Source: an uncultured Bifidobacterium sp. (GTDB lineage: Bacteria; Acidobacteriota; Vicinamibacteria; Vicinamibacterales; CAVVIG01). From it: a stretch of 64,000 nucleotides of DNA. The stretch is taken from the NCBI GenBank assembly GCA_964386715.1, contig CAYLTD010000008.1:57123-121122 (forward strand). Reading direction: 5' to 3'. This document shows, piece after piece, positions 1-64,000 of the stretch. Below the pieces are notes generated by a model. The model worked only from the letters and a program-made list of their open reading frames with translations, ran no database searches and had not been told where the DNA came from. Positions within the stretch are counted from its first letter, which is position 1. Each line of letters starts with the position of its first letter. The translations under genes and the position numbers were made by a program.

Positions 1-74
1 GCTCGGTCGCCGACTGACAGCGCGCCGACAAGGATCGCCAGCACCGCCGTCGTCAGGCCCCGGATGCGCGTCAC
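1..74 (-). CDS. 5' end of an unassigned CDS that runs off the window (N-terminus VTRIRGLTTAVLAILVGALSVG, signal-peptide-like)
   Basis: GTG at 74..72 overlaps the hydrolase TGA stop (73..71) as GTGA. The N-terminus is hydrophobic. Only about 24 codons are visible. Confidence 0.3.
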   Translation of the reverse strand, partial: MTRIRGLTTAVLAILVGALSVGDR

Positions 75-736
75 TCGACGAGTCCCAGGAACGGCCCGAC
101 TGCTTCCCACATGCGATCGAGGCTCGACGCCAGCTGGTGGTCGTCGTCCAGCAGCGACAGCGTGACGTTCGGGCGTGCGTAGGCGAACTGCTCCACCGTG
201 CGGGGGTCCACGACCGTGTCGCGCAGGCCCTGGAAGATCAGCGTCGGCTGGCGCAGTGCGACGTTGAACGAATCGTATCGGAGGGAATCCTCGTAGAACG
301 CGACGTCGAGCAGGCGCTCCCCGCCCTCCGCGTAGTGGAAGAACGGCAGCGCACCCTTCTGCCGCCACTCGCCGATGCGCTCGGGCGGCAGCAGGTGGTG
401 CCCCGGCTTGGCGAACATCACCGCCGGCGCGAGCAGCACGAGACGCTCGACACGGTCGGTGAAGCGCTCGGCCGCGAGGAGCGCGAGCGTCCCGCCAAGG
501 CTCGAGCCCATCAGGGTAACGGGCGCGGACGCCATGTCGAGGAACCGCTCCACCACACCGAGCATCCGCGTCATGGTGAGCGAGGAAAAGGCGGGGTAAT
601 TCAGGTCCGGGCACACCATGTCGCGTCCGCAGTCGCGGAGGCGCGCCCCGAAGAAGGCCGCCTTGCTCGACGCCGGCGACGATGCGAATCCGTGCAGGTA
701 CAGCACGGGCTCGCGCGCCCCCGGCCGAACGGTCAC
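71..736 (-). CDS. alpha/beta-fold esterase (YqiA-like)
   Basis: I place the start at GTG 736..734, which overlaps the SET-gene stop as GTGA, not at the track start 967. Motifs LYLHGFASSP and GSSLGG (GxSxG nucleophile elbow). 221 aa. Confidence 0.75.
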   Translation of the reverse strand: MTVRPGAREPVLYLHGFASSPASSKAAFFGARLRDCGRDMVCPDLNYPAFSSLTMTRMLGVVERFLDMASAPVTLMGSSLGGTLALLAAERFTDRVERLVLLAPAVMFAKPGHHLLPPERIGEWRQKGALPFFHYAEGGERLLDVAFYEDSLRYDSFNVALRQPTLIFQGLRDTVVDPRTVEQFAYARPNVTLSLLDDDHQLASSLDRMWEAVGPFLGLVE

Positions 737-1125
737 AGGTAGTTCTTGCAGTCGGGACTGCAGCGGCACTTGATCTCCGCCTCGCCGTCCGTGTTGTAGT
801 TGTACGTGAGTTCGTCGCCCTTCTTCAGGGTCTTCGCCGCCCGGATCCAGATGATGCCGTCGATGATCTGGCTGTAGCAGTTCGGCTTGCAGGAGTGGTT
901 GATGAAGCGCGCGACGTTGCCCCCGACCGCGGCGTCGATTGCCGATCGGCTGGTGAGCTTGAAGCACCAGATGTGCCCCTTCTTCAGATAGCGGATCTCG
1001 CGCTTGACGCTCTCCTTGTTGGAGATCTTCTCGCCCTCGTACGCCACGATGCGCTTGTTCTTCGGAATGGACTCGGTCGCGAAGACGCCCCAGCCTTGGA
1101 TCGCGGATTTCCGACGCTCAATCAT
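733..1125 (-). CDS. SET-domain protein (putative protein lysine methyltransferase)
   Basis: 130 aa with GWGVFA, RFINHSCKPN, ELTYNY and a C-terminal Cys cluster CRCSPDC (post-SET-like). GC is visibly lower than in neighbouring genes. Confidence 0.85.
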   Translation of the reverse strand: MIERRKSAIQGWGVFATESIPKNKRIVAYEGEKISNKESVKREIRYLKKGHIWCFKLTSRSAIDAAVGGNVARFINHSCKPNCYSQIIDGIIWIRAAKTLKKGDELTYNYNTDGEAEIKCRCSPDCKNYL

Positions 1126-1168
1126 CGTGCTCTAATGTAACCGATGTCTGCTGCTATAGTGGCGGGAC

Positions 1169-2173
1169 ATGGAAGCCATCTTCTCGGCCTGGGGAAGGAT
1201 CCTCGCCGGCTACAAGCCGGCGCTCTCCATCGAAATCACCCGTGAGTGCCCGCTTCGATGCCCGGGCTGCTATGCCTACGGCGACGATCACCTCGGCGGC
1301 GAGCTGACGCTCCGCCAGGTGCGCGACTACAAAGGGCAGGAGTTGATCGACAACGTCCTGGCCCTGGTCGATCAGCACAAACCGCTGCACGTCTCGATCG
1401 TCGGCGGTGAGCCGCTGGTCCGGTACCGCGAGCTGAACTCGATCCTGCCGGCGCTCGCCGAGCGCGGCATCTACACGCAGCTCGTGACGAGCGCGGTGCG
1501 CGAGATCCCGAAGGAGTGGGCGACCATTCCGCGGATGCACCTGGTCGTGTCCATCGACGGCCTCCAGCCCGAACACGACGCACGCCGCACGCCGGCCACC
1601 TACGACCGCATCCAGAAGCACATCGTCGGTCACAGGATCGTGGTGCACTGCACCGTCACGCGGCAGCAGATCCGGCGTCCGGGATACATCGAGGAGTTCC
1701 TGCGGTTCTGGTCTGCCAAGGACGAGGTCCGCAAGATCTGGATGAGCCTCTACACGCCGCAGATCGGAGAACTCTCCGAGGAGCGGCTCACTCCCGAGGA
1801 CCGGCAGCACGTCGTGGCCGACCTCATGGCGCTGCGCCTGCGCTACCCGAAGCTCGAGTCGCCAGAAGGCATGCTCAAGGTCTACGCGAATCCGCCCGAG
1901 TCGCCCGACGAGTGCGTCTTCGCGCGGACGACGACGAGCGTCTCGGCCGACCTGACCACGCGCATCGAGCCGTGCCAGTTCGGTGGTGCGCCCGACTGCA
2001 CGAACTGCGGCTGCGTGGCGTCCGCCGGCCTCGCCGCGGTCGCCCGCCACAAGCTGTTCGGGTTCGTCCCGGTCGGCACCATCTTCACCGGCTCGGTTGC
2101 GGTCGGCGAGATGGTGCGGCGCCGGCGCGAGAACTCGCCGGCCGCTCCCGAGCCCGCAGGCGCGGCGGGGTAA
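1169..2173 (+). CDS. radical SAM protein with a C-terminal Cys-rich auxiliary region
   Basis: CPLRCPGC matches the CxxxCxxC radical SAM motif near the N-terminus. C-terminal CQFGGAPDCTNCGC. 334 aa. Divergent from the SET operon. Confidence 0.85.
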   Translation: MEAIFSAWGRILAGYKPALSIEITRECPLRCPGCYAYGDDHLGGELTLRQVRDYKGQELIDNVLALVDQHKPLHVSIVGGEPLVRYRELNSILPALAERGIYTQLVTSAVREIPKEWATIPRMHLVVSIDGLQPEHDARRTPATYDRIQKHIVGHRIVVHCTVTRQQIRRPGYIEEFLRFWSAKDEVRKIWMSLYTPQIGELSEERLTPEDRQHVVADLMALRLRYPKLESPEGMLKVYANPPESPDECVFARTTTSVSADLTTRIEPCQFGGAPDCTNCGCVASAGLAAVARHKLFGFVPVGTIFTGSVAVGEMVRRRRENSPAAPEPAGAAG

Positions 2174-2203
2174 TCCAGGACAGGGCCGGCGGGCGCGCCG
2201 GCC

Positions 2204-3133
2204 CTACGATGCCGCCGCGGCCGCGAGCAGCTTCTCGGCCCCGGTCTCCTTCCCTTCCCGCATTCCCTTCAGCGTCTTCCGGACCGCCTTGCGTCCGGAC
2301 GGCGTGGCCGCCCAGTCCTCGAAGAACACCGTGGTCATCTGCTCGACCACCTTGCGGTCCGTCACGATGACACCAACCTCGCGCCGCTTGTCGAGTTCGA
2401 GCTTCCGCAGGCTCTGGCTGCCCACGAAGGCGCGCGCGCCGTCACGGATGATGGCCCGCACGTGCAGCCGCTTGCCCGGGTACTTCTCGAACGGCACCTT
2501 CCACTTGGCCTCGACCTTCCCGATGATCTTCACCTCGACCCCGGCAGCCATCCGGGCGACGAGGATCTTCAGCATCATGTCGTCGGTGAGCCCGGGGTCG
2601 TAGATGAGCAGCTGCCGCCGGGCACCCCGCAGGAACTCGGCGAGCCGCTCGCGCGAACTCTCGGGGCTCACGATCAGGCGCGGGTAGCCGGGCGTATAGG
2701 ACTGGCGGTCGAAGTCCGCGGCGAACAGCTTCGCCGCCTCCTGCACGAGGCGGCGGTTGCGCGACGTGACGCCGAAGCTCCGGCTCTTCTCGAGGTCGAG
2801 GGTCGTGAAGTTGAAGCCAAAGACGTGGAGGACCCGGTTGTCCACGATCATCATCTTCCCGTGGTAGCGCACGAGGTCGTCCGCGGTGCGCGAGACGGTG
2901 ACGCCGCCCTGCAGCAGTTCCAGCTCGAGGCGCCGCAGGTGCTTGTCGCCGCCACGGTTGGTGTGTGCCGTCAGCGCGCGCACGACGACGCCCCGGGCAA
3001 CCGCCGCTTCGAGCGCACGCGCAAGGTCGCTGCGGTCGAGCCGGAAGATCAGGATGTCGATGCACTTCTTGGCCTGCTTGATCGCGGTCAGAATGGGCGC
3101 GATGCCGGCGTCGGGCTGCACGATCAGTTTCAT
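2204..3133 (-). CDS. phospholipase D / cardiolipin-synthase-like two-lobed HKD protein
   Basis: Start at ATG 3133 (MKLIVQPD); the upstream part of the 448-aa track ORF overlaps the opposite-strand gene. HKD motif HGKMMIVD plus a degenerate second copy HVRAIIRD. Confidence 0.8.
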   Translation of the reverse strand: MKLIVQPDAGIAPILTAIKQAKKCIDILIFRLDRSDLARALEAAVARGVVVRALTAHTNRGGDKHLRRLELELLQGGVTVSRTADDLVRYHGKMMIVDNRVLHVFGFNFTTLDLEKSRSFGVTSRNRRLVQEAAKLFAADFDRQSYTPGYPRLIVSPESSRERLAEFLRGARRQLLIYDPGLTDDMMLKILVARMAAGVEVKIIGKVEAKWKVPFEKYPGKRLHVRAIIRDGARAFVGSQSLRKLELDKRREVGVIVTDRKVVEQMTTVFFEDWAATPSGRKAVRKTLKGMREGKETGAEKLLAAAAAS

Positions 3134-3182
3134 GAGTGACTCACGGGCTGGAGGTACGAAGATTGAAGCGTCACGGCACGTG

Positions 3183-3809
3183 ATGATGAGCGCCAGCAAG
3201 TTACTCGCCAACCCAGCCGTCGGCCTCGCCATCTGGGCGCTGGCCGCAGGAACACCTGCAGCGCAGGACACCACGCCGGCGTCCAAGAAGCAGCAGGCGC
3301 CGGTGACCAGCCAGCAAGCCCAGGCAGTCGTCGAGCACTTCACCAAGCGGGTCGAGGCATACGTGGCCGAGAAGAAGAAGCTCGAAGAGGGACTGCCCGC
3401 GATGAAGCCGGGTGCCGTGGGCACCGGTGCCGCGGAGACACACGAGGCGGTGCTCGCGCGGCGCCTTCGCGAGGCGCGGGCGGGGGCGAAGCCCGGCGCC
3501 ATCTTCGGTGACGCGGCGCCATACTTTCGGGAGCTGATTGCGAAGGACATGAAGACGCGCAGCGTCTCCGAGGCCTATGCGCTGCTCCAGGAAGCGCCGG
3601 CGCAGTCGCCGCCCGCCGTGAATGCCAGCTACCCTGAAAAAGCCGCGCTGGCGACGGTGCCGCCTCTGCTGCTCGTGAACCTGCCGCGCCTGCCCGACGG
3701 CATCGAGTACCGGTTCATGGGTCGCGACCTGATCCTGCGGGATCGGAACGCCAACCTGATTGTGGACTTCATCGCCGGCGTCGTCCCGGCGGTTCGCCGG
3801 GAGAAGTGA
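3183..3809 (+). CDS. hypothetical secreted protein
   Basis: Internal ATG at 3183 begins a signal-like N-terminus (MMSASKLLANPAVGLAIWALAAG). The stop overlaps the start of the next gene as GTGA. No recognised domain. Confidence 0.6.
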   Translation: MMSASKLLANPAVGLAIWALAAGTPAAQDTTPASKKQQAPVTSQQAQAVVEHFTKRVEAYVAEKKKLEEGLPAMKPGAVGTGAAETHEAVLARRLREARAGAKPGAIFGDAAPYFRELIAKDMKTRSVSEAYALLQEAPAQSPPAVNASYPEKAALATVPPLLLVNLPRLPDGIEYRFMGRDLILRDRNANLIVDFIAGVVPAVRREK

Positions 3810-4729
3810 GCATGCGGTTGCCCCTGGTTCTCACGTGCGGGCTCGTCCTCGCGGCCGTCGTCGTTGACGCGCAGCAGGCCGCGTTGAGCATCCAGCTGCC
3901 CAACAGGCCCGACACTGTGAAGTTTGCCGCCATCGGTGACAACGGCACGGGCGGTCGCGCGCAGTACGAAGTAGGCGTCCGGATGGCCGAGGCGCAGGAG
4001 CGCTTCCCGTACGACTTCGTGATCATGCTCGGCGACAACATGTACGGCCGCCAGCGCCCGGAGGACTTCGTCACGAAGTTCGAGCGCCCCTACAAAACCC
4101 TGCTCGACCGTGGAGTGAAGTTCTATGCCGCGCTCGGGAACCACGACGAGCAGTCGAACCGCTTCTACAAGCTCTGGAACATGAATGGGGAGCGCTACTA
4201 CACCTACACCAGGAAGAACGTGCGCTTCTTCGTGCTGGACTCCGACTACATGGAACCGAAGCAGCTGGAATGGCTCACCCAGCAGCTCCGGTCGTCGAAT
4301 GACGAGTGGAAGATCGTCTACTTTCACCACCCGCTCTACTCGTCGGCAGGCCGGCACGGCTCGGAGACGGACCTGCGGCTGGTGCTCGAGCCGCTGTTCG
4401 TCCAGCACGGCGTGAACGCCGTGTTCTCCGGCCACGACCACACCTACGAGCGCATCAAGCCGCAGAAGGGCATCTACTACTTCGTCTCGGGGTCGGCCGG
4501 GCAACTCAGGCGCGGCGACCTGCGGCGCACGACGCTGAGCGCTGCCGGCTACGACGAAGACAACGCGTTCATGCTGGTCGAGGTGGGCAAGGATGCGATG
4601 TCGGTCCAGGCGGTGACGCGCACGGGCCGCACGGTGGACTCGGTGACGCTGCCGAGGCAGGAGCGGCGCTCACAGCCGCAGTCCACGGCCGCCGGTTCCG
4701 GTGCACCGCCGCCGGTGGCCGGGCGATAG
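3806..4729 (+). CDS. calcineurin-like metallophosphoesterase (purple-acid-phosphatase-like), secreted
   Basis: Motif series GDNGTG, GDNMYG, GNHDE, HHPLYSS, GHDHTYER. N-terminal signal peptide. Confidence 0.85.
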   Translation: MSMRLPLVLTCGLVLAAVVVDAQQAALSIQLPNRPDTVKFAAIGDNGTGGRAQYEVGVRMAEAQERFPYDFVIMLGDNMYGRQRPEDFVTKFERPYKTLLDRGVKFYAALGNHDEQSNRFYKLWNMNGERYYTYTRKNVRFFVLDSDYMEPKQLEWLTQQLRSSNDEWKIVYFHHPLYSSAGRHGSETDLRLVLEPLFVQHGVNAVFSGHDHTYERIKPQKGIYYFVSGSAGQLRRGDLRRTTLSAAGYDEDNAFMLVEVGKDAMSVQAVTRTGRTVDSVTLPRQERRSQPQSTAAGSGAPPPVAGR

Positions 4730-4735
4730 GGTCGT

Positions 4736-4768
4736 GCCCCGGCGGCGGCACGTGGCGTCCGCCGGGGC
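4736..4768. terminator. bidirectional hairpin between convergent genes
   Basis: GCCCCGGCGG (4736..4745) pairs with CCGCCGGGGC (4759..4768). 10-bp stem, 13-nt loop, no U-tract. Confidence 0.5.
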
Positions 4769-4784
4769 GCGAGCGAAGGGGAGG

Positions 4785-7145
4785 CTAGCGCCCGGAGAAC
4801 CTCACGCGCACCCCGCCGTTGACCAGCCGGGGCGTGCCGATGGTGCTCGGGTAGGTCTGCACGAAGTACTCGACGTTCCCGATGTTCTGCACGCCGAAGA
4901 AGACCTCGAGGTTGCGCCCGAGCATCCGTGAGGCGCTCATGTCGACCATCGTGTATCCCGGCAGCCCGGGGTTGGCGCAGGGCGCGAATGCCGCCACCGT
5001 GCAGCCGTTCGACGGCACGCCCCGCACGTTCTGGTCGTCGTCGTACTGCTGACCCATGAACTGCAGCTGCACCGAGAGATTGATGAAGCGCGGCTCGGTG
5101 TAGGCGGCCTGCAGGGTGCCGCGATGACGCGGCACCTGCGGCAGGAAGCACGCCTCACCGGGGTTGCCCGGGCAGTTGGTCACCAGCGAGGGGTTCGCCG
5201 CGAACTCGCGGACGCGCGCATCGTTGAACAGGTAGCCTCCGCTGAACCGCCACGTGGTGCCGACGCGGTACTCGAGGTCGGTCTGCAGTCCCTGCACGCG
5301 CGTCTTCCCCAGGTTCTGGCGCTGCTGCGTGTTGGTGGCAATGGTGACGTTCGACACGGGATTGCGCACCCGGTTGTCGTACCACGTGGCCCGGACGGTC
5401 ATGTTGCGGACCACCTCGGCGTTGACGCCGAGTTCGGTGCCGACGAGCCGCTCCGGACCCAGGCTCGGGTTGGCGAGCGTGAGAATCGCGCCCACCCGGA
5501 ACTGGCGATACAGCTCGTTGAGCGTGGGCGTGCGGAACCCGGCGGCCACGCTGCCCCACACGTTCAGGCGCGGCGTAATCGAGTACTTCGCCCCGAGCCG
5601 CGGGCTGACCACCGTGTCGGTGCGCCCTGGCAGGTTGGGATTGTTGTTCGCCGTCGGGTTGCCGACGACGCCGTTGACGACGGTGTTCTCGAAGTTGTGC
5701 GCGTTGTAGTTGCGCCAGTGGTCCACGCGCGCGCTGGCCGTGATCGTCATCCGGTCGATCGGCGTGTAGATGTCCTGCAGGAACGCGCCGACGCTGCGCT
5801 GCGTGCCGCCCGAGACGCGGCGGATGTTGCGTGTCAGACCGGTCACCGCGTCGTAGCCGTCCTCCTCACTGTCACCCTCAACCCAGCGCAGGTCGGTGCC
5901 GGCGGTGAAGAAATTGCGCAGCCCGAAGCCGCGCGACCAGGTGAGCGACCCGCCCGCGTTGGTCGTCGGCACGTTCTGCTCGAGCGTCAGCCGCCCGATG
6001 GCGCGCGTGGCGAGGTTGGGGACCGCGATGAAGTTGCTCCGGAACCGGACCGAGTCGACGAACGCCGTGCCCTCCAGGGCGCTCGAGTCGGGCAGCACGA
6101 TGCGCACGCCGCCGTTGCCGGTCTTCCACGTGGTGTCGTTCCCTTCCGGCCGCGTCGGCGCGAAGGTGGTCACCTTGGCGTTGTCGCGCTCCTCGCTGAA
6201 GTAGCCGCCGCGCGCCCACACGCGCACCGCGCTCGTCGGCGCGTACTCGGACTTCACGTTCACGTTGCGGAACAGCACGGCCGCGTTCGTGTCGATGGGA
6301 CCGCGCTCGCTCGCGGCCACCTGGGGGAAGCCGTCGGTGTCGAGCAGGCTGCCGTTCACGGCAGCGCTGACCTTGCCCCACACGTCGCTGGCGAAAAGAT
6401 CGGCCTTGCGCGTGTCGCGATTGCCGTACTGGGGGCGGAACTCGAAGGTCCGCCGCGTGGCGCGGCCGCTCACGACGTTGATGACGCCGCCCATCGCGTA
6501 GTTGCCGTACAGGCTGGAACTCGGCCCCTCCACGACCTCGATCCGCTCGACGTTGTCGAGCGGGATGCGGGTCCAGTACACCCACCCGCCAAACGGATCG
6601 TTGAAGGGCACGTTGTCGAGCATCACGAGCGTCCGGCTCACGCCGCTCGGCCCGATGCCGCGCAGTGACACGCCCTGCGCGGTGGGGTTCGCGGAGAGGC
6701 TGCTCGTGCGCCGGAAGAGGCTGAAGGTCGGGATCTGGCGCAGCACATCGTCGGCCACCACGGCAGGCGACTGCCGGATCTGTTCCTGGCTGACCACGCT
6801 GACGCTGGCGGGGGTGTCGCCGAGGCGTTGCGCGGATCGTGTCGGCGTGACGCTGACCGATTCCATGACCGCTGCCGGCTGCAGGGTGATTTCCACCGGG
6901 CCGCCCGACGCCGACTGCCGCGCTTCGGCGAAGCCGACCGCGCGGACGATGATGGTGGCCTGGTCGGTGGAGGGCTGGATGCTGAAGGTGCCGTCCGGCC
7001 CGGTCTGGGTCCGCTGCTCGCCGGTCGCGGTGCGAACCACGACCGTGGCGCCGGAGACCACGCCGCCGCTGGGATCCTTCACCACCCCGGTGATGGCGGC
7101 CTGCGCGGCCATGGTCAGCGACAACAGAAGTGCCAGTAGCGTCAT
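4785..7145 (-). CDS. TonB-dependent receptor with carboxypeptidase-regulatory-like N-terminal domain
   Basis: Start at ATG 7145 (MTLLALLLSLTMAAQAAITGVVKD), preceded by GAGAGGAA. Plug-like region and beta-barrel, with a C-terminal aromatic residue near the end (RVRFSGR). Confidence 0.9.
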   Translation of the reverse strand: MTLLALLLSLTMAAQAAITGVVKDPSGGVVSGATVVVRTATGEQRTQTGPDGTFSIQPSTDQATIIVRAVGFAEARQSASGGPVEITLQPAAVMESVSVTPTRSAQRLGDTPASVSVVSQEQIRQSPAVVADDVLRQIPTFSLFRRTSSLSANPTAQGVSLRGIGPSGVSRTLVMLDNVPFNDPFGGWVYWTRIPLDNVERIEVVEGPSSSLYGNYAMGGVINVVSGRATRRTFEFRPQYGNRDTRKADLFASDVWGKVSAAVNGSLLDTDGFPQVAASERGPIDTNAAVLFRNVNVKSEYAPTSAVRVWARGGYFSEERDNAKVTTFAPTRPEGNDTTWKTGNGGVRIVLPDSSALEGTAFVDSVRFRSNFIAVPNLATRAIGRLTLEQNVPTTNAGGSLTWSRGFGLRNFFTAGTDLRWVEGDSEEDGYDAVTGLTRNIRRVSGGTQRSVGAFLQDIYTPIDRMTITASARVDHWRNYNAHNFENTVVNGVVGNPTANNNPNLPGRTDTVVSPRLGAKYSITPRLNVWGSVAAGFRTPTLNELYRQFRVGAILTLANPSLGPERLVGTELGVNAEVVRNMTVRATWYDNRVRNPVSNVTIATNTQQRQNLGKTRVQGLQTDLEYRVGTTWRFSGGYLFNDARVREFAANPSLVTNCPGNPGEACFLPQVPRHRGTLQAAYTEPRFINLSVQLQFMGQQYDDDQNVRGVPSNGCTVAAFAPCANPGLPGYTMVDMSASRMLGRNLEVFFGVQNIGNVEYFVQTYPSTIGTPRLVNGGVRVRFSGR

Positions 7146-7336
7146 CTCGCCGTGTTCCTCTCGAAGACGTGGTAATGGGAAGCGATAAAGACCGACAAAA
7201 ACGGGGGGATTATAACAGCCGGTCGCACGGCTGAGGCGCCGTGGCCCGGCAGGAACACCACCGGCTCCCCCGATCACCGCGGGCTGGGCCGGTCACCGCC
7301 CGCCAGCTGCCGCCCCTGCCTCGCCGGGCCTGGCGG

Positions 7337-10300
7337 TCAGTAGAAGTCGTGAGCATCGAACTCCACCGACAGCCCCGACAGGCCCTGGATGACCTCCGCA
7401 CGGACCGAGGTGACATCGTCCTGGTTCTGCAGCACGCCTTCGACCAGCAGGAACGGCTCCTCGACGATGACGAGGCGTTCGCGGGTGAAGAGGTCGGGGC
7501 GCACGATGATGTTGGCGATCCCGGATTCGTCCTCCAGCGTGAGGAACACGAACCCCTTCGCGGTGCCGGGCCGCTGGCGCGTGATCACCATGCCGGCGAC
7601 CCGCACGCGGCGCCCGGGCCGGGCCGCCCGCAGATCGACGGCGCGGAGGACACCGCGCATCGCCAGTTCGTGGCGGCGCAGGGCCATCGGATGACGCCCG
7701 ACGGTCAGGCCCGTTCCGGCGTAGTCGGCCACGACCCGTTCCGCCTCGGTCATCGGCTTCAGCGGGCAGGCCTCGGCATCCTCCCCGCCGCGGATGTCCT
7801 CCGGTGTGTCGACCGGGCTGGCAGTGCCGCGATCGGCACGCGGCAACGGAGTGGCTGGCCTCGACGTGTCAGCCGACGTGAACGGATCGGCCGGCATCGA
7901 CACATCGGCCGGCGTGAGCGACGTGAACGGATTGGCCGGCTGGAACGGATCGACCGAGGTATCGACCAGCGGCCCGTCGGCGAACAAGGCGCCGGCGGGC
8001 CGGACCGCACGTTCGGCCTGCCAGAGCGCGGACCGGCGGTCGTAGCCGAACGAATTCAGCGCCCCGATGTCGGCCAGCGTGACGATCTCGTCGCGCCGCA
8101 CCCCCGTGCGGGCGACGAGGTCGTCGAGCGATGCGAACCGTGGCGGCCGCCGGTGGCCGGGGACCCAGTCGTGCGAGCAGTTGTTGCAGAAGTACGTCCC
8201 CGGCCGCGCGCCGCGCCCCTCGACCGGCTCGAGCATGGAGGGGTCGTCGCAGCCGCACTTCGGGCAGATGTACGCGGGGTCGGCCTCGATGCGGGCCGAC
8301 CCGGCCGCGTGGCGCGCAGGCGCGGTCGTACGCGTGCGCTGTGCCGCAATCGCACGGCCGACCTCCGCGCGCAATCCGGTGACGTAGCGCAGCCCGAGCC
8401 GGATGGCGCCGTCCGGCTCCACCGTGCAGTCCCAGTCGGAGCGCTGCACGTCGATGGGTTGAAAACGCACGCCGCGCCGCTGCGCATCCTTCACCAGCGT
8501 CGAGGGGTGATAGAAGCCCATCGGCTGGTTGTTGAGCAGCGCGGTGTAGAACGCCGCCGGGTAATGCACCTTGAGATAAGCGCTGGCGTAGGCCAACAGC
8601 GCGAAGCTGGCTGCATGCGACTCCGGAAACCCGTACAGCGCGAACGAGGTGATCGAGAGGATGATCTGCTCCATCGCCGCGGGCGCGATGCCCTGCCGTG
8701 CCATCCCCTCACGCAGCTGCACCTCGATCTGGCGCATGCGTTTTTCGGAGCGCTTGAAACCCATCGCCCGCCGCAGTTCTTCGGCCTGCCCCCCGGTGAA
8801 CCCGGCCGCCACCATCGCCATGCGCAGCAGCTGCTCCTGGAACAGCGGCACACCCAGGGTCCGTGCCAGGATGGGCTCGAGCGAGGGATGCGGGTATACG
8901 ACCGGCTCGCGTGCCGCGCGGCGGTTCAGGTACGGGTGCACCATCTGCCCCACGATGGGCCCGGGACGGATGATGGCCACCTGCACGACGAGGTCGTAGA
9001 AGGTGACCGGCTTCAGCCGCGGCAGCGTGGCCATCTGCGCGCGCGACTCGACCTGGAAGACCCCGATCGTGTCGGCCGCCTGCAGCATGCGGTAGACCGC
9101 GGGATCGTCAGCCGGCAGGTGTGCGAGGTCCACGCGCGGCCGCCGCGCGGCGCCCGGCGCGGGGGCGGGAGGCAGGCTCCGGATCTCGGCCTCCGCGGCC
9201 TGGCCGACGGGCAGGTGCCGGGAGTCAGGCTCCTGGCCCTGCTCGAGAGTATGGCCGTTGACCAGAGCCAGCGCATCCTGGATGGCCGCCATCATGCCGA
9301 GGCCCAGGAGATCCACCTTCACGATCCCCATGTCGGCGCAGTCGTCCTTGTCCCACTGCACCACCACGCGTCCCGGCATGCTGGCGGGCTCGAGCGGCAC
9401 GACCGAATCGAGCCGCCCCTGGCAGATCACCATGCCGCCGGAGTGCTGGCCGAGGTGGCGCGGCAGGTCCTGCATCTCCTGCCACAGCTGCGCGAAGAGC
9501 TGCACGCGGCGGGCATTGATGTCGAGGCCGACCGAGGCCAGGTGCCGCGACAGGGTGTCGCCGGCATCCACGAACTCGAACTGGTGCATCACCTTCGCGA
9601 GCCGATCGACCTGCGCGGCCTCGAAGCCGAGAGCCTTGCCCACTTCGCGGGCTGCGCTGCGGGTGCGGTACGTGATCACGTTGGCGGTCATCGCCGCACC
9701 GAGGCGGCCGTACTTCTCGTACACGTGCTGGATGACGCGCTCGCGCCGGTCGCCGCTCGGCAGGTCGAGATCGATGTCCGGCCACTCGCCACGCTCCTCC
9801 GAGAGGAAGCGCTCGAACAGCAGATCCATGCCGACCGGGTCGACCGCGGTGATCCCGAGGCTGTAGCACACCGCGCTGTTGGCCGCGGAGCCGCGCCCCT
9901 GCACGAGGATGTCGTGCTGGCGGCAGTAGTTCACGATGTCCCACACGATGAGGAAGTAGCCGGCCAGCTGCAGCTTCTCGATCAGGTCGAGTTCGCGCGC
10001 CACCTGCGCGCGCGCGCGGTCGTGGAACGGGCGGTACCGATCGCGCGCCCCGACCTCGGTGATGCGGCGGAGGAACGAGATCTGCGTCTCGCCCGGCGGG
10101 ACCGGAAAGTCGGGAAACCGGTAGCCGAGATCGGCCATCGTGAACTGCAGGCGCTCGGCGAGCGCCTGCGTGTAGGCCACCGCCTGCGGATGATCGGCAA
10201 ACAGCGCGGCCATTTCCTCGGGCGGCTTCAGGTACCGCTCGGCGTTGGGCGCGAGGCGGCGGCCGGCCCGCGCGAGGTCCGTGTGGTGGTGAATGCAGGT

Positions 10301-10936
10301 CAGAACGTCGAACAGCGGCCGGGCCGAGGGCGAGGCGAACCGCACCCCGTTGGTGGCGAGCAACGGGACACGGAACGCCTCGGCCATGGCCACGAGCGTC
10401 TGGTTGTCGGCCTCTTCGTCACGGCGCAGGTGCCGCTGCAACTCGATGCAGGTGCGATCGCGCCCGAACACCCCGACAATCCGGTCGAGCAGGCCGGCCA
10501 CGCCGAAATGGTGCGTATCGAGAGCCGCCCTGCCGACCAGAGCCACCAGGCCCCCCGTCGTGCCGTCCAGCGCTTCGATTGTTAGGGCTCCTGCCCCCTT
10601 CGGCGCATCGAGTTTCATCCGGGTGATGAGGCGACAGAGGTTCCGGTACCCCTCTGCGCTTTCACACAGGACCGGCAGCACGAAGGTCGGAGGGTCCATC
10701 TGCCGATCGCGCCCCGGCCAGTCCAGGGCGATTGATAGCTCGGCGCCAACTATTGGTCGAATGCCTGCCGAAACAGCGGCCTTGTGGAATCGAGGAATCC
10801 CGTAGACCCCATCACGATCCAACAAGGCAATAGTCGAATACCCTAATTCTGCCGCTCTCTCGATCAGGCCCTCAGGCAGGGACGCTCCCTGAAGAAAACT
10901 GAACGCCGAGGCGGCGTGAAGCTCCACATACGACAC
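7337..10936 (-). CDS. dnaE2: error-prone DNA polymerase III alpha subunit DnaE2 (ImuC)
   Basis: N-terminal PHP signature YVELHAASAFSFLQGAS, polymerase core GVFQVESR and a C-terminal OB-fold (QRPGTAKGFVFLTLEDESG). Last gene of an imuA-imuB cassette. GTG start. Confidence 0.95.
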   Translation of the reverse strand: MSYVELHAASAFSFLQGASLPEGLIERAAELGYSTIALLDRDGVYGIPRFHKAAVSAGIRPIVGAELSIALDWPGRDRQMDPPTFVLPVLCESAEGYRNLCRLITRMKLDAPKGAGALTIEALDGTTGGLVALVGRAALDTHHFGVAGLLDRIVGVFGRDRTCIELQRHLRRDEEADNQTLVAMAEAFRVPLLATNGVRFASPSARPLFDVLTCIHHHTDLARAGRRLAPNAERYLKPPEEMAALFADHPQAVAYTQALAERLQFTMADLGYRFPDFPVPPGETQISFLRRITEVGARDRYRPFHDRARAQVARELDLIEKLQLAGYFLIVWDIVNYCRQHDILVQGRGSAANSAVCYSLGITAVDPVGMDLLFERFLSEERGEWPDIDLDLPSGDRRERVIQHVYEKYGRLGAAMTANVITYRTRSAAREVGKALGFEAAQVDRLAKVMHQFEFVDAGDTLSRHLASVGLDINARRVQLFAQLWQEMQDLPRHLGQHSGGMVICQGRLDSVVPLEPASMPGRVVVQWDKDDCADMGIVKVDLLGLGMMAAIQDALALVNGHTLEQGQEPDSRHLPVGQAAEAEIRSLPPAPAPGAARRPRVDLAHLPADDPAVYRMLQAADTIGVFQVESRAQMATLPRLKPVTFYDLVVQVAIIRPGPIVGQMVHPYLNRRAAREPVVYPHPSLEPILARTLGVPLFQEQLLRMAMVAAGFTGGQAEELRRAMGFKRSEKRMRQIEVQLREGMARQGIAPAAMEQIILSITSFALYGFPESHAASFALLAYASAYLKVHYPAAFYTALLNNQPMGFYHPSTLVKDAQRRGVRFQPIDVQRSDWDCTVEPDGAIRLGLRYVTGLRAEVGRAIAAQRTRTTAPARHAAGSARIEADPAYICPKCGCDDPSMLEPVEGRGARPGTYFCNNCSHDWVPGHRRPPRFASLDDLVARTGVRRDEIVTLADIGALNSFGYDRRSALWQAERAVRPAGALFADGPLVDTSVDPFQPANPFTSLTPADVSMPADPFTSADTSRPATPLPRADRGTASPVDTPEDIRGGEDAEACPLKPMTEAERVVADYAGTGLTVGRHPMALRRHELAMRGVLRAVDLRAARPGRRVRVAGMVITRQRPGTAKGFVFLTLEDESGIANIIVRPDLFTRERLVIVEEPFLLVEGVLQNQDDVTSVRAEVIQGLSGLSVEFDAHDFY

Positions 10937-10963
10937 GGACGCACCAGGAATGGAGGCGAGCGC

Positions 10964-12460
10964 TCAATCCACGATGGCGTCGATGAACCATCCCTCGGTA
11001 AGACGGTCCTTGAAAATTCGGTAGACCGCCCCATCATCGAGCGCCACTTCCCATTCATCCCGGTTCCAGGGACCGGCATCCATCCGGGATCGCCTGGCCG
11101 GGTCGTCGCCGTCTTCCCACCAGGCGCCCGACGTCCGCCAGGGCCCGGCGCACCGGACGACCGCGCCCCCGGCAAACCCCCGCCGCTCCGTGGACACCCG
11201 CACCGGCCGCGCCTGCGCGTTCACGGCGACCCGCGCCGGCACCGGTTGCCGGCATCGCCGCAGCGCGGCCACCGGCGTCTCGACCTCCGCCGCCGCTGCA
11301 TCGGGCCGCGCTTCCGGGTGGTCGGTCGCAAACGAGACGACGCGGCAGGCCCCTGGACGGAACGAGTCCACGGTCGCCGGCGCGCCGATGCGGTCCTGCC
11401 CCATCAACGCGGCGAGACGGGCGAGCAGCGTGGACACCTGCTCGGGAGTTGGGTGCGGCCGCGCGAAGAGGGCATGCTGCAGGATGCGGCCGGGTGTCGG
11501 CTCGATCGTGACCGTGACCCGGTCAACGGCAGCCCCCGGCGGACGGGTCTCGAGATCGAGCAGCGCCAGCGTTCGCAGCGTCCGCACATCCCGCATCGGC
11601 GAGGGCAGCTCGAGACGGCACGTATGCAGGTCGCGCGTGACCAGGCGCAGCGCGACGTGCAGCACGGCAGCCCCGCGATCCCGCCGCTCCAGCCGGGTGG
11701 ACAACGGCTCGAGCAGGCGCGTGAGCACGAAAGAGAGCGGCTCGTGTCCATCCACCGGCCACTCCAGCTCCATCGTCGATTCGAACCGCTCGTCCTCCAC
11801 CACCGGGACCAGCGGGCGCAGTTCCTGGCCGCGCGCGAGGGCCTGCCAGATCCGCCCGCCGCGCCCCAGGCGCGCGGACAGGTCGGCGGCCGGCAGCGCA
11901 GCCAGTTCGCCGAGCGTCCGGAGCCCCCAGCGTTTCAACGACACGATGGCGGCCCGTGCGTCCTCCGCCTGAAGGCGGAGCTGCGTGGCGCTGCCGGCGG
12001 CCGGCCGCGGGTCCTCGCCCAGCTGCTCGAGCACACCGAGCGGCACCACCGCGAGCGCCGCCGCCTGCTCGGTCGACGACACAACCGTGAGCCCCGCTCG
12101 AGCCACGGCGAGCACGAGCGCCGCCGTGCGCGACGGGGCCACCGCGATGTGGAGCCGCAGCCCGCGAGCTGCGGCCTGCAGCCGCAGTTCCTCGCCAATG
12201 GCCCGCGGCGCCCCGAACAGCCGGGCGAGCCCACGCAGGTCGACCGTCACGAGGTCGGCGCGATGCTGCTCGAACCGCGGCGAGAAATCGGCCGCAATCG
12301 CCAGCAGCGGCGAGACACGCGGCTGGCTGGCCGCCCCCGGCGAGCCCTCCGCGAGACCGACCGACGCCGGCCCGGGCTCCTGCCCGGGCACCACCGTCCC
12401 TGGCAGCGGCGGTTGATAGAGGCACGCATGAAGGGGCGCGTCCGGCCGTGCGTCAGACAT
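10964..12460 (-). CDS. imuB: ImuB, Y-family-polymerase-like accessory protein
   Basis: Start at ATG 12460 (MSDARPDAPLHACLY). Lies between imuA and dnaE2. IMS/UmuC-like N-terminal half (LLAIAADFSPR, VDLRGLARLFG). Confidence 0.8.
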   Translation of the reverse strand: MSDARPDAPLHACLYQPPLPGTVVPGQEPGPASVGLAEGSPGAASQPRVSPLLAIAADFSPRFEQHRADLVTVDLRGLARLFGAPRAIGEELRLQAAARGLRLHIAVAPSRTAALVLAVARAGLTVVSSTEQAAALAVVPLGVLEQLGEDPRPAAGSATQLRLQAEDARAAIVSLKRWGLRTLGELAALPAADLSARLGRGGRIWQALARGQELRPLVPVVEDERFESTMELEWPVDGHEPLSFVLTRLLEPLSTRLERRDRGAAVLHVALRLVTRDLHTCRLELPSPMRDVRTLRTLALLDLETRPPGAAVDRVTVTIEPTPGRILQHALFARPHPTPEQVSTLLARLAALMGQDRIGAPATVDSFRPGACRVVSFATDHPEARPDAAAAEVETPVAALRRCRQPVPARVAVNAQARPVRVSTERRGFAGGAVVRCAGPWRTSGAWWEDGDDPARRSRMDAGPWNRDEWEVALDDGAVYRIFKDRLTEGWFIDAIVD

Positions 12461-13220
12461 GGTGCGCGGCCTTCGTGCCGAGCGGCAGCGGCACCGTATC
12501 CTGCGCCTGCACACGCGCACGTGACACGCGCGCGGCCAGCGCAAGGCCCTCGAACAGCTGCGGACTGAAGCGGGCGCCCCCCGCGCGTCCACCGGCCTCG
12601 AGGCGGATCGACAGGCCCGCCGCGCTGCGTGACATCGGCGCGTTCCCCACCAGCAGGGCCATCGTCTGGCTGCCCTCCACCATGCGCTGCAGCCGCAGCC
12701 AGGTCGTGAACGGCAGGCGCCGGATCGCATCCGCGGGCGCTTCGCTCACGTCGAACACCACCAGGCCGAAGTTACCCGCCTGCAGCACGAGCCCGAGCGC
12801 ACGGACCGCCTGCTCCATGGCCCGCTGGTTCAGGTCGCGGCACAGCCCGGGATTGGTGACGACGTGGCCGCGGATCCACAGCAGGCGCGACAGATCCACG
12901 CCGGCCGCCTGGGCCGACGCGGCGTCGAGCATGTCGAGCACGTCCACGATCGCCACCAGTTCCCCGCGCTGCGTCGCGGCAGCCATGGCCTGCAGCATCA
13001 GGCTGGTGCGGCCCGCCGAGCGCGGGCCGACGATCTCCGAGACGTGCCCGCGCGGGAGACCACCGCCGAGCCGCACATCGAGCGCCCCCACGCTGGTGGG
13101 GCCCGCAACCAGCGAGTCGTGGAGATCCCCCTGGGGCAGCGTGGTGGTGAGTGTCCGGTCGAGCCGCCGCGCACGGAGCGCGGAGACGAGGGTTTGGAGG
13201 TCGGCACGGGCGGGCAGCAT
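12453..13220 (-). CDS. imuA: ImuA, RecA-fold SOS mutagenesis / cell-division-inhibitor-like protein
   Basis: Start at ATG 13220 (MLPARADL). Walker-A-like GPRSAGRTSL. 8-nt overlap with the imuB start. First gene of the cassette. Confidence 0.75.
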   Translation of the reverse strand: MLPARADLQTLVSALRARRLDRTLTTTLPQGDLHDSLVAGPTSVGALDVRLGGGLPRGHVSEIVGPRSAGRTSLMLQAMAAATQRGELVAIVDVLDMLDAASAQAAGVDLSRLLWIRGHVVTNPGLCRDLNQRAMEQAVRALGLVLQAGNFGLVVFDVSEAPADAIRRLPFTTWLRLQRMVEGSQTMALLVGNAPMSRSAAGLSIRLEAGGRAGGARFSPQLFEGLALAARVSRARVQAQDTVPLPLGTKAAHHV

Positions 13221-13336
13221 GTTTTCGCCTTTTATTCGCCTACCCGCCGAACTATACCCGACGCGTTTCCGCGGATCAAGAAGCGTAGTGGAGTGGAGTA
13301 AGATGAGCGGCGCACGCGGACACCCTAAACTCCTGC

Positions 13337-14656
13337 GTGACAACAACTTTAGTGGCCGATTCCCTCCCAGCAGACGCAGGACCAGCCCCCGACACGACGT
13401 CGGTGACGCTCCTGGGCTCGAAAGCACTGCACCGGATGCTCGCGGCGTTCACGTACCGCGATTTCCGCGTGCAGTGGTTCGGCGCCTGTACCTCGAGCAT
13501 TGGCACGTGGGTCCAGATCACCGCCCAGAACTGGATGGTGCTCTCGCTCACCGGCTCGGCCTTCTACCTCGGGCTCGACTCGTTCCTGCAGCAGCTGCCC
13601 ATCATGCTGTTCACGCTGGTCGGCGGCGTCCTGGCCGATCGCCGCGATCGCCGCCGGACGCTCCTCGCCTCGCAGTACCTGCAGATGGCCACGGCGGTGA
13701 CGCTCGCGCTGCTCGTCTACTTCGACTACGTCACCATCACGCACATCCTCGTGCTCTCGTTCGTCACCGGCGTGGCGCAGGCCTTCGGCGGGCCCGCCTA
13801 CCAGTCGCTCGTCCCCTCGCTCGTGGACAAGAAGGACCTGCCGAACGCCGTCGCGCTCAACTCGATCCAGTTCAACGTGGCGCGCGTCATCGGGCCGCTG
13901 CTCTTCGGTGTCACGATCGCGGCCGCCGCCTCGTGGGGGCTGCCCGATCAGCAGGCGATGGCCCTGTGCTTCGCGCTCAACGCGGTGTCCTTCCTGGTCG
14001 TGATCTACACGCTGATGTCGCTGCGGGTGAAGTTCATCCCGCCTGCCCAGCAGAAGAGCATGCGCGACGAACTCGCCGGCGGCATTCACTACGTCCGCCA
14101 GCAGGGCGTGCTCCTCGCGCTCATCGTCCTGGCCGCGACGACGACCTTCCTCGGCTTCGCCGTGCTGACGTTCCTGCCGGTCTTCGCCAAGAGCGTGTTC
14201 CACGAAGGGGCGGACACCTACAGCCACCTGCTCGCCTTCTCGGGCGCGGGTTCGGTATTCGGCGCGCTGATCGTCGCGTGGCTCGGCAAGTTCCCGCGCA
14301 TGGGCCTGACGTCGCTCATCATGCAGGTCATCTACGGCCTGTTCATCATCGGCTTCGCGATGTCCAAGAACATCTGGATGAGCGGCATCCTGCTCTTCCT
14401 GACGGGCGCCGCGCTGATGATCGTCTTCTCGACGGTCACCTCGCTCGTCCAGCTCATTGCGCCCAACGAGATGCGCGGCCGCGTGATGAGCATCTACATG
14501 CTGGCGTTCCGTGGGGGCATGCCGCTCGGCAGCCTTGCCAGCGGCTGGGCCGCGACCTACATCAGCGCTCCTGCCGTGCTGCAGATCAACGGCGTGCTGC
14601 TCGTGGCCGTCGCCATCTACTTCCTGCTGCGCAGCCACGGAGTAAGGGAAATCTAG
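13337..14656 (+). CDS. MFS transporter (EntS/MFS_3-like)
   Basis: About 12 predicted TM segments. N-terminal FTYRDFRVQWFGACTSSIGTW and the DRRDRRRTL loop are typical of this MFS clade. The start is either GTG 13337 or ATG 13436. Confidence 0.85.
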   Translation: MTTTLVADSLPADAGPAPDTTSVTLLGSKALHRMLAAFTYRDFRVQWFGACTSSIGTWVQITAQNWMVLSLTGSAFYLGLDSFLQQLPIMLFTLVGGVLADRRDRRRTLLASQYLQMATAVTLALLVYFDYVTITHILVLSFVTGVAQAFGGPAYQSLVPSLVDKKDLPNAVALNSIQFNVARVIGPLLFGVTIAAAASWGLPDQQAMALCFALNAVSFLVVIYTLMSLRVKFIPPAQQKSMRDELAGGIHYVRQQGVLLALIVLAATTTFLGFAVLTFLPVFAKSVFHEGADTYSHLLAFSGAGSVFGALIVAWLGKFPRMGLTSLIMQVIYGLFIIGFAMSKNIWMSGILLFLTGAALMIVFSTVTSLVQLIAPNEMRGRVMSIYMLAFRGGMPLGSLASGWAATYISAPAVLQINGVLLVAVAIYFLLRSHGVREI

Positions 14657-14699
14657 GCAGGGGCCGGGGACGGGCGCCGGTGCACCGGTGCACGGCCTC

Positions 14700-17345
14700 C
14701 TATTCGTGCCTGAGCGCGACGGCCGGCTGCAGCCGGCTGGCGCGTATGGCGGGAATCGTCGACGCGCTCACCGCCGTCAGGAGCATGACGCCGGCCGTGA
14801 TGGCGAGCGCCGCGGGATCGAGCGGTGAGACCCCGTAGAGCAGCGTGCGAATGCTGGACCCGGCGAGCCAGGCCAGCGGAACCGCAGCGCCCAGCCCCAG
14901 GATGCCGAGCCAGACGGCGCGGCGGATCACGAGCAGCAGCAGGGTCCGCGGATGGGCCCCGAGTGCCAGCCGCACACCCAGTTCACCGCGCCGCTGCGCG
15001 ACGGCATACGCCATCACGCCGAAGACCCCGATGGCCGCGAGGGCGAGGGCCGTGGCGGCAAACAGCGCGACCACCGTCAGCTGGAAACGGCGCGCCTCGA
15101 GCGACCCCGCGATCACGTCGTCGAAGGTTTGGAACTGCGGAAGCGGCAGTTCGCCGTCGTGCGCGCGAATTGCCTCGCGCACGACAGGCGCGAGCCGCAG
15201 CGGCTCGCCGGTCGTCCTGACCATGATCGTCGCGGTACTCCGCGTCCGCTGCGGGAACGGCACGTACGCCGTCGGGGTCGGCGGCTGGTCGAGCGCCGTG
15301 CCACGCACATCGGTCACGATGCCGACGACCTCGAACTCCGGCGCCGCCGGATTGAGGCCGAACCGGAAACGGCGACCCAGGGGATCGAGGCCCGGCCAGG
15401 CCTGCGCCGCCAGGTGTTCCGACAGCACCGCGACGGCGCGATCGCCGTCCTTCGGCTCGAGGAGTCGGCCGCGCGTCGCGTGCAGGTTCAGCAGCGAAAA
15501 GTACGCAGGCGTCACGCTGCGCACGTCGGCGCTGGGACGTTCCGGGGCTGCGACCGTGGTGCCCGCCACCGACAGCGCGCTCAGCGCTCCCGTGCCGGTC
15601 AGCGGCAGTTGCGTCGTGATCGCGACGCCGACGACGCCGGGTCGCGCCCGCAGGTCATCGGCGAGCGCCGCGAAGAAGGCACCCTGCTGCTCTGGAGTGG
15701 CATAGCGGCTCAGTGGAACGCTGATGCTGGCCGTCAGAACGTGGCTGGCATCGAAGCCCTTGTCCACCGACGTCAGTTCGCGAAGGCTCTGGGCCAGCAG
15801 CAGGGTCACACCGAGGCACGCCGCACAGGCGCCGATTTCGCAGACGACCAGGGCGGCGTGCAGGCGCCCTGCCCCCGCGCCGTTCGTGCGACTGACCAGC
15901 CAGGCGCGCAGGTCGCCGCCCGCAAGCCGCCAGGCCGAGGGGATGCCGATGCCCAGGCCGCACGCCGTCGAGACGACGGCGGCAAACAGCAGGGCACGCC
16001 CGTCGAGTGCGAACTCGTCGAGCCGCGGCACGTCAGCCGGTGCGATCGCGACGATCGTACGAATCACGCCGTACGCCACGGCGAGGCCGAGGGTGCCGCC
16101 AACCGCGCCGAGCACGAGGTTCTCGACGACGATCTGGCGCATCAGACGCCAGCGGCCCGCCCCGAGCGCGGCACGGATGGCCAGCTCTCGACGGCGGGCC
16201 AGCAGCCGCGCCAGGAGCAGGTTGGTCGTGTTGATGCAGCCGATGAGAAGCACGGCGGCCGTGGCGCCCATCAGCAGGAACAGCGTGGTCCGCGATCGGC
16301 TGGCCATCTGGTCCTGCAGCGGGACGATCCGGGCGTAGAGGTCGGCCTTCGCCGGGACGGCGCGGCGCAGTTCTGCCTGCACGGCATCGAGTTCCTGTTG
16401 CGCGCGCTCGATCGACACGCCCGCCTTCAGCTTCGTGACGGCCGGGTAGCTGTAGCCGCCCGCCGCGACCCGGTCTTCGGGGGCCACGGCCAGCGGCTTC
16501 CATGCCTGCACGACCATTTCGGGCATCGGGATCGCGTAGAGGTGCCGGAGGTCGGGCGCGCGGAACCGCGGGTGCAGGACGCCGATCACCTGGTGCGGAC
16601 GGCCATCGAGCGAGATCACCCGCCCCACGATGTCCGGATCGCCGGCGAAGCGTCGCTTCCACAGCCCCTCGCTCAGCAGCAGCACATCGTCTGCGCCGCG
16701 CTGCGCTTCGCTGTCGGTCGGCAACCTGCCGAGCCGCACCTCCGCCCCAAGCATCGCGAGCAGGCCCGGCGACGCAAGGCCGACCTGGAGCCGCTCGGGC
16801 TCACCGGCCCCGGTGAGGTTCATGAAGGTCGCGAGCACCAGCGCGACCGGCTCGAACGACGTCACGTGACGTGACCAGAACTCGGCGTCGGCCACGCTGG
16901 CGGGGAACGGTCCGAACCGGGGAAATCCCTCGTGGACGACGACCAGGCGATCCCCGTCGGGATAGGGCAGCGCGCGGAACGCGACGACATCGAGCACGCT
17001 GAAGATGCCGGTGGTGCCGCCGATCCCGATGGCGAGCGTCAACAATGCGGCGGCCGCGAACGAGCGGGATGCCCGGAGCTGTCGCAGGGCGGAGCGAACG
17101 TCCCCGCGCAGCGTGTCGAGCGCCACCCACCCCCGCGCGTCACGTGCCGATTCACGTACCCGATCGACGCTGCCAAACGCCCGGCGGGCCTGGATGCGGG
17201 CCTCTGCCGGGGAGCAGCCCCTGGCGCGAAACTCGCCCTCGAGCATCTCGAGGTGCAGCGCGATTTCGTCGCGGAGCCGGGCGTCGGCGCGGCCGCGGTC
17301 TGCGAGCGCGCGACACTTCGCCAGTGCGGTGCGCAGGCCGCTCAC
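14700..17345 (-). CDS. ADOP-type duplicated FtsX/MacB-like permease
   Basis: Start reassigned to GTG 17345 (GTGA overlap with the padR stop). N-terminal amphipathic helix (DEIALHLEMLEGEF), two FtsX halves, large periplasmic domains. Confidence 0.85.
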   Translation of the reverse strand: MSGLRTALAKCRALADRGRADARLRDEIALHLEMLEGEFRARGCSPAEARIQARRAFGSVDRVRESARDARGWVALDTLRGDVRSALRQLRASRSFAAAALLTLAIGIGGTTGIFSVLDVVAFRALPYPDGDRLVVVHEGFPRFGPFPASVADAEFWSRHVTSFEPVALVLATFMNLTGAGEPERLQVGLASPGLLAMLGAEVRLGRLPTDSEAQRGADDVLLLSEGLWKRRFAGDPDIVGRVISLDGRPHQVIGVLHPRFRAPDLRHLYAIPMPEMVVQAWKPLAVAPEDRVAAGGYSYPAVTKLKAGVSIERAQQELDAVQAELRRAVPAKADLYARIVPLQDQMASRSRTTLFLLMGATAAVLLIGCINTTNLLLARLLARRRELAIRAALGAGRWRLMRQIVVENLVLGAVGGTLGLAVAYGVIRTIVAIAPADVPRLDEFALDGRALLFAAVVSTACGLGIGIPSAWRLAGGDLRAWLVSRTNGAGAGRLHAALVVCEIGACAACLGVTLLLAQSLRELTSVDKGFDASHVLTASISVPLSRYATPEQQGAFFAALADDLRARPGVVGVAITTQLPLTGTGALSALSVAGTTVAAPERPSADVRSVTPAYFSLLNLHATRGRLLEPKDGDRAVAVLSEHLAAQAWPGLDPLGRRFRFGLNPAAPEFEVVGIVTDVRGTALDQPPTPTAYVPFPQRTRSTATIMVRTTGEPLRLAPVVREAIRAHDGELPLPQFQTFDDVIAGSLEARRFQLTVVALFAATALALAAIGVFGVMAYAVAQRRGELGVRLALGAHPRTLLLLVIRRAVWLGILGLGAAVPLAWLAGSSIRTLLYGVSPLDPAALAITAGVMLLTAVSASTIPAIRASRLQPAVALRHE

Positions 17346-17677
17346 GAGCCGGACTCCAGCAGCCGGTTCACGATCGCCACCGTTCGCGTCCACGCCGCGA
17401 TCTCGTGCGAGAGCTGGCGACGACCGGACCTCGTGATCGCGTAGAACCGTGCACGCCGGTTGTTGTCGCTGAGCCCCCAGTCGCCGGCGATCCAGCCCTT
17501 CTGCTCGAGGCGGACCAGCGCGGGATAGATCGTCCCCTGGTTGAGCGCCAGCGAACCTTCGGCAATCTGCTCGATTCGGCGGGCGATACCGTAGCCGTGC
17601 AGCGGCCCGAGGCCATCCAGCGTCTTCAGCACCATCAGGTCCAGCGTCCCGTAGTGCACGTCGGCGTTTTCGCCCAT
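17342..17677 (-). CDS. PadR family transcriptional regulator
   Basis: 111 aa with GTLDLMVLKTL, HGYGIARRIE and LYPALVRLEQKGWI. AAGAGGA RBS. Confidence 0.9.
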   Translation of the reverse strand: MGENADVHYGTLDLMVLKTLDGLGPLHGYGIARRIEQIAEGSLALNQGTIYPALVRLEQKGWIAGDWGLSDNNRRARFYAITRSGRRQLSHEIAAWTRTVAIVNRLLESGS

Positions 17678-17688
17678 CGCGTCCTCTT

Positions 17689-17738
17689 CTGTTGAAAGCC
17701 TACACGAGCATCCGCGATCTCGTGTTGCCAGTCAACAG
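17689..17738. promoter_or_regulatory. composite palindrome, candidate PadR operator (or terminator of the upstream permease gene)
   Basis: CTGTTGA-N6-ACACGAG-N10-CTCGTGT-N6-TCAACAG. The outer and inner inverted repeats share one symmetry centre. Lies 12-61 nt upstream of the padR ATG. Confidence 0.45.
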
Positions 17739-17779
17739 GGAACATCGACAGGGCGGAGGCGGGTGGCCCCGCAGCAGCG

Positions 17780-20416
17780 CTACGCGCGCAGCACGCGCGC
17801 CGGATCGGCATGCGCCGCGCGTCGGGCCGGGACCAGCGCCGCTGCGACCGCCAGCAGCAGGAACAGGCTGGCGACACCGGCGAGCGTCAGCGGATCGAAC
17901 GGCTGCACACCGAACAACTGCCCGCGCAGGAGCGGCATCGTCAGCCACGCCAGCGCAAGGCCGGCTCCGAGGCCCGCCGATGTCGCCCACGCCGCCTGGG
18001 ACACGACCAGGCGCCACACCTGCCGGGGCGCCGCGCCGAGCGCGAGGCGCACGCTCATCTCGGGCATACGCTCGTTCACCGCAACGGCGACGACACCGTC
18101 GATGCCGATTGCGGCCAGCACGAGCGCGATCGCACCGAAGGCGGCGACCAGCCAGAGGATGAAGCGGCGCTCGGCCACCGAGGCGGCGCGCACATCACTC
18201 ATGGTCCGCATGTCGTACAGCGGCAGGTCGGGATCCATGCGTTGCGCCTCCGCCCGAAGGACGGCCGCCAGCCGTGCAGGATCGCCGTCGGTGCGGACCA
18301 CGATGAAGGGCGAGACCGGCGGGTTCTGCAGGTAGGTGATGTACATCTCCGCCGCCGGATCCTGCTCGAGGCCCGAGTGGCGCACGTCTCCGACGACCCC
18401 TACGATCTCCATCCAGGAGCCGGATGGGTCCTGCCGCACACGCTGCCCGAGTGGGTTCGCCGCGGGAAAGAGGCGTCGGGCCATGGTCTCGTTGATGACC
18501 ACCACCGGCGGAGCCGCCGGGCCGTCGTCGCTCGTGAACCCGCGGCCTCTCCGCACGGGGATCTGCATCGTCTCGAAGTAGCGGTGCAGCGCGCGCCTGA
18601 ACTCGACCTCGGGTCGCTGAGCGGCCGTCGCGGGGCGTCCCTGAATCTCGATCGTGGTCGTGACCGAGGTGCTGCCCAGCGGCAGCCGCGTGGTGCCGCC
18701 AACCGACTGCACACCGGGCAGGTGCTCGATCCGCTCGAACAGCTCGGCGTAGAACGCCCGCCGCTGGTCGGCCGTCCGCAGGCGATCCGGCAGGTTCATC
18801 TGCCAGGTGAGCAGGTGATCCGGCGCGAAGCCGGCGTCGACGCGCATCACCGATACGAAACTGCGCAGGAGCAGTGCGGCCGCGATGGTGAGGACACACG
18901 CCACGGCCACCTGGCCAATCATCAGCGCCGTCCGATAGCGGCGCTGGCGCCTGCTGCCGGTGGAGCCCCGTCCCTGCTCGCGGAGCGCGATCTGGGGATC
19001 CGTCCCGGCCGCACCAACGGCCGGAAGCAGGCCGATCACGAGACCGGCACCAGCCGCGGAGAGAAAGGTCACGAGCACGACGCGCCAGTCGGGTGCGATG
19101 TCCGACAGGCGCGGCAGGTTCTCGGGCGCCATGGCTGTGAGCAGCCTGATTCCGGGCAGGCTGATGCCGAGTCCGAGGAGTCCGGCGGTGCCCGTGAGCA
19201 GCAGGCTCTCGACGACCGACTGCTGCGCCATGCGGCCGCGGCCCGCACCAAGCGCCACGCGCGTCGCGTACTCGCCCCGGCGCTCCAGGCTGCGCGAGAG
19301 CATCAGGTTGGCGACGTTGACGGTTGCCATCAGCAGCACGAGGGCGACCCCGACGATGAGCATCAGCAGCGCCGGACGAACGTGTCCAACAGTCTGGTCG
19401 AGCGCCGACGTGACGCTCGTCGTCCAGCCCTCGTTGGTGCCGGGATACTCGCGCGCCAGATCGCGCGCGATCGACGCCAGGTCGTCGCGCGCCTGGTCGA
19501 TCGACGTGCCGGGGCGCAGTCGCCCGATGGCACCGAGGAAGCGGGCGCCGCGCATCGGCGCGCCATTGCTCCCGAGCGTGCGCTGCTCGGCCGCCATCGG
19601 GCCGGTGAACTCCATCGACGTCCAGAGATCGACTCCTGTGACACGCGTGAAGCCCGACGGTCCGAGCATGCCTGGATACGGGAACACCACGTCGCGGGGC
19701 ATGACCCCGACGATCGTGGCAGGCTGGCTGCCGATCCGGATGCTGCGGCCGATGATCGACGGTTGGGCCGCAAAGCGGCGCCTCCAGTAGGCGTCGCTCA
19801 GGACGACCTCCGGAGTCGTTCGCCGGTCGCTGAAGGTCCGGCCGAGCGCGGCTGCACGCCCGAGCGTCTCGAACAGTCCACCCGTGACGACCTGTGCGTA
19901 CGCGACCTCGGTTCGATCGGTGTACGCCACCTCGAGCGGCGAGACGAAGGCAAAGTAGCCCTCGAGCCGGCTCAGGGTCCGCGTCCGTTCCGCAAAATCC
20001 CTGAAGTCGGCCGGTGAGACGGTGTTCTCACGATTCAGATCCCGCGGCGCGCGATTCCAGACCATCACCAGTCGATCGGGATCGGCGTAGGGCAGCGGCT
20101 TGATCAGGATGCCGTTGACGACGGCGAAGATGGTGCTGCTGGCGCCGATGCCGATCGTGAGCGCCAGCAGCGTGGTCAGGGTGAGCCCCGGCGTCCGCCT
20201 GGCGAGGCGGGCGGCGAAGCGCACGTCGTCACGCAGATCGTCCCAGAGCCGCCAGCGCCGGACGGTGTGGCACTCCTCGTGGGCCTGCGCGACACCACCG
20301 AACTCGAGATGGGCCTGCCGACGCGCCTCGGCGGGCGGCACGCCGGCGGCAACGAGGTCGGCAGTCCGCTGTTCAAGATGGAACTCGAGCTCCCGGCGCA
20401 GATCGTTGTCGCTCAT
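17780..20416 (-). CDS. ADOP-type duplicated FtsX/MacB-like permease
   Basis: 878 aa. N-terminal LRRELEFHLEQRTADLVAAG helix and duplicated FtsX architecture. Downstream of the MFP and ATPase genes. Confidence 0.9.
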   Translation of the reverse strand: MSDNDLRRELEFHLEQRTADLVAAGVPPAEARRQAHLEFGGVAQAHEECHTVRRWRLWDDLRDDVRFAARLARRTPGLTLTTLLALTIGIGASSTIFAVVNGILIKPLPYADPDRLVMVWNRAPRDLNRENTVSPADFRDFAERTRTLSRLEGYFAFVSPLEVAYTDRTEVAYAQVVTGGLFETLGRAAALGRTFSDRRTTPEVVLSDAYWRRRFAAQPSIIGRSIRIGSQPATIVGVMPRDVVFPYPGMLGPSGFTRVTGVDLWTSMEFTGPMAAEQRTLGSNGAPMRGARFLGAIGRLRPGTSIDQARDDLASIARDLAREYPGTNEGWTTSVTSALDQTVGHVRPALLMLIVGVALVLLMATVNVANLMLSRSLERRGEYATRVALGAGRGRMAQQSVVESLLLTGTAGLLGLGISLPGIRLLTAMAPENLPRLSDIAPDWRVVLVTFLSAAGAGLVIGLLPAVGAAGTDPQIALREQGRGSTGSRRQRRYRTALMIGQVAVACVLTIAAALLLRSFVSVMRVDAGFAPDHLLTWQMNLPDRLRTADQRRAFYAELFERIEHLPGVQSVGGTTRLPLGSTSVTTTIEIQGRPATAAQRPEVEFRRALHRYFETMQIPVRRGRGFTSDDGPAAPPVVVINETMARRLFPAANPLGQRVRQDPSGSWMEIVGVVGDVRHSGLEQDPAAEMYITYLQNPPVSPFIVVRTDGDPARLAAVLRAEAQRMDPDLPLYDMRTMSDVRAASVAERRFILWLVAAFGAIALVLAAIGIDGVVAVAVNERMPEMSVRLALGAAPRQVWRLVVSQAAWATSAGLGAGLALAWLTMPLLRGQLFGVQPFDPLTLAGVASLFLLLAVAAALVPARRAAHADPARVLRA

Positions 20417-20525
20417 GATCGTAGACAGAGTGGAAACCCGCCCGTACGCCCGTGATGAAGTAGGTCAGGCGCACGAGTTCGGAAGCGCTGTGGGTCGGCG
20501 CCAGGCTGGCGCAGGATGCGGCCGG

Positions 20526-21245
20526 CTACGCCGGCGCGCTGAAACTGGCTCCCGGCGGGGGATCCACCGTCGGTTCGTCGACCAGCTGCCCGTCGAACAG
20601 GTAGATGTGCCGCCCGGCATGGCGTGCGTAACGCGGGTCGTGCGTCACGATGCAGATCGTGGCACCGACCTCGTGCAGTGCCGCGAGCAGCTCCATCACC
20701 GCCTCCCCGCTGCGCGAGTCGAGGTTGCCGGTCGGCTCGTCGGCCAGCAGGATGAGCGGCTCGCCGGCCACGGCGCGCGCAACCGCGACACGCTGCTGCT
20801 GCCCCCCCGACAACTGGCTCGGGAGATGCCTGGCGCGGTGAGCCATCCCGACCTGCTCCAGGGCCTCCTGCGTACGGCGGCGGCGCTCCGCCACGCTGAT
20901 GCCGCGGTAGGTCAGCGGCAGTTCGACGTTCTCGAAGACGGTGAGATCGCCGATCAGATTGAAGCTCTGGAAAATGAAGCCGATCTCCCGGTTGCGGATG
21001 CGCGCCCGCTCGCCCGCCGGCAGTGCGGCGACGTGCCGCCCGTTGAGCAGGTACTCCCCGCTCGTGGGGGTGTCGAGCAGGCCCAGGATCGAGAGCAGCG
21101 TGGACTTGCCGCACCCCGACGGACCGGCAATCGACACGTATTCGCCACGCCCGATGGTGAGCGACACGTCGGCCAGCGCGTGCGTCTCGACATCGTCCGC
21201 GACGAAGACCTTGGTGATGCCGTGCAGCGCAATCAGGGGATCCAT
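20526..21245 (-). CDS. ABC transporter ATP-binding protein (MacB/LolD-type)
   Basis: Start at ATG 21245 (MDPLIALHG); the track ORF extends spuriously to 22457. Walker A GPSGCGKST, signature LSGGQQQR, Walker B LILLADEPT. Confidence 0.9.
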   Translation of the reverse strand: MDPLIALHGITKVFVADDVETHALADVSLTIGRGEYVSIAGPSGCGKSTLLSILGLLDTPTSGEYLLNGRHVAALPAGERARIRNREIGFIFQSFNLIGDLTVFENVELPLTYRGISVAERRRRTQEALEQVGMAHRARHLPSQLSGGQQQRVAVARAVAGEPLILLADEPTGNLDSRSGEAVMELLAALHEVGATICIVTHDPRYARHAGRHIYLFDGQLVDEPTVDPPPGASFSAPA

Positions 21246-21265
21246 GCGGTACCTCGTTTGGTGAG

Positions 21266-22519
21266 CTACTTGAGACGGATGCGATCCACCCCGTCCCACG
21301 CCGACATGTCGGACAGGATCACGCGGTCGCCTTCGGCGAGGCCTTCGAGAACTTCCAGCGAGCTGACGGAGCTGCGGCCCAGCATCACGGACACGCGGCT
21401 GGCGTGCGTACCGTCGGGCTCCAGCCTGAAGAGCGACACATGGCTCTGTTCCTGGCCGAACGCGGGACGGCCGACGTAGAGCACCCGGTCGAGGCGCTCG
21501 AGCTCGATCGTGCCGTCGACGCTCAGGTCGGGGACGGCACCCTTCGGCAACGGCCCGTCGAGGCTCACATCCACCGTGCGGGTTCCGCCCTGCACGGAGG
21601 GATCGATCCGGATCACGCGTCCGGGCACGATGCCGTTGTGCGTATCGATGCTCGCCGGCTGTCCGAGCACGATGTCCTTCGCCTGGGTCTCGGCGATGCG
21701 GATTTCGGCCTTGAGTCGGCCGGGATTGGCCACGCGGGCGAGGCTGGTGCCTGGCGCCACCTGCTGTCCGACGTCGACGGCCACCGTCTGCAGGACACCG
21801 GCTATGCCGGCTCGAACCTTCAGGTCGCCGAGCTGCCGCAGTTTCAGGTCGGCGATGGCGCGCGCCTGGTCGACCGCCGACTGCTGGACCGCAATCTGGG
21901 CGATACCCGCGTCGGCACGGGTTGCGAGCTGCTCGTCGGCCAGCCTGCGTCGTACGGCCAGCTGGTCGGCATCGAGCTGCGACTGCTGCCGCACCAGCTC
22001 GCTCACCAGCCGGCGGGCCGCGAGCGCCTCGTTCATGTCGGCCTGCATGCGCGCCTTCCGGTATTCCGCGTCGATGGCCGCCATGGCCGACCGCTGCTCG
22101 AGCGTGTCGGTCTGCACCTGGATGCGCAGGCTGGCGAGCGCCGCTTCCGCCGCCTGCATCTTCAGCTTCGCCTCCTGGGCTTCCTGTTCGAGCTGCGGAT
22201 TGGAGAGCTCGATCAGCACCGTGTCGGGCGTGACCGCCGTGCCGGGACGGACGGCCATGCGCTCGACGCGCCCCTGCGAGGGCGCCGAGACCCAGCGCAG
22301 TTCCTCGGGCACAAGGGTGCCCAGGCCGCGCACCTGACGCACCATGGGGCCGCGCCTCACGGTGTCGGGCCACAGCGTCGCGGCTTCGACGGTGGGCGCC
22401 GCCGGCTTCAGGCGTGCAACGCCGACCGAGGCGCCGGCAACCACCACGAGTGCGCACACGGCGTACGCGGCACGACGCATCCGAGCGGCGCGCCGGTTCC
22501 CCGGTCGGGCAACGTCCAT
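21266..22519 (-). CDS. HlyD/MacA-family periplasmic adaptor (membrane fusion protein)
   Basis: N-terminal TM anchor, long coiled-coil (LEQEAQEAKLKMQAAEAALASLR) and barrel-sandwich C-terminus. Confidence 0.85.
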   Translation of the reverse strand: MDVARPGNRRAARMRRAAYAVCALVVVAGASVGVARLKPAAPTVEAATLWPDTVRRGPMVRQVRGLGTLVPEELRWVSAPSQGRVERMAVRPGTAVTPDTVLIELSNPQLEQEAQEAKLKMQAAEAALASLRIQVQTDTLEQRSAMAAIDAEYRKARMQADMNEALAARRLVSELVRQQSQLDADQLAVRRRLADEQLATRADAGIAQIAVQQSAVDQARAIADLKLRQLGDLKVRAGIAGVLQTVAVDVGQQVAPGTSLARVANPGRLKAEIRIAETQAKDIVLGQPASIDTHNGIVPGRVIRIDPSVQGGTRTVDVSLDGPLPKGAVPDLSVDGTIELERLDRVLYVGRPAFGQEQSHVSLFRLEPDGTHASRVSVMLGRSSVSSLEVLEGLAEGDRVILSDMSAWDGVDRIRLK

Positions 22520-22525
22520 CGCGCG

Positions 22526-22861
22526 CTACTCCGCCGTGCGCAGCACCAGCCCGATGGCCGAGGCCAGCCGGTGCCAGTTGGCCCGCTCGCTTTCGAGCTG
22601 GCGCCGCCCCGCGCGGGTGAGGCTGTAGAATTTGGCCTCACGCCCGGTTTCGGTCGCCTTCCACTCCGCCTTGAGCCACCCTCGGGCTTCGAGCCGGTGC
22701 AGGGCCGGATACAGCGACCCCTGCTGGACCTGCAGCACGTCCCGCGACATCTGCTGCAGACGCTGCGCGATCGCGTAGCCGTGGAGGGGACCAAGCGAGA
22801 CGACCTGCAGGATCAGCAGGTCGAGCGTACCTTGCAGCAGATCGGATCTGGTCGGCGCCAT
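22526..22861 (-). CDS. PadR family transcriptional regulator
   Basis: Start preferred at ATG 22861 (MAPTRSDLLQGTLDLLIL). That gives 111 aa, collinear with the other PadR. HGYAIAQRLQ and LYPALHRLEARGWL. Confidence 0.85.
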   Translation of the reverse strand: MAPTRSDLLQGTLDLLILQVVSLGPLHGYAIAQRLQQMSRDVLQVQQGSLYPALHRLEARGWLKAEWKATETGREAKFYSLTRAGRRQLESERANWHRLASAIGLVLRTAE

Positions 22862-23168
22862 AAGATACCTAGACAATCGACACGTGACGCCATCATGCTG
22901 CCCGTACATATGTAGATTGTCAAGGCATGTGAACGCCCGGACCCGGGCCTGCGGCCGGGGTGCGCCCCCCCGGGGGAGGGTCTTGGTGCGCGGCGTGGCG
23001 CGGGCCCTGGGCTGACGCGCCGGGCGCCCCCGCGGGTCCCCGGTGGTTGCGGGCGTGACGCCTCAACGTCGCGAGGCGGAACGAGGTCTCAGGGGCGCGA
23101 GCGGAAAGCGGGTCTCAGCGTCCTCGCCAGGCGGGGTCGCAGCGTCGTCGCCAGGCGAGCGCGAAGTC

Positions 23169-23540
23169 TCAGCGTCCTGAGGCGAGCGAGGATGCGAGCC
23201 AGAACGCCACGAACCCGACGACCACCTGGCCGGCCAGGTTGAGGCCGGCCCACACGAACTGGCCGTGACGAACGAGCACGACGCTCTCGTTCATGTAGGA
23301 GGAGAAGGTCGTGAAACCCCCGAGCACGCCGGCCATCAGGAACGCCCGCATCTCCGGCGTCAGCGGAATGCGACCATCGGCCGCACCCGCCACAGCCCCG
23401 AACACCATGCAGCCGACAACGTTGACGACGAACGTGCCTGCGGGGAACAGCGTGCCGAGCAGGCGCAGGACCGCGGACGACAGCAGGTACCGGCACACCG
23501 ATCCGACGGCGCCGCCAATCGCAATGAGCAGGATATTCAC
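23169..23540 (-). CDS. crcB: fluoride ion channel CrcB/FluC
   Basis: Start preferred at GTG 23540 (VNILLIAIGGAVGSVCRY), giving 123 aa. GGFTTFSS motif. Confidence 0.85.
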   Translation of the reverse strand: MNILLIAIGGAVGSVCRYLLSSAVLRLLGTLFPAGTFVVNVVGCMVFGAVAGAADGRIPLTPEMRAFLMAGVLGGFTTFSSYMNESVVLVRHGQFVWAGLNLAGQVVVGFVAFWLASSLASGR

Positions 23541-23565
23541 GTAAGATGAGGTTTGGCCCGCAATT

Positions 23566-24252
23566 ATGCCAGTTCTCGAGTTCCTCACGAGCTCCGGCTT
23601 CGGTTCGCTGCTGGGCATGCGCCATGCCCTCGAGCCGGATCACCTCGCCGCCGTCTCGACCCTGGTGAGTCGCGAGCGCAGCGGCGCCAAGGCCGCGCTG
23701 CTCGGCGTCTGCTGGGGGCTCGGCCACACGGTGGGCCTGATCGTCGTCGGAGCAGTGCTGGTCGTGCTGCGCACTGAACTGCCGCCGGCCATTGCCAGCC
23801 TGTTCGAGCTGCTGGTCGCGGTGATGCTGGTGACGCTCGGCACCCGCGCGGTCATCCAGGCGATCCGCCAGGGTCGTCCATCGCACCAGCACGCGCACAC
23901 CTTCGCGATGCACGAGCACTCGGGGCTCCCGGCGCACGTCCACATCGGCACGTGGACGCTCGCGCGGCGGCCGCTCCTCGTGGGCGCCGTACACGGCCTG
24001 GCCGGTAGCGGCGCGCTGACGGCCCTTGTGCTGACCACGCTGCCGTCCACGGCAGCGCGACTCAGCTACATGGCGCTGTTCGGGCTCGGCTCCACGATTG
24101 GAATGGCCATCCTCTCGGGGCTCCTCGGCTGGCCGCTCGCCCGTCTTGGCGCACACCAGGCCGTCACCCGCGTCGTCACCTTCGTCGTCGGTGCGATGTC
24201 GGTAGCGCTCGGCGTCGCGTGGGGCTATCCGCTCATCGGCCAGATCTTCTGA
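23566..24252 (+). CDS. short NiCoT-like (HoxN/NixA-type) metal transporter
   Basis: GMRHALEPDHLAAV matches the HX4DH NiCoT signature. WGLGHTVG. His-rich loop SHQHAHTFAMHEHSGLPAHVH. About 6 TM segments. Confidence 0.65.
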   Translation: MPVLEFLTSSGFGSLLGMRHALEPDHLAAVSTLVSRERSGAKAALLGVCWGLGHTVGLIVVGAVLVVLRTELPPAIASLFELLVAVMLVTLGTRAVIQAIRQGRPSHQHAHTFAMHEHSGLPAHVHIGTWTLARRPLLVGAVHGLAGSGALTALVLTTLPSTAARLSYMALFGLGSTIGMAILSGLLGWPLARLGAHQAVTRVVTFVVGAMSVALGVAWGYPLIGQIF

Positions 24253-24276
24253 GCAGCGCGAGTTCGCCCGCGACGC

Positions 24277-24855
24277 CTACCGTCCCGCCCGTTTTACGGC
24301 CAGCGTCCAGACCACGGGCGCTGAACTGGGCGGGTAACACAGCCTGTCGTCACACGCCTGATAGTTCACGACACCCGCGAGGGTCACCACCTGGCCCGGC
24401 TGCGCCGCGGCGCTGATGGTGATGGGTACGGAAATGCGGAAGGGTTGTGCGTACGCCGGAACATTGCCCGTGGATCCCTGCGCAGTCGCGACGTCCGGCT
24501 TGGTGTACGAAGGGCGGCCTGGGCTCGCCAGTGGATTCGGCGTGATCACGAGGGTGACCGGCTTGAAGTCCGTCGCGCCTGCCGCATACACGTGGATGGA
24601 CGGCTTCGGAGTCACGTCGGCATGAAGCGTGGTCGAGCGGCCCGGCGCAACCGTCGACGTGGCTGCCGAGGGGACGACGGTGACATGCTGCAGCGTGGAT
24701 GGTGCGGGCGCGAGTTGCGTGGACGGGGCAGACGCACGTTGCACCGATGGTGCGGGAGCAAGCTGCGCGGATGCGGCGGGCGCGAGTGCCCCGGCGAGCC
24801 CGGCACCCGCCGCCGTCAGCACCAGCACCTGTTGCAGGAGCGCAGGGACGCGCAT
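24277..24855 (-). CDS. secreted protein with DsbD-N-terminal-like (DsbC_N) domain
   Basis: Signal peptide. Low-complexity repeats AQLAPAPS/TQLAPAPS. C-terminal YQACDDRLCYPP resembles the DsbD alpha-domain motif. Confidence 0.6.
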   Translation of the reverse strand: MRVPALLQQVLVLTAAGAGLAGALAPAASAQLAPAPSVQRASAPSTQLAPAPSTLQHVTVVPSAATSTVAPGRSTTLHADVTPKPSIHVYAAGATDFKPVTLVITPNPLASPGRPSYTKPDVATAQGSTGNVPAYAQPFRISVPITISAAAQPGQVVTLAGVVNYQACDDRLCYPPSSAPVVWTLAVKRAGR

Positions 24856-25017
24856 GGGGGGATTGTACTCGGGAGTCCTCGGTCCTCGGTCCTCGGTCCG
24901 CAGTCGACGTCGGTCGACTGAGGAACGGAGACCGGGCGAGCGCGTACCCTGGGCAACTCACCTCGCCGGACGAGGGTTGTTGGTCCGCTGAGGACCTGGA
25001 ACTGGGCAGTTGGAACT

Positions 25018-25049
25018 GCGGACTGCGGACGCCATCCTCCGCAGTCCGC
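25018..25049. terminator. perfect 12-bp hairpin downstream of CDS 25056..25592
   Basis: GCGGACTGCGGA (25018..25029) pairs with TCCGCAGTCCGC (25038..25049). 8-nt loop, no U-tract. Confidence 0.5.
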
Positions 25050-25055
25050 GTGCGC

Positions 25056-25592
25056 CTACTTCGTGGTCTCGTAGATGGTGCTCGCCCCTCCGCCGATGGC
25101 CGCGCCGATGAGGGCCCCCTTCTTGCCGCCGACGATGCCGCCGAGGCCGGCGCCCGCGGCGGTGGACCCGCCCACGATCAGGGCCGTCTTCTTCCAGTCG
25201 CGCCGACGCTCGCGCTCGAGTCGGCGAGGCGCCACCCGGCGCGGCGACGGGTCGGCCGCCGCCTGCTGCACGGTGCGGACGGGTCGAACGTCGGGCGCCT
25301 GCATCACCACCGGCGCGGCGGGCACGTATCCAAGGGGCGCGTATCCCGCGGGCACATACCCCTGCGGCGCGTATCCCGCCGGCCCATAGCCGATTGGCGC
25401 CGTCGGTGCCGCAGGCGGCCCCTGCGGCACGAGGACGTTCGACATCGGCACCGCCATCGGCTGGCTCATCGGCGCCGCATGCATGGCGGGCTCAGCGCCG
25501 ATCGCCGACGCACCCGACCCGAGCAGGCCGTACGCCACCAGCAGCACCCCCACCGCAATGACCGTCAACACGCCCGCGAGATACCTGGTCAT
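25056..25592 (-). CDS. membrane-anchored protein with G-Y-x-P repeats and C-terminal glycine zipper
   Basis: Start at ATG 25592 with GGGAGG RBS. N-terminal TM segment. Repeats GYGPAGYAPQGYVPAGYAPLGYVPA. Glycine-zipper-like GGSTAAGAGLGGIVGGKKGALIGAAIGGGA. Confidence 0.6.
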   Translation of the reverse strand: MTRYLAGVLTVIAVGVLLVAYGLLGSGASAIGAEPAMHAAPMSQPMAVPMSNVLVPQGPPAAPTAPIGYGPAGYAPQGYVPAGYAPLGYVPAAPVVMQAPDVRPVRTVQQAAADPSPRRVAPRRLERERRRDWKKTALIVGGSTAAGAGLGGIVGGKKGALIGAAIGGGASTIYETTK

Positions 25593-25921
25593 CTTCGACG
25601 CCTCCCTCGCGCACCCTGCGCGATGCGTCTCTCGAAGACCAAGCCGGATGCCATGCGAATGCCGCGTAATCTCGGGCTGTTTTGCAGCAGAGCTGTCCTC
25701 CCGGCAGCACATGGCCCGCGAGCGGGTCCTGGCGCAGAGGACGCGCCGCCCGCTGACCGGCTCCAGAGCGACGCGAGCGCCTCGTCGCGGATGCGCCGCC
25801 GGCGCGAGCCACGTCATCCCCCGGACGTCGCGTCACGGGCCGGACGTGCACCGGCCCTGCCCTGGTCGGCCCAGCCTTCCTCGCCGATCGGGTACCATCG
25901 GGGCACGCACGCGCGCCCGTC

Positions 25922-26617
25922 ATGACCCGCATCCTCGTCGTCGAAGACGATCCGGACATCGCCGACCTCATGCGCCGCTACCTGCAGAAGGCGGGATTCG
26001 AGGTGGAGGTGCGCGGCTCGGGCCGTGAAGCGCTCGGCGCCATCGCCGCCGCCCCGCCCGACCTTCTCGTGCTCGACCTGATGCTGCCGCAGGTGAGCGG
26101 CCTGGATATCTGCCGAAGCGTACGATCCACCCCGCGCACGGCGGACGTCCCCATCATCATGGTTACCGCGCGCGCCGAGGCCTCGGAGCGGATCGCCGGG
26201 CTGGAGACCGGCGCCGACGATTACATCGGCAAGCCGTTCAGCCCCGCCGAACTGGTGGCACGGGTGAAGGCACTGCTGCGACGGACGGCCCGCTCGACAC
26301 CGCCGCCCGATGCCATCGAGTACGGCCCGATCACGGTGGACACGACGCAGCACACCGTCACGAGCGGCGGGAGCCCGGTGTTGCTGACGGCCAAGGAGTT
26401 CCTGCTGCTGCAATACCTCCTGCGCAACCGGGGACGGGTCCTGTCGCGCGACCTGCTGCTCACGGACGTGTGGGGATACAAGTACACGGGCGGCACGCGC
26501 ACGGTGGACGTCCACGTGCGCCGGCTGCGCGAGAAGCTGCCACTCCTCGGTGAGGCGCTGGTCACCGTGAAGCAGTTCGGCTACAAGCTGCTCGAGGCGC
26601 CCCCCTCCCCTGCCTGA
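25922..26617 (+). CDS. phoB: OmpR/PhoB-family response regulator, PhoB-like
   Basis: Receiver domain plus winged helix. [29 protein letters not shown] is very close to the E. coli PhoB segment as I recall it. TGATG overlap with the kinase gene. Confidence 0.8.
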
Positions 26618-28401
26618 TGCCGACCCGCGCGTCGTTCCAGACCAAGCTGTTCCTCGCGGCGCTGTCCACCGCGGTGCTGGCGCTGGCCGTTGCGGGTGTG
26701 CTCTTCACGCTGACCATCCGCGAGCAGGCCAACGCGCAGATCGAATCAACGCTGGGCGCTGAGGCCCGGCTCGTCTCGGACCTGCTCGCGCGCATGCCGG
26801 CGCCTGCCGGCGATGCGATGCGTTACCTCGACACCGAGGCCGATCGGATAGGACAACTCCTCGGCGTGCGCGTCACCCTGATCGGCAACGACGGGCGGGT
26901 GCTGGGCGACTCGGCCGAGGCGGCAGAGCGGCTGCCGCTGCTCGAGAACCATGCGACGCGCCCCGAGGTCGTGCGGGCGCGGGCAGGCGGGCTCGGCGTG
27001 GACAGGCGCAGCAGTTCGACCGTCGGCGTGGAGATGGTGTACGTCGCGGTGCCCTCACCGCACGCGCAGGTGGCCGTCGTCCGACTCGCGCTGCCGCTCA
27101 CCAGTGTCCGCCAGCAGCTGCAGCGCGGGCTCTCCCCCGCAGCCGTCGCACTGGGCCTGGCGCTGCTCGGCGGCGGACTGCTTGCCGCGATGCTCGCGGG
27201 ACGCATGGGACAGCGCGTCCGCGCCATCGCGTGGATCGCCGAGCGCTACCGGCAGGGCGACCTGACGCCACCGCGGCTCGACTACGGAGACGATGAACTG
27301 GGCCTGGTGGCACGGGCCCTGGACGATTCGGTCCACGAACTCGGCAGCCGCCTCGAAGACCTCGAACGGGACCGCGGCCGCATGGCGGCGCTCCTGGCCG
27401 GCATGATTGAGGGAGTCATCGTGGTGGACCAATCCGGACGGCTGCAGCTGGTCAACGCCGCCGCGCAGGACATGCTCCGAATCGACGCCGCACCGATCGG
27501 CCGGCACTACGTCGAGACGATCCGGCACCCGGCCATCACCGAGCTCGTCGCCGCGGCGCTGCGCGGCCGGACGCCGGCCTCGGTCGAGTTCTCCCCGCCA
27601 CGCGATTCGGCACGAACACTCATCGTGCGCGCCGCGCCGGTGGCCGCCGGCTGGCCATCCGGCGTCGTGCTCGTGCTGCACGACATCACGGAACTGAAGA
27701 AAGCGGACAAGGTGCGGCGGGACTTCGTCGCGAACGTCTCGCACGAACTGCGGACGCCGCTGACCGCCATCCGCGGCTACGTGGAGGCGCTGTCGGAGGG
27801 CGATGCCGGCCCGGAGGACAGCGCGCGGTTCCTCGAGATCATCACCCGCCACACCCGTCGGATGGAGCGGCTCGTACAGGACCTGCTGCGGCTGGCGCGG
27901 ATCGAAGCGGGGCAGGAGACCCTGGACCTCGGGCCATGCGACCTGCGGTCGCTCGCGCAGGTCGTCGTCTCCGATCTCGAGTCGGCATTCGACGCGAAGC
28001 AGCAGCGGGTGCGGATCGAGATCGACCCGTCAGCGGCGCTGGTGCAGGCCGACGCCGCCAAGCTGCACGACGTGCTGCGTAACCTGCTCGCCAACGCGAG
28101 TGCCTATTCGCCGGAGGGCACCACGATCCAGGTCGCGAGCCGACCGGCGAACGACCGCGTCGCCGTGGACATCCTCGACGAGGGCCCCGGCATTCCCGAG
28201 GGCGACCGCACACGCGTGTTCGAGCGGTTCTACCGGGTCGACAAGTCGCGCGCGCGCGACCCGGGCGGCACCGGCCTCGGGCTGGCGATCGTCAGGCACC
28301 TCGTGGAACTGCACGGCGGGAAGGTGTCGGTCAGGAACCGCGCGACCGGCGGGGCGCAGTTCACGGTCGAACTGGCACCCGCGTCGTTCGAGGAACGGTA
28401 G
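26617..28401 (+). CDS. phoR: sensor histidine kinase, PhoR-like
   Basis: Two TM segments flanking a periplasmic domain, then HAMP/PAS-like region, H-box [15 protein letters not shown] and HATPase ([11 protein letters not shown]). Confidence 0.75.
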
Positions 28402-28404
28402 GAC

Positions 28405-29397
28405 CTATCGCGCCCCGGCGAGGCTGAGCAGGGTGTAGGTGAGTGCGCCAATCGTGAAGGCGGCGGGAATGGTGAGCACCCACGCCCAGACGATCTGCCC
28501 GGCCACACCCCAGCGCACCGCCGACAGCCGCCGCGTGGCGCCGACGCCCACGATCGACCCGGTGATGGCGTGCGTGGTGCTGACGGGCACGCCCGTCAGC
28601 GTGGCAATCATCAGCGCCGTCGCCGCGCCGGTTTCCGCGGCAAATCCGCCGACGGGCTGGAGCTTGGTGATCTTGGCGCCCATCGTGTGAATGATGCGCC
28701 AGCCGCCGGCCAGAGTCCCGAGGCCGATCGCCGTGTGCGCGAGCAGGACCACCCAGAACGGGATGTCGAAGGTCGGGATGTAGCCGGCCGCGAACAGGAT
28801 GCCGGCGATGATGCCCATCGTCTTCTGGGCGTCGTTGGCACCGTGATTCAGGCTGAAGAAGGCAGCCGACACGAGCTGCAGGCGGCGAAACCACCGGTCC
28901 ACGCGCGACGGGGGCGTCCACCGGAAGATCCACAGGATCGCGGTCATCAGCGCGAGCCCGGCGGTCAGGCCGATGAGCGGCGACAGGAGGATGAAGGTGA
29001 GCGTGAGCGTCCAGCCGCTCGGGATGATCGCCGCGAACCCGGCCTTCGCCACCGCGGCTCCGGCGTAGCCGCCGATGAGCGCGTGCGACGAGCTCGTCGG
29101 GAGCCCGAAGTACCAGGTGATCAGGTCCCACACGATCGCGCCCGTCAGCCCGCCGAACACCACCGCGAAGGTGACGATGTTGATGTCGATCATGCCGGAG
29201 CCCACCGTCTTGGCGACGGCAGTTCCGAACACGAACGCGGCGACGAAGTTGAAGAACGCGGCCCAGATGACCGCCTTGCCCGGCGTCAGGACCCGCGTGG
29301 AGACGACGGTGGCGATGGAGTTCGCCGCGTCGTGAAAGCCGTTGATGTAGTCGAAGACGAGCGCGACCCCGATCAGCGCGACGACGATCCAGAACAT
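28405..29397 (-). CDS. pit: inorganic phosphate transporter, PiT family
   Basis: N-terminal FDYINGFHDAANSIAT and repeated GANDAQK motif. Multi-TM. Confidence 0.9.
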   Translation of the reverse strand: MFWIVVALIGVALVFDYINGFHDAANSIATVVSTRVLTPGKAVIWAAFFNFVAAFVFGTAVAKTVGSGMIDINIVTFAVVFGGLTGAIVWDLITWYFGLPTSSSHALIGGYAGAAVAKAGFAAIIPSGWTLTLTFILLSPLIGLTAGLALMTAILWIFRWTPPSRVDRWFRRLQLVSAAFFSLNHGANDAQKTMGIIAGILFAAGYIPTFDIPFWVVLLAHTAIGLGTLAGGWRIIHTMGAKITKLQPVGGFAAETGAATALMIATLTGVPVSTTHAITGSIVGVGATRRLSAVRWGVAGQIVWAWVLTIPAAFTIGALTYTLLSLAGAR

Positions 29398-29404
29398 CGG
29401 CGGG

Positions 29405-30022
29405 TCAACCGTGCTTGACTACGACGCCTTCGAGGACGTTGGCCACGTCCTCGCAGCGGTCGGTCGCATGCTCCAGCAGGTCGAGCGTCTCCTTCCACTT
29501 CATCACCGTGATCGGGTCGCGCTCGGTCTCGAACAGCCGGCTCACCGCTTCCTGGTGGATGCGGTCGGCGTCGTTCTCGAGGCGATTGATCTCGACGGCG
29601 TGGGTGATGACGCCCTTGTTCTTCTCCATGGCGTCGAGCGCGAGGCGGACCTGCCTGGTGCTGGCCGTGATCGTCTGGGCCAGTTCCCGCACACCGAACC
29701 GCACCGAATCGATCTTGTAGACCTTGATCAGCGTCGCCGACGCGTCGATGGCATCCATCACATCGTCGAGCGACTTGGCCAGCTCGTGGATGTCCTCGCG
29801 ATCGATCGGGGTGACGAAGGTCCGGTTCAGGCGCTGGATGATTTCGTGCGTGAGGAAGTCGCACTTGTGCTCGACCTCCTTGATCTCCTCCGCCTTGTGC
29901 CAGAGGGGCTGGTCGGGCGCGACCATCTCCTCGAGGAGCGCGGCCCCGCGCTGCAGTTCGTCAGCCAGCGCCTGGAAGTCACTGTAGAACTTCTCCTCGC
30001 GTGGAATCAGACGAAATACCAA
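29405..30022 (-). CDS. DUF47 / PhoU-like Pit accessory protein
   Basis: 205 aa, helical, starting FRLIPREEKFYSDF, which is typical of the TIGR00153 family. TTG start with GGGAGGG RBS. Immediately upstream of pit. Confidence 0.85.
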   Translation of the reverse strand: MVFRLIPREEKFYSDFQALADELQRGAALLEEMVAPDQPLWHKAEEIKEVEHKCDFLTHEIIQRLNRTFVTPIDREDIHELAKSLDDVMDAIDASATLIKVYKIDSVRFGVRELAQTITASTRQVRLALDAMEKNKGVITHAVEINRLENDADRIHQEAVSRLFETERDPITVMKWKETLDLLEHATDRCEDVANVLEGVVVKHG

Positions 30023-30082
30023 CGGACCCTCCCTCGACTGTCACTCGTCAACGCAGGAAACCCACGGATTGTAGCAGAACCA

Positions 30083-30099
30083 TTTACACAGCCGTTACA
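30083..30099 (+). promoter_or_regulatory. TTTACA-N5-GTTACA direct repeat, candidate PhoB/PhoP-type box
   Basis: The hexamers start 11 bp apart. The site lies 63 nt upstream of the glgC ATG and 61 nt from the divergent DUF47-pit start. Confidence 0.35.
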
Positions 30100-30161
30100 T
30101 GGCCTGCGCGAGGCGCGGCATCGGTTGGCTCTTGCATCGGGTGTACCATTTGCACACGTCA

Positions 30162-31442
30162 ATGGCCGTGAACAACGAAGTTCTCGCAATCATCCTGGGC
30201 GGCGGGCAGGGCTCGCGCCTTTTCCCCCTCACGCAGCTGCGCTCCAAGCCGGCGGTGCCGATCGCCGGGAACTACCGCCTGATCGACATCCCCGTGAGCA
30301 ACTGCCTGCACGCGGACATCCGGCGGATCTTCGTGCTGACGCAGTTCAACTCCGCGTCGCTCAACCGGCACGTGAGCCAGACCTACCGGATGGACCTGTT
30401 CAGCCCGGGCTTCGTCGAGATCCTGGCCGCCGAGATCACCCCCGAGAACACCAACTGGTTCCAGGGTACGGCCGACGCGGTGCGCAAGGCGGCCCGCCAC
30501 TTCGTCCGGTACGACTCCGACTACTACTTGATCCTGGCGGGCGACCACCTGTACCGGATGGACTACTGCGAGATGGTGGACGCGCACATCGAGCGCAAGG
30601 CCGACATCACCATCGCGGCGCAGCCCTGCACGCCCGAGGACGCCACGCAGATGGGCATCTTCCGCTTCGACCGCCAGGGGCACATCGTCGCCTTCGAGGA
30701 AAAGCCCAATGCCGAGCGGCTGGCCGAGATCGGCCAGAGCATCCCGAAGGGGGCGACCACGGCGGGCGTCTCACCGGACAAGCCCTTCGTGGCCTCGATG
30801 GGCGTGTACGTCTTCTCGCGCGAGGTGCTGCTCGAACTGCTGGCAGCGAGCGAGGCCAAGGACTTCGGCCGCGAGGTCATTCCGTCGGCCCTCGGGAAGT
30901 ATCGCGTCAATTCGTTCCTGTTCCGCGGGTTCTGGGCCGATGTCGGGACGGTGGAGTCGTTCTACGACGCGAACATCATGCTCACCAGGCCCGGGTCGCC
31001 CTTCAAGTTCTACGACCCGCACCGGCCGATCTTCACGCACGCGCGGTTCCTGCCGGGCTCACGGCTGGTGGACGCGCGCATGCACGACGCCATCGTGTCG
31101 GAGGGGTGCTATCTGGCGCAGTGCACCGTGGAGGCGTCGGTCATCGGGATCCGCACCCACGTGCAGGAGGGCGCCACCATTTCCCGGTCGGTGCTCCTCG
31201 GCGCGGACTATTTCGAGTCGGAAGACCGAGCCCCGGCCCGCGGGGATGCCCCGCGCCTGGGCATCGGGCGCAACGTCGTGCTGGACAAGGTGATCGTGGA
31301 CAAGAACGCGCGCATCGGCGACGGTGCGCGGCTCGTCAACGCGCAGGGCGTCACGCATGCCGACGGCGACGGCTACTACATCCGCGACGGCATCATCATC
31401 GTGCCGAAGGACGGGGTCATCAAGCCGGGCACCATCGTGTAA
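30162..31442 (+). CDS. glgC: glucose-1-phosphate adenylyltransferase
   Basis: Start at ATG 30162. LAIILGGGQGSRLFPLTQLRSKPAVPIAGNYRLIDIPVSNC. C-terminal left-handed beta-helix region. Confidence 0.9.
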   Translation: MAVNNEVLAIILGGGQGSRLFPLTQLRSKPAVPIAGNYRLIDIPVSNCLHADIRRIFVLTQFNSASLNRHVSQTYRMDLFSPGFVEILAAEITPENTNWFQGTADAVRKAARHFVRYDSDYYLILAGDHLYRMDYCEMVDAHIERKADITIAAQPCTPEDATQMGIFRFDRQGHIVAFEEKPNAERLAEIGQSIPKGATTAGVSPDKPFVASMGVYVFSREVLLELLAASEAKDFGREVIPSALGKYRVNSFLFRGFWADVGTVESFYDANIMLTRPGSPFKFYDPHRPIFTHARFLPGSRLVDARMHDAIVSEGCYLAQCTVEASVIGIRTHVQEGATISRSVLLGADYFESEDRAPARGDAPRLGIGRNVVLDKVIVDKNARIGDGARLVNAQGVTHADGDGYYIRDGIIIVPKDGVIKPGTIV

Positions 31443-31507
31443 ATCTTCCATAAGCTGCGGGGTCGACGGGCGAACCAATCCTAGGCCCGGGCCCCGCGTC
31501 CGCGCAG

Positions 31508-31546
31508 TTAACGCCCCTGTAACTTTCCCGTCGCAGCCCGATCACA
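31508..31546 (+). promoter_or_regulatory. four 11-bp-phased hexamers, candidate Pho box array
   Basis: TTAACG cccct GTAACT ttccc GTCGCA gcccg ATCACA. The array ends 84 nt upstream of the TBDR ATG (31630). Confidence 0.3.
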
Positions 31547-31629
31547 CCCGCTCTCTACCCTCTCAGTAGCCGGCTCCCCTGCTTCGGGTTCCGGCCTGGG
31601 TCCGGAGGTCTCCGGGCCATGGAGGACCA

Positions 31630-34600
31630 ATGAGACTGTTTCGCTTCATTGTCGCGGTGCTGTGCGCGGCGATGATCCCCGCTGCGGCGTCCGCTCAGCA
31701 AACCGAGGGGCGCATCATCGGCAAGATTGCCGACCAGAGCCAGGGCGCCCTGCCCGGTGTCACGGTCAACATCGAATCGCGCGACACGGGCGCCCTGCGC
31801 TCGATCGTCACCGATGCCGAAGGCCGGTTCACGGTCACCAACCTGTCGCCGGGCCGCTACCGCGTGACGGCGCAGCTCGAGGGTTTCCAGCCCCGGGTTC
31901 GCGACCTCGTGCTCGGCGTGGGCCAGGTGGAGACCGTGACGCTCGAACTCGGCATCGCGGCCATTTCCGAGTCGGTCAACGTGCAGGCCTCGGCCCCGGT
32001 GCTCGACGTCTCCTCGGCGCGCATCGGCGTGAACGTGTCGCCCGAAGAGGTGGAGAACCTCCCGGTCAACGGCCGCAACTTCGCCAACCTGATGACGCTG
32101 GCGACCGGCGCGACCTCGGACGGCAACGGCGGCTGGTCGTCGGTGCGTTTCAACGGCAAGTCGAACCAGCAGAACTATCTCAACTACGACGGCGTGGACG
32201 GCACCTACGTGTGGGACGCGAGCCCGGGCTACCTGAGCGCCACCGGCTCGCAGTTCCGCCTGCAGACCTCGATGGAATCGATCGCCGAGTTCCGCGTGAA
32301 CTCGGGCCTCGCGCCGGCGGAAAGCGGGCTGGGCGCCGGCGGCAACATCACGGTCATCAGCAAGAGCGGCAGCAACCAGCTGCGCGGCTCCGGCTTCTGG
32401 TACGGCCGGAACGACGCCCTCGATGCGGCCAGCAAGTACGACGACCGCAAGCAGCCGCTCGAGCTGAACCAGTTCGGCGGGTCGCTCGGCGGGCCGCTGC
32501 GCTCGAACCGCACGTTCTTCTTCGCCAGCTACGAAGGCCTGCGCCAGACCACCGGCCTGAGCTTCACGGAAGCGGTGCCGAGCGCCGAAGCGCGGCGGCG
32601 GATCCTGGCCGGTGAGCCAATCGGCTCGGGCGCGGGCCAGAGCGCCGCGCGCACGCAGGCGGTGGCCCCGCTGCTGGCCGGCTTCCCGCTCGGCCAGGTG
32701 CCGACGTCTAACCCCCTGGTCGACCTGGCCACACTCGACTCGAACGCGACGCAGCGTGAGAACGCGATCTCGCTCCGCCTGGACCATCGCTTCAGCGCAT
32801 CCCAGTCGGTCTACGCGCGCTACATGTTCAGCGACGGGACCGTCGACACGCCGGACCGGACCGTGACCCCGCGCCGGGTGCTGGCGAAGCAGCGGCCGCA
32901 GAACGCGGTCTTCAACTACCAGTCGATCGTGGGCTCGAACCTGGTGAACGAGATCAAGGTGGGTGTGAACCTGCCGCAGACGAGCGCCACGGCATTCGGC
33001 GCCGTGCCCAACTACCCGGCGCTCGGCGTCTCGCTGGCCGGCGCGTTCACCTCGTCCTCGATTGACGCCCGCGGCAACACGGGAATCGCGCGCAGCGGCC
33101 TGCTGATCCGCGCCACCAGCGCCTCGTCGACCACGGGGTCGGCGTTCGATCCGATGTCCATCGCGCTGAACAGCGCGACCACCTGGACCCGCGGCGTGCA
33201 CACGGTGAAGTTCGGCGGCGAGTACCGGCGCATCCAGTCGGACTTCCAGTTCCTGGGCAGCCAGGAACTGACCTACAACAGCATCAACGACTTCATCGAC
33301 AACCGCCCGAATCAGTACGCCGTCACGCAGGACTCGCCGGTCTTCCGGCCCGAACAGTTCTACGCGATTGGCTTCGTGCAGGATACGTGGCGAACGAGCG
33401 ACAAGCTGACGCTCGAACTGGGCCTGCGCTACGACTACTACTCGGTGGTGCGTGAGGCCCAGGGCCGCGCCAGGCCGTTCTTCGTCGAGGAGAACGAGTT
33501 CAGCGCGGACGCGAACAACTTCTACGACCCGGACTACAACAACTTCTCGCCCCGCCTGTCGGCGGCCTATCAGCTGAACAACAAGACAGTGCTGCGGTCC
33601 GGCTTTGGCCTGTTCTACGGCCCGGGCCAGTTCGAGGATCGGATCCAGCCGATCGAGAACTACATCGAGCGCTCACGCGTGCAGGCGTCCGACGTGTCGG
33701 CCAACGCGCTCGCGTATCCGATTGCGGATGCCACGCTCCGCAACCTGCTGTCGATTCGCGGCTACACGCACAACTACCCGAACGAATACAACATGCAGTA
33801 CGGCGTGAGCGTGCAGCGCGAGCTGCCCGGCGCGGTCAACCTGACCGTGGGCTACACGGGCAGCAAGGGCTACGACATGTTCCTGCGCGGCGTGGGCAAC
33901 ACGCTGGACCCGCTCACCCGGGTGCGGCCGGTGCCAGGCTACGGCCAGATCGACTTCAAGACCGGCGGCTGCGTGGACTTCTCGCTGGCGGGCCGCTACC
34001 CGGTGGCGGGCTGCGGCACGGCCAACTACAACGCCCTGCAGGTGAGCGCCACGCGGCGATTCCAGGCGGGCTTCACCGGCGGCTTCCAGTACCAGTACTC
34101 GCGCAACCGGGGCACGACGCAGGGCTCGAACGAAGCGGCGACCGCCCAGAACACCTTCGACTTCAACAGCGAGAACGGGATCAACCCGCAGGACATCCCG
34201 CACACCTTCAACGGCTCGCTGATCTACCTGCTGCCCGGCGAGGGAGCGTGGAAGGGCGGCTGGCGCGTGGGCACCATCATCAACGCCCGGAGCGGCGTGC
34301 CGGTCAACGTCACCATCAACCGTCCGGACAACATCTCGGTCGGCGGCGTGACGGTGACGAACATCCCCGGCGGCAACAGCCGCGGCACGCAGCGCCCGGA
34401 CCTGGTCCCCGGCGTGAACCCCTACATCGAGAACGGGGGCGTACGCTGGCTGAATCCGGCCGCCTTCGCCACGCCGCAGCCCGGCACCTTCGGCAACCTG
34501 CCGCGCAACTTCCTCCGCGGGCCCGAGTTCTGGCAGGCCGACCTGATGTTCTCGAAGGACTTCCGCTTCGCGAACACGCAGGGCATCCAGTTCCGCGTCG

Positions 34601-34788
34601 AGATCTTCAACCTGCTGAACCGGCTCAACTACGAGAACCCGGCAGCGAACCTGCCGAACGGCACGCCGGGTGTGCCATTCACGGATGCGAACGCCGGCAC
34701 CTTCGGCTACATGCTCGGTCCGCTGAACCGCACGGTCGGTCTGGGCACCGCGCGCCAGACGCAGATTTCGCTTCGCTACACGTTCTAA
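31630..34788 (+). CDS. TonB-dependent receptor with carboxypeptidase-regulatory-like N-terminal domain
   Basis: GGAGGA RBS. Signal peptide followed by GRIIGKIAD...GVTVNI. 1052 aa. C-terminal ISLRYTF. Confidence 0.9.
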   Translation: MRLFRFIVAVLCAAMIPAAASAQQTEGRIIGKIADQSQGALPGVTVNIESRDTGALRSIVTDAEGRFTVTNLSPGRYRVTAQLEGFQPRVRDLVLGVGQVETVTLELGIAAISESVNVQASAPVLDVSSARIGVNVSPEEVENLPVNGRNFANLMTLATGATSDGNGGWSSVRFNGKSNQQNYLNYDGVDGTYVWDASPGYLSATGSQFRLQTSMESIAEFRVNSGLAPAESGLGAGGNITVISKSGSNQLRGSGFWYGRNDALDAASKYDDRKQPLELNQFGGSLGGPLRSNRTFFFASYEGLRQTTGLSFTEAVPSAEARRRILAGEPIGSGAGQSAARTQAVAPLLAGFPLGQVPTSNPLVDLATLDSNATQRENAISLRLDHRFSASQSVYARYMFSDGTVDTPDRTVTPRRVLAKQRPQNAVFNYQSIVGSNLVNEIKVGVNLPQTSATAFGAVPNYPALGVSLAGAFTSSSIDARGNTGIARSGLLIRATSASSTTGSAFDPMSIALNSATTWTRGVHTVKFGGEYRRIQSDFQFLGSQELTYNSINDFIDNRPNQYAVTQDSPVFRPEQFYAIGFVQDTWRTSDKLTLELGLRYDYYSVVREAQGRARPFFVEENEFSADANNFYDPDYNNFSPRLSAAYQLNNKTVLRSGFGLFYGPGQFEDRIQPIENYIERSRVQASDVSANALAYPIADATLRNLLSIRGYTHNYPNEYNMQYGVSVQRELPGAVNLTVGYTGSKGYDMFLRGVGNTLDPLTRVRPVPGYGQIDFKTGGCVDFSLAGRYPVAGCGTANYNALQVSATRRFQAGFTGGFQYQYSRNRGTTQGSNEAATAQNTFDFNSENGINPQDIPHTFNGSLIYLLPGEGAWKGGWRVGTIINARSGVPVNVTINRPDNISVGGVTVTNIPGGNSRGTQRPDLVPGVNPYIENGGVRWLNPAAFATPQPGTFGNLPRNFLRGPEFWQADLMFSKDFRFANTQGIQFRVEIFNLLNRLNYENPAANLPNGTPGVPFTDANAGTFGYMLGPLNRTVGLGTARQTQISLRYTF

Positions 34789-34878
34789 GGCGCGGCATGG
34801 CGGCGGGCCGGATGGTCCGCCGCTCACCGCGCCGGTTTCAGCCCTCGCGGCACGGGGTCGCAGGCTGAACAGGACAAG

Positions 34879-34913
34879 GCCCGCCGGAAACATTCCGGCG
34901 GGCGTTGTCTTTG
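34879..34913 (+). terminator. intrinsic terminator
   Basis: 11-bp stem GCCCGCCGGAA/TTCCGGCGGGC, 3-nt loop, then GTTGTCTTTGT. A second hairpin lies at 34800..34823, right after the stop. Confidence 0.7.
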
Positions 34914-35037
34914 TCCGCACCCCGTCCGCCCGCGCTCGCGAGCCACGTCACTCCCTCACAGGGTGCCCGGCCCGCGCCGCCCCGGCCACACGCTGACCGC
35001 CGCAGCGCTTTTTACATCCCGCGTCTATACTCCCCGC

Positions 35038-35976
35038 ATGCTCACGAAGGCTCCCCGACCCACAACGGTACTGGCCACCACGGTCGTCACTGCCCTTGCC
35101 GCTGGCATCCTGGTCCAGGGCGCGGACACCCGGAAGACGCTCATCGCGCACCGAGGTGCCTCGGGATACGCTCCCGAGCACACCATGGCCGCCTACGAGA
35201 TGGCCATCGCGCAGAAGGCCGACTTCGTCGAGCCCGACCTGGCCGTCTCGAAGGACGGCGTGCTGATGTGCCTGCACGACGACACGCTCGACCGGACGAC
35301 GAACGTCGAGGACGTGTTCCCGGCCCGGTTCAGCCCCGACGTGAAGGGGCGCGGCGGCGAGAAGCGGTGGGTGGCGAACGATTTCACGGTCGCCGAGATC
35401 AAGCAGCTCGACGCCGGCAGCTGGTTCGACGCGAAGTTCGCGGGGGCACGAGTGCCGACCTGGGAGGACATGGTCGCCTTCGTGCGGACGCACCCGGGCG
35501 TGGGCGTGTATCCCGAGCTGAAGTCGCCGCCGCTCTACACCGCGCGCGGCGTGGACATGACCAGGATCTTCGTCGCATCGGTGAAGCGGCTCGGGCTGGA
35601 CAAGGCCGAGTCGCTGGCGAAGACGCCGGTGATCATCCAGTCGTTCGACCGGCCGACGATTCAGCGCATGGCCACCGAACTACCCACCGTGCCGCGCGTG
35701 TTCCTGACCTCGGACGAAGCCGACATCACCGACGCGCGCTTGAAGGATCTGGCGACGTTCGCGCAGGGGATCGCCCCCGAGAAGCGACTGGTGGCCACGC
35801 ACCCCGACCTCGTCGCCCGGGCCCACGCGCTCGGGCTGACCGTGACCGTGTGGACCTTCCGCGCCGACGAGAAGACCTCCTACGCCAGCGTGGCCGACGA
35901 GATGTCGCAGTTTCTCTACACCTTCGGCATCGACGCCGCGTTCACGAACAACCCGGACCGGTTCCCGCGACGGTAG
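35038..35976 (+). CDS. glpQ: glycerophosphodiester phosphodiesterase, secreted
   Basis: Start at ATG 35038. Signal peptide. LIAHRGASGYAPEHT and EPDLAVSKDGVLMCLHDDTLDRTTN. Confidence 0.85.
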   Translation: MLTKAPRPTTVLATTVVTALAAGILVQGADTRKTLIAHRGASGYAPEHTMAAYEMAIAQKADFVEPDLAVSKDGVLMCLHDDTLDRTTNVEDVFPARFSPDVKGRGGEKRWVANDFTVAEIKQLDAGSWFDAKFAGARVPTWEDMVAFVRTHPGVGVYPELKSPPLYTARGVDMTRIFVASVKRLGLDKAESLAKTPVIIQSFDRPTIQRMATELPTVPRVFLTSDEADITDARLKDLATFAQGIAPEKRLVATHPDLVARAHALGLTVTVWTFRADEKTSYASVADEMSQFLYTFGIDAAFTNNPDRFPRR

Positions 35977-35994
35977 GACTGGCGCGGGCGGGCG

Positions 35995-36104
35995 GGACAG
36001 GTCGGGACGGGTCGGGAGGGTCGGGTGGGTCGGGAGGGTCGGGTGGGTCGGGAGGGTCGGGTGGGTCGGGAGGGTCGGGAGGGTCGGGAGGGTCGGGTCG
36101 GGTA
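35995..36104. repeat. G-rich 9-bp minisatellite (GTCGGGWGG, about 10 copies)
   Basis: GTCGGG recurs at 36011, 36020, 36029 ... 36092 with an exact 9-bp period, and A and T alternate at the variable position. Lies in the convergent glpQ/pstA intergenic region. Confidence 0.9.
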
Positions 36105-36245
36105 GCAGGCGGGTCGAGCAGGCCGGCAGGTGCCGCGGGAGAGCCGCCGCACATCGCGAGCCGTCCCCGCCGACGCGCCAGTCCCGGTCCGGCAGGCGCG
36201 TGGCGCTGCCCGGCAGCACGTCGGTCGATCCTCCGCGGGCTGGCG

Positions 36246-37085
36246 TTATCCCCGGGTTAGTCCCGACAGCCGGCGCGTCGCCAGCCGGGCCAGCAGCGAA
36301 CAGACCAGGACGATCATCACCAGGACCAGCGCCCCGGCCCAGGCCTGCCGATGCCAGTCCTCGTACGGGGAGATGGCGTAGGTGAACACCTGCACCGTCA
36401 GCGACGAGATCGGCTGCGACAGGTTCGTGTTGAAGAACCGGTTGTTGAACGACGTGAACAGCAGCGGCGCGGTCTCGCCCGCAATCCGCGCGAGGGCGAG
36501 CACCACGCCCGTCACGATGCCAGGCGCCGCGGCCGGAAGCACGACGGTGAAGACCGCGCGCGCGCGCGTCGCGCCGAGCGCCAGCGCGCCCTCCCTCATC
36601 GTGCCAGGCACCAGCAGCAGCAGTTCCTCCGTGGTGCGCGCGATGATCGGGATCATCATGATGCCGAGCGCCAGGCCGCCGGCAAAGGCGCTGAACTGCT
36701 TGAACGGCAGCACCGCCACTCCGTAGGCGAACACGCCGACCACGATCGACGGCACGCCGTTCAGGGTGTCGGCGGCGAACCGGATGGCCGACGCGAACCG
36801 CGTCCCCGCGTACTCGGCCATGTACACCCCGCTGAGGATCCCCACCGGCACGGCGAGCAGCGAGCCGAGCCCCGACAGGATCAGCGTGCCCACGATGGCG
36901 TTGGCCATGCCGCCGCCCGGCTCTCCGACCGGCGTGGGCATGTGCGTGAAGAAATCGAGGTTGAGGGCTCGGATCCCCTGCGTGATCACGAAGAACAGGA
37001 TCATCACGAGCGGAATCAGGGCCAGCAGGACCGACGCGGCGCAGAACGCCACGAACAACGACGACACGGCCTGGCGTCTGCGCAT
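36246..37085 (-). CDS. pstA: phosphate ABC transporter permease PstA
   Basis: 279 aa, 6 TM segments, EAA-like loop (GALALGATRARAVFTVVLP). Follows pstC. Confidence 0.9.
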   Translation of the reverse strand: MRRRQAVSSLFVAFCAASVLLALIPLVMILFFVITQGIRALNLDFFTHMPTPVGEPGGGMANAIVGTLILSGLGSLLAVPVGILSGVYMAEYAGTRFASAIRFAADTLNGVPSIVVGVFAYGVAVLPFKQFSAFAGGLALGIMMIPIIARTTEELLLLVPGTMREGALALGATRARAVFTVVLPAAAPGIVTGVVLALARIAGETAPLLFTSFNNRFFNTNLSQPISSLTVQVFTYAISPYEDWHRQAWAGALVLVMIVLVCSLLARLATRRLSGLTRG

Positions 37086-37090
37086 GGCCG

Positions 37091-38029
37091 CTACACCCCA
37101 GCCGCCGCGGCGCGCGCCACCGGCACAGCCTTCACCCGCCCGCTCCGCCCCATGCTCCAGATCAGGAGCCGCGACAGCGAGTTGACGACCAGCGTGATGA
37201 TGAACAGCACGAGCCCGATTTCGATGAGCGCGTGGAGGTACAGTTCGTCGGCCGCCTCGGTGAACTCGTTCGCCAGCACCGCCGCCATCGTGTACTGCGG
37301 GGCGAACAGCGAGAGCGAGACCTGCGGGTTGTTGCCGATCACCATGGTCACCGCCATGGTCTCGCCCAGCGCGCGGCCGAACCCGAGCATCACCGCGCCG
37401 ACGATGCCGGTGCGCGCGTAGAAAAGGGCCGCGGAGATCGCTTCGAATCGGGTGGCGCCCAGCGCATAGGCCGCCTCCCGCTGCGCGACCGGCACCGACT
37501 TGAGCACCTCACGCGTCACCGACGAGGTGAAGGGCACTACCATCACGGCAAGAATCAGGACGGCCGACAGCATGCCGACACCCAGCGGCGGACCTGAGAA
37601 GAGCGGCAGCTGGCGCAGCGCGTCCGGCAGCGATGCCTGGAAGGTCCGCACCGCCGGCACGAGCACGAAGATGCCCCAGAGCCCGTAGACGATGGACGGG
37701 ATGGCCGCGAGCAGTTCGGTGAGGAACACGAGCGGCTGGCGGAGCGCCGGCGGGCAGAGTTCGGTGATGAAGACGGCGATGCCGATCGCGATCGGCGTGG
37801 CGAGCAGCAGCGCCAGCACCGACGAGTACAGCGTCCCCCAGATGAACGGCAGGGCGCCGAAGTCACCCGCGACCGGGTCCCACGTCGAGGTCCGCCAGAA
37901 GTCGAGCCCGAACCGGGCAATCGACAGCCACGACTGGCGCGCGAGCTCGAACCCGATGGCGCCGACAATCGCGATGAGCAGCAGGCCGAAGACGCCGGTG
38001 CCGAACCTGAAGCCGAAATCCTTGCGCAT
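37091..38029 (-). CDS. pstC: phosphate ABC transporter permease PstC
   Basis: 312 aa. REAAYALGATRFEAI permease signature. Lies between pstS and pstA. Confidence 0.9.
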   Translation of the reverse strand: MRKDFGFRFGTGVFGLLLIAIVGAIGFELARQSWLSIARFGLDFWRTSTWDPVAGDFGALPFIWGTLYSSVLALLLATPIAIGIAVFITELCPPALRQPLVFLTELLAAIPSIVYGLWGIFVLVPAVRTFQASLPDALRQLPLFSGPPLGVGMLSAVLILAVMVVPFTSSVTREVLKSVPVAQREAAYALGATRFEAISAALFYARTGIVGAVMLGFGRALGETMAVTMVIGNNPQVSLSLFAPQYTMAAVLANEFTEAADELYLHALIEIGLVLFIITLVVNSLSRLLIWSMGRSGRVKAVPVARAAAAGV

Positions 38030-38069
38030 GTCCGAGTGCTGTCGAGGGTCCGCTGCCTGACGTCGCGCG

Positions 38070-39161
38070 TCAACCCAGCTTGATGGTCTCGAGCAGGGCG
38101 AGCTCCTGCTTCACGACTTCAGCCGGCAGCGGCGCGTATCCGAGCTGGCTCGCGAACTGCTGCCCGTCGGTGAGCGCCCACTTCAGGAACTCCACCATGG
38201 CCCGTGCCTGCGTCTTGTCCTTCGGATCCTCGAACAGCAGCATCCAGGTGAAGGACGAGATCGGGTATGCGCCGGGGCCGGCGGCGTTCGTGATCGAGAC
38301 GCGGAAGTCGGCCGGCATCTGACTCGCCGCCGCGGCTGCGGCCGCGGTGACCGAATCGGTCGACGCCACCACGAACTCGCCCTGGGCGTTCTGCACGGCG
38401 CCGATCGGGATCTTGTTCTGCAGCGCGTAGACCAGCTCGATGTAGCCAATCGATCCGGGCGTCTGCCGCACGAGGCCGGCCACCCCTTCGTTTCCCTTGC
38501 CGCCGACGCCGGCAGGCCAGTTGACCGACGTCGCCACGCCCACCTTCTCCTTCCACTCGGGCGAGACCTTCGACAGGTAGTCCACCCAGATGTAGGTGGT
38601 GCCGGACCCGTCGGAGCGGTGCACCACGGTGATTTCGCTGGCGGGCAGGGTGACGCCCGGATTGATTCGGGCCAGCGCAGGGTCGTTCCACCGCGTGATC
38701 TTGCCCAGGAAGATGTCGGCGAGCAGCGCACCGGAGAACTTGAGCTCGGAGACGCCTGGCAGGTTGTAGACCGGGACGTCGGCGCCGAGCACGGTCGGGA
38801 AGTGCAGGATCTTCGACGGAGCGGCCTTGAGCTGCTCCTCGGTCATCGGGCCGTCGGTGGCGCCGAAGAACACCGTCTCGTTCGACACCTGGCGGATGCC
38901 GCCGCCCGACCCGATCGACTGGTAGTTGATCCGCACCTCGGGGTGCTGCTTGTGGTACTCGTCGAACCACTTCGAGTAGATCGGGTACGGAAAGGTCGCA
39001 CCTGCGCCGTTGATCTGGAGCGACGCCCCGGCGTTCGCGGCGCCGGAGGGGCCCCCGCCTTCGGGCTGCCCGCCGCCGCAGGCAACCGCGGCAACCATCA
39101 GCACCACCGGCGCCGCACCACGCACGGCACGGGCGAACACACGCGAAGCACGCTGCATCAT
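38070..39161 (-). CDS. pstS: phosphate-binding lipoprotein PstS
   Basis: Start at ATG 39161, 9 nt after GGAGGA. Lipobox-like LMVAAVACGG. GAGATFPYPIY, YQSIGSGGG and SDGSGTT phosphate-binding motifs. Confidence 0.9.
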   Translation of the reverse strand: MMQRASRVFARAVRGAAPVVLMVAAVACGGGQPEGGGPSGAANAGASLQINGAGATFPYPIYSKWFDEYHKQHPEVRINYQSIGSGGGIRQVSNETVFFGATDGPMTEEQLKAAPSKILHFPTVLGADVPVYNLPGVSELKFSGALLADIFLGKITRWNDPALARINPGVTLPASEITVVHRSDGSGTTYIWVDYLSKVSPEWKEKVGVATSVNWPAGVGGKGNEGVAGLVRQTPGSIGYIELVYALQNKIPIGAVQNAQGEFVVASTDSVTAAAAAAASQMPADFRVSITNAAGPGAYPISSFTWMLLFEDPKDKTQARAMVEFLKWALTDGQQFASQLGYAPLPAEVVKQELALLETIKLG

Positions 39162-39251
39162 CGAAACGATTCCTCCGGCCATGCCTGCTGGCAGGTCACT
39201 CCTGCCGCGCACGGACCCAGCTGGAAGTGTGTAACGACGTTAGGCGCAACG

Positions 39252-39290
39252 GGTGTCCGGCATGCGTCCGGCATGTTTCGGGCGTGTAAA
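39252..39290 (-). promoter_or_regulatory. four 11-bp-phased hexamers, candidate Pho box array for pstSCA
   Basis: Sense strand reads TTTACA cgccc GAAACA tgccg GACGCA tgccg GACACC. It contains an 11-bp tandem duplication with 10 of 11 positions identical (+ strand 39254..39275). Ends 91 nt upstream of the pstS ATG. Confidence 0.45.
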
Positions 39291-39298
39291 TTCCTGCG

Positions 39299-40393
39299 TC
39301 ATTGCATGATACCCATCAGGATCAGCACCAGTTCGAGCACCAGGATCAGCACGACGATGAGCTCGAGCAGGTGGCCGCGGGCACTCGCGGACTGCTCCAC
39401 GGCGAAGCGGGAGATGTCGTCCAGGGTCTGGAGTTTTGCCTGCACGTCGGCCTTCCAGGTCTCGAGCCCGAGCCGGGCGGCTATCAGCCGGAACAGCCGC
39501 ACCGCGTAGATATCGCCGATGAACTTGACCGTGTTCTCGGTCCGGTCGGTCAGCTCGTTGACGTCGATGAACAGGGCGTGCACCTGCCGCGCGGCCGCGG
39601 CGTACCGCGAGCCGAACCATCCCGGCGTCCGCCGCGGTTCCTTGAGGCGGCTGTAGATGCGCCCGAGCTCCTCGTCCAGCAACCGGTCGTAGTGCCGGAA
39701 CTCCAGGAGCTGCGAGTTGGCGAACTCGGCGATATCCAGGGCGGCCTGCACGCCGGCTGGCGTGTCATAGACGAACGCCGCATTCCATGTGGGCACGACG
39801 AGGTCGTCGGCGAGGTACGAGATGCGGTGGGCGAGCACGGCCTCCTGCTCCTGCCGGCTGAGCGGCTGCCGCTCGCCTCGCAGCAGCGCGGCGATGTCCC
39901 CGCCGTGCTCCGCGAGCAGCGCGTCGGCCGTGAGTGGTACGTCGAGCGCGTGCACCGCGAACACGACGTAGTCCTCGGACAGCACGCGATCGCCCGGTTG
40001 GCCGAGCGCGGGGCGGAGGCGCTCCGCCACCTGGTGCGCGAGCGTCTCGGCGCGCCGCTCGAGTTCGGCGTTTTCCATCACCTCCGGCGCGGTCGCGAGC
40101 AGCTCGCTCCAGGACCCGTGGAAGGGACGGGACAGCGCCAGCGACAGGACGCCGTAGTCGTAGATCCGCACGCGCGTGTGGAACCCCGCGACCGCCGGCA
40201 GCGCGAGTGCATCGCCATCGAATGCAAGCGGAGGATTGTCGTACTGCACGTAGGGAGGCGTCGGCGGCTTGGGCGAAAGGCGCGAGGCCACGGCCGATGG
40301 CCCGACGAGCGCCGGGACCGCCCCGAGGTCGGCGCTCTCCGCGACGTCGAACAGGTAGAACGCCACGACCTGGCCCGTGCGGATCTGCGACAT
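39299..40393 (-). CDS. hypothetical protein with C-terminal TM helix, possibly RMD1/DUF155-like
   Basis: 364 aa. The C-terminal FIGDIYAVRLFRLIAARLGLETW and a terminal TM segment (LLELIVVLILVLELVLILMG) loosely recall DUF155. The label is weak; the CDS call is good. Confidence 0.7.
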   Translation of the reverse strand: MSQIRTGQVVAFYLFDVAESADLGAVPALVGPSAVASRLSPKPPTPPYVQYDNPPLAFDGDALALPAVAGFHTRVRIYDYGVLSLALSRPFHGSWSELLATAPEVMENAELERRAETLAHQVAERLRPALGQPGDRVLSEDYVVFAVHALDVPLTADALLAEHGGDIAALLRGERQPLSRQEQEAVLAHRISYLADDLVVPTWNAAFVYDTPAGVQAALDIAEFANSQLLEFRHYDRLLDEELGRIYSRLKEPRRTPGWFGSRYAAAARQVHALFIDVNELTDRTENTVKFIGDIYAVRLFRLIAARLGLETWKADVQAKLQTLDDISRFAVEQSASARGHLLELIVVLILVLELVLILMGIMQ

Positions 40394-40435
40394 GGCGCCA
40401 CGCTACCACGGACACGCCGCATGGCCGCCCCGCGC

Positions 40436-40474
40436 CCACGACGGCGTCCACACGGGGTTCACACGGCGTCGACA
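40436..40474 (+). promoter_or_regulatory. four tandem 11-mers with TTCACA-type hexamers, candidate Pho box array
   Basis: CCACGA cggcg TCCACA cgggg TTCACA cggcg TCGACA. Lies 43-86 nt upstream of the ATG at 40393, on the opposite strand to that gene. Confidence 0.35.
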
Positions 40475-40519
40475 CGGCGGCGGTGGCGCGAGCGGAACCG
40501 GAGGCGAACGCCCGGCGCG

Positions 40520-42883
40520 TCAGAACGCGGTACGCAGGCGCACCATCCAGGTGCGGGGCGCACCGTAGTGCGTCCCGTTGAAGATCGAGAGGAAGTTGAG
40601 CAGGTACCGCGTGTCGAACACGTTCAGCAGTCCCGCCTGCAGTTCGAGCCTCCTCGGGCCGCGCCGCACCAGGTCGGCACTCGCCAGCACGTCGAGCAGC
40701 GCCCGCGACCTCGCGCGCCCCGTTGCCACGTTCACCAGCGGCAGGGCCGCGGGATCCTCGAAGGTCGCCGGATCGAACCCCTCGGGCAGCGCGAACGGGA
40801 TGCCGCTGTCCACGCGGCCGGTGGCCGACAGCGAGACGCGCGTGCTCGGGTGCTGCCAGGTCGCGCCGTACTGCATCTGCCAGCGCTGATCGTGATCGGC
40901 GTAGAACCGCTCCCCCGCCTCCGGCACCTCCTCGAGGAACAGGCCCCCGGTGAGCGGCGCCGTCAGGAGCGTCCGCGCCCGCGCGAGGCTCAGGTACCCG
41001 TTGACACCACGGTAGACGGGCACGTCCACCCTGGCCTCGACACCTTCGGCGACCCCCCGGGCCACCGAAATCGGGAACGTCACCGTCGTGTCGAAGAACT
41101 GCGCCACGTCGGCGAGGTTGCGGATGTTCTTGCGGTAGTAGGCGAGGTCCACCTTCGCGCGCGTGGAGAATGCCTGCTGCACGCCGACCTCGAAGGCGTG
41201 CTGACGCTCCGAGGTGACGTCGGCGCCGGCGATGCCGCTGGTCGACAGCGCGCGCGCCTGCGCCGAACTGGACAGCAGCAGGTTCTCGGAGAACGGCGGC
41301 ATGAAAATGCGGCTGTACGACCCGCGGATCACGGTGCCGCTGTCGTGCACGTGATAGGCGACGCCGAGCCGCGGGCTCAGCGCCGACTCCTCCACCAGCA
41401 TGTCGTAGCGGTCCCAGCGCATGCCGACGTTGATGTGCAGGTCCTCGAGGGGCGATACCGAATCCTGCACGAAGAGCCCGAGGTTCTGGCCCACCGCGCG
41501 CCCGGCAAAGAAGAACGGCCGTCCGCCTCGTGCGGGATCGAGCGCCGCCTGCAGCGCCGGGTCCACGTCGCCGTTCGGCGTCATGCCGAACTGCTCACGC
41601 GCCGGGTTCCGGTCGTACTGCACGCCGGCCTTGAGTCGATGTCCCGCGGCCGCGTAGCTCACGGCCGCGTTGACGCCCTGGTGATCGAGCGAGCGATCCT
41701 GCGTCGCGGCCAGCGGCACGGCTGTCGAAGCATCGAGCCGGGCGGTAGCCGCCCGCCGGTACGCCTGCACATCGAGCGTCGTGTGCGCGTCGAGCTGCCG
41801 CAGCCACGTCAGCGTCTGCGAGTTGTCGCGCAGGGCCTGGGTCGTGTCCACGCCGAGCGCCTGCGACGCGGCGCGGTTCGCCACGCGGAAGTCGCTGCCG
41901 TTGGCGCTGACCACGGCCCGCACGAAGTCGTGGTCCGACAGGCGGAATTCCATCTTTGCGGTGAACCGGCGCGCATCGCCGCTGTTGTTGAAGTTGTCGG
42001 CGGTCGGCGGGTCGAGGTAGCGATCGGTGCGGTTCCCGCCGGCGCTCACGAAGTAGCCGGTGTTCGTGCCGACGCGCCCGCCGATGGTGGCTCCGCCATC
42101 AACCGCGCCGAAGCGGCCGAGATTGAACGTGCCGGTGCCGGTCACGCGGCGCGGATCGTCGAGGCCCGACCTCGACGTGATGTCGACCACCGCGCCCAGC
42201 TTGCGGCCGTACTCCGCGGGAATGCCGCCGGTCATCACCGCGGCGGACTTCACGTACCGCGGGTCGAGGGGGTTGGCGTAGGCCTCCGTGTATTCGTCGG
42301 TCATCGGCACGCCGTCGACGATGTACTGGATCTGGCCGTGGGATCCGCGCACGTGGATGCGCCCGTTCTGGCTCGGGATGAAGCCGGGCGCCGACAGCAG
42401 CATGCCCGAGAGCTGCCGGCTCGGCGTGGCGGTCGGCATGCGGTCGATCAGGCTGGCCCCGAGGTCGACGTGCGAGCCGGTCGACGAGGTCTCGAGGATG
42501 GCGTCGGCGGACACCTGCACCGTCTCGGCAACCGCGGCGACGCCCACCTGCAGGTCCACCGCCATGGGCACGGTGGTGTGCACGTCCACCACCTGCTGCG
42601 CCTGGGCGAATCCGGGCAGCGCCGCGGTGAGCACGTAGATGCCGAACGGCACGTTCGAGAGCAGGTACCGGCCGTCCCCGTCGGTGACGGCTTCCTGCCC
42701 GGCCTGCGAGATGCGGTTCAGCAAGGTGATCGAGGCACCGGGTACCGGGAGCCCCTGGGGATCGGTGACGGTACCGGAGACGGTCCCGATGTTCTGCGCC
42801 GCGAGGCGGGTGACGCCGAGCAGCAGGCACCACAGCACGCAGGCAGTCAATCGTGCGCTGACAACAGGCCGGAGGGCGGTCAT
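40520..42883 (-). CDS. TonB-dependent receptor with carboxypeptidase-regulatory-like N-terminal domain
   Basis: Signal peptide followed by GTVSGTVTDPQGLPVPGASITL. Plug and barrel. C-terminal VRLRTAF. Confidence 0.9.
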   Translation of the reverse strand: MTALRPVVSARLTACVLWCLLLGVTRLAAQNIGTVSGTVTDPQGLPVPGASITLLNRISQAGQEAVTDGDGRYLLSNVPFGIYVLTAALPGFAQAQQVVDVHTTVPMAVDLQVGVAAVAETVQVSADAILETSSTGSHVDLGASLIDRMPTATPSRQLSGMLLSAPGFIPSQNGRIHVRGSHGQIQYIVDGVPMTDEYTEAYANPLDPRYVKSAAVMTGGIPAEYGRKLGAVVDITSRSGLDDPRRVTGTGTFNLGRFGAVDGGATIGGRVGTNTGYFVSAGGNRTDRYLDPPTADNFNNSGDARRFTAKMEFRLSDHDFVRAVVSANGSDFRVANRAASQALGVDTTQALRDNSQTLTWLRQLDAHTTLDVQAYRRAATARLDASTAVPLAATQDRSLDHQGVNAAVSYAAAGHRLKAGVQYDRNPAREQFGMTPNGDVDPALQAALDPARGGRPFFFAGRAVGQNLGLFVQDSVSPLEDLHINVGMRWDRYDMLVEESALSPRLGVAYHVHDSGTVIRGSYSRIFMPPFSENLLLSSSAQARALSTSGIAGADVTSERQHAFEVGVQQAFSTRAKVDLAYYRKNIRNLADVAQFFDTTVTFPISVARGVAEGVEARVDVPVYRGVNGYLSLARARTLLTAPLTGGLFLEEVPEAGERFYADHDQRWQMQYGATWQHPSTRVSLSATGRVDSGIPFALPEGFDPATFEDPAALPLVNVATGRARSRALLDVLASADLVRRGPRRLELQAGLLNVFDTRYLLNFLSIFNGTHYGAPRTWMVRLRTAF

Positions 42884-43175
42884 GAATCCTTACGGAATTA
42901 CGATGGAGCCAAACCCATCCACAGCGTAGGTCGATGCCCTGGCGCTGTCAAACGGCGCGACGGACCCGCCGAGGCTATCGCGCGCCCGCGTTCTGGGCGA
43001 CCGGCCGGCTCGCTGCGACCATCCGGTGTGACGCCCCGGGCGTGCGCGGTCGTACCGCCGTTGCAACGACTTCATCTGCCAGTGACGCCGCGTTGTCCCC
43101 GCGGTGACAGGCGGCTGCTAGCGTCGGGGTCGCGGGTGCTGTCGCCCGCGTTCACCGAAAGGTTCAGCTGCTCCC

Positions 43176-46100
43176 ATGTCCCTTTTTCGTTCGATCCTTG
43201 CCACACTGCTCGTGCTCGCGTCGGCGCCCGCGTGGGCGCAGTTCGACACCGGCGCCGTCCTGGGGACGGTGCGCGATTCGAGCGGCGGCGTCCTGCCAGG
43301 CGCCACCGTGACGCTCCGCTCCGTGGACACGGGCATCTCCGCCACCCGCACGTCGGACGAGGGCGGCAACTACGAATTTCCCACCGTGCGCACGGGCACC
43401 TACACGGTGACCACCGAACTGCAGGGCTTCTCGACCCGCGCGATGACCGGCATCAAGGTGGACATCGGCGCCCGCGAGCGCGTGGACGTGGAACTCGGCG
43501 TCGGCATCGTCAGCGAGGCGGTGAGTGTTGTGGCCTCGGCACCGCTGCTCGAGACCGACACGAGCCAGCGCGGCCAGGTGATCACCGGCGAGCAGACGCA
43601 GGCGCTGCCGCTCAACGGACGCCAGTACTCGTCCCTCGCGCTGCTCACCACCGGCGTGCGCCTGTCCTTCTCCTTCGCGGCCGGGAACACCCCGCGCGAA
43701 GGATCCTTCAACGTGAACGGCCTGCGCAGCACGTTCAACAACTTCATGATCGACGGGGTCGACAACAATGCGTACGGCACGAGCAACCAGGGGTTCTCGA
43801 ACCAGGTCATGCAGCCGCCGCCGGAAGCCGTGAGCGAGTTCAAGGTCGTCACCAACAACATGAGCGCCGAGTACGGGCGCGCGGCTGGCGCCACGATCAA
43901 CGTGGTCTACAGGAGCGGAACGAACCAGTTCCACGGCACCGGCTGGGAGTTCCTGCGCGACACGTCGATGAACGCCACCGGATTCTTCCGGCCGGCCACG
44001 GGCAAGCCGGAGTTGCGGCGCAACCAGTTCGGCGGCGTCCTGGGTGGCCCGATCCTGCAGAACCGCGCGTTCTTCTTCGGCGACTACGAAGGCTTCATCC
44101 AGGATCAGCGCGTCACCAGCTTCGCGACGATTGCGAGCAACACGCAGCGGCAGGGCATCCTGCCGGTTGCGGTGCGCGACCCGAGGACGGGCGTCGTCTA
44201 CGACGCCGGCACGCCACTCCCGATGACCACGTTCGCGCAGCGGGTCTTCAGCGGCCTGCCGTCGGCCGCGGCGGCGACGCCGAACAACTTCTCGGTGCTG
44301 CAGGAGTTCACGAACGACACGCACAAGGCGGGCGGCAAGGTGGACATGCAGGTGCAGCCGGGTTTGTCGGCGTTTGGGCGGTATGGTTGGCGCGACCTGA
44401 AGACCTTCGACCAGCCGGTGCTGCCGCTGCCGGCCGGGGGCGACGGCAACGGCACGATCTACTCGCGCAATCACCAGGTCGCGCTGGGCACGACGTGGGT
44501 CCCGAGCCCTTCGTCGCTCTTCGAGGTGCGGTTCGGCGTCTCGAAGACGGAAGCCGGCAAGGATCCGCCGTCACTGGGGGCGGCGAGCGCACTCGACGCG
44601 TTCGGCCTGGCCGGCCTGCCGTCCGACGCGCGGATTGCCGGCGGCCTGCCCACGCAGATCGTCACCGGCTACACGACACTCGGTCGGCAGGCGACCAACC
44701 CGCAGTGGCAGTACCCGACCGTGTACAACCCGAAGGTGAACTACACCTGGCTGGCCGGCACGCACTCCCTGAAGAGCGGCTACGAGTTCCAGCGCATCAA
44801 CACGCAGGTGCAGGACGTGAACCCGCTGTACGGGCGCGACTCATACTCGGGGCAGTTCTCGCGGCCGGCCGGGGCGGCTGCCAGCAATATCTACAACCTT
44901 GCGGACTTCATGCTCGGGCTGCGGTCGCAGTACGCGCTGAGCAACGTGCTGGTGGCCAACGTCCGCCAGAACATGCACTTCCTCTACCTGCAGGACGACT
45001 GGCGCCTGCGTGACGGGCTGACGCTCAATCTCGGCCTGCGCTACGAGTACGCGACGCCGCAGTGGGAGCGCGACAACATCCTGTCGAACTTCGACCCGGT
45101 GGCCCGCACGATGGTGCCAGCCCGCGACGGCTCGATGCGGGACCGGTCGACGATCAATCCGGACCGCAACAACGTCGGGCCGCGCCTCGGCTTCGCGTGG
45201 ACGTTCGCGGAGAACACGGTGGCGCGCGGTGGGTACGGAGTGAGCTACGTCCACTTCAACCGCGCTGGCGGCGGCAACCTGCTGCCGATCAACGGCCCGC
45301 AGGTGATCAACGCGGTCGTCAACCAGGGCCCGGCCGATCCGACGTTCCGGCCGACCGAACAGGGATACCCGGCGGGGCTCACCGACCCGAGCCGGTTCGA
45401 CCCGCTGACGGCGAACATCACCTACATGCCCGAGGACTACCGCTCGAGCCAGGTCCAGAGCTGGTTCGTCTCGGTGCAGCGACAGTTCGGCCGCGGCATC
45501 CTCGTCGACCTCGCCTACGTGGGCAACCGAGCCGACGATCAGCTCCTGTTCGCCAACTTCAACCAGGCGGTGCCGAACAACGCGGCCGGCACGCTCTCGC
45601 TGCAGGCCCGGCGGCCGATCCCGACCTATTCGGACATCACCTACGCCTTCAACGGCGGCAAGTCGCGCTACCGTGCGTTCCAGGCGAAGTTCCAGTGGCG
45701 GTATCACACCGATGTCTCGGTGCTCAGCTCGCTGACGCTGTCGGAGGCGAAGGACAACGGCGCGGGCTCGCTCGAAAACCCGAACGGCAACTTCCCGGCG
45801 CCGCAGGACTTCCGGAACCTGGACGCCGACTTCGGCCTCTCCGCCTACCACCAGCCGTACAACAGCACCACGAGCGTGATCTGGTCGCTGCCCTTCGGGC
45901 GCGGCAAGCGCTGGGGCGGTGGCGTCTCACCCGCAATGGACGGGCTCGTCGGGGGCTGGCAGCTCGCCTTCATCAACAGCGTCCTCGCTGGTGAGACGGC
46001 CACCTTCACCTACACGCCCACCAACGCTTTCCTGGTGTCCGGCATTCAACAGGACTTCCGCGGTGCCAACAACTACCGTCCGAACGTCGTCGGCGACCCG

Positions 46101-46424
46101 TATGCACCTGAGGGCCAGCGGACGATCACGAACTGGTTCAACCGCGACGCCGTGATCATCCCGACCGACCCGAGCCAGCCGTTCGGCAACGCGCCGCGCA
46201 ACAGCGTGCGCGGACCGCTCTTCTGGCAGGTGGACGCGGCTGCCAGCAAGCAGCTGTCGCTGACGGGACGCGTCAAGGTGGAGTTCCGCATCGAGGCGTT
46301 CAACCTGCTCAACCGCACCAACTTCCGTCCGCCGAACGCGAACCGCAGTTCGAATGCGTTCGGGACCATCACGTCCACCTACGATCCGCGGCAGCTGCAG
46401 CTCGGCTTCAAGCTGCTCTGGTAA
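43176..46424 (+). CDS. TonB-dependent receptor with carboxypeptidase-regulatory-like N-terminal domain
   Basis: Signal peptide (ASAPAWAQ) followed by GAVLGTVRDSSGGVLPGATVTL. 1082 aa. C-terminal LQLGFKLLW. Confidence 0.9.
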   Translation: MSLFRSILATLLVLASAPAWAQFDTGAVLGTVRDSSGGVLPGATVTLRSVDTGISATRTSDEGGNYEFPTVRTGTYTVTTELQGFSTRAMTGIKVDIGARERVDVELGVGIVSEAVSVVASAPLLETDTSQRGQVITGEQTQALPLNGRQYSSLALLTTGVRLSFSFAAGNTPREGSFNVNGLRSTFNNFMIDGVDNNAYGTSNQGFSNQVMQPPPEAVSEFKVVTNNMSAEYGRAAGATINVVYRSGTNQFHGTGWEFLRDTSMNATGFFRPATGKPELRRNQFGGVLGGPILQNRAFFFGDYEGFIQDQRVTSFATIASNTQRQGILPVAVRDPRTGVVYDAGTPLPMTTFAQRVFSGLPSAAAATPNNFSVLQEFTNDTHKAGGKVDMQVQPGLSAFGRYGWRDLKTFDQPVLPLPAGGDGNGTIYSRNHQVALGTTWVPSPSSLFEVRFGVSKTEAGKDPPSLGAASALDAFGLAGLPSDARIAGGLPTQIVTGYTTLGRQATNPQWQYPTVYNPKVNYTWLAGTHSLKSGYEFQRINTQVQDVNPLYGRDSYSGQFSRPAGAAASNIYNLADFMLGLRSQYALSNVLVANVRQNMHFLYLQDDWRLRDGLTLNLGLRYEYATPQWERDNILSNFDPVARTMVPARDGSMRDRSTINPDRNNVGPRLGFAWTFAENTVARGGYGVSYVHFNRAGGGNLLPINGPQVINAVVNQGPADPTFRPTEQGYPAGLTDPSRFDPLTANITYMPEDYRSSQVQSWFVSVQRQFGRGILVDLAYVGNRADDQLLFANFNQAVPNNAAGTLSLQARRPIPTYSDITYAFNGGKSRYRAFQAKFQWRYHTDVSVLSSLTLSEAKDNGAGSLENPNGNFPAPQDFRNLDADFGLSAYHQPYNSTTSVIWSLPFGRGKRWGGGVSPAMDGLVGGWQLAFINSVLAGETATFTYTPTNAFLVSGIQQDFRGANNYRPNVVGDPYAPEGQRTITNWFNRDAVIIPTDPSQPFGNAPRNSVRGPLFWQVDAAASKQLSLTGRVKVEFRIEAFNLLNRTNFRPPNANRSSNAFGTITSTYDPRQLQLGFKLLW

Positions 46425-46428
46425 GCCG

Positions 46429-46464
46429 GCGCGTCGCCGGTCGCCCGTCGGACCGGCGACGCGC
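46429..46464 (+). terminator. perfect 14-bp hairpin after the TBDR stop
   Basis: GCGCGTCGCCGGTC (46429..46442) pairs with GACCGGCGACGCGC (46451..46464). 8-nt loop, no U-tract. Confidence 0.6.
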
Positions 46465-46611
46465 TCCCGTCCTGCAGAGAAGCACGAGCACCCATCCCCA
46501 AGGGCGCGTCGCCACCCCGAAGGCGCATCGCCACTGCTCGCGCAGACCACGCCCCCGCCTCTCGCGTCTAAGGGTGCGGGGCGCCCATGCTGCGCCTCGC
46601 AGGAGTCTTCC

Positions 46612-47139
46612 ATGACCAACCGTACTGCCGTGGTGTCCCTCGTCTGTGCCGTGCTGACCGTCCCAGGCGCCGCGATCGCCCAGGAGGGCCACGCCCCCAC
46701 GTCACCGTCGCGCGTCGAGGTGACTCCCTACGTCTCGTTGGGCTCGGCGACCTCCTGGGGTGTCGGCGGCGCCGTGCGATGGCCTGTAATGGGTGCTCTC
46801 AGCGTCGAGCTGGACACGAGCTTCCGGCGGGCCGAGATCGCCGCGCTGAACGTGAGCGCCAACCTCGTGTACGACGTTGCCACCGCGGGGCGAGTGACGC
46901 CGTACGTCGCGGCCGGCATCGGCCTGGATCAATATGGCACGCCTGAACTGACCGAGACGGGCGTGAGATCGCGAGCTCGCACCGGCGTGGCCGTGAATGC
47001 CGGCGGCGGTGTCCGCGTTCGAGCCGACGAGAACTGGGGGGTCAGAACCGACGCGCGCTGGGTCAATGGCCTTGGCAGCAGGTCGGGCGAGCGATGGCGT
47101 GCGTACAGCGGCGTGACGTTCCGCCCATCCGGACGCTAG
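46612..47139 (+). CDS. small outer-membrane beta-barrel protein (OmpW/porin-family-like)
   Basis: Start at ATG 46612 after AGGAG. Signal peptide ending AIAQE. Alternating beta-strand pattern. C-terminal YSGVTFR. Confidence 0.65.
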   Translation: MTNRTAVVSLVCAVLTVPGAAIAQEGHAPTSPSRVEVTPYVSLGSATSWGVGGAVRWPVMGALSVELDTSFRRAEIAALNVSANLVYDVATAGRVTPYVAAGIGLDQYGTPELTETGVRSRARTGVAVNAGGGVRVRADENWGVRTDARWVNGLGSRSGERWRAYSGVTFRPSGR

Positions 47140-47190
47140 GCGCGGCGGCGTCCCGTACACAGGCGCGGCGGCGTCCCGTGCACAGGCGCG
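47138..47190. repeat. 23-bp tandem repeat (2.3 copies)
   Basis: AGGCGCGGCGGCGTCCCGTACAC, then AGGCGCGGCGGCGTCCCGTGCAC, then AGGCGCG. Lies in a convergent intergenic region. Confidence 0.8.
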
Positions 47191-47213
47191 CCTCCCGGGC
47201 GCGGTATCGCGAC

Positions 47214-47456
47214 TCAGGAGGCGTGCGGCAGCCGCATGGGCGCACCCGACGCCCGGCGCAGGAACGCGCCGGCGGTCGTCTGCACGAGGAACCCGCGCGC
47301 AACGAGTGCCGCCATCGCGCGGTCACACAGGTCGGCGGGCAGTCCGCACAGGCGCCGCGCCTGGGCCGAGGTCAGCTTCAGGTCCGGCATCTCGAGGTAT
47401 TCCATCGCCAGCCGCAGGGCGGCGGCTTCCAGCATCTCGCTTCCGCTGTTCATCAC
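47214..47456 (-). CDS. small hypothetical protein, winged-helix-like
   Basis: 79-80 aa; GTG 47456 or ATG 47453, preceded by GAGGA. LTSAQARRLCGLPADLCDRAMAALVARGFLV looks like a wHTH recognition segment. Confidence 0.5.
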   Translation of the reverse strand: MMNSGSEMLEAAALRLAMEYLEMPDLKLTSAQARRLCGLPADLCDRAMAALVARGFLVQTTAGAFLRRASGAPMRLPHAS

Positions 47457-47592
47457 GTCCTCAGATCCATCCCCTGCCGGGAAGCGGCTGATGACCGCCC
47501 GGTGAGCGGCGAAACGTCCTGGGGAACGAGCAGGCCGGTCATACGCCGTCCACTGTCCCCCGTTTCACCGTCCACCGGCCGGCCATCGAACC

Positions 47593-48339
47593 TCACGCGG
47601 CCCACGATCCGTTCCGGTAGAGCGTCAGGGCGACATCGACATTGGCGCGCAGGGCGGCCGCGATGGCGTCCCAGTGTTTCTCGCAGCGCAGGAGCGTCTT
47701 CCACGAGTACAGGTGCTTCGCCTTGTGGAAGTCGCTGTTGGCGACATACGGGTAGTGCTTGAGGCTGGTCACCGAGAACAGGTCGTCGCGGTTCGCCGCC
47801 TCCCACACGTCGACCAGGTCGACGAGTTTCCTGCGGTTGTCCCACAGGAAGCAGGTGCTGATCTCGATGCGCCGGGTGGTCCGGTGATGAGGATGGCAGG
47901 CGATGCTCAGCGCGCCCTGCCGCCGGATCTCCTCGAGGATCTCGCGCGCCGGCTGGTCCGCGCTGATCCACTCCTTGATGCCGAGCGCGATGATGTGCGA
48001 GTTCTTGCGGCTGCGGAAGTGGTTCTGCGTGACCTCGGCTCCAGGAATCACGAGCAGGTCGTACAGCTTCCTCGCGCGCTTCGCCTCGGCGTGAATCTCC
48101 TCCAGGTAGGCGTCGAACCGCTCCCGGGTCACCGAGAAATGTCGGCGGCCGAGCGACATCAGGCGCCCCGCGCGCCCCAGCACGTCGCGCTGCATCAGGA
48201 TGTGGTCGGTGATCGCGATGACATCGAAGCGGCCGGTCGAGCCGTACAGGTCCACCACCTCGCGCAGCGACAGGCGGCCGTCGCTCCACGACGTGTGCAC
48301 GTGGAAGTCGCAGAGCAGGAATGGCTCGTAGCCCGGCAT
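47593..48339 (-). CDS. PHP-domain metal-dependent phosphoesterase
   Basis: CDFHVHTSWSDG, IAITDH and ACHPHH motifs. Starts 1 nt after the GT2 stop. Confidence 0.8.
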   Translation of the reverse strand: MPGYEPFLLCDFHVHTSWSDGRLSLREVVDLYGSTGRFDVIAITDHILMQRDVLGRAGRLMSLGRRHFSVTRERFDAYLEEIHAEAKRARKLYDLLVIPGAEVTQNHFRSRKNSHIIALGIKEWISADQPAREILEEIRRQGALSIACHPHHRTTRRIEISTCFLWDNRRKLVDLVDVWEAANRDDLFSVTSLKHYPYVANSDFHKAKHLYSWKTLLRCEKHWDAIAAALRANVDVALTLYRNGSWAA

Positions 48340-48340
48340 G

Positions 48341-49072
48341 TCAGGCCCTCACGTCCACATGGGTCCGGTCGGAAGGACGGTGGCGGAGGATCTCCGACCA
48401 GAAGTTCCGCACGTAGAGCCCGAACACCTGTCGCTTGCCCATCGCGCGATACCGCCGTGCCGACGTCCACACCCAGCACTCACCGGCCAGTTCCACGCGG
48501 CCCACCGGCGTCAGCCGGCGCCCCAGATTGGTGTCCTCGCCGTGGAACTCGATCGAGCAGTCGAACCCGCCGATAGCGGCCAGCGCCTCGCGACGGACCG
48601 CGAAGTTGCCGCCGTACAACACCGCCCCCAGCCCCAGCACGCGGTGCACGAGCGCGTGCGTCGGCGGCGCGACCAGCACGTCGTAGAGCCGAATCAGCGC
48701 GCGGCCCAGCAGGTCCCAGTCGTAGAAGCGGTAGGGGCCGGTCACCGCGACGGCGGCGGGACGTTGCCCGAGTCGTGCGACCACCCGCTCGAGCCACACC
48801 GGCGGCACGCGGCAGTCCGCGTCCACGTAGGCCAACAGGTCACCGGTCGACGCCCGACGCCCCGCTTCGCGGGCGATCACCAGCCCCTTGCGCGGCTCGT
48901 CCACCACCGTGATGCCGGGAATCGCGCGTGCCACGGCGCCGGTCGCATCCGTGCTGGCGTTGTTCACGACGACGATCTCGTCCGGAAGCCGTGTCTGGGA
49001 GAGGAGGGAATGCAGGCAGGCGGGCAGGTAGTGCGCTTCGTTGAAGGCGCACACGATCACGCTCACCCGCAT
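48341..49072 (-). CDS. family 2 glycosyltransferase
   Basis: VSVIVCAFNEAHYLPACLHSLLSQT, a DxD-like YVDADC motif and GGNFAVRREAL. Confidence 0.9.
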   Translation of the reverse strand: MRVSVIVCAFNEAHYLPACLHSLLSQTRLPDEIVVVNNASTDATGAVARAIPGITVVDEPRKGLVIAREAGRRASTGDLLAYVDADCRVPPVWLERVVARLGQRPAAVAVTGPYRFYDWDLLGRALIRLYDVLVAPPTHALVHRVLGLGAVLYGGNFAVRREALAAIGGFDCSIEFHGEDTNLGRRLTPVGRVELAGECWVWTSARRYRAMGKRQVFGLYVRNFWSEILRHRPSDRTHVDVRA

Positions 49073-49263
49073 CAGTCGGCCCGCTCCACGCCGACAAGGT
49101 TATGGGCGCGGTGTAACGGATCGGCGGCGCGGATCGGTCAGTGGTGCAAACTCTTTGCGCCCCCCGACGTGAGGCGCGTCGACGTCGGGCGCGGCCCTTC
49201 GGCTGGCGGGGTCGATCGTCAGCCGGGATTCGGGCGCAGGCGCGCCAGGCCCGCGGATGCGGG

Positions 49264-49725
49264 CTACTGCGAGGTCTTGTCGATCGGGGCGAGAACGATG
49301 TACCAGCTCTCGCAGTCCATGGTGGAACCTCCGCCCATCGCGACCGTGAAGCGGAGGTTCAGCGACGGGATCTCCCATTCCCGGCGGGCGCGGGTGCCCT
49401 CCATCGGGACGCGGTAGGGCTTGAGCAGGTTCTCGGGCTGATCGTGTTCCCGGTGCTCGTCCTGCACGCCCTTGAAGATTGCGAACTCGCGCCTCGGGCC
49501 GAGGTGCACCTCGAACTGCGGCACGCCGTTCACGTAGTGGTCGTAAATCTTCTCGGCGTACCGGCCGTCACGCTGCTGGCACGACTGCCAGTTTCCCTCG
49601 AGGATGTTGCGGGGATCGCTGGTGTACGAGATCCACTCCTGGGCGGAGGCTGCGGGCGGACGCAGCAGTGTCAGCAGCGCGAGCATGCCTGCGGTCACGA
49701 GCGCCTGAGACAGCGGACGACCCAC
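49264..49725 (-). CDS. hypothetical secreted protein
   Basis: GTG start after GGGAGGGAG. Signal peptide ending ASAQE. No recognised domain. A hairpin at 49163..49189 lies downstream. Confidence 0.65.
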   Translation of the reverse strand: MGRPLSQALVTAGMLALLTLLRPPAASAQEWISYTSDPRNILEGNWQSCQQRDGRYAEKIYDHYVNGVPQFEVHLGPRREFAIFKGVQDEHREHDQPENLLKPYRVPMEGTRARREWEIPSLNLRFTVAMGGGSTMDCESWYIVLAPIDKTSQ

Positions 49726-49855
49726 GACGTAGCTCCCTCCCGGGACGCGGCCCGACTAGGGGCGCAGAATACCACGCACCTCATCGGCCCGTAACCCAGA
49801 TTTAACAGCTCCGATACCCCGACGAAACCTGCGCCCGCTAGTGTGAGGGTGCCCC

Positions 49856-50545
49856 ATGCAGAAACACCGCGTGCTCATCGTCGAAGACGAACAGGACATC
49901 GCCGGGTTGATCAAGCACACCCTGGAGCGCAGCGGGAGCGCCGAAGCCGAGATCGTCGGCAGCGGTGATGCGGCGTTGAAGGCGGTGGCCTCGCGCCCTC
50001 CCGACCTGATCATCCTCGACCTCAACCTCCCCGTGCTCAGCGGCCTCGAGGTGTGCCGCCTGCTCCGCGCCCGGTCCGATGCACGACACCTGCCGATCAT
50101 CATGCTGACGGCGAAGAGCAGCGAAACCGACCGGGTGACGGGCCTGGAGCTCGGCGCTGACGACTATGTAACCAAGCCGTTCAGCCTGCGGGAGTTGACG
50201 GCACGCGTGCGCGCGGTCCTGCGCCGCGCCGCGTCGCCTGAAGATCGGCCGGCCGCGACCTACGTCGGCACGCACCTCGTCGCCGACTTCGATGCCGTGT
50301 CGGTGATGGTGGACGGCGAGCAGGTGCGGCTCACGCGTCGCGAATTCGAACTGCTGCGCTACCTCGTGCAGAACAAGAACCGGGTCGTGTCGCGGGATCG
50401 GCTGCTCGAACGGGTGTGGGGCTACGAGCGGCTGGTGGAGACGCGGTCGGTGGACGTCCACGTCGGCCGGCTGCGGCAGAAGCTCGGATCCGCGGGCCGG
50501 CAGATCGAGACGGCGGTCGGGCTCGGCTACAGGTTCATCGACTGA
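49856..50545 (+). CDS. OmpR/PhoB-family response regulator with no adjacent kinase
   Basis: Receiver domain (VLIVEDEQDI, DLIILDLNLP) and GLELGADDYVTKPFSLRELTARVRAVLRR. C-terminal winged helix. Confidence 0.9.
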   Translation: MQKHRVLIVEDEQDIAGLIKHTLERSGSAEAEIVGSGDAALKAVASRPPDLIILDLNLPVLSGLEVCRLLRARSDARHLPIIMLTAKSSETDRVTGLELGADDYVTKPFSLRELTARVRAVLRRAASPEDRPAATYVGTHLVADFDAVSVMVDGEQVRLTRREFELLRYLVQNKNRVVSRDRLLERVWGYERLVETRSVDVHVGRLRQKLGSAGRQIETAVGLGYRFID

Positions 50546-50757
50546 GCCGGCTCGAGGCGCCAGCCGCGCTCGACCAGCTGCGACACTTCGCGCTGGAGCC
50601 TCGCGCGCATGCGTTCGACACGGTGCCAGTCGGAGCAGGTCTCGCGCCAGCGGAGGCGGCGGTCCTCTTCCAGGCTGATCTCCCAGCCGTCGGTGCCCGC
50701 CAGCGCGATCGAATAGCGGCGCACGTGGTCCTCTGACACCAGCTGCAGTTCAAGCAT
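50527..50757 (-). CDS. small hypothetical protein (76 aa), paralog of 57554..57769
   Basis: ATG preceded by GAGGAG. Shares GW-x18-DWHR(V/L)ER-x2-ARL with the other small ORF. Its 3' end overlaps the convergent regulator gene by 19 nt. Confidence 0.5.
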   Translation of the reverse strand: MLELQLVSEDHVRRYSIALAGTDGWEISLEEDRRLRWRETCSDWHRVERMRARLQREVSQLVERGWRLEPAQSMNL

Positions 50758-50876
50758 CGTTCTCCTCGCGGGTAGACGAGGCGATTCTCCCGTACAGCGT
50801 GTTACGGTCTTGTAAATTATCGAGCCAGCACGTGAACCCAGGCTCTGCCGTAAGATGAACGCGGAGGAGCGAAACC

Positions 50877-51311
50877 ATGGCGGAAGCTCAGAACTACAAG
50901 AATCACGGCCGGGTCGTGCCGGTATATCACATCGGCGTCTTCGGAATCCTCGTCGTGAACCTGATCTATGCGGGATACCTGGCGGTGCAGAACGCGGGCA
51001 CCGCATCGGTGATCGGCCTGCTGCTGGCGGTAGGCCTCATCCTCATGTTCTTCTCGGTGCGCGTGCAGATCCTCACGGTGCAGGACCGCGTCATCCGGCT
51101 GGAGATGCGGATGCGGCTGCGGGCGCTGCTGCCGGCGGAGGTCGCTGCGCGGGCGGAACAGCTCCCCGTGAAGCAGCTCGTGGCCCTGCGCTTCGCGAGC
51201 GACGCGGAGCTGCCCGGCCTCGTGGGCGACGTGCTCGCGGGCCAGGTGACGAGCGGCAAGGACATCAAGCTGCGCGTGAAGAACTGGCAGGCGGACTTCC
51301 TGCGCGCGTGA
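50877..51311 (+). CDS. hypothetical membrane protein (2 TM)
   Basis: GGAGGAG RBS. Two hydrophobic helices followed by a charged C-terminal domain. No recognised motif. Confidence 0.65.
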   Translation: MAEAQNYKNHGRVVPVYHIGVFGILVVNLIYAGYLAVQNAGTASVIGLLLAVGLILMFFSVRVQILTVQDRVIRLEMRMRLRALLPAEVAARAEQLPVKQLVALRFASDAELPGLVGDVLAGQVTSGKDIKLRVKNWQADFLRA

Positions 51312-51323
51312 CCGCGCGCGGCG

Positions 51324-51830
51324 TCACTTCCCGAGCAGGCGCAGGATGCCCGGGGTGATGAGCCACACGAGGGTGCCGGGTCGCTGCGGCGGGAGGGCGT
51401 CCACGTCGATCCGGCACACGGCGCCCTTCTTGAACGGCAGGGGCTGGCGGATGCCGGCGAGCTTCGCCGCGAGATCGCCGAGGTCCGGCTCGTGGCCCAC
51501 GAGGGCGAGGCGCCGGCGCCGCCCCTGCTTCTCGAGTTCCGCCAGCACGCCGGCATATGAGCCGCCTGGCGCGAGCGGATCGGCGGTGACGATGGGGGGG
51601 CGGGGCGTGAACGCGCCGGCCACGATCTCCGCGGTCTGCCGAGCACGGACCAGCGGACTGGTGAGTACGACGTCGAGCGCCACACCGGCCCTGACCAGGC
51701 CGTTGGCCGCCTTGCGCATCCGGGCGGTGCCCTCGAGACTCAGCGGCCGCTTGTCGTCGTCGGGCCACTTGTCCCCGCGTTCCTCCGCGATGGCATGACG
51801 AATGAGGTACAGCTCGAACGGTTCCGGCAT
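51324..51830 (-). CDS. sixA: SixA-like phosphohistidine phosphatase (histidine phosphatase superfamily)
   Basis: LYLIRHAIAE (RHA/G motif), PLSLEG, LTSPLVRARQTAEIV and LVGHEPDL. Confidence 0.8.
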   Translation of the reverse strand: MPEPFELYLIRHAIAEERGDKWPDDDKRPLSLEGTARMRKAANGLVRAGVALDVVLTSPLVRARQTAEIVAGAFTPRPPIVTADPLAPGGSYAGVLAELEKQGRRRRLALVGHEPDLGDLAAKLAGIRQPLPFKKGAVCRIDVDALPPQRPGTLVWLITPGILRLLGK

Positions 51831-51947
51831 CCCGGCGTGCTCCTGGTCGATGATCCGCGGCCTGTCGACGGCACATGGCCGCCCGTCGAAGGCAGATTAT
51901 AGTGGGCGTATCCCGGTCCCGTTGACCCGCGTACCGCAGGAACCCCC

Positions 51948-53663
51948 ATGCGCCTGGCTGCCATAGACATCGGCACGAACTCGCTCCACATGATCGTGGT
52001 GCGCGTCCGGCCGGACCTCTCGTTCGAAATCATCGACCGTGAGAAGGAGATGGTGCGCCTGGGCGCCGGCGGGCTCGACGGGCGCGCGCTCACGCCGAAG
52101 GCGATGCAGTCGGCGCTGCAGGTGCTCTCGAAGTTCCGGCGCCTGGCCGAATCGCACCAGGTGGAACGCATCGAGGCGGTGGCGACCAGCGCCGTGCGCG
52201 AGGCCGAGAACGGCGGCGAGTTCCTGAAGGCGATCGTCGACCAGACGGGCATCCGGGCGCGCGTGATCTCGGGCCCCGAAGAGGCCCGCCTGATCCACCT
52301 GGCGGCGTCGTACGGGCTGGGCATCACCGGCGAGGTGACGGTGGCGGTGGACATCGGCGGCGGCAGCGTGGAGATCACGCACGGCACCGGATCGACACTC
52401 GGCGTCGGACGCAGCTTCAAGCTGGGCGTCATCCGGCTGAGCGAGCGCTTCGTCAAGTCGGACCCGATCTCGGCCCGCGACGAGCGGCGGCTGGTCCGGC
52501 ATATCCACACCGAACTCGGGCGTTACCTGAAGGAGATCGCGGCCACCGGCTTCGACCGCGTGATCGGCACGTCGGGCTCGATCCTGAGCGTCGGCACGAT
52601 CGCGGCGGCCGACGAAGATGGCGAGGTGCCGAGCGCCGTGCGCAACCGGCGCGTCTCGGCCAAGCAGATCCACCGCGTGCGCAAGACGCTGTGCGAGAGC
52701 AGCCTGCAGAAGCGCCTGCTCATCCCCGGGCTCGAACCGCGCCGGGCCGACATCGCCGTGGCGGGCGCAATCCTCATCGACACGGTCCTCAAGCGCCTCG
52801 GCGCCGAGGAGATCACGCTGTGCGACATGTCGCTGCGCGAGGGAATCATCCTCGACTACATCGCACGGCACCGCAAGGAGATCGCACAGGCGGAGCAGTA
52901 TCCCGACGTCCGGCGCCGCAGCGTGATCGAACTCGCCGAACGGTGCAACTACGCGGCGGACCACGCGCAGCAGATCGCGAAGATGTCGCTCGCCCTGTTC
53001 GACGCCACGCGCAGCGTGCACGTGCTCACCGACCGCGAGCGCGAGTGGCTGGAGTACGCGGCGCTGCTGCACGATGTGGGGGTCCACATCAGCTACGAGC
53101 GCCACCACAAGCACTCGTACTATCTGATTCGCAACGGCGACCTGCGCGGGTTCGAACCGATCGACGTCGAGACCATTGCGCTGATTGCCCGGTACCATCG
53201 CCGGGCGGTGCCCGAGCGCTCGCACCTCGCCTTCGGCGACCTGCCCAGGAAGCGGCGTCGGGTGGTGCGCGTCCTGTCGTCGATGCTGCGACTCGCCGAG
53301 ACCCTCGACCGCAGTCACGCCCAGCTGGTCACCGGCCTCTCGCTGCGCGACCGCGGCGAGGACATGATCCTCGAACTGCAAACCACGGGTGACGCGGAAC
53401 TCGAGCTGTGGGCCGGGTCGCGGCATGCCGCGCCATTCGAGCGCATGCTGGGCAAGCCGCTGCACATCGAGAGCGTCACGGTGGCGCGCTCCGACGAGGG
53501 CTCCCCCAGCGTCGCTCGTCCGGCGGGGGCCGCCTCGCCGCGCCGCCGCGTGGAACCGCTCGCGCCGCCCGCCCGCGAGTCCGCCGCGGACGCGTCGCGC
53601 GGCCGGGCGATCGCGCTGGTCGGCGGCCGTGGGCGGCGCACGCATCCCAGCGCCCGCGGCTGA
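51948..53663 (+). CDS. ppx: exopolyphosphatase / GppA-family phosphatase with C-terminal HD domain
   Basis: AAIDIGTNSLHMIV, DIGGGSVE and an HD region (LLHDVG). Pro/Arg-rich C-terminal tail. Confidence 0.9.
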   Translation: MRLAAIDIGTNSLHMIVVRVRPDLSFEIIDREKEMVRLGAGGLDGRALTPKAMQSALQVLSKFRRLAESHQVERIEAVATSAVREAENGGEFLKAIVDQTGIRARVISGPEEARLIHLAASYGLGITGEVTVAVDIGGGSVEITHGTGSTLGVGRSFKLGVIRLSERFVKSDPISARDERRLVRHIHTELGRYLKEIAATGFDRVIGTSGSILSVGTIAAADEDGEVPSAVRNRRVSAKQIHRVRKTLCESSLQKRLLIPGLEPRRADIAVAGAILIDTVLKRLGAEEITLCDMSLREGIILDYIARHRKEIAQAEQYPDVRRRSVIELAERCNYAADHAQQIAKMSLALFDATRSVHVLTDREREWLEYAALLHDVGVHISYERHHKHSYYLIRNGDLRGFEPIDVETIALIARYHRRAVPERSHLAFGDLPRKRRRVVRVLSSMLRLAETLDRSHAQLVTGLSLRDRGEDMILELQTTGDAELELWAGSRHAAPFERMLGKPLHIESVTVARSDEGSPSVARPAGAASPRRRVEPLAPPARESAADASRGRAIALVGGRGRRTHPSARG

Positions 53664-53750
53664 AGTCCCGCTCCCGAACGGCCCCCGCAGGCACACGGGT
53701 GTCCGTTACACCGACGTCACGGGGAACCGGTAACGTCCGAACGGAGACCC

Positions 53751-54770
53751 ATGCGACACACGTCGGCCCCGCGCACGCCCGACCTCCTGTACGGTTCCGA
53801 CCTGTCCGGCCTGGTCTGCGGCTACCGGTTCGAGGCCCTCGGGCGGGCGGAGCTGCTGGATTCCAGCGCGGCCGCGTCCTGGCTCGCCTCTGCCGACGCC
53901 GCCGGCTTCATCTGGCTGCACTTCAGCCTGTCGAACATCCAGGCGCGGCAGTGGCTGGAGACGCACGCGCGCCTGCCGGAGGAGTTCTACGAGCTGCTTG
54001 AGGAGAGCCCGACGACCCGGCTGGAGGTGGTCGGCGAATCGCTGCTGGCGGTGGTCAACGACGTCCAGTTCTTCGGTGCGGATCCGTCGTCGGTGTCGAG
54101 AGTGGCGCTGTACGTCGATGCCCGCGCGATGATCAGCGCGCGGACGACCCAGGTGCGAGCGGTCGATCGTCTGCGGACCGCCGTGAAGGAGGGCGAAGCC
54201 TTCCAGTCGTCCGCGGAACTGCTGGCGCACCTGCTGCGGGATCAGGCCGACGTCCTCGTCGGCATCGTGCGCGACGCCACGCGCCAGGTGGACGCGATCG
54301 AGGACCGGATTCTCGAAGCGGACACCTCCACGAGCCGCCCCCGGCTCGGTGCGCTGCGGCGCGTCCTGGTCCGGCTGCAGCGGCTGCTCGCGCCCGAACC
54401 GGCGGCGCTGTTCCGCCTGCTGAACCATCCACCCTCGTGGCTGTCCGCCGACGACGTGGCGCTGCTTCGCGGATCGGCCGAGGAACTGTCGGCGGCGGTG
54501 GCCGACGCGATGGCGCTGGCCGAGCGGGTTCGCCTGCTGCAGGAGGAACTGACGGCGCTGCTGAACGAGCGCACCAGCCGGACGCTGTTCATCCTGACCG
54601 TTGTGACGGCGCTCGGGCTCCCGCTCGCGATCGTGCCCGGCCTGTTCGGGATGAACGTCGACCACATCCCGTTCCGCGCCAGCCCGGCGGCGTTCTGGGC
54701 CATTGCGATGCTGGTGCTCTTTGTCCCGGCAGGGATCGTGGGCGTCTGGGCCTGGCGCGACCGCGCCTAG
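53751..54770 (+). CDS. CorA/ZntB-family divalent metal transporter
   Basis: C-terminal two TM segments with the GMN motif (LFGMNVDHIPF). Confidence 0.85.
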   Translation: MRHTSAPRTPDLLYGSDLSGLVCGYRFEALGRAELLDSSAAASWLASADAAGFIWLHFSLSNIQARQWLETHARLPEEFYELLEESPTTRLEVVGESLLAVVNDVQFFGADPSSVSRVALYVDARAMISARTTQVRAVDRLRTAVKEGEAFQSSAELLAHLLRDQADVLVGIVRDATRQVDAIEDRILEADTSTSRPRLGALRRVLVRLQRLLAPEPAALFRLLNHPPSWLSADDVALLRGSAEELSAAVADAMALAERVRLLQEELTALLNERTSRTLFILTVVTALGLPLAIVPGLFGMNVDHIPFRASPAAFWAIAMLVLFVPAGIVGVWAWRDRA

Positions 54771-56662
54771 GGCGCCGGCTCCAACGGCTGCGCCACAGGA
54801 CCGGCGGCCACTGCCAGGACATCGTCGAGCACCGCCTGCGCCACGTTCAGGGGGCGCATCATCGCGCGCTTCTTCGACTGGTGCGACTGCATCCGCGTCA
54901 GGATGTCGTCGAGCGTGCGGACCGCCTCGCGGATGAACGGGCCCTTGTTGAGCATCACGCACTCGGCCCGTTCCGACATCGCCGCGTCGGTCACCTCGGC
55001 CCGCGACGGCACACCGGTCTTGGCGAGCGTCTCGAGGACCTGTGTGGCCCAGATCACCGGCGCGTGCGCCGCCTCGGCGATCCACAGGATTTCCTCCTGT
55101 ATCTCGGCCATGCGTTCGTACCCGCACTCGACCGCGAGATCCCCACGCGCGATCATCACGCCGTAGCGGCCCGTGCGCATGCACGCCAGCAGGAGGCGCG
55201 GCAGTTCCTCGAAGGCCTGTCGCGTCTCGATCTTCAGGATGATGCCGAGCGCGTCGCCACCGAGGACGCGCAGGTGTTCCTGCAGCAGTTGCACGTCGCG
55301 CACGTGGCGTACGAACGAATACGCGACGAGATCGGCGTGGCGAACGACGAAACCTAGGTCGTCGAGGTCCTTGTCGGTGAGCGGCTTCAACCGCAGGGCG
55401 GTGTCGGGCAGGTTGATACCCTTGCCGGCCTGCAGTCGATCACCGCCGGGGCGCGCCTGGGTGATCTCGACCACCGCTCCGGGCCCCTCGACCTGCCGCA
55501 CGATTCCCCCAATCCGCCCGTCGTCGAACCAGATGCGTTCGCCGGCCTGCAGGTCGGCGAAGATCTCGGGCAGCGTCACGCCGATCTGCGCGGGGACGAT
55601 GACGCGTCCGCCGGCGTCCCGGGTCGCCGGGTGGCCCGCGGCGCCGTCGCCGGTGAGCACAAGGCGGTCACCCACTTCGAGCAGCAGCGCCTGCTGAGGA
55701 CGTGGCGTCTCGGCGATCCGGACAGCCTCCCACCCGCTCCGGCCCTGGTATCGCAGTTCGGAACCCGGAACGATGTAGGCCGAGTGCTCGAGGCTGGCGA
55801 TGAGCACGTCGCCGTGCCGGGCGACGACCCGCAGCGTGAGCGTGCGGTCCCGCGCATCGACGAGTGCGAGTCGTGTGCCTGCGACGACAGAGTCCGCCAC
55901 CGGTCGATCGATCACCACCATGTGGTCGGCGCCGGGGAACGCCTGCCGCAGGTGCCCGGCGTCGGTGATGGCGACATACGCGGGCGAAGCCAGGCGTCCC
56001 CACAGGTCGCGCCGCGGCTTGATCTTCTGCACGGCAGGGCCCGGCAGAAGGTCGCCGGTGCGCAGTTTCGGCCCGGCGAGGTCCATCGACACCGTGCACT
56101 CCCGCCGGACCTCTCCCGCGGCCCGGCGCAGGTGCGCGATCATCCGGCCCCATTCCTCCGGCCCGTCATGCGCGCAGTTGATCCGCATGCAGTCCATCCC
56201 GGCCGCGACCAGATCCCGCACGAACGTGTAGTCATGGGCGGCTTCGGTCGGCATCGTGACCATGATGCGGACCGGCCGGTGGTGCGGCCGCCGGCCGAAC
56301 AGCGCGTCGGCGTGCCGCGCCAGGAGGGCCGCCCCGTCCTGCAGCGTCGGCATGGCCTCGTCGGGCGGCACCCAGTCGTCGCCCGACATCAGCGCAAGGG
56401 CGCGGCGCACGGCGGTGAGCCCGTCTCTGACGTGCGACTCCGCCCGGCCCAGCGAGGACAGGCCCAGGGACGCCAGGCGGCGCTGTGCGTCGCGGAGGTC
56501 GACGCGGCGGAGTAGCAGGTAGTGGAGGAGGTTGGTTGCGCTGGGGATCTGACTGGCCGGCAGGCCGGCCAGGAACGACCCGCTGCTGCGGGTCACGCGC
56601 GCCATTGCGGCCTCGAGGGCCTCGAGTTCGCGGGCGAGGTCGTGGACGTCCATCGAGGACAT
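54767..56662 (-). CDS. atypical pyruvate-kinase-family protein
   Basis: PK barrel motifs MRINCAH, AGPKLRTG, KIETRQA, MIARGDLAVE, ATQVLETL and SRAEVTDAA. Extra ~130-aa N-terminus, enlarged lid and no C-terminal regulatory domain. Confidence 0.8.
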   Translation of the reverse strand: MSSMDVHDLARELEALEAAMARVTRSSGSFLAGLPASQIPSATNLLHYLLLRRVDLRDAQRRLASLGLSSLGRAESHVRDGLTAVRRALALMSGDDWVPPDEAMPTLQDGAALLARHADALFGRRPHHRPVRIMVTMPTEAAHDYTFVRDLVAAGMDCMRINCAHDGPEEWGRMIAHLRRAAGEVRRECTVSMDLAGPKLRTGDLLPGPAVQKIKPRRDLWGRLASPAYVAITDAGHLRQAFPGADHMVVIDRPVADSVVAGTRLALVDARDRTLTLRVVARHGDVLIASLEHSAYIVPGSELRYQGRSGWEAVRIAETPRPQQALLLEVGDRLVLTGDGAAGHPATRDAGGRVIVPAQIGVTLPEIFADLQAGERIWFDDGRIGGIVRQVEGPGAVVEITQARPGGDRLQAGKGINLPDTALRLKPLTDKDLDDLGFVVRHADLVAYSFVRHVRDVQLLQEHLRVLGGDALGIILKIETRQAFEELPRLLLACMRTGRYGVMIARGDLAVECGYERMAEIQEEILWIAEAAHAPVIWATQVLETLAKTGVPSRAEVTDAAMSERAECVMLNKGPFIREAVRTLDDILTRMQSHQSKKRAMMRPLNVAQAVLDDVLAVAAGPVAQPLEPAP

Positions 56663-56852
56663 GGCGCCTTTATAGGAGCCCGGCTGCGCCTCCCTGCGAC
56701 GTTCGGGTAAACGCGGCGCAAATTATCGTGTTGGCGACGAGGGCGTTGCACCCCGGCAACACGGCGGGCCTACGCTGCTTCGGCACGGCCCTCGATGCCG
56801 ATCTTCGAGGTCGCATACGGCGACCGCTCAGGTACCCACTCAGGAGGCTTCG

Positions 56853-57263
56853 ATGCTCGTCATGCTCCGCACCTACGCGCGCTGCGGCGTCCTCGCGATA
56901 GTCGTGACCGCGCTCCCGCTCCCGATCTCCGCGCAGTCGTCGGCGCCCCTGCCCGGCGGGGAGTCCACCTACGCTCTCTACTGCGCGACCTGCCACGGTC
57001 CTGCGGGACGCGGCGACGGACCGATGGCTCGAATGCTCTCCAAGCGTCCGGCCGATCTCACACGGCTCGCCGAGCGCAACAAGGGGGTGTTCGACCCGGC
57101 GCTCGTCGCCCGTATCGTCGACGGCCGCAGGCCGGTCAAGGGCCACGGCGGAGGTGAGATGCCGGTGTGGGGAGACGCCTTCACGCGCTCGTCCGATCCC
57201 ACGCCGGCGACCGAGCGGATCGAGGCGCTCGTCTCGTATCTCGGCGCGATCCAGGAGCGATGA
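56853..57263 (+). CDS. class I c-type cytochrome
   Basis: Signal peptide, a single CATCH haem-binding motif, distal Met candidate (GEMPVWG). CAGGAGG RBS. Confidence 0.75.
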   Translation: MLVMLRTYARCGVLAIVVTALPLPISAQSSAPLPGGESTYALYCATCHGPAGRGDGPMARMLSKRPADLTRLAERNKGVFDPALVARIVDGRRPVKGHGGGEMPVWGDAFTRSSDPTPATERIEALVSYLGAIQER

Positions 57264-57347
57264 CACATCCGGGCTATGGGACCCCGGCGCGTGGCGCCGG
57301 GCCCCGTGCCGTTTCCCGCGCGCCGATGGCCGGGTGGACGAGCCGCG

Positions 57348-57455
57348 TCAGGCGGTCCAGTAGCCGAGAAGCATCGCCGCACCGACGATCGTCGCGACGA
57401 GGAAAAAGCCGAACCAGTCGTGCCGCTGCCACCGCGTGTTCATGGGCGTGTACAT
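57348..57455 (-). CDS. possible 35-aa single-TM peptide
   Basis: ATG preceded by GGAGGG. WFGFFLVATIVGAAMLLGYW hydrophobic core. Same strand as, and downstream of, the 71-aa ORF. Speculative. Confidence 0.25.
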   Translation of the reverse strand: MYTPMNTRWQRHDWFGFFLVATIVGAAMLLGYWTA

Positions 57456-57553
57456 CGTCCCTCCGGCAGCCGCACGGTAGCAGAACCGCCGCGTGCGTAC
57501 AAGCAACATCGGGACGACGCGCGGTCGCAGGCGCGGGCGCCACGAGGCTGCGT

Positions 57554-57769
57554 TCAGGTGTTGGGCAGGTCGATGTCGATTGCGAAGAGCCGATGACCCA
57601 GGCGTGCCATGGCGCGCTCGAGGCGATGCCAGTCGTCGAAGTGCGCGATCACCTCGCCCCTCACGCCGCGCTCGGTCCGGACGTCCCAGCCGGTGTCCTC
57701 CGAGAGCTGGATCCAGACGGGGGCTGACTCGGGTGCGCGCGCAGACAGCGTCAGGTGGGCGGTGGTCAC
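57554..57769 (-). CDS. small hypothetical protein (71 aa), paralog of 50527..50757
   Basis: GTG start 8 nt after AAGGAG. TGWDV-x14-DDWHRLERAMARL is collinear with the motif in the other small ORF. Confidence 0.5.
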   Translation of the reverse strand: MTTAHLTLSARAPESAPVWIQLSEDTGWDVRTERGVRGEVIAHFDDWHRLERAMARLGHRLFAIDIDLPNT

Positions 57770-57963
57770 GGGTAAGACTCCTTCTGGTGCCTCTCACGCA
57801 CGGCGCGTGCCGCGCGAAAACACGCGGCGGCGGGCGGCTCTCGTGTGCCGGCTCCGGAAATCCGGCAGTCTGGCGTGTCGCCTCGACGGGCTGCGCCGGG
57901 CCGCCGGAAGCCCGACGGCCGCCGATCCGCTGCGGCCGGGCGCCACGGGGCGCGGGCGGCCGC

Positions 57964-59553
57964 TCAGCCCCGCTGACATCCCGGACGACCGGCCTCGACC
58001 ACGAGCGCGCCGGCGGTGCGCACCGGCAGGTCCGCCACCGTGACGCGGTCGACCACACGGAAATCGGCACGCATCGTCTGCTGTGTGGCAGTACAGGCGA
58101 CGTAGCCCCGCCGGTTGCTGTGGAACTGCACGTGCGGGTTGTCGCTGCGCGCGCGGTCCCAGTCGGGAGACGTCTCGCTGCCGTCGCCGTTCGACGTGAT
58201 CGCCGAGTTGGTGAACTCCACGCCGACGGTTGCGGACGACGGGTTCCGGAAGTCCATCTTCAGGTCGGCGCCCCAGTGCGTGTGGATGTCGCCGGAGAGG
58301 ATCACGGGATTGGGCGCCTTCGTGTCGCGGAGCATGCCGTACAGCCGATCGCGGGCGGGCGCATACCCGTCCCACGTATCCATCGAGAACTGCGCGTTGG
58401 GGTTCGCCCGGCTACGGTCGTACGCGAACGTGCACACTTGCTGCCCGAGCACCGTCCACCGGGCGCGTGCCTCGGCGAGGTTCCGGCCCACCCAGCGCTC
58501 CTGGACATCGCCGAGGATCGTCCGCGCCGGATCGTCCGCCTCGACGCACCCGGTCCGGAGGCCGTCGCCGCACGCCTGGTCCGAGCGCCACTGCCGGGTA
58601 TCGAGCACGCTCAGGTCGATCAGGTCGCCGAACCGGAGGCGACGATAGATCTGCATGTCGCCGCCGCGCGGCAGCGCCGTCGCGCGAATCGGCATCGACT
58701 CGTAGTAGGCCTGGTAGGCCGCGGCGCGCCGCAGCAGGAACAGCTCGGGTGGCGCCCCGTCCTCGCCCCGGTCACCGGCGTAGTTGTTGTCCACCTCGTG
58801 GTCGTCCCAGGTCACGATGAACGGCGCCGAGGCGTGCGCGGCCTTCAGGTGCGGGTCGGCCTTGTACAGCGCGTAGCGGTTGCGATAGTCGACGAGCGTG
58901 TAGATCTCGTTCCCGTTGTGGTGCCGCACGCGTACATCGCTGCTGCCGCCGTGGTCGCGGCCTTCGTAGATGTAGTCGCCGGTATGGAACACGAAGTCGA
59001 ACGCCTCGTCCGCGAGGTGCCCGAAGGCGGTGAAGTAGCCCTGCTCGTAGTGCTGGCAGCCGCACACGGCGAAACGGAGCTGGTCGACCCGCGTCCCTGC
59101 CGCCGGCGCGGTCCGCGTGCGCCCCACCTGGCTCGCTTCGTCGCCCGCGCGGAACCGGTAGAAGTAGTCGCGCCCGGGCTGGAGGCCGGCCACCTCCACG
59201 TGCACGCTGTGCCCGAGTTCAGGCCGCGCCTGCACGGTGCCACGCTGCACGACGGATCGGAACGACGCATCGTCGGCAATCGCCCAGTCCACGTCCACGA
59301 CGGCCGTCGGCATGCCGCCGCCATTCAGTGGATCAGGCGCGAGGCGGGTCCACAGCACCACGCCGTCGGGCGTCGGGTCGCCGGACGCCACGCCGAGCGT
59401 GAACGGATAGGCCGTGAAGATCGGTTTGCCCCAGAGCCGCTCGGCCGTGAAGGGCTGGGCGAGCACGCCCGCCCCGAGGATGCCGCCAAGCCGCAGCAGA
59501 TCACGCCGCGACAGGCGCTGCAGCGCGCGCGTGTAGAAGGTTCGCTGTGTCAT
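57964..59553 (-). CDS. phoD: alkaline phosphatase PhoD, Tat-exported
   Basis: Twin-arginine signal LSRRDLLRLGG. FTLGVASGDPTPDGVVLWTR and metallophosphatase core (WDDHEVDNNY, GDIHTHW). Confidence 0.9.
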   Translation of the reverse strand: MTQRTFYTRALQRLSRRDLLRLGGILGAGVLAQPFTAERLWGKPIFTAYPFTLGVASGDPTPDGVVLWTRLAPDPLNGGGMPTAVVDVDWAIADDASFRSVVQRGTVQARPELGHSVHVEVAGLQPGRDYFYRFRAGDEASQVGRTRTAPAAGTRVDQLRFAVCGCQHYEQGYFTAFGHLADEAFDFVFHTGDYIYEGRDHGGSSDVRVRHHNGNEIYTLVDYRNRYALYKADPHLKAAHASAPFIVTWDDHEVDNNYAGDRGEDGAPPELFLLRRAAAYQAYYESMPIRATALPRGGDMQIYRRLRFGDLIDLSVLDTRQWRSDQACGDGLRTGCVEADDPARTILGDVQERWVGRNLAEARARWTVLGQQVCTFAYDRSRANPNAQFSMDTWDGYAPARDRLYGMLRDTKAPNPVILSGDIHTHWGADLKMDFRNPSSATVGVEFTNSAITSNGDGSETSPDWDRARSDNPHVQFHSNRRGYVACTATQQTMRADFRVVDRVTVADLPVRTAGALVVEAGRPGCQRG

Positions 59554-59571
59554 CGTGTCTCCTTGACCGCG

Positions 59572-61917
59572 TCAGCGGGACGTATAGATGGCGCTCGAGA
59601 TGGCGGCAGGGCGGCCCGCGTGGTCGCGGACTATCACGGAGACCCAGTCACCAGGACGCAGCGTGCACGGCCGCGTCAGTTCGCCGGACACCGGAATGCC
59701 GACCGAGGCGAGCACGGCTCCGTTCAGGACCCAGTCCAGGCGTCCGGCGTCAGCACCCGAGATATGGACCCGCAGCGTCACGGCACCGGGCGCAATCTCG
59801 CCGCCCAGGCCGACGCGGTGTCCCTCCCGCTCGGCGCTGAGATCCAGCGCGGGTCCTGTCGCACCCTGGACCCGCACGTACGTGCGGCCGGCCCGCAGCG
59901 CGTCGACGATCGCCGGCTCCGTTCGATCCTCGGCAGACACCACCGTGGCAGGTCGCCCGACGGCCCGATCGCGGTCGTCGTCCGGCGTGTGATCGTCACT
60001 GCCGGCGACGGCCGCGAGCCGCGCACCCTCGTTCAGCCGCGAGGCCCAGAAGCGCCAGCCGGAGAGGTCGTCCGCATCCCCATTCACCACTTCCACGCCG
60101 TGGACGTGACGGAGTGTCGCCGGGTCCGTGTCGTTCCACCCGCAGCCCATGCAGCGCTCGTCGTCTGGCAACGCGGGATGGTTGATCGAGACGAATGCTC
60201 CGTCGGCTGCGATCGGCGCCAGCACGGCGGCGATCGAGATATCTGGTGTTGCGAGGCGGAACTCGTGGAAGCGCCGCTCGCCGACGATCGTCGCGTGCCC
60301 GCGGTAGGTCGTCAGCTCGCGACCATGGAGCAGCAGAAGCGGCGAATAGGCCGGCTGCAGGCGGTCGACCTCGAGCCAGTGGCTCACCGTGTTGTGGTCG
60401 GTCAATGCGACGAAGTCGAGCCGGGCGAGGCGGGCCGCATCGAACACGCTGGCAGGTGACGCGGGCACCCGCTCACCCCCTGCCTGGCTGCGCCCGTCGC
60501 TGTGACCTGAGTGGGTGTGCAGGTCGCCGACGTACCAGCCGGGCGTCCGGCTCACCACGGCGGGTCCGTTCACGGCCGGATCGAGGCGGATCCGCAATCG
60601 GTAACGATCCACTCGCCCCGGCCGGATGTTCGGCACGCCAAGCACCACCGCCCACTGGCCAGGCTCGATCCGGCCAGGAAGATACCCGTAGCTCGCTCCC
60701 AGTTCCGATACATTGATCGTCTGCGGTCCCCCGCCGCTCCAGCCCCGGAACCCTCCGGGCCCCCGCAAGCCGAGGTCGAGCACCGTGCGTTCGGCAGCGC
60801 CGGTGTAGTCGAGTGACACCTCGATGCGTTCCGTGCCGGGCGGCACCGTGAAGGCGCGCTCGAACAGCCGCTCGTAGTCATGCTCGGTGAGCTCGCCATC
60901 GATCGTGACCCACCGGCCGGCCGGCCGGGCGCCCTGGAGCACGTCGCCGAACTCCTCGTACTGGTCCGTGGCCACGAAGTCCACGCCGGCCGTGACGGCC
61001 GCCTTCCATCGCGCGGCCGCGGCCGCGGCCGAGCCGAAGTTGTACCCGGGGCTCCACCCGCCTGACCGGTCCGCGGGCTCGTGTCCGTTGAGCGTGTAGA
61101 ACCGGATCCAGAGACCCGCCCGGTGCGCGGCATCCACGATCTCGCGAAGGCGTCGATCGTCGTCACGGGTCCAGTCGCCCGCGCGGGGCTGACCACCGGG
61201 CTCGACCACCGACCACGGATTGTTCCACCAGCGGTGATAGTTGGTCCTGTGGCCGGGCGTCAGGTGAGCGAGGCCATCGGCGCCGACAGGCTGCGCGACC
61301 TCCGGGCGGGCGGCACCGAAGACCAGGAGCGATTCGCCCACCGGCACCGTGTCATGGAACACGCGGCGCTGCGTGTCCGACTCTCCCGTCAGGACCAGCA
61401 CCGGTCCCGGACTCAGGGGCTGGACGTCGTCCGCACGTGCGACCCGCGGGGCCGTGGTGAGCCAGGCGCGGTACTTCACCAGGAGCCCCCACACGGCGGC
61501 CAGGTGCTCCGGTTCCTCGGACTTGAAGTCCAGGTTCAAGGTGATGAGCGGCCACTCGTTCTTCCGGCCCTCACGAAGCGACGCCTCGACGATGGGGCGA
61601 ATGCGCTGGAAGAAGTGCCGCTCGAGGGTCGGCTCCGACCCGTCGAGGCCAAGGGCCGGGCGACCGGGTTCGTCGTGGGCGACGACGGACCACGACCGCC
61701 CGGTTCTCGGATCGGTGTACCAGATCAGATCCTGCTCCATGGCGAGCGGCGTACCCACGGCCAGCGCCCGTTCGATGCGGTCCGCCCATTCGCCGTGCGT
61801 CGGGTAGCAGTTGTGGGCGTCGAGCAGCACCCGGCTGCCCGGCTCCCACTGCGCGGAAGCCGGGCACGCGGCCAGGAGCGTCCCGGCTGCCACCGCGACC
61901 GTCAGGGCGGTGCGCAT
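59572..61917 (-). CDS. secreted fusion protein: PLC-like phosphodiesterase domain plus CehA/McbA-type PHP metallohydrolase domain
   Basis: N-terminal LLDAHNCYP...FVATDQYEEF (PI-PLC-like TIM barrel). C-terminal GDLHTHSGHSDG, ALTDHNT, GSDDH. The start overlaps the TBDR stop as TGATG. Confidence 0.8.
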   Translation of the reverse strand: MRTALTVAVAAGTLLAACPASAQWEPGSRVLLDAHNCYPTHGEWADRIERALAVGTPLAMEQDLIWYTDPRTGRSWSVVAHDEPGRPALGLDGSEPTLERHFFQRIRPIVEASLREGRKNEWPLITLNLDFKSEEPEHLAAVWGLLVKYRAWLTTAPRVARADDVQPLSPGPVLVLTGESDTQRRVFHDTVPVGESLLVFGAARPEVAQPVGADGLAHLTPGHRTNYHRWWNNPWSVVEPGGQPRAGDWTRDDDRRLREIVDAAHRAGLWIRFYTLNGHEPADRSGGWSPGYNFGSAAAAAARWKAAVTAGVDFVATDQYEEFGDVLQGARPAGRWVTIDGELTEHDYERLFERAFTVPPGTERIEVSLDYTGAAERTVLDLGLRGPGGFRGWSGGGPQTINVSELGASYGYLPGRIEPGQWAVVLGVPNIRPGRVDRYRLRIRLDPAVNGPAVVSRTPGWYVGDLHTHSGHSDGRSQAGGERVPASPASVFDAARLARLDFVALTDHNTVSHWLEVDRLQPAYSPLLLLHGRELTTYRGHATIVGERRFHEFRLATPDISIAAVLAPIAADGAFVSINHPALPDDERCMGCGWNDTDPATLRHVHGVEVVNGDADDLSGWRFWASRLNEGARLAAVAGSDDHTPDDDRDRAVGRPATVVSAEDRTEPAIVDALRAGRTYVRVQGATGPALDLSAEREGHRVGLGGEIAPGAVTLRVHISGADAGRLDWVLNGAVLASVGIPVSGELTRPCTLRPGDWVSVIVRDHAGRPAAISSAIYTSR

Positions 61918-64000
61918 CAGAAGTCCAGCCGCAGCGCGAACTGCATCGCCCGCGGGTCGCCCGCGACCGAGGTGATCGTGCCGACGGTGCCGCTGGCGAT
62001 GTTGGAGTCCGGCTGGCCGAAGTTGGCGCGGTTGAACGCATTGAACACGTCCCAGCGCAGCGTGAGTCCGGCTCGCGCGAGGAGGGGAATCCGCCGCTGC
62101 ACGCTCAGGTCCATCGTGGCGAAGCCGGGGCCGCGCACGATATTGCGGCCGGCGTTGCCGAAGGTGCCGGATGGAACGACCTGGAACGCTGCCACGTTGA
62201 ACCAGCTGTCCACCGTCTTGTTTCCCGTCGGGTCGCCGACCAGGTTCGGAATGCCCGTGGCGCCGAGCCCGACCACGTTGGTCCCCTGGGTCACCGTGAA
62301 GGGGCGTCCGGTTCGCGCGCTGAAGATCCCGCTGACGGTCCAGCCGCCCAGCACGGCGCCGCCGACTCCGTCCTGCATGAACGGCTTGTTACGGCCAAAC
62401 GGCAGCTCGAGCACGAAGTCCGTCGTGAGGCGGTGGCGGATGTCGAAGTCGCTCGGTCCTTCCCAAGCCTTCAGGTCGCGTCCGTTCTGCGGCCGGCCGG
62501 AGCCGGCGGCGAGATGCTCGGGGGCCTGATCGCGCGAGTTGCCGTAGGTGTACGAGACGCGATAGCTGTATCCGTCAGAGAAGCGACGCTGGAACGAGGT
62601 ATCCACGCCGTAGTAGCGCGACCGGCCCGACATTTCCCGCCACTGGATGTGGTTGAAGTTGGGGTACGGCAGCGGTCCGTTCGCGTCGAGCGTGCCGCGC
62701 AGCGGCTGATTGAGGTTACGCAGGACGGCGATGTTCCGCCCGAGGTTCCCGACAACGTCGACCGAGGCGGAAAAGGCGCGACCGATCTGGTGCTCGATGC
62801 CGCCGCTGAACTGGTGGAAGAGCGCGTCCGGTGCATTGCGGTCGGCGGCACGGATCAGCAGGTTGCGTGTGTTGATGTTCGAGACGTCGAGGAAGTTGGA
62901 CGGGAACCCGTCTCGCAGCAGGAGCACCGGCGTCGTTGCGGACCCGGTCTGGAGGTTGATGTTGCGGAGGTTCGGCGGGTTGAGGGCGATCTGGTCCTCG
63001 GACCCGATGCGATCGAACAGGTTGTAGAAGACCCCGTAGCCGCCGCGCAGGACCGTGCGTTCGGACAACCCGTAGACGACGCCGACGCGCGGCGCGATGT
63101 TGTTGCGGTCCGGCGTGATGAGGGCCCGGTCGGCCAGGGACCCGTCCTTGGCGTACACCAGGCCGCCGACGGCCGGATCGAAGTTCGCCATCTGGTTCCC
63201 GGCTTCGTACGCGGGCGTCATGAAGTCGTACCGGACGCCAAGGTTCACCGTCAGCCGGTCGGTTACCCGCCAGTCGTCCTGAGCGAAGAAGCCCGTGGAC
63301 CAGTGCCGCTGGTTGACGACGAACACGTTGGAGAGTTCGGCCGTGCGCGCGTAGCCGAGCAGGAAGTCGGCGATGGCGTTCCCGGTGAACTGGCCGCTGA
63401 ACTGGAGGTTGCCGCGCGTGGACGGGATGTCGAGGTAGCGGTTCCGCATCGGCGCCATGATGTCGGCGCCGAACTTCCACTGATGGCGGCCGCGCAGCCA
63501 CGAGAGGGTGTCGACCCACTGCACCTGATCGGTCCGCTGGAACTTGGGCATGAAGTTCGGCGACCCGAGGCGTGCGTGCCCGGCGATATCGATGCCGACG
63601 ATCCCGCCAAGGATGGTGGGGTCGGCCGGGACGCCTTTGAACCCGATCTGGTCGAGGCCGTTGTTCCCGAACGGCAACTGCTGCCCGTCCGAGCGGCCCT
63701 GCGCCCACGACACGCGCAACTCGTTGACCATGGCGCTGCCGAGCACCTTCGTGTAGCCGCCGACGAGCGCCTGCGAGTCGAGGAAGTTGCGCCCCCAGGC
63801 CGACGTGGACGTGCCGTCGAGGACGCCGCCGAGGAACCCTGGCACCTCGCGCGTGCGCTTCGTTCGGATGTAGCGTACGAACAGGTTGTCGGCGCCGCCC
63901 ACCCGCAGGTCGGATCGCCCGAGGAACCGATCGCCGTCATCGGCGACGTTTGGCTGCACGAAGTAGTTGTTGTTGCCGGTGGTGTTGGGCAGCGGCAGCA
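61917..64000 (-). CDS. TonB-dependent receptor, C-terminal ~690 aa (5' end beyond the window)
   Basis: The reading frame stays open to the window edge. Beta-barrel repeats. C-terminal MQFALRLDF. Confidence 0.85.
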   Translation of the reverse strand, partial: LPLPNTTGNNNYFVQPNVADDGDRFLGRSDLRVGGADNLFVRYIRTKRTREVPGFLGGVLDGTSTSAWGRNFLDSQALVGGYTKVLGSAMVNELRVSWAQGRSDGQQLPFGNNGLDQIGFKGVPADPTILGGIVGIDIAGHARLGSPNFMPKFQRTDQVQWVDTLSWLRGRHQWKFGADIMAPMRNRYLDIPSTRGNLQFSGQFTGNAIADFLLGYARTAELSNVFVVNQRHWSTGFFAQDDWRVTDRLTVNLGVRYDFMTPAYEAGNQMANFDPAVGGLVYAKDGSLADRALITPDRNNIAPRVGVVYGLSERTVLRGGYGVFYNLFDRIGSEDQIALNPPNLRNINLQTGSATTPVLLLRDGFPSNFLDVSNINTRNLLIRAADRNAPDALFHQFSGGIEHQIGRAFSASVDVVGNLGRNIAVLRNLNQPLRGTLDANGPLPYPNFNHIQWREMSGRSRYYGVDTSFQRRFSDGYSYRVSYTYGNSRDQAPEHLAAGSGRPQNGRDLKAWEGPSDFDIRHRLTTDFVLELPFGRNKPFMQDGVGGAVLGGWTVSGIFSARTGRPFTVTQGTNVVGLGATGIPNLVGDPTGNKTVDSWFNVAAFQVVPSGTFGNAGRNIVRGPGFATMDLSVQRRIPLLARAGLTLRWDVFNAFNRANFGQPDSNIASGTVGTITSVAGDPRAMQFALRLDF

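What the first reader, a model, noticed from the sequence alone, without database searches (positions are those of the whole stretch)
25922..46424. Dense phosphate-acquisition region interleaved with three TonB-dependent receptors
Within about 20 kb lie phoB/phoR-like genes, pit plus DUF47, glgC, a TBDR, glpQ, pstSCA, an unknown gene and two divergent TBDRs. Elsewhere in the window are a PLD-like gene, a secreted metallophosphoesterase, ppx, sixA, phoD and a PLC/PHP fusion behind a further TBDR. A fifth TBDR (4785..7145) sits beside the metallophosphoesterase. TBDRs are classically linked to iron, B12 and glycans. Four sit right beside Pi-scavenging hydrolases, and one has a candidate Pho box. 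This suggests TonB-energised import of phosphorylated or polymeric P substrates, a role that is poorly characterised.
Basis: inference. Interest (0 to 1): 0.55.

Follow-up and report, generated by a model that had tools for sequence, protein, structure and literature searches.

The report
Phosphate-starvation island with TonB-dependent receptors
A soil acidobacterium (order Vicinamibacterales) packs its phosphate-scavenging genes into one region, and at least two of the five outer-membrane TonB-dependent receptors there appear to be switched on by the same phosphate-starvation DNA signal, a link already known in other phyla but not yet described in this one.

Summary

The window comes from a Vicinamibacterales (Acidobacteriota) genome assembled from a metagenome. 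I derived the likely Pho box of this order: units with a (G/T)(A/T)(A/T)AC core repeated every 11 bp.
- It occurs 7 times in the window against 0.31 expected, and every copy is intergenic.
- In 80 related loci it lies upstream of phosphate porin, pstS, a pstB-like gene, DUF47-pit and a PhoB-like regulator.

Evidence for each receptor (TBDR):
- **TBDR1 (31630-34788):** a clear box, conserved in three orthologous promoters.
- **TBDR5 (cut by the window end):** heads a run of three same-strand genes, TBDR5, a GDPD/PHP phosphoesterase and PhoD. It has a one-mismatch box just outside the window.
- **TBDR2, TBDR3, TBDR4:** no significant box here.

Across relatives, 16 of 33 TBDR genes carry a box, against 139 of 1090 other genes.

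Phosphate-starvation control is therefore well supported in silico for two receptors. The substrate and the direction of transport are untested. All five receptors are Oar-type, so export of the hydrolases is a real rival explanation. Pho-regulated TBDRs are already documented in Flavobacterium and Caulobacter, so this is a new member of a known kind.

The parts
25922..26617 (+). PhoB-like OmpR-family response regulator, paired with the kinase that follows
   Evidence: Pfam Response_reg + Trans_reg_C. The best NCBIfam hit is PhoB, 234 bits against a 296 cut-off.
26617..28401 (+). PhoR-like HAMP-PAS histidine kinase
   Evidence: Pfam HAMP, PAS, HisKA and HATPase_c. NCBIfam PnpS 340 bits and PhoR 302 bits, both below cut-off.
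28405..30022 (-). DUF47(PhoU_div)-Pit low-affinity phosphate transporter operon
   Evidence: Pfam PHO4 (E 9e-92) and PhoU_div. The pair and its Pho box are conserved in relatives.
30080..30101 (+). Pho box in the DUF47-pit | glgC divergent promoter. Read towards DUF47, it is followed by TGCTACAAT.
   Evidence: Strict pattern match; PWM score 22.7 bits; the sequence is shown.
30099..31442 (+). glgC (glucose-1-phosphate adenylyltransferase). The true start is probably a little downstream.
   Evidence: NCBIfam NF002772, 575 bits against a 537 cut-off; the alignment begins at residue 26.
31505..31526 (+). Pho box about 105 nt upstream of TBDR1. It is the first two units of a four-unit array in 11-bp phase.
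   Evidence: Strict pattern match; PWM score 17.2 bits. Orthologous promoters in L007, L038 and L039 score 20-24 bits.
31630..34788 (+). TBDR1: Oar-type TonB-dependent receptor, 1052 aa
   Evidence: Pfam CarboxypepD_reg + OMP_b-brl_4 (E 3e-145); signal peptide.
34879..34903 (+). Terminator-like hairpin between TBDR1 and glpQ
   Evidence: Stem of 11 pairs, 9 of them G-C, followed by a T-rich tail.
35038..35976 (+). GlpQ-type glycerophosphodiester phosphodiesterase, exported
   Evidence: Pfam GDPD E 2e-49; NCBIfam PRK11143, 162 bits; hydrophobic N-terminus.
36246..39212 (-). pstS (lipoprotein)-pstC-pstA; no pstB
   Evidence: NCBIfam equivalogs pass their cut-offs. tblastn finds no pstB or phosphate porin (Porin_O_P) in the window.
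39272..39293 (-). Pho box upstream of pstS
   Evidence: Strict pattern match. At 23.4 bits it is the highest PWM score in the window.
39299..40393 (-). Unknown conserved protein of 364 aa: cytoplasmic alpha/beta domain, long helices and a C-terminal transmembrane helix
   Evidence: No hit in the local Pfam; precomputed PF27233. More than 2,500 homologues at about 65% identity. AF2 pLDDT 69 with no PDB match.
40520..42883 (-). TBDR2: shorter TonB-dependent receptor (787 aa) upstream of the unknown gene and pstSCA. No Pho box.
   Evidence: Pfam CarboxypepD_reg, Plug and TonB_dep_Rec_b-barrel. Best PWM score in its promoter is 4.3 bits.
43176..46424 (+). TBDR3: Oar-type receptor (1082 aa). Pho box is degenerate here.
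   Evidence: Pfam OMP_b-brl_4 (E 5e-206), Plug and CarboxypepD_reg. Orthologue promoters score 21.6 bits in L019, 7.3 in L007 and 2.9 in L020.
4785..7145 (-). TBDR4: classical-length receptor, convergent with the metallophosphoesterase. No Pho box.
   Evidence: Pfam Plug (87 bits) + barrel. Closest NCBIfam families are haem/siderophore subfamilies. Promoter TGTTATAAT.
49788..49831 (+). Four-unit Pho-box array upstream of the second, orphan PhoB-like regulator (49856-50545)
   Evidence: Three overlapping strict matches. The array is conserved in more than 20 related loci. The regulator's best NCBIfam hit is PhoB, 227 bits.
57964..59553 (-). PhoD alkaline phosphatase with a Tat signal; last gene of the TBDR5 cluster
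   Evidence: Pfam PhoD (E 3e-109) + PhoD_N; SRRDLL twin-arginine motif.
59572..61917 (-). 781-aa exported two-domain phosphoesterase: GDPD/PLC-like TIM barrel, beta-sandwich, then PHP/CehA metallohydrolase
   Evidence: NCBIfam CehA_McbA, 219 bits. AF2 pLDDT 81. Foldseek hits 3e38 and 2anu (PHP) and 3mz2 and 5t9c (GDPD), probability 1.0. Signal peptide with a possible lipobox.
61917..64000 (-). TBDR5: Oar-type receptor, N-terminus beyond the window end (1076 aa in full)
   Evidence: Pfam OMP_b-brl_4, E 1e-179. The full gene and its promoter were recovered in L087, with an 11.7-bit Pho box at L087 1785-1806.

Best explanation
The window holds the core phosphate-starvation (Pho) regulon of a Vicinamibacterales acidobacterium.

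**Regulation.** A PhoB-family regulator is proposed to bind arrays of (G/T)(A/T)(A/T)AC units spaced 11 bp apart. The window encodes two candidates: one paired with a PhoR-like kinase and one orphan. The regulator is inferred to activate pstSCA, DUF47-pit, the orphan regulator itself and DUF6526. It probably also activates corA and a pyruvate kinase. Two Oar-type TonB-dependent receptors are also inferred targets: TBDR1, next to an exported GlpQ, and TBDR5, the first of three contiguous same-strand genes with an exported GDPD/PHP phosphoesterase and a Tat-exported PhoD.

**Most likely mechanism (inferred, not shown).**
1. Under Pi limitation, these receptors use TonB energy to bring scarce phosphodiesters or other organophosphates across the outer membrane.
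2. The co-encoded phosphodiesterases and PhoD release Pi in the periplasm.
3. Lipoprotein PstS with PstCA, plus a PstB encoded elsewhere, and Pit carry the Pi into the cell.

**The other three receptors.** TBDR2, TBDR3 and TBDR4 lie in or near the island but have no detectable Pho box in this genome. Their link to phosphorus is unproven.
For: **The motif is real and phased**
- Seven strict matches in the window against 0.31 expected, all intergenic.
- Counts by spacer length peak at 6, 17 and 28 nt, which corresponds to repeats every 11, 22 and 33 bp. The counts are 178, 91 and 57 against a background of about 10-20.
- In the 80 related loci plus the window, 149 of 185 matches fall outside ORFs, although 81% of the sequence is coding.

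**It marks the canonical Pho regulon**
- Matches lie upstream of Porin_O_P, PstS, a PstB-like ATPase, DUF47-pit and the PhoB-like regulator.

**TBDR1**
- 17.2 bits, from a position weight matrix (PWM) trained without any TBDR-adjacent sites.
- Orthologue promoters score 20-24 bits.

**TBDR5**
- An 11.7-bit site lies in its 98-bp promoter. About 1.1 sites of at least 10 bits are expected by chance per 64 kb.
- A relative, L095, has phased sites of 10.6 and 8.8 bits in the same position.

**TBDRs as a class**
- 16 of 33 TBDR genes have a site of at least 10 bits, against 139 of 1090 other ORFs (Fisher p = 1e-6).

**Gene neighbourhood**
- The two-domain phosphoesterase lies next to an Oar-type TBDR in 10 of 11 metagenome loci where both flanks are visible.
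- TBDR1 and TBDR3 orthologues recur beside pst, the regulator and the unknown gene.

**Supporting details**
- The hydrolases carry Sec or Tat signals.
- Precedents exist in PMC8115612 and PMC11208175.
Against: - There are no expression or transport data; every regulatory claim rests on sequence motifs.
- Neither PhoB-like regulator reaches the NCBIfam PhoB cut-off, and which of them binds the box is unknown.
- The TBDR5 box has one mismatch and shares its promoter with a divergent second ppx gene.
- A terminator-like hairpin separates TBDR1 from glpQ.
- Glycerophosphodiesters are small enough to pass through porins.
- TBDR2, TBDR3 and TBDR4 lack a box.
- The loci used for the enrichment test were chosen around a gene linked to phosphate genes. 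Some boxes there lie in promoters shared with canonical Pho genes.
- The Oar subclass has a documented export role (PMC6434023).
Confidence: 0.5

Rival explanations
1. The Oar-type receptors (TBDR1, TBDR3, TBDR5) export the neighbouring phosphoesterases (GlpQ, the GDPD/PHP enzyme, PhoD) from the periplasm to the cell surface or the medium. Pi would then be released outside the cell and enter through the outer membrane by an unidentified route.
For: - All five receptors carry the CarboxypepD_reg N-terminal extension that defines the Oar subclass.
- Oar itself is required for secretion of the protease PopC (PMC6434023).
- The receptor and the two-domain enzyme are an almost obligate gene pair: 10 of 11 loci.
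- The enzyme has a possible lipobox, which is compatible with display on the surface.
Against: - Only one export case is known for this subclass.
- The window contains no phosphate porin gene, so there is no evident local route for Pi released outside the cell.
- In Bacteroidota, the same type of N-terminal extension occurs on importing SusC proteins.
- The hydrolases have ordinary Sec or Tat signals.
Confidence: 0.15
2. The Pho-controlled receptors import a metal or cofactor that the phosphatases need (Fe3+/Ca2+ for PhoD, metals for the PHP and metallophosphoesterase enzymes), not a phosphorus compound.
For: - PhoD-type and PHP-type enzymes depend on metals (established knowledge).
- Iron is the classical TBDR substrate.
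- TBDR4 resembles haem and siderophore receptors most closely: 164 bits to TonB-hemin.
Against: - TBDR1, TBDR3 and TBDR5 score only about 20-30 bits against any haem or siderophore receptor model.
- Pfam labelling of the main ORFs turned up no siderophore-type ABC transporter or binding-protein genes beside them.
- No E. coli-type Fur box lies upstream of TBDR1, TBDR2 or TBDR3: at most 8 of 19 positions match.
- No riboswitch was found anywhere in the window.
Confidence: 0.12
3. Most of the receptor-phosphatase adjacency is incidental. Acidobacteria encode very many Oar-type receptors, and TBDR2, TBDR3 and TBDR4 (possibly others) transport unrelated substrates such as peptides or glycans.
For: - TBDR2, TBDR3 and TBDR4 have no significant Pho box.
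- TBDR4 is convergent with its neighbour and has a constitutive-looking promoter.
- 17 of 33 TBDR genes in these phosphate-rich neighbourhoods have no box.
Against: - Five receptors in 64 kb is dense, compared with 36 in the 1.46 Mb analysed, a total that includes the window.
- Boxes are about six-fold enriched at TBDR genes.
- TBDR3 orthologues remain next to the unknown gene and pst in four genomes, and one of them has a 21.6-bit box.
Confidence: 0.2

Closest known systems
Phosphate utilisation systems (PUS: PusCD and Pi-inducible TBDTs) of Flavobacterium johnsoniae (Lidbury et al. 2021, PMC8115612)
   Same: Outer-membrane TonB-dependent transporters are induced only by Pi depletion. They are clustered with periplasmic phosphodiesterases and phosphomonoesterases and with Pi transporters. 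Hypothetical exported proteins lie downstream of some of the receptors.
   Different: - No SusD-like partner was found here.
- The SusC/RagA model scores 56 bits against a cut-off of 368.
- The receptors belong to the long Oar/OMP_b-brl_4 type.
- The phylum and the Pho-box sequence differ.
- There are no expression data here.
Caulobacter crescentus PhoB regulon (Billini et al. 2024, PMC11208175)
   Same: [quoted passage not shown]
   Different: In Caulobacter, membership was shown experimentally. Here it is inferred from a predicted box. The receptor subclass and the operon structure with GDPD/PHP and PhoD also differ.
Myxococcus xanthus Oar (Gomez-Santos et al. 2019, PMC6434023)
   Same: The domain architecture is the same: CarboxypepD_reg N-terminal extension, plug and a large barrel.
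   Different: Oar is required for protein export (PopC) and is not linked to phosphate.
Pho boxes of PhoB/PhoP/SphR-family regulators (E. coli, Bacillus, cyanobacteria)
   Same: Direct repeats in 11-bp phase that replace the -35 element. Up to four units per array were seen in this window (five in one relative), and the regulator gene carries its own array.
   Different: The unit sequence, (G/T)(A/T)(A/T)AC, resembles the Bacillus TT(A/T/C)ACA and cyanobacterial TTAAC-type units (recalled from memory) more than the E. coli CTGTCAT. Binding has not been tested.

Membership tests
TonB-dependent receptor/transporter | C-terminal 22-strand beta-barrel domain | tested here: met
   All five receptors hit PF00593 and/or PF25183, with E-values from 1e-26 to 5e-206.
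TonB-dependent receptor/transporter | N-terminal plug domain (PF07715) with a TonB box | tested here: inconclusive
   Plug was detected in TBDR2, TBDR3, TBDR4 and TBDR5, but not above threshold in TBDR1. The TonB box was not searched for.
TonB-dependent receptor/transporter | Transport depends on TonB-ExbBD and the proton motive force | not testable with these tools
   Needs genetics or transport assays. Pfam labelling of the main ORFs found no tonB or exbBD gene in the window.
Oar subclass of TBDTs | N-terminal extension with PF13620/PF13715 (CarboxypepD_reg) | tested here: met
   Present in all five receptors. The definition comes from PMC6434023.
Oar subclass of TBDTs | [quoted passage not shown] | not testable with these tools
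   Needs localisation of the hydrolases in receptor mutants.
Pho regulon (PhoB-activated promoter) | Phased Pho-box repeats upstream of the gene | tested here: met
   Met for TBDR1 (strict match, 17.2 bits) and for TBDR5 (11.7 bits, one mismatch).
Pho regulon (PhoB-activated promoter) | Phased Pho-box repeats upstream of TBDR2, TBDR3 and TBDR4 | tested here: not met
   Best score is 4.3 bits in the TBDR2|TBDR3 intergenic region. The TBDR4 promoter (7146-7336) has no entry in the window-wide top-40 list, whose lowest score is 2.1 bits.
Pho regulon (PhoB-activated promoter) | Induction by Pi limitation that depends on PhoB | not testable with these tools
   No expression data exist for this MAG.
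Bacteroidota SusCD/PusCD system | SusC/RagA-family transporter paired with a SusD-like lipoprotein | tested here: not met
   TIGR04056 scores 56-91 bits against a cut-off of 368. No SusD-family Pfam hit appeared among the window ORFs scanned.
PstSCAB high-affinity phosphate transporter | PstS, PstC, PstA and PstB encoded together | tested here: not met
   PstS, PstC and PstA pass equivalog cut-offs. No pstB is present in the window. In relatives, a PstB-like gene lies apart with its own Pho box.
PhoB/PhoR two-component system | Score above the equivalog cut-off of the PhoB and PhoR models | tested here: not met
   PhoB is the best hit for both regulators but scores 234 and 227 bits against a 296 cut-off. 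PhoR scores 302 against 334. These are distant or lineage-specific versions.

The most novel reading that the evidence does not exclude
In Acidobacteria, Oar-type TonB-dependent receptors paired with GDPD/PHP phosphoesterases and PhoD form a dedicated Pi-starvation machine. Either it takes up phosphodiester polymers or head groups whole ('selfish' organophosphate uptake without a SusD partner), or it runs in reverse and secretes the phosphoesterases. The second case would extend TonB-dependent protein export beyond Myxococcus.
Probability: 0.2. Interest if true: 0.75.

Novelty: new member of a known kind. Interest (0 to 1): 0.45.

Why it matters
Vicinamibacterales are abundant soil bacteria that soil surveys link to phosphorus cycling, for example PMC8751388. 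I found no paper in the searchable library that describes their Pho regulon or links their many Oar-type receptors to phosphorus.

This analysis yields three things that can be tested directly:
- **A candidate Pho box for the order.** It allows the Pho regulon to be predicted in uncultured genomes.
- **Two concrete receptor-enzyme cassettes.** TBDR1 with GlpQ, and TBDR5 with the GDPD/PHP enzyme and PhoD. The second is widely conserved in soil metagenomes.
- **A route to an open question.** No substrate of a Pi-starvation-induced TonB-dependent receptor has been identified in any organism, to my knowledge. These cassettes make good test cases, including for the alternative that the receptors export the enzymes.

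Tried and rejected
- **Unsupervised motif search.** Expectation-maximisation on the promoters converged on the regulator's own promoter and was not general. I replaced it with a strict phased pattern and a PWM trained without TBDR-adjacent sites.
- **Structure of the unknown 364-aa protein.** Confidence was moderate (pLDDT 69). Foldseek against the PDB gave nothing significant, only weak CorA-like hits. A sequence search of the PDB, relaxed Pfam and a literature search for MJ0711 also gave nothing.
- **TBDR3 against PDB sequences.** No hits.
- **Pho-box scan of the 80 metagenome loci around the phosphoesterase.** Uninformative, because most come from other taxa with 55-62% GC.
- **Fur-box scan and Rfam scan for riboswitches upstream of the receptors.** Both negative.
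- **TBDR1-glpQ as a tight operon.** Rejected as certain: the true glpQ start is 35038, and a terminator-like hairpin lies between the two genes.
- **Weak phased arrays.** The four-unit array upstream of TBDR3 and the triple 11-bp repeat at 40446-40477 were considered as degenerate Pho boxes. They do not reach significance with the PWM.


Full report
**1. What is in the window**

The window has about 70% G+C, so I chose reading frames by third-codon-position G+C and labelled them with Pfam and NCBIfam.

Inside 25922-46424:
- a PhoB-like regulator and a PhoR-like kinase
- pit with DUF47
- glgC
- TBDR1 (31630-34788)
- a GDPD/GlpQ enzyme (true start 35038)
- pstA, pstC and pstS on the minus strand
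- an unknown 364-aa gene
- TBDR2 (40520-42883, minus strand), divergent from TBDR3 (43176-46424)

Outside that range:
- a PLD-like gene
- a metallophosphoesterase with a signal peptide
- TBDR4 (4785-7145)
- a second PhoB-like regulator (49856-50545)
- DUF6526
- a SixA-like phosphatase
- Ppx
- CorA
- a pyruvate kinase
- PhoD
- a 781-aa protein
- TBDR5, cut by the window end

The structure predicted for the 781-aa protein (pLDDT 81) matches PHP phosphoesterases in its C-terminal part. Its N-terminal TIM barrel matches glycerophosphodiester phosphodiesterases (3mz2, 5t9c). GlpQ, this enzyme, PhoD (Tat motif) and the metallophosphoesterase all have export signals, and PstS looks like a lipoprotein.

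**2. Where it comes from**

The window's proteins occur on a 182,836-bp NCBI contig and in several Logan assemblies, ERR34949xx. Relatives of the unknown gene found in the species-representative genome collection are almost all Vicinamibacteria or Vicinamibacterales MAGs.
- One of them, L007, is at about 69% identity and has the same gene order from sixA to DUF47.
- Many others have parts of that order.

The clustering is therefore conserved, not accidental.

**3. A Pho box for this order**

Intergenic regions upstream of pstS, DUF47-pit, TBDR1 and the second regulator share AT-rich units in 11-bp phase.
- The strict pattern KWWAC-N6-KWWAC occurs 7 times in the window against 0.31 expected. 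Every copy is intergenic.
- When the spacer length is varied across the relatives, counts peak sharply at 6, 17 and 28 nt: 178, 91 and 57, against about 10-20 elsewhere. That is what a regulator binding one face of the DNA helix should produce.
- In 1.46 Mb of related loci plus the window, 149 of 185 matches lie outside ORFs, although 81% of the sequence is coding.
- The genes downstream are phosphate-selective porins, both kinds of PstS, a PstB-like ATPase, DUF47-pit and the PhoB-like regulator.

I conclude by comparative inference, not experiment, that this is the Pho box of the order. Both regulators in the window have PhoB as their best NCBIfam match but fall below the cut-off. Which of them binds is unknown.

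**4. Which receptors are linked to it**

A position weight matrix (PWM) trained only on sites in relatives that are not next to a TBDR gives 9 window hits of at least 10 bits, against 1.1 in shuffled sequence.

| Receptor | Pho-box evidence |
|---|---|
| TBDR1 | 17.2 bits; first two units of a four-unit array; orthologous promoters in L007, L038 and L039 score 20-24 bits |
| TBDR5 | promoter lies just outside the window and was recovered in L087; 98-bp region shared with a divergent second ppx; one-mismatch site of 11.7 bits; relative L095 has phased 10.6- and 8.8-bit sites in the same place |
| TBDR2, TBDR3 | best score in the shared intergenic region is 4.3 bits; TBDR3 orthologues vary (21.6, 7.3 and 2.9 bits) |
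| TBDR4 | no site; has a TGTTATAAT promoter; resembles haem/siderophore receptors most closely |

Across all loci, 16 of 33 TBDR-like genes have a site of at least 10 bits within 300 bp upstream, against 139 of 1090 other ORFs (Fisher p = 1e-6). Two caveats apply. The loci were selected around a gene linked to phosphate genes, and some promoters are shared with canonical Pho genes.

**5. Neighbourhood conservation**
- TBDR1 orthologues (68-75% identity) lie near pst genes, the regulator and glgC in four genomes.
- TBDR3 orthologues (63-68%) lie beside the unknown gene in four genomes.
- Homologues of the 781-aa enzyme were traced in soil metagenomes. Where both flanks are visible, the two-domain form is directly next to an Oar-type TBDR in 10 of 11 loci. 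The single-domain form is next to one in 4 of 16.
- I saw no siderophore or glycan-utilisation genes beside these receptors. The neighbouring genes in those loci were labelled only by similarity to window proteins.
- In most relatives, pstS is preceded by a phosphate porin. The window has no such porin and no pstB.

**6. Mechanism and rivals**

The best reading is a Pho regulon in which TBDR1 and TBDR5 are induced by Pi starvation and import organophosphates. Exported phosphodiesterases and PhoD then hydrolyse these, and Pst and Pit take up the Pi. The regulatory step is supported in silico. The transport step is inference.

The main rival comes from the domain architecture. All five receptors have the CarboxypepD_reg N-terminal extension of the Oar subclass, and Oar is needed to secrete a protein (PMC6434023). 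The receptors could therefore export the adjacent hydrolases.

A metal-uptake role is less likely:
- no Fur box
- no riboswitch
- no similarity of TBDR1, TBDR3 or TBDR5 to siderophore receptors

For TBDR2, TBDR3 and TBDR4, incidental adjacency cannot be excluded.

**7. Comparison with what is known**
- Flavobacterium induces SusCD-like 'Pus' complexes and other TBDTs only under Pi depletion. They are clustered with periplasmic phosphodiesterases (PMC8115612).
- The present loci work like these but are not SusCD systems: there is no SusD, and the SusC model scores far below its cut-off.
- Searches of the library found no paper linking TBDRs to phosphate in Acidobacteria or Vicinamibacterales.

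This is therefore a new member of a known kind. The useful additions are a candidate Pho box and a widely conserved receptor-phosphoesterase cassette.

**8. Verdict**
- Observation: confirmed.
- Interpretation: partly supported. It holds for two of five receptors at the level of predicted regulation. Substrate and direction of transport remain open.
- Interest: moderate, 0.45.

Noticed in passing
window 39299-40393 (-); relatives L007-L086: The unknown 364-aa protein belongs to a very large, strongly conserved family: more than 2,500 homologues at about 65% identity, precomputed PF27233. It has a cytoplasmic alpha/beta domain and a C-terminal transmembrane helix, and no structural match. In many relatives it lies immediately downstream of the orphan PhoB-like regulator and upstream of glgC, all on the same strand. 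In about 11-15 of 80 loci it is directly next to a TBDR. It may be an uncharacterised component of phosphate signalling.
   Followed up: partly
window 49856-50545 (+) and 49788-49831: There is a second, orphan PhoB-like regulator. It has the strongest and most conserved Pho-box array (four units, found in more than 20 related loci). This suggests it autoregulates and could be the real Pho regulator, not the one paired with the kinase at 25922.
   Followed up: partly
window 35985-36103: A G-rich tandem repeat, (GGTCGGGAG) x 10.8 copies at 92% match, lies between the convergent glpQ and pstA genes. It could form G-quadruplexes. Its function is unknown.
   Followed up: no
window 40446-40477 (+): Three 11-bp direct repeats (GTCCACACGGG GTTCACACGGC GTCGACACGG) lie between TBDR2 and the unknown gene. 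They resemble a GC-rich version of the Pho-box unit but are not significant with the PWM. They are absent from L007, where the two genes lie only about 15 bp apart.
   Followed up: partly
window 50798-50819, 53702-53723, 56704-56725: Pho-box-like sites also lie upstream of three other genes: DUF6526 (23.3 bits, a strict match in the window; strict matches also precede its orthologues in L007 and L067), CorA (12.5 bits) and a long PRK14725-type pyruvate kinase (10.5 bits). These are possible unexpected members of the Pho regulon.
   Followed up: partly
relatives L016, L035, L039, L040, L042, L053 (e.g. L040 12512-16689): In at least four of these relatives (L016, L040, L042, L053), an exported hypothetical protein of 440-460 aa with no Pfam hit lies just downstream of a different TBDR (about 930 aa where full-length) that has a Pho box upstream. 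Homologues of the hypothetical protein also occur in L035 and L039. The pair recalls the hypothetical lipoproteins found downstream of Pi-inducible TBDTs in Flavobacterium. It is absent from the window.
   Followed up: partly
L087 173-1735 (just beyond the window's right end): A second Ppx-GppA gene lies divergent from TBDR5 and shares the promoter region that holds the 11.7-bit Pho-box site.
   Followed up: partly
window 7337-12730 (-): A DnaE2-like error-prone polymerase (PHP, DNA_pol3_alpha, OB fold) is followed by a 588-aa ORF with no Pfam hit. This may be an imuB-dnaE2 mutagenesis cassette. It lies directly upstream of TBDR4.
   Followed up: no
window 47593-49072 (-): A cytoplasmic PHP-domain protein (248 aa) and a family-2 glycosyltransferase form a gene pair that is conserved in several relatives (L024, L063, L081, L082, L095). 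It is probably a biosynthetic pair rather than a phosphate-scavenging one, despite lying next to TBDR3.
   Followed up: no
window 733-1125 (-): A 130-aa bacterial SET-domain protein (Pfam SET, E 5e-24) lies next to a radical-SAM gene. It is unrelated to the finding.
   Followed up: no

Follow-up and report, generated by a model that had tools for sequence, protein, structure and literature searches.

Genes and predicted promoter elements upstream of pstS

The 64-kb stretch of DNA analyzed here (hereafter, the window) comes from an acidobacterium close to Vicinamibacterales and carries a pstSCA phosphate transport operon on its minus strand. The first gene of this operon, pstS (38070..39161), codes for a phosphate-binding lipoprotein (TIGR00975, 423.8 bits at a cut-off of 205) and is followed by pstC (37091..38029; TIGR02138, 291 bits) and pstA (36246..37085; TIGR00974, 296 bits), both of which score above the cut-offs of their models. 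The pstB and phoU genes are not linked to pstSCA. Upstream of pstS lies a gene for a 364-aa protein that ends with a stop codon at 39301..39299 on the same strand. It is separated from the pstS start codon (ATG at 39161) by a gap of 137 bp, where the minus-strand sequence begins cgcaggaATTTACAcgccCGAAACAtgccGGACGCAtgccGGACACCcgttgcgccTAACGTcgttaCACACTtcc. The ribosome-binding site of pstS, GGAGGA (39171..39176, minus strand), is located 9 nt before the ATG.

An earlier sequence-only reading of this gap proposed a candidate Pho box made of four TTnACA-like hexamers, and its hexamers, their 11-bp phase, the partial duplication within the array and both distances (137 bp and 91 nt) proved to be exact to the base. 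On the minus strand, the hexamers TTTACA (39290..39285), GAAACA (39279..39274), GACGCA (39268..39263) and GACACC (39257..39252) start exactly 11 bp apart in all four units, and the end of the array is located 91 nt from the pstS ATG. The array includes a tandem duplication, CATGCCGGACG/CATGCCGGACA, with 10 of 11 positions identical; Tandem Repeats Finder reports a repeat at 39255..39275 with a period of 11, 1.9 copies and 100% matches. The 11-bp periodicity extends backwards as ACACGCCCGAA / ACATGCCGGAC / GCATGCCGGAC, with an identity of 8/11 and then 10/11. When the units are written as 7-mers together with their spacers and the downstream hexamer, the region reads ATTTACA cgcc CGAAACA tgcc GGACGCA tgcc GGACACC cgtt gcgcc TAACGT, the distance between the last unit and TAACGT being 9 nt. 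The four predicted Pho-box units occupy 39285..39291 (unit 1), 39274..39280 (unit 2), 39263..39269 (unit 3) and 39252..39258 (unit 4), all on the minus strand. Unit 1 starts 8 nt past the stop codon of the upstream gene, unit 3 falls within the perfect 11-bp tandem repeat, and the promoter-proximal unit 4 is situated at the −35 region.

The hexamer TAACGT (39237..39242, minus strand) is the predicted −10 element, a role assigned from its conservation in related genomes (see below). Within the pstS array, a −10-like hexamer follows unit 4 and follows neither unit 2 nor unit 3. No canonical σ70 −35/−10 pair was found in the region 38900..39700, which fits an activator-dependent promoter. Another conserved hexamer, CACACT (39226..39231, minus strand), begins 5 nt past the −10 element and contains the predicted transcription start at approximately 39230. 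Its counterpart at the same offset is CAGACT or GAGACT in four related loci (L001, L002, L081 and L022), and a hexamer of this type is absent in more distant members of the clade. CACACT resembles cAnAcT, the form of the −10 element in Terriglobia, and could represent either an alternative −10 element or a part of the start region. We found no terminator on the minus strand between the 364-aa gene and pstS, therefore read-through transcription may also contribute to the expression of the operon. The 5′ leader was also considered as a possible structured element. Its minimum-free-energy fold contains the hairpin GGCAGGagtgaCCTGCC, but the stability of the fold does not exceed that of shuffled sequences (z = −0.37), and the candidate was rejected.

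Conservation of the array in relatives and across Acidobacteriota

The best relatives of PstS belong to metagenome-assembled genomes of Acidobacteriota and Vicinamibacterales (76–78% identity). Scans of genome and metagenome contigs revealed no closer PstS relatives (none above 78% and 76% identity), and phylogenetic footprinting was therefore conducted at the levels of the order and the phylum. In the closest relatives, pstS is preceded by a porin-like gene, and the promoter of the pst operon is located upstream of the latter. The 364-aa gene of the window was considered as an equivalent of this porin gene and rejected as such, since a porin homolog is lacking in the window and L022 is the only locus matched by the 364-aa protein. 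The single homolog of this protein in L022 (69% identity) is likewise found directly upstream of pstS. Locus L022 thus shares the gene order of the window, and its unit 1 is located 132 nt from the ATG, compared with 130 nt in the window.

Four units followed by a 9-nt spacer and a TAnnnT hexamer are present in all nine of the loci L081, L001, L002, L003, L007, L083, L009, L085 and L022. For example, the promoter region reads ATTTACA cgga CGTAACA cacc CGAAGCA cacc CGACACA cacg accga TAGCCT in L081, ATTTACA cgga TGTAACA cgtc GGAAGCA cagc CGACACA cacg gccga TAGCGT in L001, TTTAACA cact CGTAACA cgcc CGAAGCA cgcg CGATACA cacg gtcac TAGCGT in L002, ATTAACA taca TGAAACA tccc TGACATC tcca CGACACT ccgg gtgcg TACAGT in L003, and ATTTACA caca AGTAACA cacc AGAAGCA cgcc GGACACA cacg gtcga TAGCGT in L022. 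In a gap-free alignment of nine sequences, invariant columns occur only within the units (A-TT-AC, AAC, G and AC) and at the first, second and last positions of the T-A-n-n-n-T hexamer, whereas conservation is lacking in the flanks. The phased hexamers of the sequence-only reading are hence retained in orthologous pstS promoters with respect to position, phase and unit-specific sequence.

Each of the units has its own preferred sequence among ten relatives. Unit 1 follows wTTwACA, with T2, T3, A5 and C6 invariant, and the 7-mer of the window, ATTTACA, is identical in L081, L001, L085 and L022. Unit 2 follows nG(T/A)AACA. The preferred sequences of units 3 and 4 are cGA(A/C)(G/A)C(A/C), e.g., GGAAGCA in L001, and sGA(C/A)AC(A/C), e.g., GGACACA in L022 and CGACACA in L081 and L001. 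Each base of the four 7-mers in the window is present in at least four of the ten relatives at the same position of the same unit, therefore the GA-containing units represent the norm of the clade rather than decay. Accordingly, the description of the hexamers as TTnACA-like holds for unit 1 only, whereas units 2–4 follow a clade-specific pattern, nG(A/T)nAC.

Across the phylum, we analyzed 147 acidobacterial pstS upstream regions, excluding any sequence from the window; the start codons of pstS in these genomes were set by a simple rule. The string GTAACA was found in 98 of the 147 regions, compared with 32 of 1,600 background chunks taken at random from the same loci. Copies of GTAAC are mostly located 60–80 nt before the pstS start codon. 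Pairs of them are spaced by 11 bp in 65 cases, the runner-up distance being 22 bp with six pairs. Motif discovery on related pstS upstream regions had been suggested as a check of the candidate box, and unsupervised expectation maximization (EM) on the 144 non-redundant regions did recover a TGTAACA motif with an 11-bp period, tTGTAACA-nnnc-yGTAACA, which can be summarized as yTGTAACA-N4-yGTAACA. The most conserved positions in each 7-mer are T3 and A5. A −10-like hexamer is located 9 nt past the proximal unit, with A2 in 95, A4 in 83 and T6 in 86 of 110 cases. Two-unit boxes are the commonest form across the phylum.

Scoring of the window with the two-unit phylum matrix, which is dominated by Terriglobia, placed units 1–2 (ATTTACAcgccCGAAACA, 39291..39274) at rank 5 of approximately 128,000 positions (13.1 bits), with 0.8 bits for the register of units 2–3 and −10.3 bits for that of units 3–4. 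The top-conserved phylum position, T3, is occupied by A in units 2–4 of the window. The support for units 2–4 that can be drawn from these alignments comes from the clade comparison and not from the phylum matrix.

A clade-level matrix of 55 nt, covering four units, the spacer and the −10 element, was built from 22 non-redundant promoters of relatives, with the window excluded and with seeds chosen by eye among two-unit matches. In 21 of these 22 promoters, the array is located on the pstS strand and heads a pst-containing operon. The exception, L027, is a poor match on the opposite strand with no ORF downstream. Three sites in the window scored highly with this matrix, specifically, 41.6 bits at 49790 (plus strand), 39.2 bits at 39291 (minus strand, the pstS array) and 36.1 bits at 31507 (plus strand); the next independent site scored 8.6 bits against a background mean of −59 (SD 13). 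Each part of the pstS array contributes positively, with 11.5, 10.6, 4.2 and 5.1 bits for units 1 to 4 and 8.2 bits for the −10 element.

We further estimated how often similar arrays arise by chance using a loose rule derived from the sequence-only reading, i.e., four hexamers with an 11-bp period and at least 12 of 20 matches to TTNACA, at least two matches in each hexamer and one perfect hexamer. The pstS array has 5, 3, 2 and 2 of five matching positions in its successive units. On both strands of the 64 kb, the rule is satisfied at four positions, compared with 1.07 ± 1.3 in first-order Markov controls. These positions correspond to two places, the pstS array and the overlapping registers 49769/49780/49791, which belong to the promoter of a gene for a PhoB-like regulator (49.77–49.83 kb). 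Without the requirement for a perfect hexamer, there are 11 matches in the window compared with approximately 6.6 in the Markov controls, and approximately 0.009 arrays are expected per 137-nt intergenic region on the sense strand.

Other boxes in the window and candidate regulators

The top-scoring array of the window (49790..49844, plus strand, 41.6 bits) consists of CGTAACC/TTTAACA/CGATACC/CGAAACC, a 9-nt spacer and TAGTGT, and ends 11 nt before the ATG of a response regulator gene, RR2 (49856..50545). Its counterpart in L081, CGTAACC/TTTAACA/CGACACC/CGAAATC followed by 9 nt and TACCGT, is located before an ortholog with 85% identity. The array, including its weaker units, has been kept in L081, whereas the flanks have diverged. 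The third array, GTTAACG/TGTAACT/CGTCGCA/GATCACA with a 9-nt spacer and TACCCT (31507..31561, plus strand, 36.1 bits), precedes a gene for a 1052-aa TonB-dependent-receptor-like protein (31630..34788) and glpQ (34963..35976), the latter called from a match to the glycerophosphodiester phosphodiesterase model NF008354 that remains under the cut-off (161.8 vs. 254 bits). The region upstream of glpQ had been proposed for checking, and the same motif is indeed found there. In all three arrays, a TAnnnT hexamer is located exactly 9 nt past unit 4. The window, with a GC content of 69%, contains such hexamers at only 0.00093 per position, and none was found at other tested offsets of the three arrays except for one instance inside a unit.

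Two-unit boxes are also present in the window. A near-palindromic box at 30082..30099, scoring 12.6 bits on the plus strand and 11.9 bits on the minus strand with the phylum matrix, is located between the divergently transcribed glgC gene (30162..31442, plus strand) and an operon encoding DUF47 and Pit phosphate-transporter proteins (30022..28405, minus strand). On the minus strand it reads TGTAACGgctgTGTAAAT and is followed by 8 nt and TACAAT. The best two-unit box of the window (50800..50817, minus strand, 18.9 bits) consists of ATTTACAagacCGTAACA, with GAGAAT 10 nt further on. Downstream of this box is a 76-aa ORF (50527..50757) beside ppx and sixA; no family match was found for this ORF. 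No convincing boxes were found upstream of the regulator gene RR1, the 364-aa gene or the TonB receptor gene at 40520..42883. Within the scanned 64 kb, the set of box-bearing genes looks like a Pho regulon.

The window encodes two candidate regulators. RR1 (25922..26617, plus strand) is a response regulator with a match of 234 bits to the PhoB model TIGR02154 (cut-off 296). Its gene shows translational coupling to that of a histidine kinase of the PhoR/PnpS type (26617..28401, plus strand; 340.5 bits to PnpS with a cut-off of 400 and 301.6 bits to PhoR, TIGR02966, with a cut-off of 334) with the domain composition HAMP-PAS-HisKA-HATPase. The search upstream of RR1 gave no box, the best score being −5.2 bits. 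RR2 (plus strand) is an OmpR-family regulator of the PhoB/RegX3 type that matches TIGR02154 with 227 bits (cut-off 296) and NF053854 with 220.6 bits (cut-off 270). It has no adjacent kinase gene, and its neighbors are sixA and ppx. The ortholog of RR2 in L081 is adjacent to the pst operon and divergent from it, and a weaker RR2-like match (40–65% identity) is located upstream of the pst promoter in L003. The PhoB/PhoR-like pair noted in the sequence-only reading is thus present as RR1 and its kinase, but RR1 is not the only PhoB/RegX3-like regulator in the window. The best array belongs to the second one, RR2.

Among the NCBIfam models, both regulators match PhoB best, each of them under the equivalog cut-offs, and RegX3 is the best solved relative of both. 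In a comparison of DNA-binding domains, for which an approximate E. coli PhoB sequence served as the reference, RR1 and RR2 demonstrated about the same identity to pst-linked regulators of other Acidobacteria. The recognition helix of RR1 is identical to that of the pst-linked regulator of locus L041; the recognition helix and the wing of RR2 differ (RSVDVHVGRLRQK). Either RR1 or RR2 could be the cognate regulator of the pstS array, and both are retained as candidates.

Relation to known Pho boxes and proposed mechanism

In the PhoB boxes of E. coli, direct repeats recur every 11 bp, and each dimer binds a site of 22 bp (PMC3978041, PMC11870197). Pho boxes replace the −35 element and are located approximately 10 bp upstream of a −10 element of the form TAN3T/A (PMC1906773). 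The PhoP boxes of Bacillus have the same 11-bp period, and four units are the norm in B. subtilis (PMC11870197). The Pho boxes of the cyanobacterial regulator SphR have been defined by phylogenetic footprinting (PMC1906773). The E. coli phoA promoter contains CTGTCATaaagTTGTCAC followed by 10 nt and TATAGT just upstream of phoA, which we confirmed in 5,234 genomes. In the TGTnAC register, the spacing to its −10 element is 9 nt, equal to that of the window array. The promoter of E. coli pstS carries two boxes, i.e., four units.

Several features distinguish the window array from each of these systems. In comparison with E. coli, its spacers are GC-rich (cgcc, tgcc) instead of the A/T-rich 4-bp spacers, units 2–4 of the clade have nGAnAC in place of TGTCA and show conserved differences from unit to unit, and pstSCA lacks the linkage to pstB/phoU. 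The array departs from a strict E. coli box (CTGTCAT with an A/T-rich spacer) because its spacers are GC-rich and its cores are GAnAC, with TTTACA in unit 1. The layout of a hexamer and a 5-nt spacer is common to the window and the Bacillus PhoP box, and unit 1 (TTTACA) fits the Bacillus consensus perfectly, but it is the only unit that agrees with the strict form of four TT(A/T/C)ACA hexamers. In the window and its relatives, the second base of the 7-mer in units 2–4 is G instead of T, the phylum consensus TGTAACA also has G at the position of the first T of the hexamer, and the organism is a Gram-negative acidobacterium. The window units TTTAACA and GTTAACG resemble the SphR core; however, the cyanobacterial boxes have at least three units compared with four here, and the flanking bases differ. 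The PHO boxes of Streptomyces PhoP are composed of 11-nt direct-repeat units with the core GTTCACC, variable in number and graded in affinity. The solved relative closest to RR1 and RR2 is Mycobacterium RegX3, and the core of the Streptomyces box differs from that of the window array.

It had been suggested that the array is of the Bacillus rather than the E. coli type. This contrast is not meaningful because the phylum consensus lies between the two: yTGTAACA overlaps both CTGTCAT and TT(A/T/C)ACA, the period is shared, and the spacing to the −10 element is that of phoA. The pstS array has an even number of repeats with an 11-bp period, a core related to TGTCA/TTnACA (units 3–4 fitting only the clade-specific nGAnAC form), a position replacing the −35 element, conservation in orthologs and recurrence before multiple genes. 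In each of these features, it agrees with a Pho box.

The proposal of a candidate Pho box upstream of pstS is supported by the conserved phase, the fixed distance to the −10-like hexamer and the recurrence of the motif before other phosphate genes, and we consider it highly probable that pstSCA is transcribed from this site and that the array serves as its operator under phosphate starvation. According to the proposed mechanism, the array at 39291..39252 would offer a half-site at every helical turn of the pstS sense strand, four direct repeats in all, to which two dimers of a phosphorylated PhoB/RegX3-type regulator (RR2 or RR1) would bind head-to-tail. The distal pair, ATTTACA and CGAAACA, would be the stronger site, whereas the proximal pair, GGACGCA and GGACACC, including the predicted weaker unit 3, would probably be filled cooperatively and is situated where a −35 element would otherwise be expected. 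The regulator bound 9 nt before TAACGT (39242..39237) would then act as an activator rather than a repressor by recruiting RNA polymerase in the manner of PhoB in E. coli. Transcription is predicted to start near 39230, resulting in a leader of approximately 70 nt.

An unlikely alternative to a strong and a weak site for a single protein is that the difference between the distal units (wTTwACA and nGwAACA) and the proximal units (cGAmrCm and sGAmACm) reflects the action of two paralogous PhoB-like regulators on one promoter. Phosphorylated RR1 might bind the distal pair and induce RR2, which would then fill the GA-type proximal pair. If true, this arrangement would constitute a feed-forward cascade with a sharp threshold response, and it could have co-evolved with the loss of the pstB/phoU linkage in this clade.

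It is quite unlikely that only units 1–2 are functional and that units 3–4 are a functionless by-product of the 11-bp duplication, with the promoter located elsewhere. The low scores of units 3–4 with the phylum matrix agree with such a scenario, as do the two-unit boxes that prevail in the phylum and occur in the window; the perfect 1.9-copy tandem repeat in which these two units lie could, taken alone, be the result of recent replication slippage. However, units 3 and 4 are conserved in a unit-specific manner in the ten relatives (G2 in 10/10 and 9/10, and A3 in 9/10 and 8/10, respectively), the four-unit design recurs at two unrelated promoters of the window and in L081, and the only −10-like hexamer at the proper distance follows unit 4.

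OmpR-family regulators in general bind direct repeats spaced by one helical turn, and neither regulator of the window reaches the PhoB equivalog cut-off, so the array could in principle be the operator of another regulator of this family, or of another direct-repeat regulator, that does not respond to phosphate. We regard this as very unlikely, since the motif is specifically enriched upstream of pstS across the phylum, it precedes pstS, glpQ, the Pit operon and the PhoB-like gene beside ppx in the window, and both regulators have PhoB as their top NCBIfam model and RegX3 as their top solved relative. Hardly tenable is an origin of the array by chance periodicity in GC-rich intergenic DNA or as an RNA or terminator element of the upstream gene: the match count of the window and that of the Markov controls under the loosest rule and the start of the array just past the upstream stop codon leave some room for it, but the conservation in relatives, the specificity of the matrix, the lack of a terminator-like site on the minus strand and the unremarkable leader fold speak against it.

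A Pho box is an ordinary type of regulatory site and is what a specialist would expect upstream of pstS; the result is useful rather than surprising. Acidobacteriota belong to the most abundant bacteria in soil, and phosphorus cycling is a process in which they have repeatedly been implicated. The literature that we searched, with incomplete coverage, contained no description of an acidobacterial Pho box and thus nothing to contradict the view that the box of this lineage had not yet been defined. The present analysis supplies a phylum motif, yTGTAACA-N4-yGTAACA with a −10 element 9 nt further on, and a four-unit promoter model of the Vicinamibacterales type. It also supplies a first putative local regulon comprising pstSCA, the TonB-receptor–glpQ operon and the PhoB-like regulator gene, and possibly the Pit/DUF47 operon or glgC. 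These models would enable the prediction of Pho regulons straight from metagenome-assembled genomes and the recognition of "phosphate-starved" transcripts in soil metatranscriptomes.

Phosphate gene neighbourhood and the pstSCA operon

Phosphate-related genes form a neighbourhood spanning positions 28405..54770 of the window, including Pit with DUF47, glgC, a TonB receptor with glpQ, pstSCA, the gene of the PhoB/RegX3-like response regulator RR2, sixA (51324..51830), ppx (51948..53663), and a CorA/ZntB-like transporter gene (53751..54770), which has a weak predicted box (53704..53721). The pstSCA genes (36246..39161, minus strand) are followed in the window by neither pstB nor phoU, and the 3' end of pstA faces the convergent glpQ (34963..35976, plus strand). 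A PstB-type Walker A pattern (GPSG[CS]GKS) is absent after pstA in the window and in the pstS loci of six close relatives (L081, L001, L002, L003, L009 and L022); among the comparison loci longer than 6.5 kb, it is present in 91 of 107. The PstB ATPase and PhoU of this clade appear to be encoded away from pstSCA.

Immediately upstream of pstS lies a gene for a 364-aa protein (39299..40393, minus strand), which has no match in Pfam or NCBIfam and ends in a hydrophobic C-terminal helix (…LIVVLILVLELVLILMGIMQ). Its homolog in L022 (1554..2645, 69% identity) is likewise located directly upstream of pstS, whereas other relatives possess a porin gene at this place.

Predicted promoter elements of pstS and RR2

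The hexamer CACACT (39226..39231, minus strand) is located 5 nt after the proposed pstS −10 element and corresponds to CAGACT or GAGACT at an equal offset in L001, L002, L081 and L022. This conserved hexamer is similar to the −10 form seen in Terriglobia (cAnAcT) and could represent a conserved start region or an alternative −10 element.

In the RR2 promoter, only 11 nt separate the end of the predicted −10 element TAGTGT from the ATG codon (49839..49858, plus strand), and a Shine-Dalgarno sequence is absent. The RR2 mRNA would be leaderless or almost so. The RR2 ortholog in L081 shares this layout, with TACCGT, 12 nt and ATG (about 2162..2180, minus strand).

Two-unit boxes in the window

Additional predicted Pho boxes consist of two units, scored here with the phylum-wide matrix. 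The strongest in the window (50817..50800, minus strand; 18.9 bits), followed after 10 nt by GAGAAT, belongs to a 76-aa ORF (50527..50757, minus strand), which is convergent with RR2 and had no match in the family search. This ORF may encode a small phosphate-starvation protein. A nearly palindromic box (30082..30099; 12.6 bits on the plus and 11.9 bits on the minus strand) is located between the divergent glgC and DUF47(TIGR00153)–Pit operon; read along the minus strand, TACAAT comes 8 nt after this box.

Regions upstream of pstS in other lineages

Among the loci labelled as Elusimicrobia (L099, L057, L020, L018, L036 and L028), phased GTCAC-type repeats were observed upstream of pstS (e.g., cgTCACgcgttcgTCACAttg). 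These repeats resemble the E. coli core more closely than they do the TGTAACA of Acidobacteria. In the Terriglobia-type loci L019, L025, L107, L116, L101 and L044, a second four-unit promoter lies some 2.1–2.3 kb before pstS and is distinct from the pstS-proximal boxes of these loci. Its sequence is TGTAACA caga ATTAACA ttat TGTTACA aaca GGTTACT, followed by 9 nt and TAGCTT, and the gene downstream of it encodes a secreted protein (MRLF…) with a length of roughly 500–620 aa. Since this second promoter occurs in six Terriglobia-type loci, the four-unit design extends beyond the clade of the window.

What the first reader, a model, noticed from the sequence alone, without database searches (positions are those of the whole stretch)
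57964..64000. TBDR - PLC-like/PHP fusion - PhoD operon
Three same-strand genes are tightly packed: a TGATG overlap at 61917 and an 18-bp gap at 59554..59571. They encode an outer-membrane TBDR, a 781-aa secreted protein and a Tat-exported PhoD. The 781-aa protein fuses a PI-PLC-like phosphodiesterase barrel to a CehA/McbA-type PHP trinuclear-metal hydrolase. The layout resembles a polysaccharide-utilisation locus, but for phosphoesters: degrade outside, import, then dephosphorylate. I do not recognise the PLC plus PHP fusion as a characterised enzyme.
Basis: partly seen in the sequence, partly recalled or inferred. Interest (0 to 1): 0.55.

Follow-up and report, generated by a model that had tools for sequence, protein, structure and literature searches.

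The report
TonB receptor with two-step phosphoesterase
A soil bacterium, probably an acidobacterium, couples an outer-membrane importer to an uncharacterised two-enzyme fusion protein and a PhoD phosphatase, inside a large cluster of phosphate-starvation genes, so this is most likely an unstudied way of extracting phosphate from organic phosphodiesters.

Summary
Three minus-strand genes are tightly packed: a TonB-dependent receptor (61917..>64000, cut by the window edge), a 781-aa Sec-exported protein (59572..61917) and a Tat-type PhoD (57964..59553). The TGATG overlap and the 18-bp gap are as described.

The C-terminal half of the 781-aa protein is a clear CehA/McbA-type PHP metallohydrolase. 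The N-terminal 310 residues match no Pfam or PDB sequence. AlphaFold models them as a TIM barrel. Their conserved motifs line up with GDPD/PI-PLC catalytic motifs, but only weakly in statistical terms.

The conserved core across genomes is receptor + PHP module + N module. The two modules occur fused in either order, or as neighbouring genes. PhoD itself is conserved only in close relatives. Elsewhere PhoA, PhoX or NPP takes its place: 9 of 11 fusion loci have such a gene nearby.

The window also carries phoBR-like genes, pstSCA, a second receptor–GDPD pair and Ppx.

Best reading: import first, then periplasmic diester-to-monoester-to-phosphate hydrolysis. This is an acidobacterial counterpart of the Flavobacterium "phosphate utilisation systems". 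In some lineages the same module sits with mannosidases, a true PI-PLC and inositol catabolism genes, which hints at inositol-phosphoglycan substrates. It is a new variant of a known kind, of moderate interest.

The parts
61917..64000 (-). TonB-dependent outer-membrane receptor. It is C-terminally complete, but its N terminus lies beyond the window edge (full length 1076 aa, with CarboxypepD_reg and Plug domains, in L001:1834-5064).
   Evidence: Pfam OMP_b-brl_4 4.9e-184 and TonB_dep_Rec_b-barrel 2.9e-08. The full gene and its domains are seen on same-organism contig L001.
59572..61917 (-). 781-aa exported fusion protein: signal peptide, GDPD/PLC-like TIM barrel, beta-sandwich, PHP metallohydrolase, C-terminal beta-sandwich. 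Its start codon overlaps the receptor's stop codon (TGATG).
   Evidence: More than 500 homologues, none characterised.
61849..61917 (-). Sec-type signal peptide (aa 1-23, MRTALTVAVAAGTLLAACPASA|Q).
   Evidence: Read directly from the sequence. Homologues have AxA cleavage sites and no conserved lipobox cysteine.
60913..61848 (-). N module (aa 24-335): predicted TIM barrel with conserved H35-N36, E61-x-D63, H81, D130-x-K132 and a C-terminal G-V-D-F-V-A-T-D-x-Y. It is a putative metal-dependent phosphodiesterase of the GDPD/PLC-like superfamily. No Pfam model covers it.
   Evidence: No Pfam hit. AlphaFold pLDDT about 84-90. Foldseek hits to GDPD 3mz2/5t9c and to Ca-dependent PI-PLC 5fyo, but also to DHPS, all at TM about 0.45. 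Conserved columns. hhalign against GDPD gives E 0.0022 with motifs in register. Weak GDPD/GDPD_2 hits in 3 of 20 family members.
60553..60912 (-). Beta-sandwich domain (aa 336-455) that always travels with the PHP domain; possibly a binding module.
   Evidence: Strands in the model. tblastn matches of stand-alone PHP modules start at about aa 337-352. Invariant G341, F356, W422 and others.
59866..60552 (-). PHP (polymerase/histidinol-phosphatase) catalytic domain of CehA/McbA type. It has H467-x-H469, D474, D507-H508, E534, H541, H580 and D641-x-H643, plus a conserved E-x-C-x-G-C-x-W insert.
   Evidence: NCBIfam NF038032 219 bits. Profile hit to PDB 3e38 at 6.2e-10 with all motifs aligned. Foldseek 3e38 at 8e-13. 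Invariant columns.
59575..59865 (-). C-terminal beta-sandwich (aa 685-781), part of the CehA/McbA domain model.
   Evidence: weak BiPBP_C-like hit; all-beta in the model.
57964..59553 (-). PhoD alkaline phosphatase/phosphodiesterase with a twin-arginine signal. It lies 18 bp after the fusion gene and has an AAGGAG ribosome-binding site.
   Evidence: Pfam PhoD 2.7e-109 and PhoD_N 7e-35. NCBIfam PhoD 2.3e-190, below its strict cutoff. Sequence.
51948..53663 (+). Ppx/GppA exopolyphosphatase. A second paralogue lies divergently upstream of the receptor, just outside the window.
   Evidence: Pfam annotation on L001. tblastn 31% identity between the two paralogues.
31630..35976 (+). Second receptor-plus-phosphodiesterase pair in the same window: TonB-dependent receptor 31630..34788, then a canonical GDPD at 34963..35976.
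   Evidence: tblastn. Pfam GDPD 1.4e-49.
36246..39212 (-). pstS-pstC-pstA high-affinity phosphate ABC transporter genes.
   Evidence: NCBIfam PstS 423.6 bits, PstC 291.4 and PstA 296.1, all above their cutoffs.
25922..28401 (+). PhoB-like response regulator and PhoR/PnpS-like histidine kinase.
   Evidence: The best NCBIfam hits are PhoB (1.3e-69) and PnpS/PhoR (1.2e-101 / 6e-90), below the equivalog cutoffs.

Best explanation
The three genes form one transcription unit belonging to a phosphate-starvation gene neighbourhood.

**Proposed steps**
1. The TonB-dependent receptor imports an organic phosphodiester across the outer membrane.
2. In the periplasm, the N-terminal GDPD/PLC-like TIM barrel of the 781-aa enzyme cleaves the diester bond. 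Proposed roles: His35/His81 as acid-base pair; Asn36, Glu61, Asp63 and Asp130 as a divalent-metal site; Lys132 on the phosphate.
3. The PHP domain, with its multi-metal His/Asp/Glu site, removes the phosphate from the resulting monoester or cyclic phosphate.
4. Tat-exported PhoD mops up other esters.
5. PstSCA takes up the released phosphate.

**Shown here:** gene order and overlap, domain identities, intact conserved residues, export signals, conservation of the receptor-PHP-N-module core, and recurrent neighbourhood with unrelated phosphatase families.

**Inferred:** co-transcription, Pho control, periplasmic location, the division of labour between the two domains, and the substrate.
For: **Packing and signals**
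- The TGATG overlap and the 18-bp gap are real.
- The receptor's end coordinate equals the fusion's start coordinate (the genes abut or overlap) in L088 and in the P0023 locus too.
- The fusion has a Sec signal and PhoD has a Tat signal.

**Domains**
- PHP domain: NF038032 at 219 bits. All metal-ligand motifs align to 3e38 and are invariant in 47 homologues.
- N module: confident TIM-barrel model. Its conserved polar residues sit at the C-terminal ends of strands. GDPD and PI-PLC are among the top Foldseek hits. The GDPD profile alignment puts HN/HR, ExD and H(D) in register.

**The two modules are functionally tied**
- Fused N-to-C in the window and in more than 100 listed homologues.
- Fused C-to-N in P0104, P0106, P0108 and P0113.
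- Encoded by adjacent genes in Acidobacteriaceae.
- A bona fide PI-PLC-C1 gene sits between receptor and PHP module in Xanthomonadales.
- The N module is also found fused to GDPD (P0129).

**Phosphorus context**
- A receptor lies directly upstream of the PHP module in 33 of 53 loci.
- Of 11 fusion loci with annotated neighbours, 9 have a phosphatase or diesterase nearby: PhoD in 3, PhoA in 5, NPP in 1. One further locus has PhoU.
- PhoX and NPP follow the stand-alone PHP module in L011/L012.
- The window itself holds phoBR-like genes, a Pit-like gene, a receptor-GDPD pair, pstSCA and Ppx.

**Precedent:** Pi-induced receptor + periplasmic diesterase + monoesterase loci in Flavobacterium (PMC8115612).
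Against: - The N module has no significant HMM or profile match to any phosphodiesterase family. The structural matches are weak (TM about 0.45), and dihydropteroate synthase barrels score as well as GDPD.
- The name-giving members of the PHP subfamily, CehA and McbA, hydrolyse a carbamate ester, not a phosphoester (PMC8292978).
- No Pho box could be recognised, and the promoter/terminator scans were uninformative at 70% GC.
- In several lineages the PHP module sits with glycosidases and inositol catabolism genes rather than phosphatases. Phosphate scavenging may therefore not be the ancestral or only role.
- There is no expression or biochemical data.
Confidence: 0.6

Rival explanations
1. 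The core (receptor + N module + PHP module) is specialised for glycosylated inositol-phosphate head groups. Candidates are fungal or plant glycosyl-inositol-phosphoceramides, actinobacterial phosphatidylinositol mannosides and GPI anchors. The N module would cut the phosphodiester and the PHP domain would act as an inositol-phosphate or cyclic-phosphate phosphatase. Glycosidases and the iol pathway would consume the rest. In the window's lineage the system would be used mainly for phosphorus.
For: - **Sphingomonas plasmid:** RpiR regulator, receptor, PHP module and GH92, followed by iolG/C/D/E/B.
- **L019:** receptor, GH38, PHP module and N module on one strand.
- **L065:** receptor, PI-PLC-C1, PHP module, GH92, N module and an iolG-like gene.
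- **L041/L043:** receptor, PHP module and GH38.
- **NAGLU** (alpha-N-acetylglucosaminidase) lies next to the PHP module in L045, L060 and L079.
- **PI-PLC-C1** lies directly upstream of the PHP module in 6-7 proteobacterial loci, with a GDSL lipase autotransporter downstream in 4 of them.
Against: - No glycosidase or iol gene is near the fusion in the window, nor in the 11 fusion loci inspected.
- The glycosidase associations cover only about 10 of about 85 loci, and no single neighbour family dominates.
- Mannosidases would fit phosphomannan equally well, and NAGLU would fit teichoic acids.
Confidence: 0.2
2. The system scavenges nucleic-acid fragments. The receptor imports oligonucleotides, and the PHP domain acts as an exonuclease or nucleotide phosphatase like TrpH/RNase AM and pAp phosphatases. 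PhoD and the N module finish the job.
For: - Weak NCBIfam similarity of the first PHP motif to RNase RNM and to 3',5'-nucleoside bisphosphate phosphatase (E about 4e-3).
- JGI names some homologues 'TrpH'.
- NPP nucleotide pyrophosphatases and a 5'-nucleotidase occur in some neighbourhoods.
- An S1/P1 nuclease lies near the Novosphingobium copy.
Against: - The similarity to the nuclease-type PHP families is limited to the HxH motif region and is far below their cutoffs.
- The partner domain resembles GDPD/PLC enzymes, which act on lipid head groups and polyol phosphates, not nucleases.
- True PI-PLC and GDSL lipase partners point to lipids.
Confidence: 0.07
3. The PHP module is not a phosphoesterase at all. 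It would be a carboxyl or carbamate ester, or amide, hydrolase like the carbaryl hydrolases CehA/McbA. The locus would then serve uptake and hydrolysis of some non-phosphorus ester.
For: - The only biochemically studied members of NF038032 hydrolyse carbaryl, using histidines of the PHP domain (PMC8292978).
- A GDSL esterase autotransporter lies next to the module in Xanthomonadales.
Against: - Phosphatases of four unrelated families recur as neighbours, together with PhoU, PstS and GDPD.
- The window is a phosphate-acquisition island.
- Established knowledge of the PHP superfamily: it is overwhelmingly phosphoesterases, and carbaryl is a recent xenobiotic, so that activity is probably secondary.
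- No plasmid-borne CehA/McbA-family protein shares the N module.
Confidence: 0.06
4. The adjacency of PhoD to the other two genes is incidental, and the three genes are not a functional unit.
For: - PhoD was not found by tblastn in any of the 80 species-representative loci.
- The third gene differs between lineages.
Against: - The 18-bp spacing with a ribosome-binding site and no detectable terminator.
- PhoD is again adjacent in the 73% relative L087 and convergent in the 60% relative P0005.
- Replacement by PhoA, PhoX or NPP at the same place is the pattern expected for a functional slot, not for chance.
Confidence: 0.05

Closest known systems
Phosphate utilisation systems (PUS; PusCD loci) of Flavobacterium johnsoniae (Lidbury et al. 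2021, PMC8115612)
   Same: An outer-membrane TonB-dependent transporter is co-localised with periplasmic phosphodiesterases and a phosphomonoesterase. The logic is to import organic phosphorus and then hydrolyse it in the periplasm.
   Different: - The window has no SusD-like lipoprotein partner.
- The receptor family differs (CarboxypepD_reg + OMP_b-brl_4, typical of Acidobacteriota).
- The hydrolase here is a single fusion of an unclassified GDPD/PLC-like barrel with a CehA/McbA-type PHP domain, which is not among the Flavobacterium enzymes.
- Induction by phosphate depletion is not shown here.
Glycerophosphodiester phosphodiesterases (GDPD, PF03009: E. coli GlpQ/UgpQ, B. subtilis GlpQ 5t9c), which in B. 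subtilis work with PhoD on teichoic acid during phosphate starvation
   Same: - TIM barrel.
- His, Glu-x-Asp and His(Asp) motifs, and a C-terminal G-x-D-x-h-x-T-D strand, in the same order and register.
- Periplasmic or extracellular location.
- Partnership with PhoD (from established knowledge of B. subtilis).
   Different: - There is no Pfam GDPD hit for the window protein.
- His-Asn replaces His-Arg in the first motif, as in PI-PLCs.
- Structural similarity is only TM about 0.45-0.55.
- It is fused to a PHP domain.
- A canonical GDPD is encoded elsewhere in the same window, so the two are not redundant copies.
Ca2+-dependent bacterial PI-PLC (PF16670; Streptomyces antibioticus PLC1 3h4x, Pseudomonas 5fyo)
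   Same: - Shared motif style: [AT]-H-N-x-Y after strand 1, L-E-x-D-h-W, and S/T-D-Y at the C terminus.
- In Xanthomonadales a true PF16670 gene occupies the slot between receptor and PHP module.
   Different: - The profile-profile comparison is not significant (probability 1.6%).
- In L065 both a PF16670 gene and an N-module gene are present, so they are not simple substitutes.
CehA/McbA carbaryl hydrolases and NCBIfam NF038032
   Same: - The PHP domain scores 219 bits against a cutoff of 80.
- The critical histidines of McbA (467, 477, 504) lie at positions similar to the window protein's H467/H469/H508 (PMC8292978).
- All are exported.
   Different: - The known substrate is a xenobiotic carbamate.
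- Sequences of the characterised enzymes were not available for comparison.
- None of the plasmid-borne family members found shares the N module.
- The genomic context here is phosphate acquisition.
BVU_3505 of Bacteroides vulgatus (PDB 3e38), a structural-genomics PHP protein of unknown function
   Same: It is the closest solved structure to the PHP part (profile E 6.2e-10; Foldseek 8e-13), with all metal-binding motifs aligned.
   Different: It has no N module, about 20% identity, and no assigned function, so it gives no functional transfer.

Membership tests
PHP superfamily, CehA/McbA subfamily (NCBIfam NF038032) | HMM score above the curated cutoff. | tested here: met
   219 bits against a cutoff of 80, covering residues 460-779 and model positions 1-314 of 315.
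PHP superfamily, CehA/McbA subfamily (NCBIfam NF038032) | PHP metal-ligand motifs: HxH, (D)H, E, H, H, DxH. | tested here: met
   H467, H469, D507-H508, E534, H541, H580 and D641-H643 are invariant in 47 homologues and align with the motifs of 3e38.
PHP superfamily, CehA/McbA subfamily (NCBIfam NF038032) | Metal-dependent hydrolase activity, and the substrate. | not testable with these tools
   Needs an enzyme assay.
PLC-like phosphodiesterase superfamily (GDPD PF03009, PI-PLC-C1 PF16670, PI-PLC-X) | Significant match to a family HMM. | tested here: not met
   - No Pfam hit for residues 1-340 even at E<=10.
- Only 3 of 20 family members give weak hits (E about 1e-3) to GDPD or GDPD_2. In the one member whose hit positions were read (P0164) the hits cover only the C-terminal strand.
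- No PDB sequence hit for the profile.
PLC-like phosphodiesterase superfamily (GDPD PF03009, PI-PLC-C1 PF16670, PI-PLC-X) | Profile-profile homology. | tested here: inconclusive
   - Against a 16-sequence PI-PLC-C1 profile: probability 1.6%, with only 20 C-terminal columns aligned.
- Against a 6-sequence GDPD profile: E 0.0022, probability 13%.
PLC-like phosphodiesterase superfamily (GDPD PF03009, PI-PLC-C1 PF16670, PI-PLC-X) | (beta/alpha)8 TIM-barrel fold. | tested here: met
   - AlphaFold models have alternating strand and helix elements: pLDDT 83.8 for the domain alone and 87.8 for the full protein.
- All Foldseek PDB hits are TIM barrels, including GDPDs 3mz2, 1zcc, 5t9c and 2oog and the PI-PLC 5fyo. 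Dihydropteroate synthases score as well.
PLC-like phosphodiesterase superfamily (GDPD PF03009, PI-PLC-C1 PF16670, PI-PLC-X) | Catalytic constellation in order: His after strand 1, Glu-x-Asp on strand 2, a second His after a hairpin, an acidic/Lys pair on strand 3, and a C-terminal G-x-D-x-h-x-T-D. | tested here: met
   - H35-N36, E61-x-D63, H81, D130-x-K132 and G311-V-D-F-V-A-T-D318 are conserved across the family.
- They are placed in register with the GDPD HR, ExD, HD and terminal strand in the relaxed alignment.
- This is a qualitative match, not a statistical one.
PhoD alkaline phosphatase (PF09423) | PhoD and PhoD_N domains above the gathering score, and a twin-arginine signal. | tested here: met
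   365.9 and 119.9 bits. SRRDLL motif at residues 15-20.
TonB-dependent receptor | N-terminal plug plus a 22-strand barrel. | tested here: met
   The barrel is in the window. The Plug and CarboxypepD_reg domains are on the full gene in L001.
Pho-controlled organophosphate utilisation locus (PUS-like) | Outer-membrane TonB-dependent transporter co-localised with a phosphodiesterase and a phosphomonoesterase. | tested here: met
   The window operon. The pattern recurs with PhoA, PhoX or NPP in relatives.
Pho-controlled organophosphate utilisation locus (PUS-like) | SusD-like surface lipoprotein partner (PusD). | tested here: not met
   There is no gene between or beside the receptor and the fusion. 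The fusion lacks a conserved lipobox.
Pho-controlled organophosphate utilisation locus (PUS-like) | Induction by phosphate depletion, or a PhoB binding site. | tested here: inconclusive
   - Blocks are conserved in the receptor's upstream region between L001 and L087 (GCAAACAC..TGTAA, GCGTTAC.CCGGAATTGCACG), but no recognisable Pho box.
- PhoU is divergent from the receptor in L088.
- Expression is not testable here.

The most novel reading that the evidence does not exclude
Receptor + N module + PHP module is a previously unrecognised, widely distributed bacterial system. It occurs in Acidobacteriota, Caulobacterales, Sphingomonadales and Xanthomonadales. It would import and dismantle glycosylated inositol-phosphate head groups of eukaryotic and actinobacterial membrane lipids (GIPC, PIM, GPI). 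The N module would define a new family of the PLC-like superfamily, and the PHP module would be a new periplasmic inositol-phosphate or cyclic-phosphate phosphatase. Acidobacteria would use it for phosphorus and sphingomonads for carbon.
Probability: 0.2. Interest if true: 0.75.

Novelty: new variant of a known kind. Interest (0 to 1): 0.5.

Why it matters
Organic phosphorus turnover in soil is usually inventoried by counting phoA, phoD, phoX, GDPD and phytase genes. This fusion, and its split versions, would be invisible to such surveys.

- **Why it is invisible:** the N module has no Pfam model, and the PHP module is named after pesticide hydrolases.
- **How common it is:** These lie mainly in Acidobacteriota, one of the most abundant soil phyla.
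- **If the two-step mechanism is right:** it adds a new enzyme class and a receptor-coupled uptake route to the soil phosphorus cycle. It would also extend the "PUL for phosphorus" concept from Bacteroidetes to Acidobacteriota and Proteobacteria.
- **A testable lead:** the recurrent link with PI-PLC, mannosidases and inositol catabolism points towards bacterial use of inositol-phospholipid head groups.

Tried and rejected
**Searches for a family match to the N module**
- Single-sequence Pfam and NCBIfam scans of the N module found nothing.
- PDB sequence searches with the single protein and with two profiles found only PHP hits. Nothing matched the N module.
- hhalign against a single PI-PLC-C1 sequence, against a 16-sequence PI-PLC-C1 profile, and in forced global mode were all non-significant or empty.
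- The exhaustive profile search of 1.84 billion representatives returned only the family itself. The weak tail (E 1e-10 to 1e-3) is not listed, so no bridge to known families could be read.

**Structure comparison**

**Lipoprotein idea**
- A surface-lipoprotein reading (LLAAC in the signal peptide) was rejected, because the cysteine is absent from most homologues.

**Comparison with CehA/McbA**
- I asked whether CehA/McbA share the whole architecture. No plasmid-borne family member matches the N module, but the characterised enzymes themselves were not retrieved. This remains open.

**Regulation**
- The Pho-box search by aligning upstream regions found conserved blocks but no recognisable PhoB site.
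- Promoter and terminator scans were uninformative.

**Neighbour enrichment**
- A bulk Pfam scan of 112 flanking genes found no dominant partner beyond FecR. This shows that the accessory genes are lineage-specific.

**Literature**
- Searches for the family, or for a PHP/TonB/Pho connection, returned nothing relevant.

Full report
**1. Observation**

The minus strand of 57964..64000 carries three ORFs in series.

- **Receptor.** It ends at 61917 and reads open to the window edge. Pfam gives OMP_b-brl_4 at 4.9e-184. Contig L001, from the same organism, shows the full 1076-aa gene with CarboxypepD_reg and Plug domains.
- **781-aa ORF (59572..61917).** Its ATG shares the A of the receptor's TGA, read as cttcTGATGcgc.
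- **PhoD (57964..59553).** It follows after 18 bp containing AAGGAG. Pfam gives PhoD 2.7e-109 and PhoD_N 7e-35. It carries an SRRDLL twin-arginine motif.

No terminator-like site beyond chance lies between the genes, although that scan is weak at 70% GC.

**2. Anatomy of the 781-aa protein**

- **PHP part.** NCBIfam places residues 460-779 in the CehA/McbA metallohydrolase domain, at 219 bits against a cutoff of 80. A 47-sequence profile hits the PHP protein 3e38 at 6.2e-10. The HxH, DH, E, GH, HP and DxH motifs are all aligned and invariant.
- **Full-length model.** AlphaFold with that alignment gives mean pLDDT 87.8. It shows a signal peptide, an alternating strand/helix domain (about 30-330), a beta-sandwich (336-450), the PHP barrel (460-680) and a C-terminal beta-sandwich. 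Foldseek finds 3e38 at 8e-13.
- **Export.** The N terminus is a Sec signal ending ASA|Q. Homologues have AxA sites, and the cysteine is not conserved, so this is not a lipoprotein.

**3. Is the N module PI-PLC-like?**

Sequence tests fail.
- No Pfam hit at E<=10.
- No PDB sequence hit with a 20-sequence profile.
- hhalign against PI-PLC-C1 gives probability 1.6% or less.
- The exhaustive profile search finds a compact family of its own, 685 clusters.

Four things speak for the PLC-like/GDPD superfamily.
- **(a) Fold.** The domain model (pLDDT 83.8) is a TIM barrel. Its Foldseek hits include GDPDs (3mz2 at 2.7e-5, 5t9c, 1zcc, 2oog) and the Ca-dependent PI-PLC 5fyo. However, TM is only about 0.45-0.55, and dihydropteroate synthases score as well.
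- **(b) Conserved residues.** The family's conserved polar residues are H35-N36, E61-x-D63, H81, D130-x-K132 and the terminal G-V-D-F-V-A-T-D-Q-Y. In the model they lie at the C-terminal ends of strands 1-3 and 8.
- **(c) Register with GDPD.** A relaxed hhalign against a small GDPD profile gives E 0.0022 and probability 13%. It aligns these motifs with the GDPD HR(G), ExD, HD and terminal G-x-D-x-x-x-T-D over 265 columns. Three of 20 family members give weak GDPD or GDPD_2 hits; in the one member checked (P0164) they fall on the last strand. The [AT]-H-N-x-Y and L-E-x-D-h-W patterns also resemble PI-PLC-C1.
- **(d) Context.** See section 4.

I therefore accept "GDPD/PLC-like phosphodiesterase barrel" as the most likely identity. 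Family membership is unproven.

**4. Comparative genomics**

More than 500 homologues exist. All are unnamed or called CehA/McbA or TrpH. A scan of species-representative genomes, followed by tblastn and a crude gene map, shows the following.

- **Fusion in the window's order.** It occurs in Sulfopaludibacter, Vicinamibacterales and many metagenomic relatives.
- **Reverse-order fusions.** PHP then N, in P0104, P0106, P0108 and P0113.
- **Separate genes.** Acidobacteriaceae have two adjacent genes, the PHP module followed by the N module. Other Acidobacteriota have separated genes (L011-L013, L068, L085).
- **PHP module alone.** This is seen in Caulobacterales, Sphingomonadales and Xanthomonadales.

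Fusion in both orders plus adjacency is strong evidence that the two modules work together.

A receptor sits directly upstream of the PHP module in 28 of 53 loci, and with one gene between in 5 more. The receptor's end coordinate equals the fusion's start coordinate in L088 and in the P0023 locus too.

**5. The third gene**

PhoD was absent from all 80 species-representative loci. The slot itself is conserved, though. For fusion loci with annotated neighbours:

| Locus | Neighbour |
|---|---|
| Window / L001 | PhoD |
| L087 (73% identity) | PhoD |
| P0005 | PhoD (convergent), plus PstS |
| P0006, P0010 | PhoA upstream of the receptor |
| P0017 | PhoA |
| P0003 | PhoA |
| L090 / L007 | PhoA, plus GDPD, LMWPc and PhoX |
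| P0023 | NPP |
| L088 | PhoU, divergent from the receptor |
| L089 | none adjacent (a PF04185 phospholipase C about 5 kb away) |

That is 9 of 11 with a phosphatase or diesterase from unrelated families. Stand-alone PHP modules are followed by PhoX, and by a second receptor-NPP pair, in L011/L012. Non-orthologous replacement in one slot argues for function, not chance.

**6. The window itself is a phosphate island**

| Coordinates | Gene(s) | Evidence |
|---|---|---|
| 25922..28401 | PhoB-like regulator and PhoR/PnpS-like kinase | |
| 28405..29397 | Pit-like transporter | |
| 31630..34788, then 34963..35976 | Receptor, then a canonical GDPD (1.4e-49) | |
| 39212..36246 | pstS, pstC, pstA, all above NCBIfam cutoffs | |
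| 40520..42883 and 43176..46424 | Two more receptors | |
| 51948..53663 | Ppx/GppA | |

A second Ppx lies divergently upstream of the finding's receptor. The second receptor-GDPD pair shows that this organism repeatedly pairs TonB receptors with phosphodiesterases.

**7. Mechanism**

The best-supported account is import of an organic phosphodiester by the receptor, followed by hydrolysis in the periplasm.
- The GDPD/PLC-like barrel would cleave the diester.
- The PHP site would remove the phosphate from the monoester or cyclic phosphate.
- PhoD would give additional hydrolysis.
- Pst would take up the phosphate.

Both catalytic domains are on one Sec-exported, non-lipoprotein chain whose gene overlaps the stop codon of the receptor gene.

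The concept matches the Pi-induced PUS loci of Flavobacterium (PMC8115612). Those pair a transporter with periplasmic diesterases and PhoA. This locus differs in having no SusD-like partner and a different, uncharacterised hydrolase. I put confidence at about 0.6.

Co-transcription, Pho control, location and substrate are all inferred. Conserved upstream blocks exist between L001 and L087, but no recognisable Pho box.

**8. What substrate?**

This is unknown. One recurring hint points to inositol-phosphoglycans.
- In Xanthomonadales and one other proteobacterial MAG, a true Ca-dependent PI-PLC (PF16670, 1.6e-114) lies between receptor and PHP module. It is often followed by a GDSL lipase autotransporter.
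- GH38 or GH92 alpha-mannosidases flank the module in L018, L019, L041, L043, L065 and a Sphingomonas plasmid. On that plasmid iolG, iolC, iolD, iolE and iolB follow.
- NAGLU flanks it in three loci.
- L019 reads receptor, GH38, PHP module, N module. L065 reads receptor, PI-PLC, PHP module, GH92, N module, iolG-like gene.

This fits head groups of GIPC, PIM or GPI lipids. Phosphomannan and teichoic acids are alternatives. None of these genes is near the fusion in the window, and no neighbour family dominates overall. I give this specific reading about 0.2.

Nucleic-acid scavenging and a non-phosphorus esterase role (by analogy with carbaryl hydrolases, PMC8292978) are less likely, given the partner domain and the neighbourhoods.

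**9. Verdict**

The locus is a new variant of a known kind: a TonB-coupled organophosphate utilisation locus built around an uncharacterised, widespread two-module hydrolase whose N module lacks any family model. Interest is moderate (0.5). It is directly testable by simple enzymology and is relevant to soil phosphorus cycling. It is not a surprise in principle.

The organism is probably an acidobacterium related to Vicinamibacterales. I infer this only from the best receptor and PHP-module matches, at 55-65% identity.

Noticed in passing
window 31630..35976 (+): A second TonB-dependent receptor (31630..34788) is immediately followed by a canonical GDPD glycerophosphodiesterase (34963..35976, Pfam 1.4e-49). 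This is a parallel receptor-plus-phosphodiesterase pair in the same window.
   Followed up: partly
window 25922..29397 and 36246..39212: PhoB-like regulator, PhoR/PnpS-like kinase, a Pit-like transporter and pstS-pstC-pstA are all present. No pstB or phoU was identified next to pstA, where the GDPD gene sits on the other strand.
   Followed up: partly
window 51948..53663 (+) and L001:173-1735 (-): Two Ppx/GppA paralogues, only about 31% identical, flank the region. One is divergently transcribed from the receptor of the finding. The same Ppx-receptor arrangement is kept in L087.
   Followed up: partly
L087:1867-2238: In the 73%-identical relative, the receptor gene between Ppx and the fusion is reduced to a 123-aa C-terminal remnant (OMP_b-brl_4). 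This is either a deletion or an assembly artefact.
   Followed up: no
L001:1736-1833 versus L087:1728-1866: The region upstream of the receptor has conserved blocks (ATCGTACCCCAA; GCAAACAC..TGTAA; GCGTTAC.CCGGAATTGCACG..CGTGA). They could be a regulator binding site. They do not resemble the E. coli Pho box.
   Followed up: partly
L025, L028, L029, L039, L040, L045, L049, L060, L079 (e.g. L040:4804-6141, minus strand): A conserved protein of about 446 aa, with no Pfam or NCBIfam match, lies upstream of the receptor in nine Acidobacteriaceae loci, divergently transcribed in most. It is an unknown partner of the system.
   Followed up: partly
proteins P0129, P0125, P0128, P0133, P0203: The N module is also found fused to other domains: a canonical GDPD domain (P0129), beta-propeller-like regions (P0125 DUF6454; a sub-threshold YNCE-like hit in P0128), a Peptidase_S51 domain (P0133) and polyphosphate-kinase C-terminal fragments (P0203).
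   Followed up: partly
proteins P0332, P0342, P0355, P0368 and others: Many Ca-dependent PI-PLC (PF16670) proteins of sphingomonads are fused to a PAP2 phosphatase domain (PF01569). This is another diesterase-plus-monoesterase fusion, analogous in logic to the one studied here.
   Followed up: no
L044, L046, L050, L053, L059, L067, L078 (Caulobacter and relatives); L092 (Novosphingobium): In Caulobacterales the receptor-PHP-module pair is preceded by FecR anti-sigma genes, in most of these loci together with an ECF sigma gene. This implies cell-surface signalling control rather than, or in addition to, Pho control. In the Novosphingobium locus L092 the same pattern is inferred only from gene sizes.
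   Followed up: partly
window 54767..56662 (-): A long (631-aa) pyruvate kinase of the PRK14725 type (764 bits) overlaps the end of a CorA-family gene (53751..54770). It sits between the Ppx gene and the PhoD operon. A CorA gene is also next to the receptor in the P0005 locus.
   Followed up: no
window 39299..40393 (-) and 48338..49417 (+): Two ORFs of about 360 aa have no Pfam or NCBIfam match. The first sits between pstS and a TonB-dependent receptor, inside the phosphate island.
   Followed up: no
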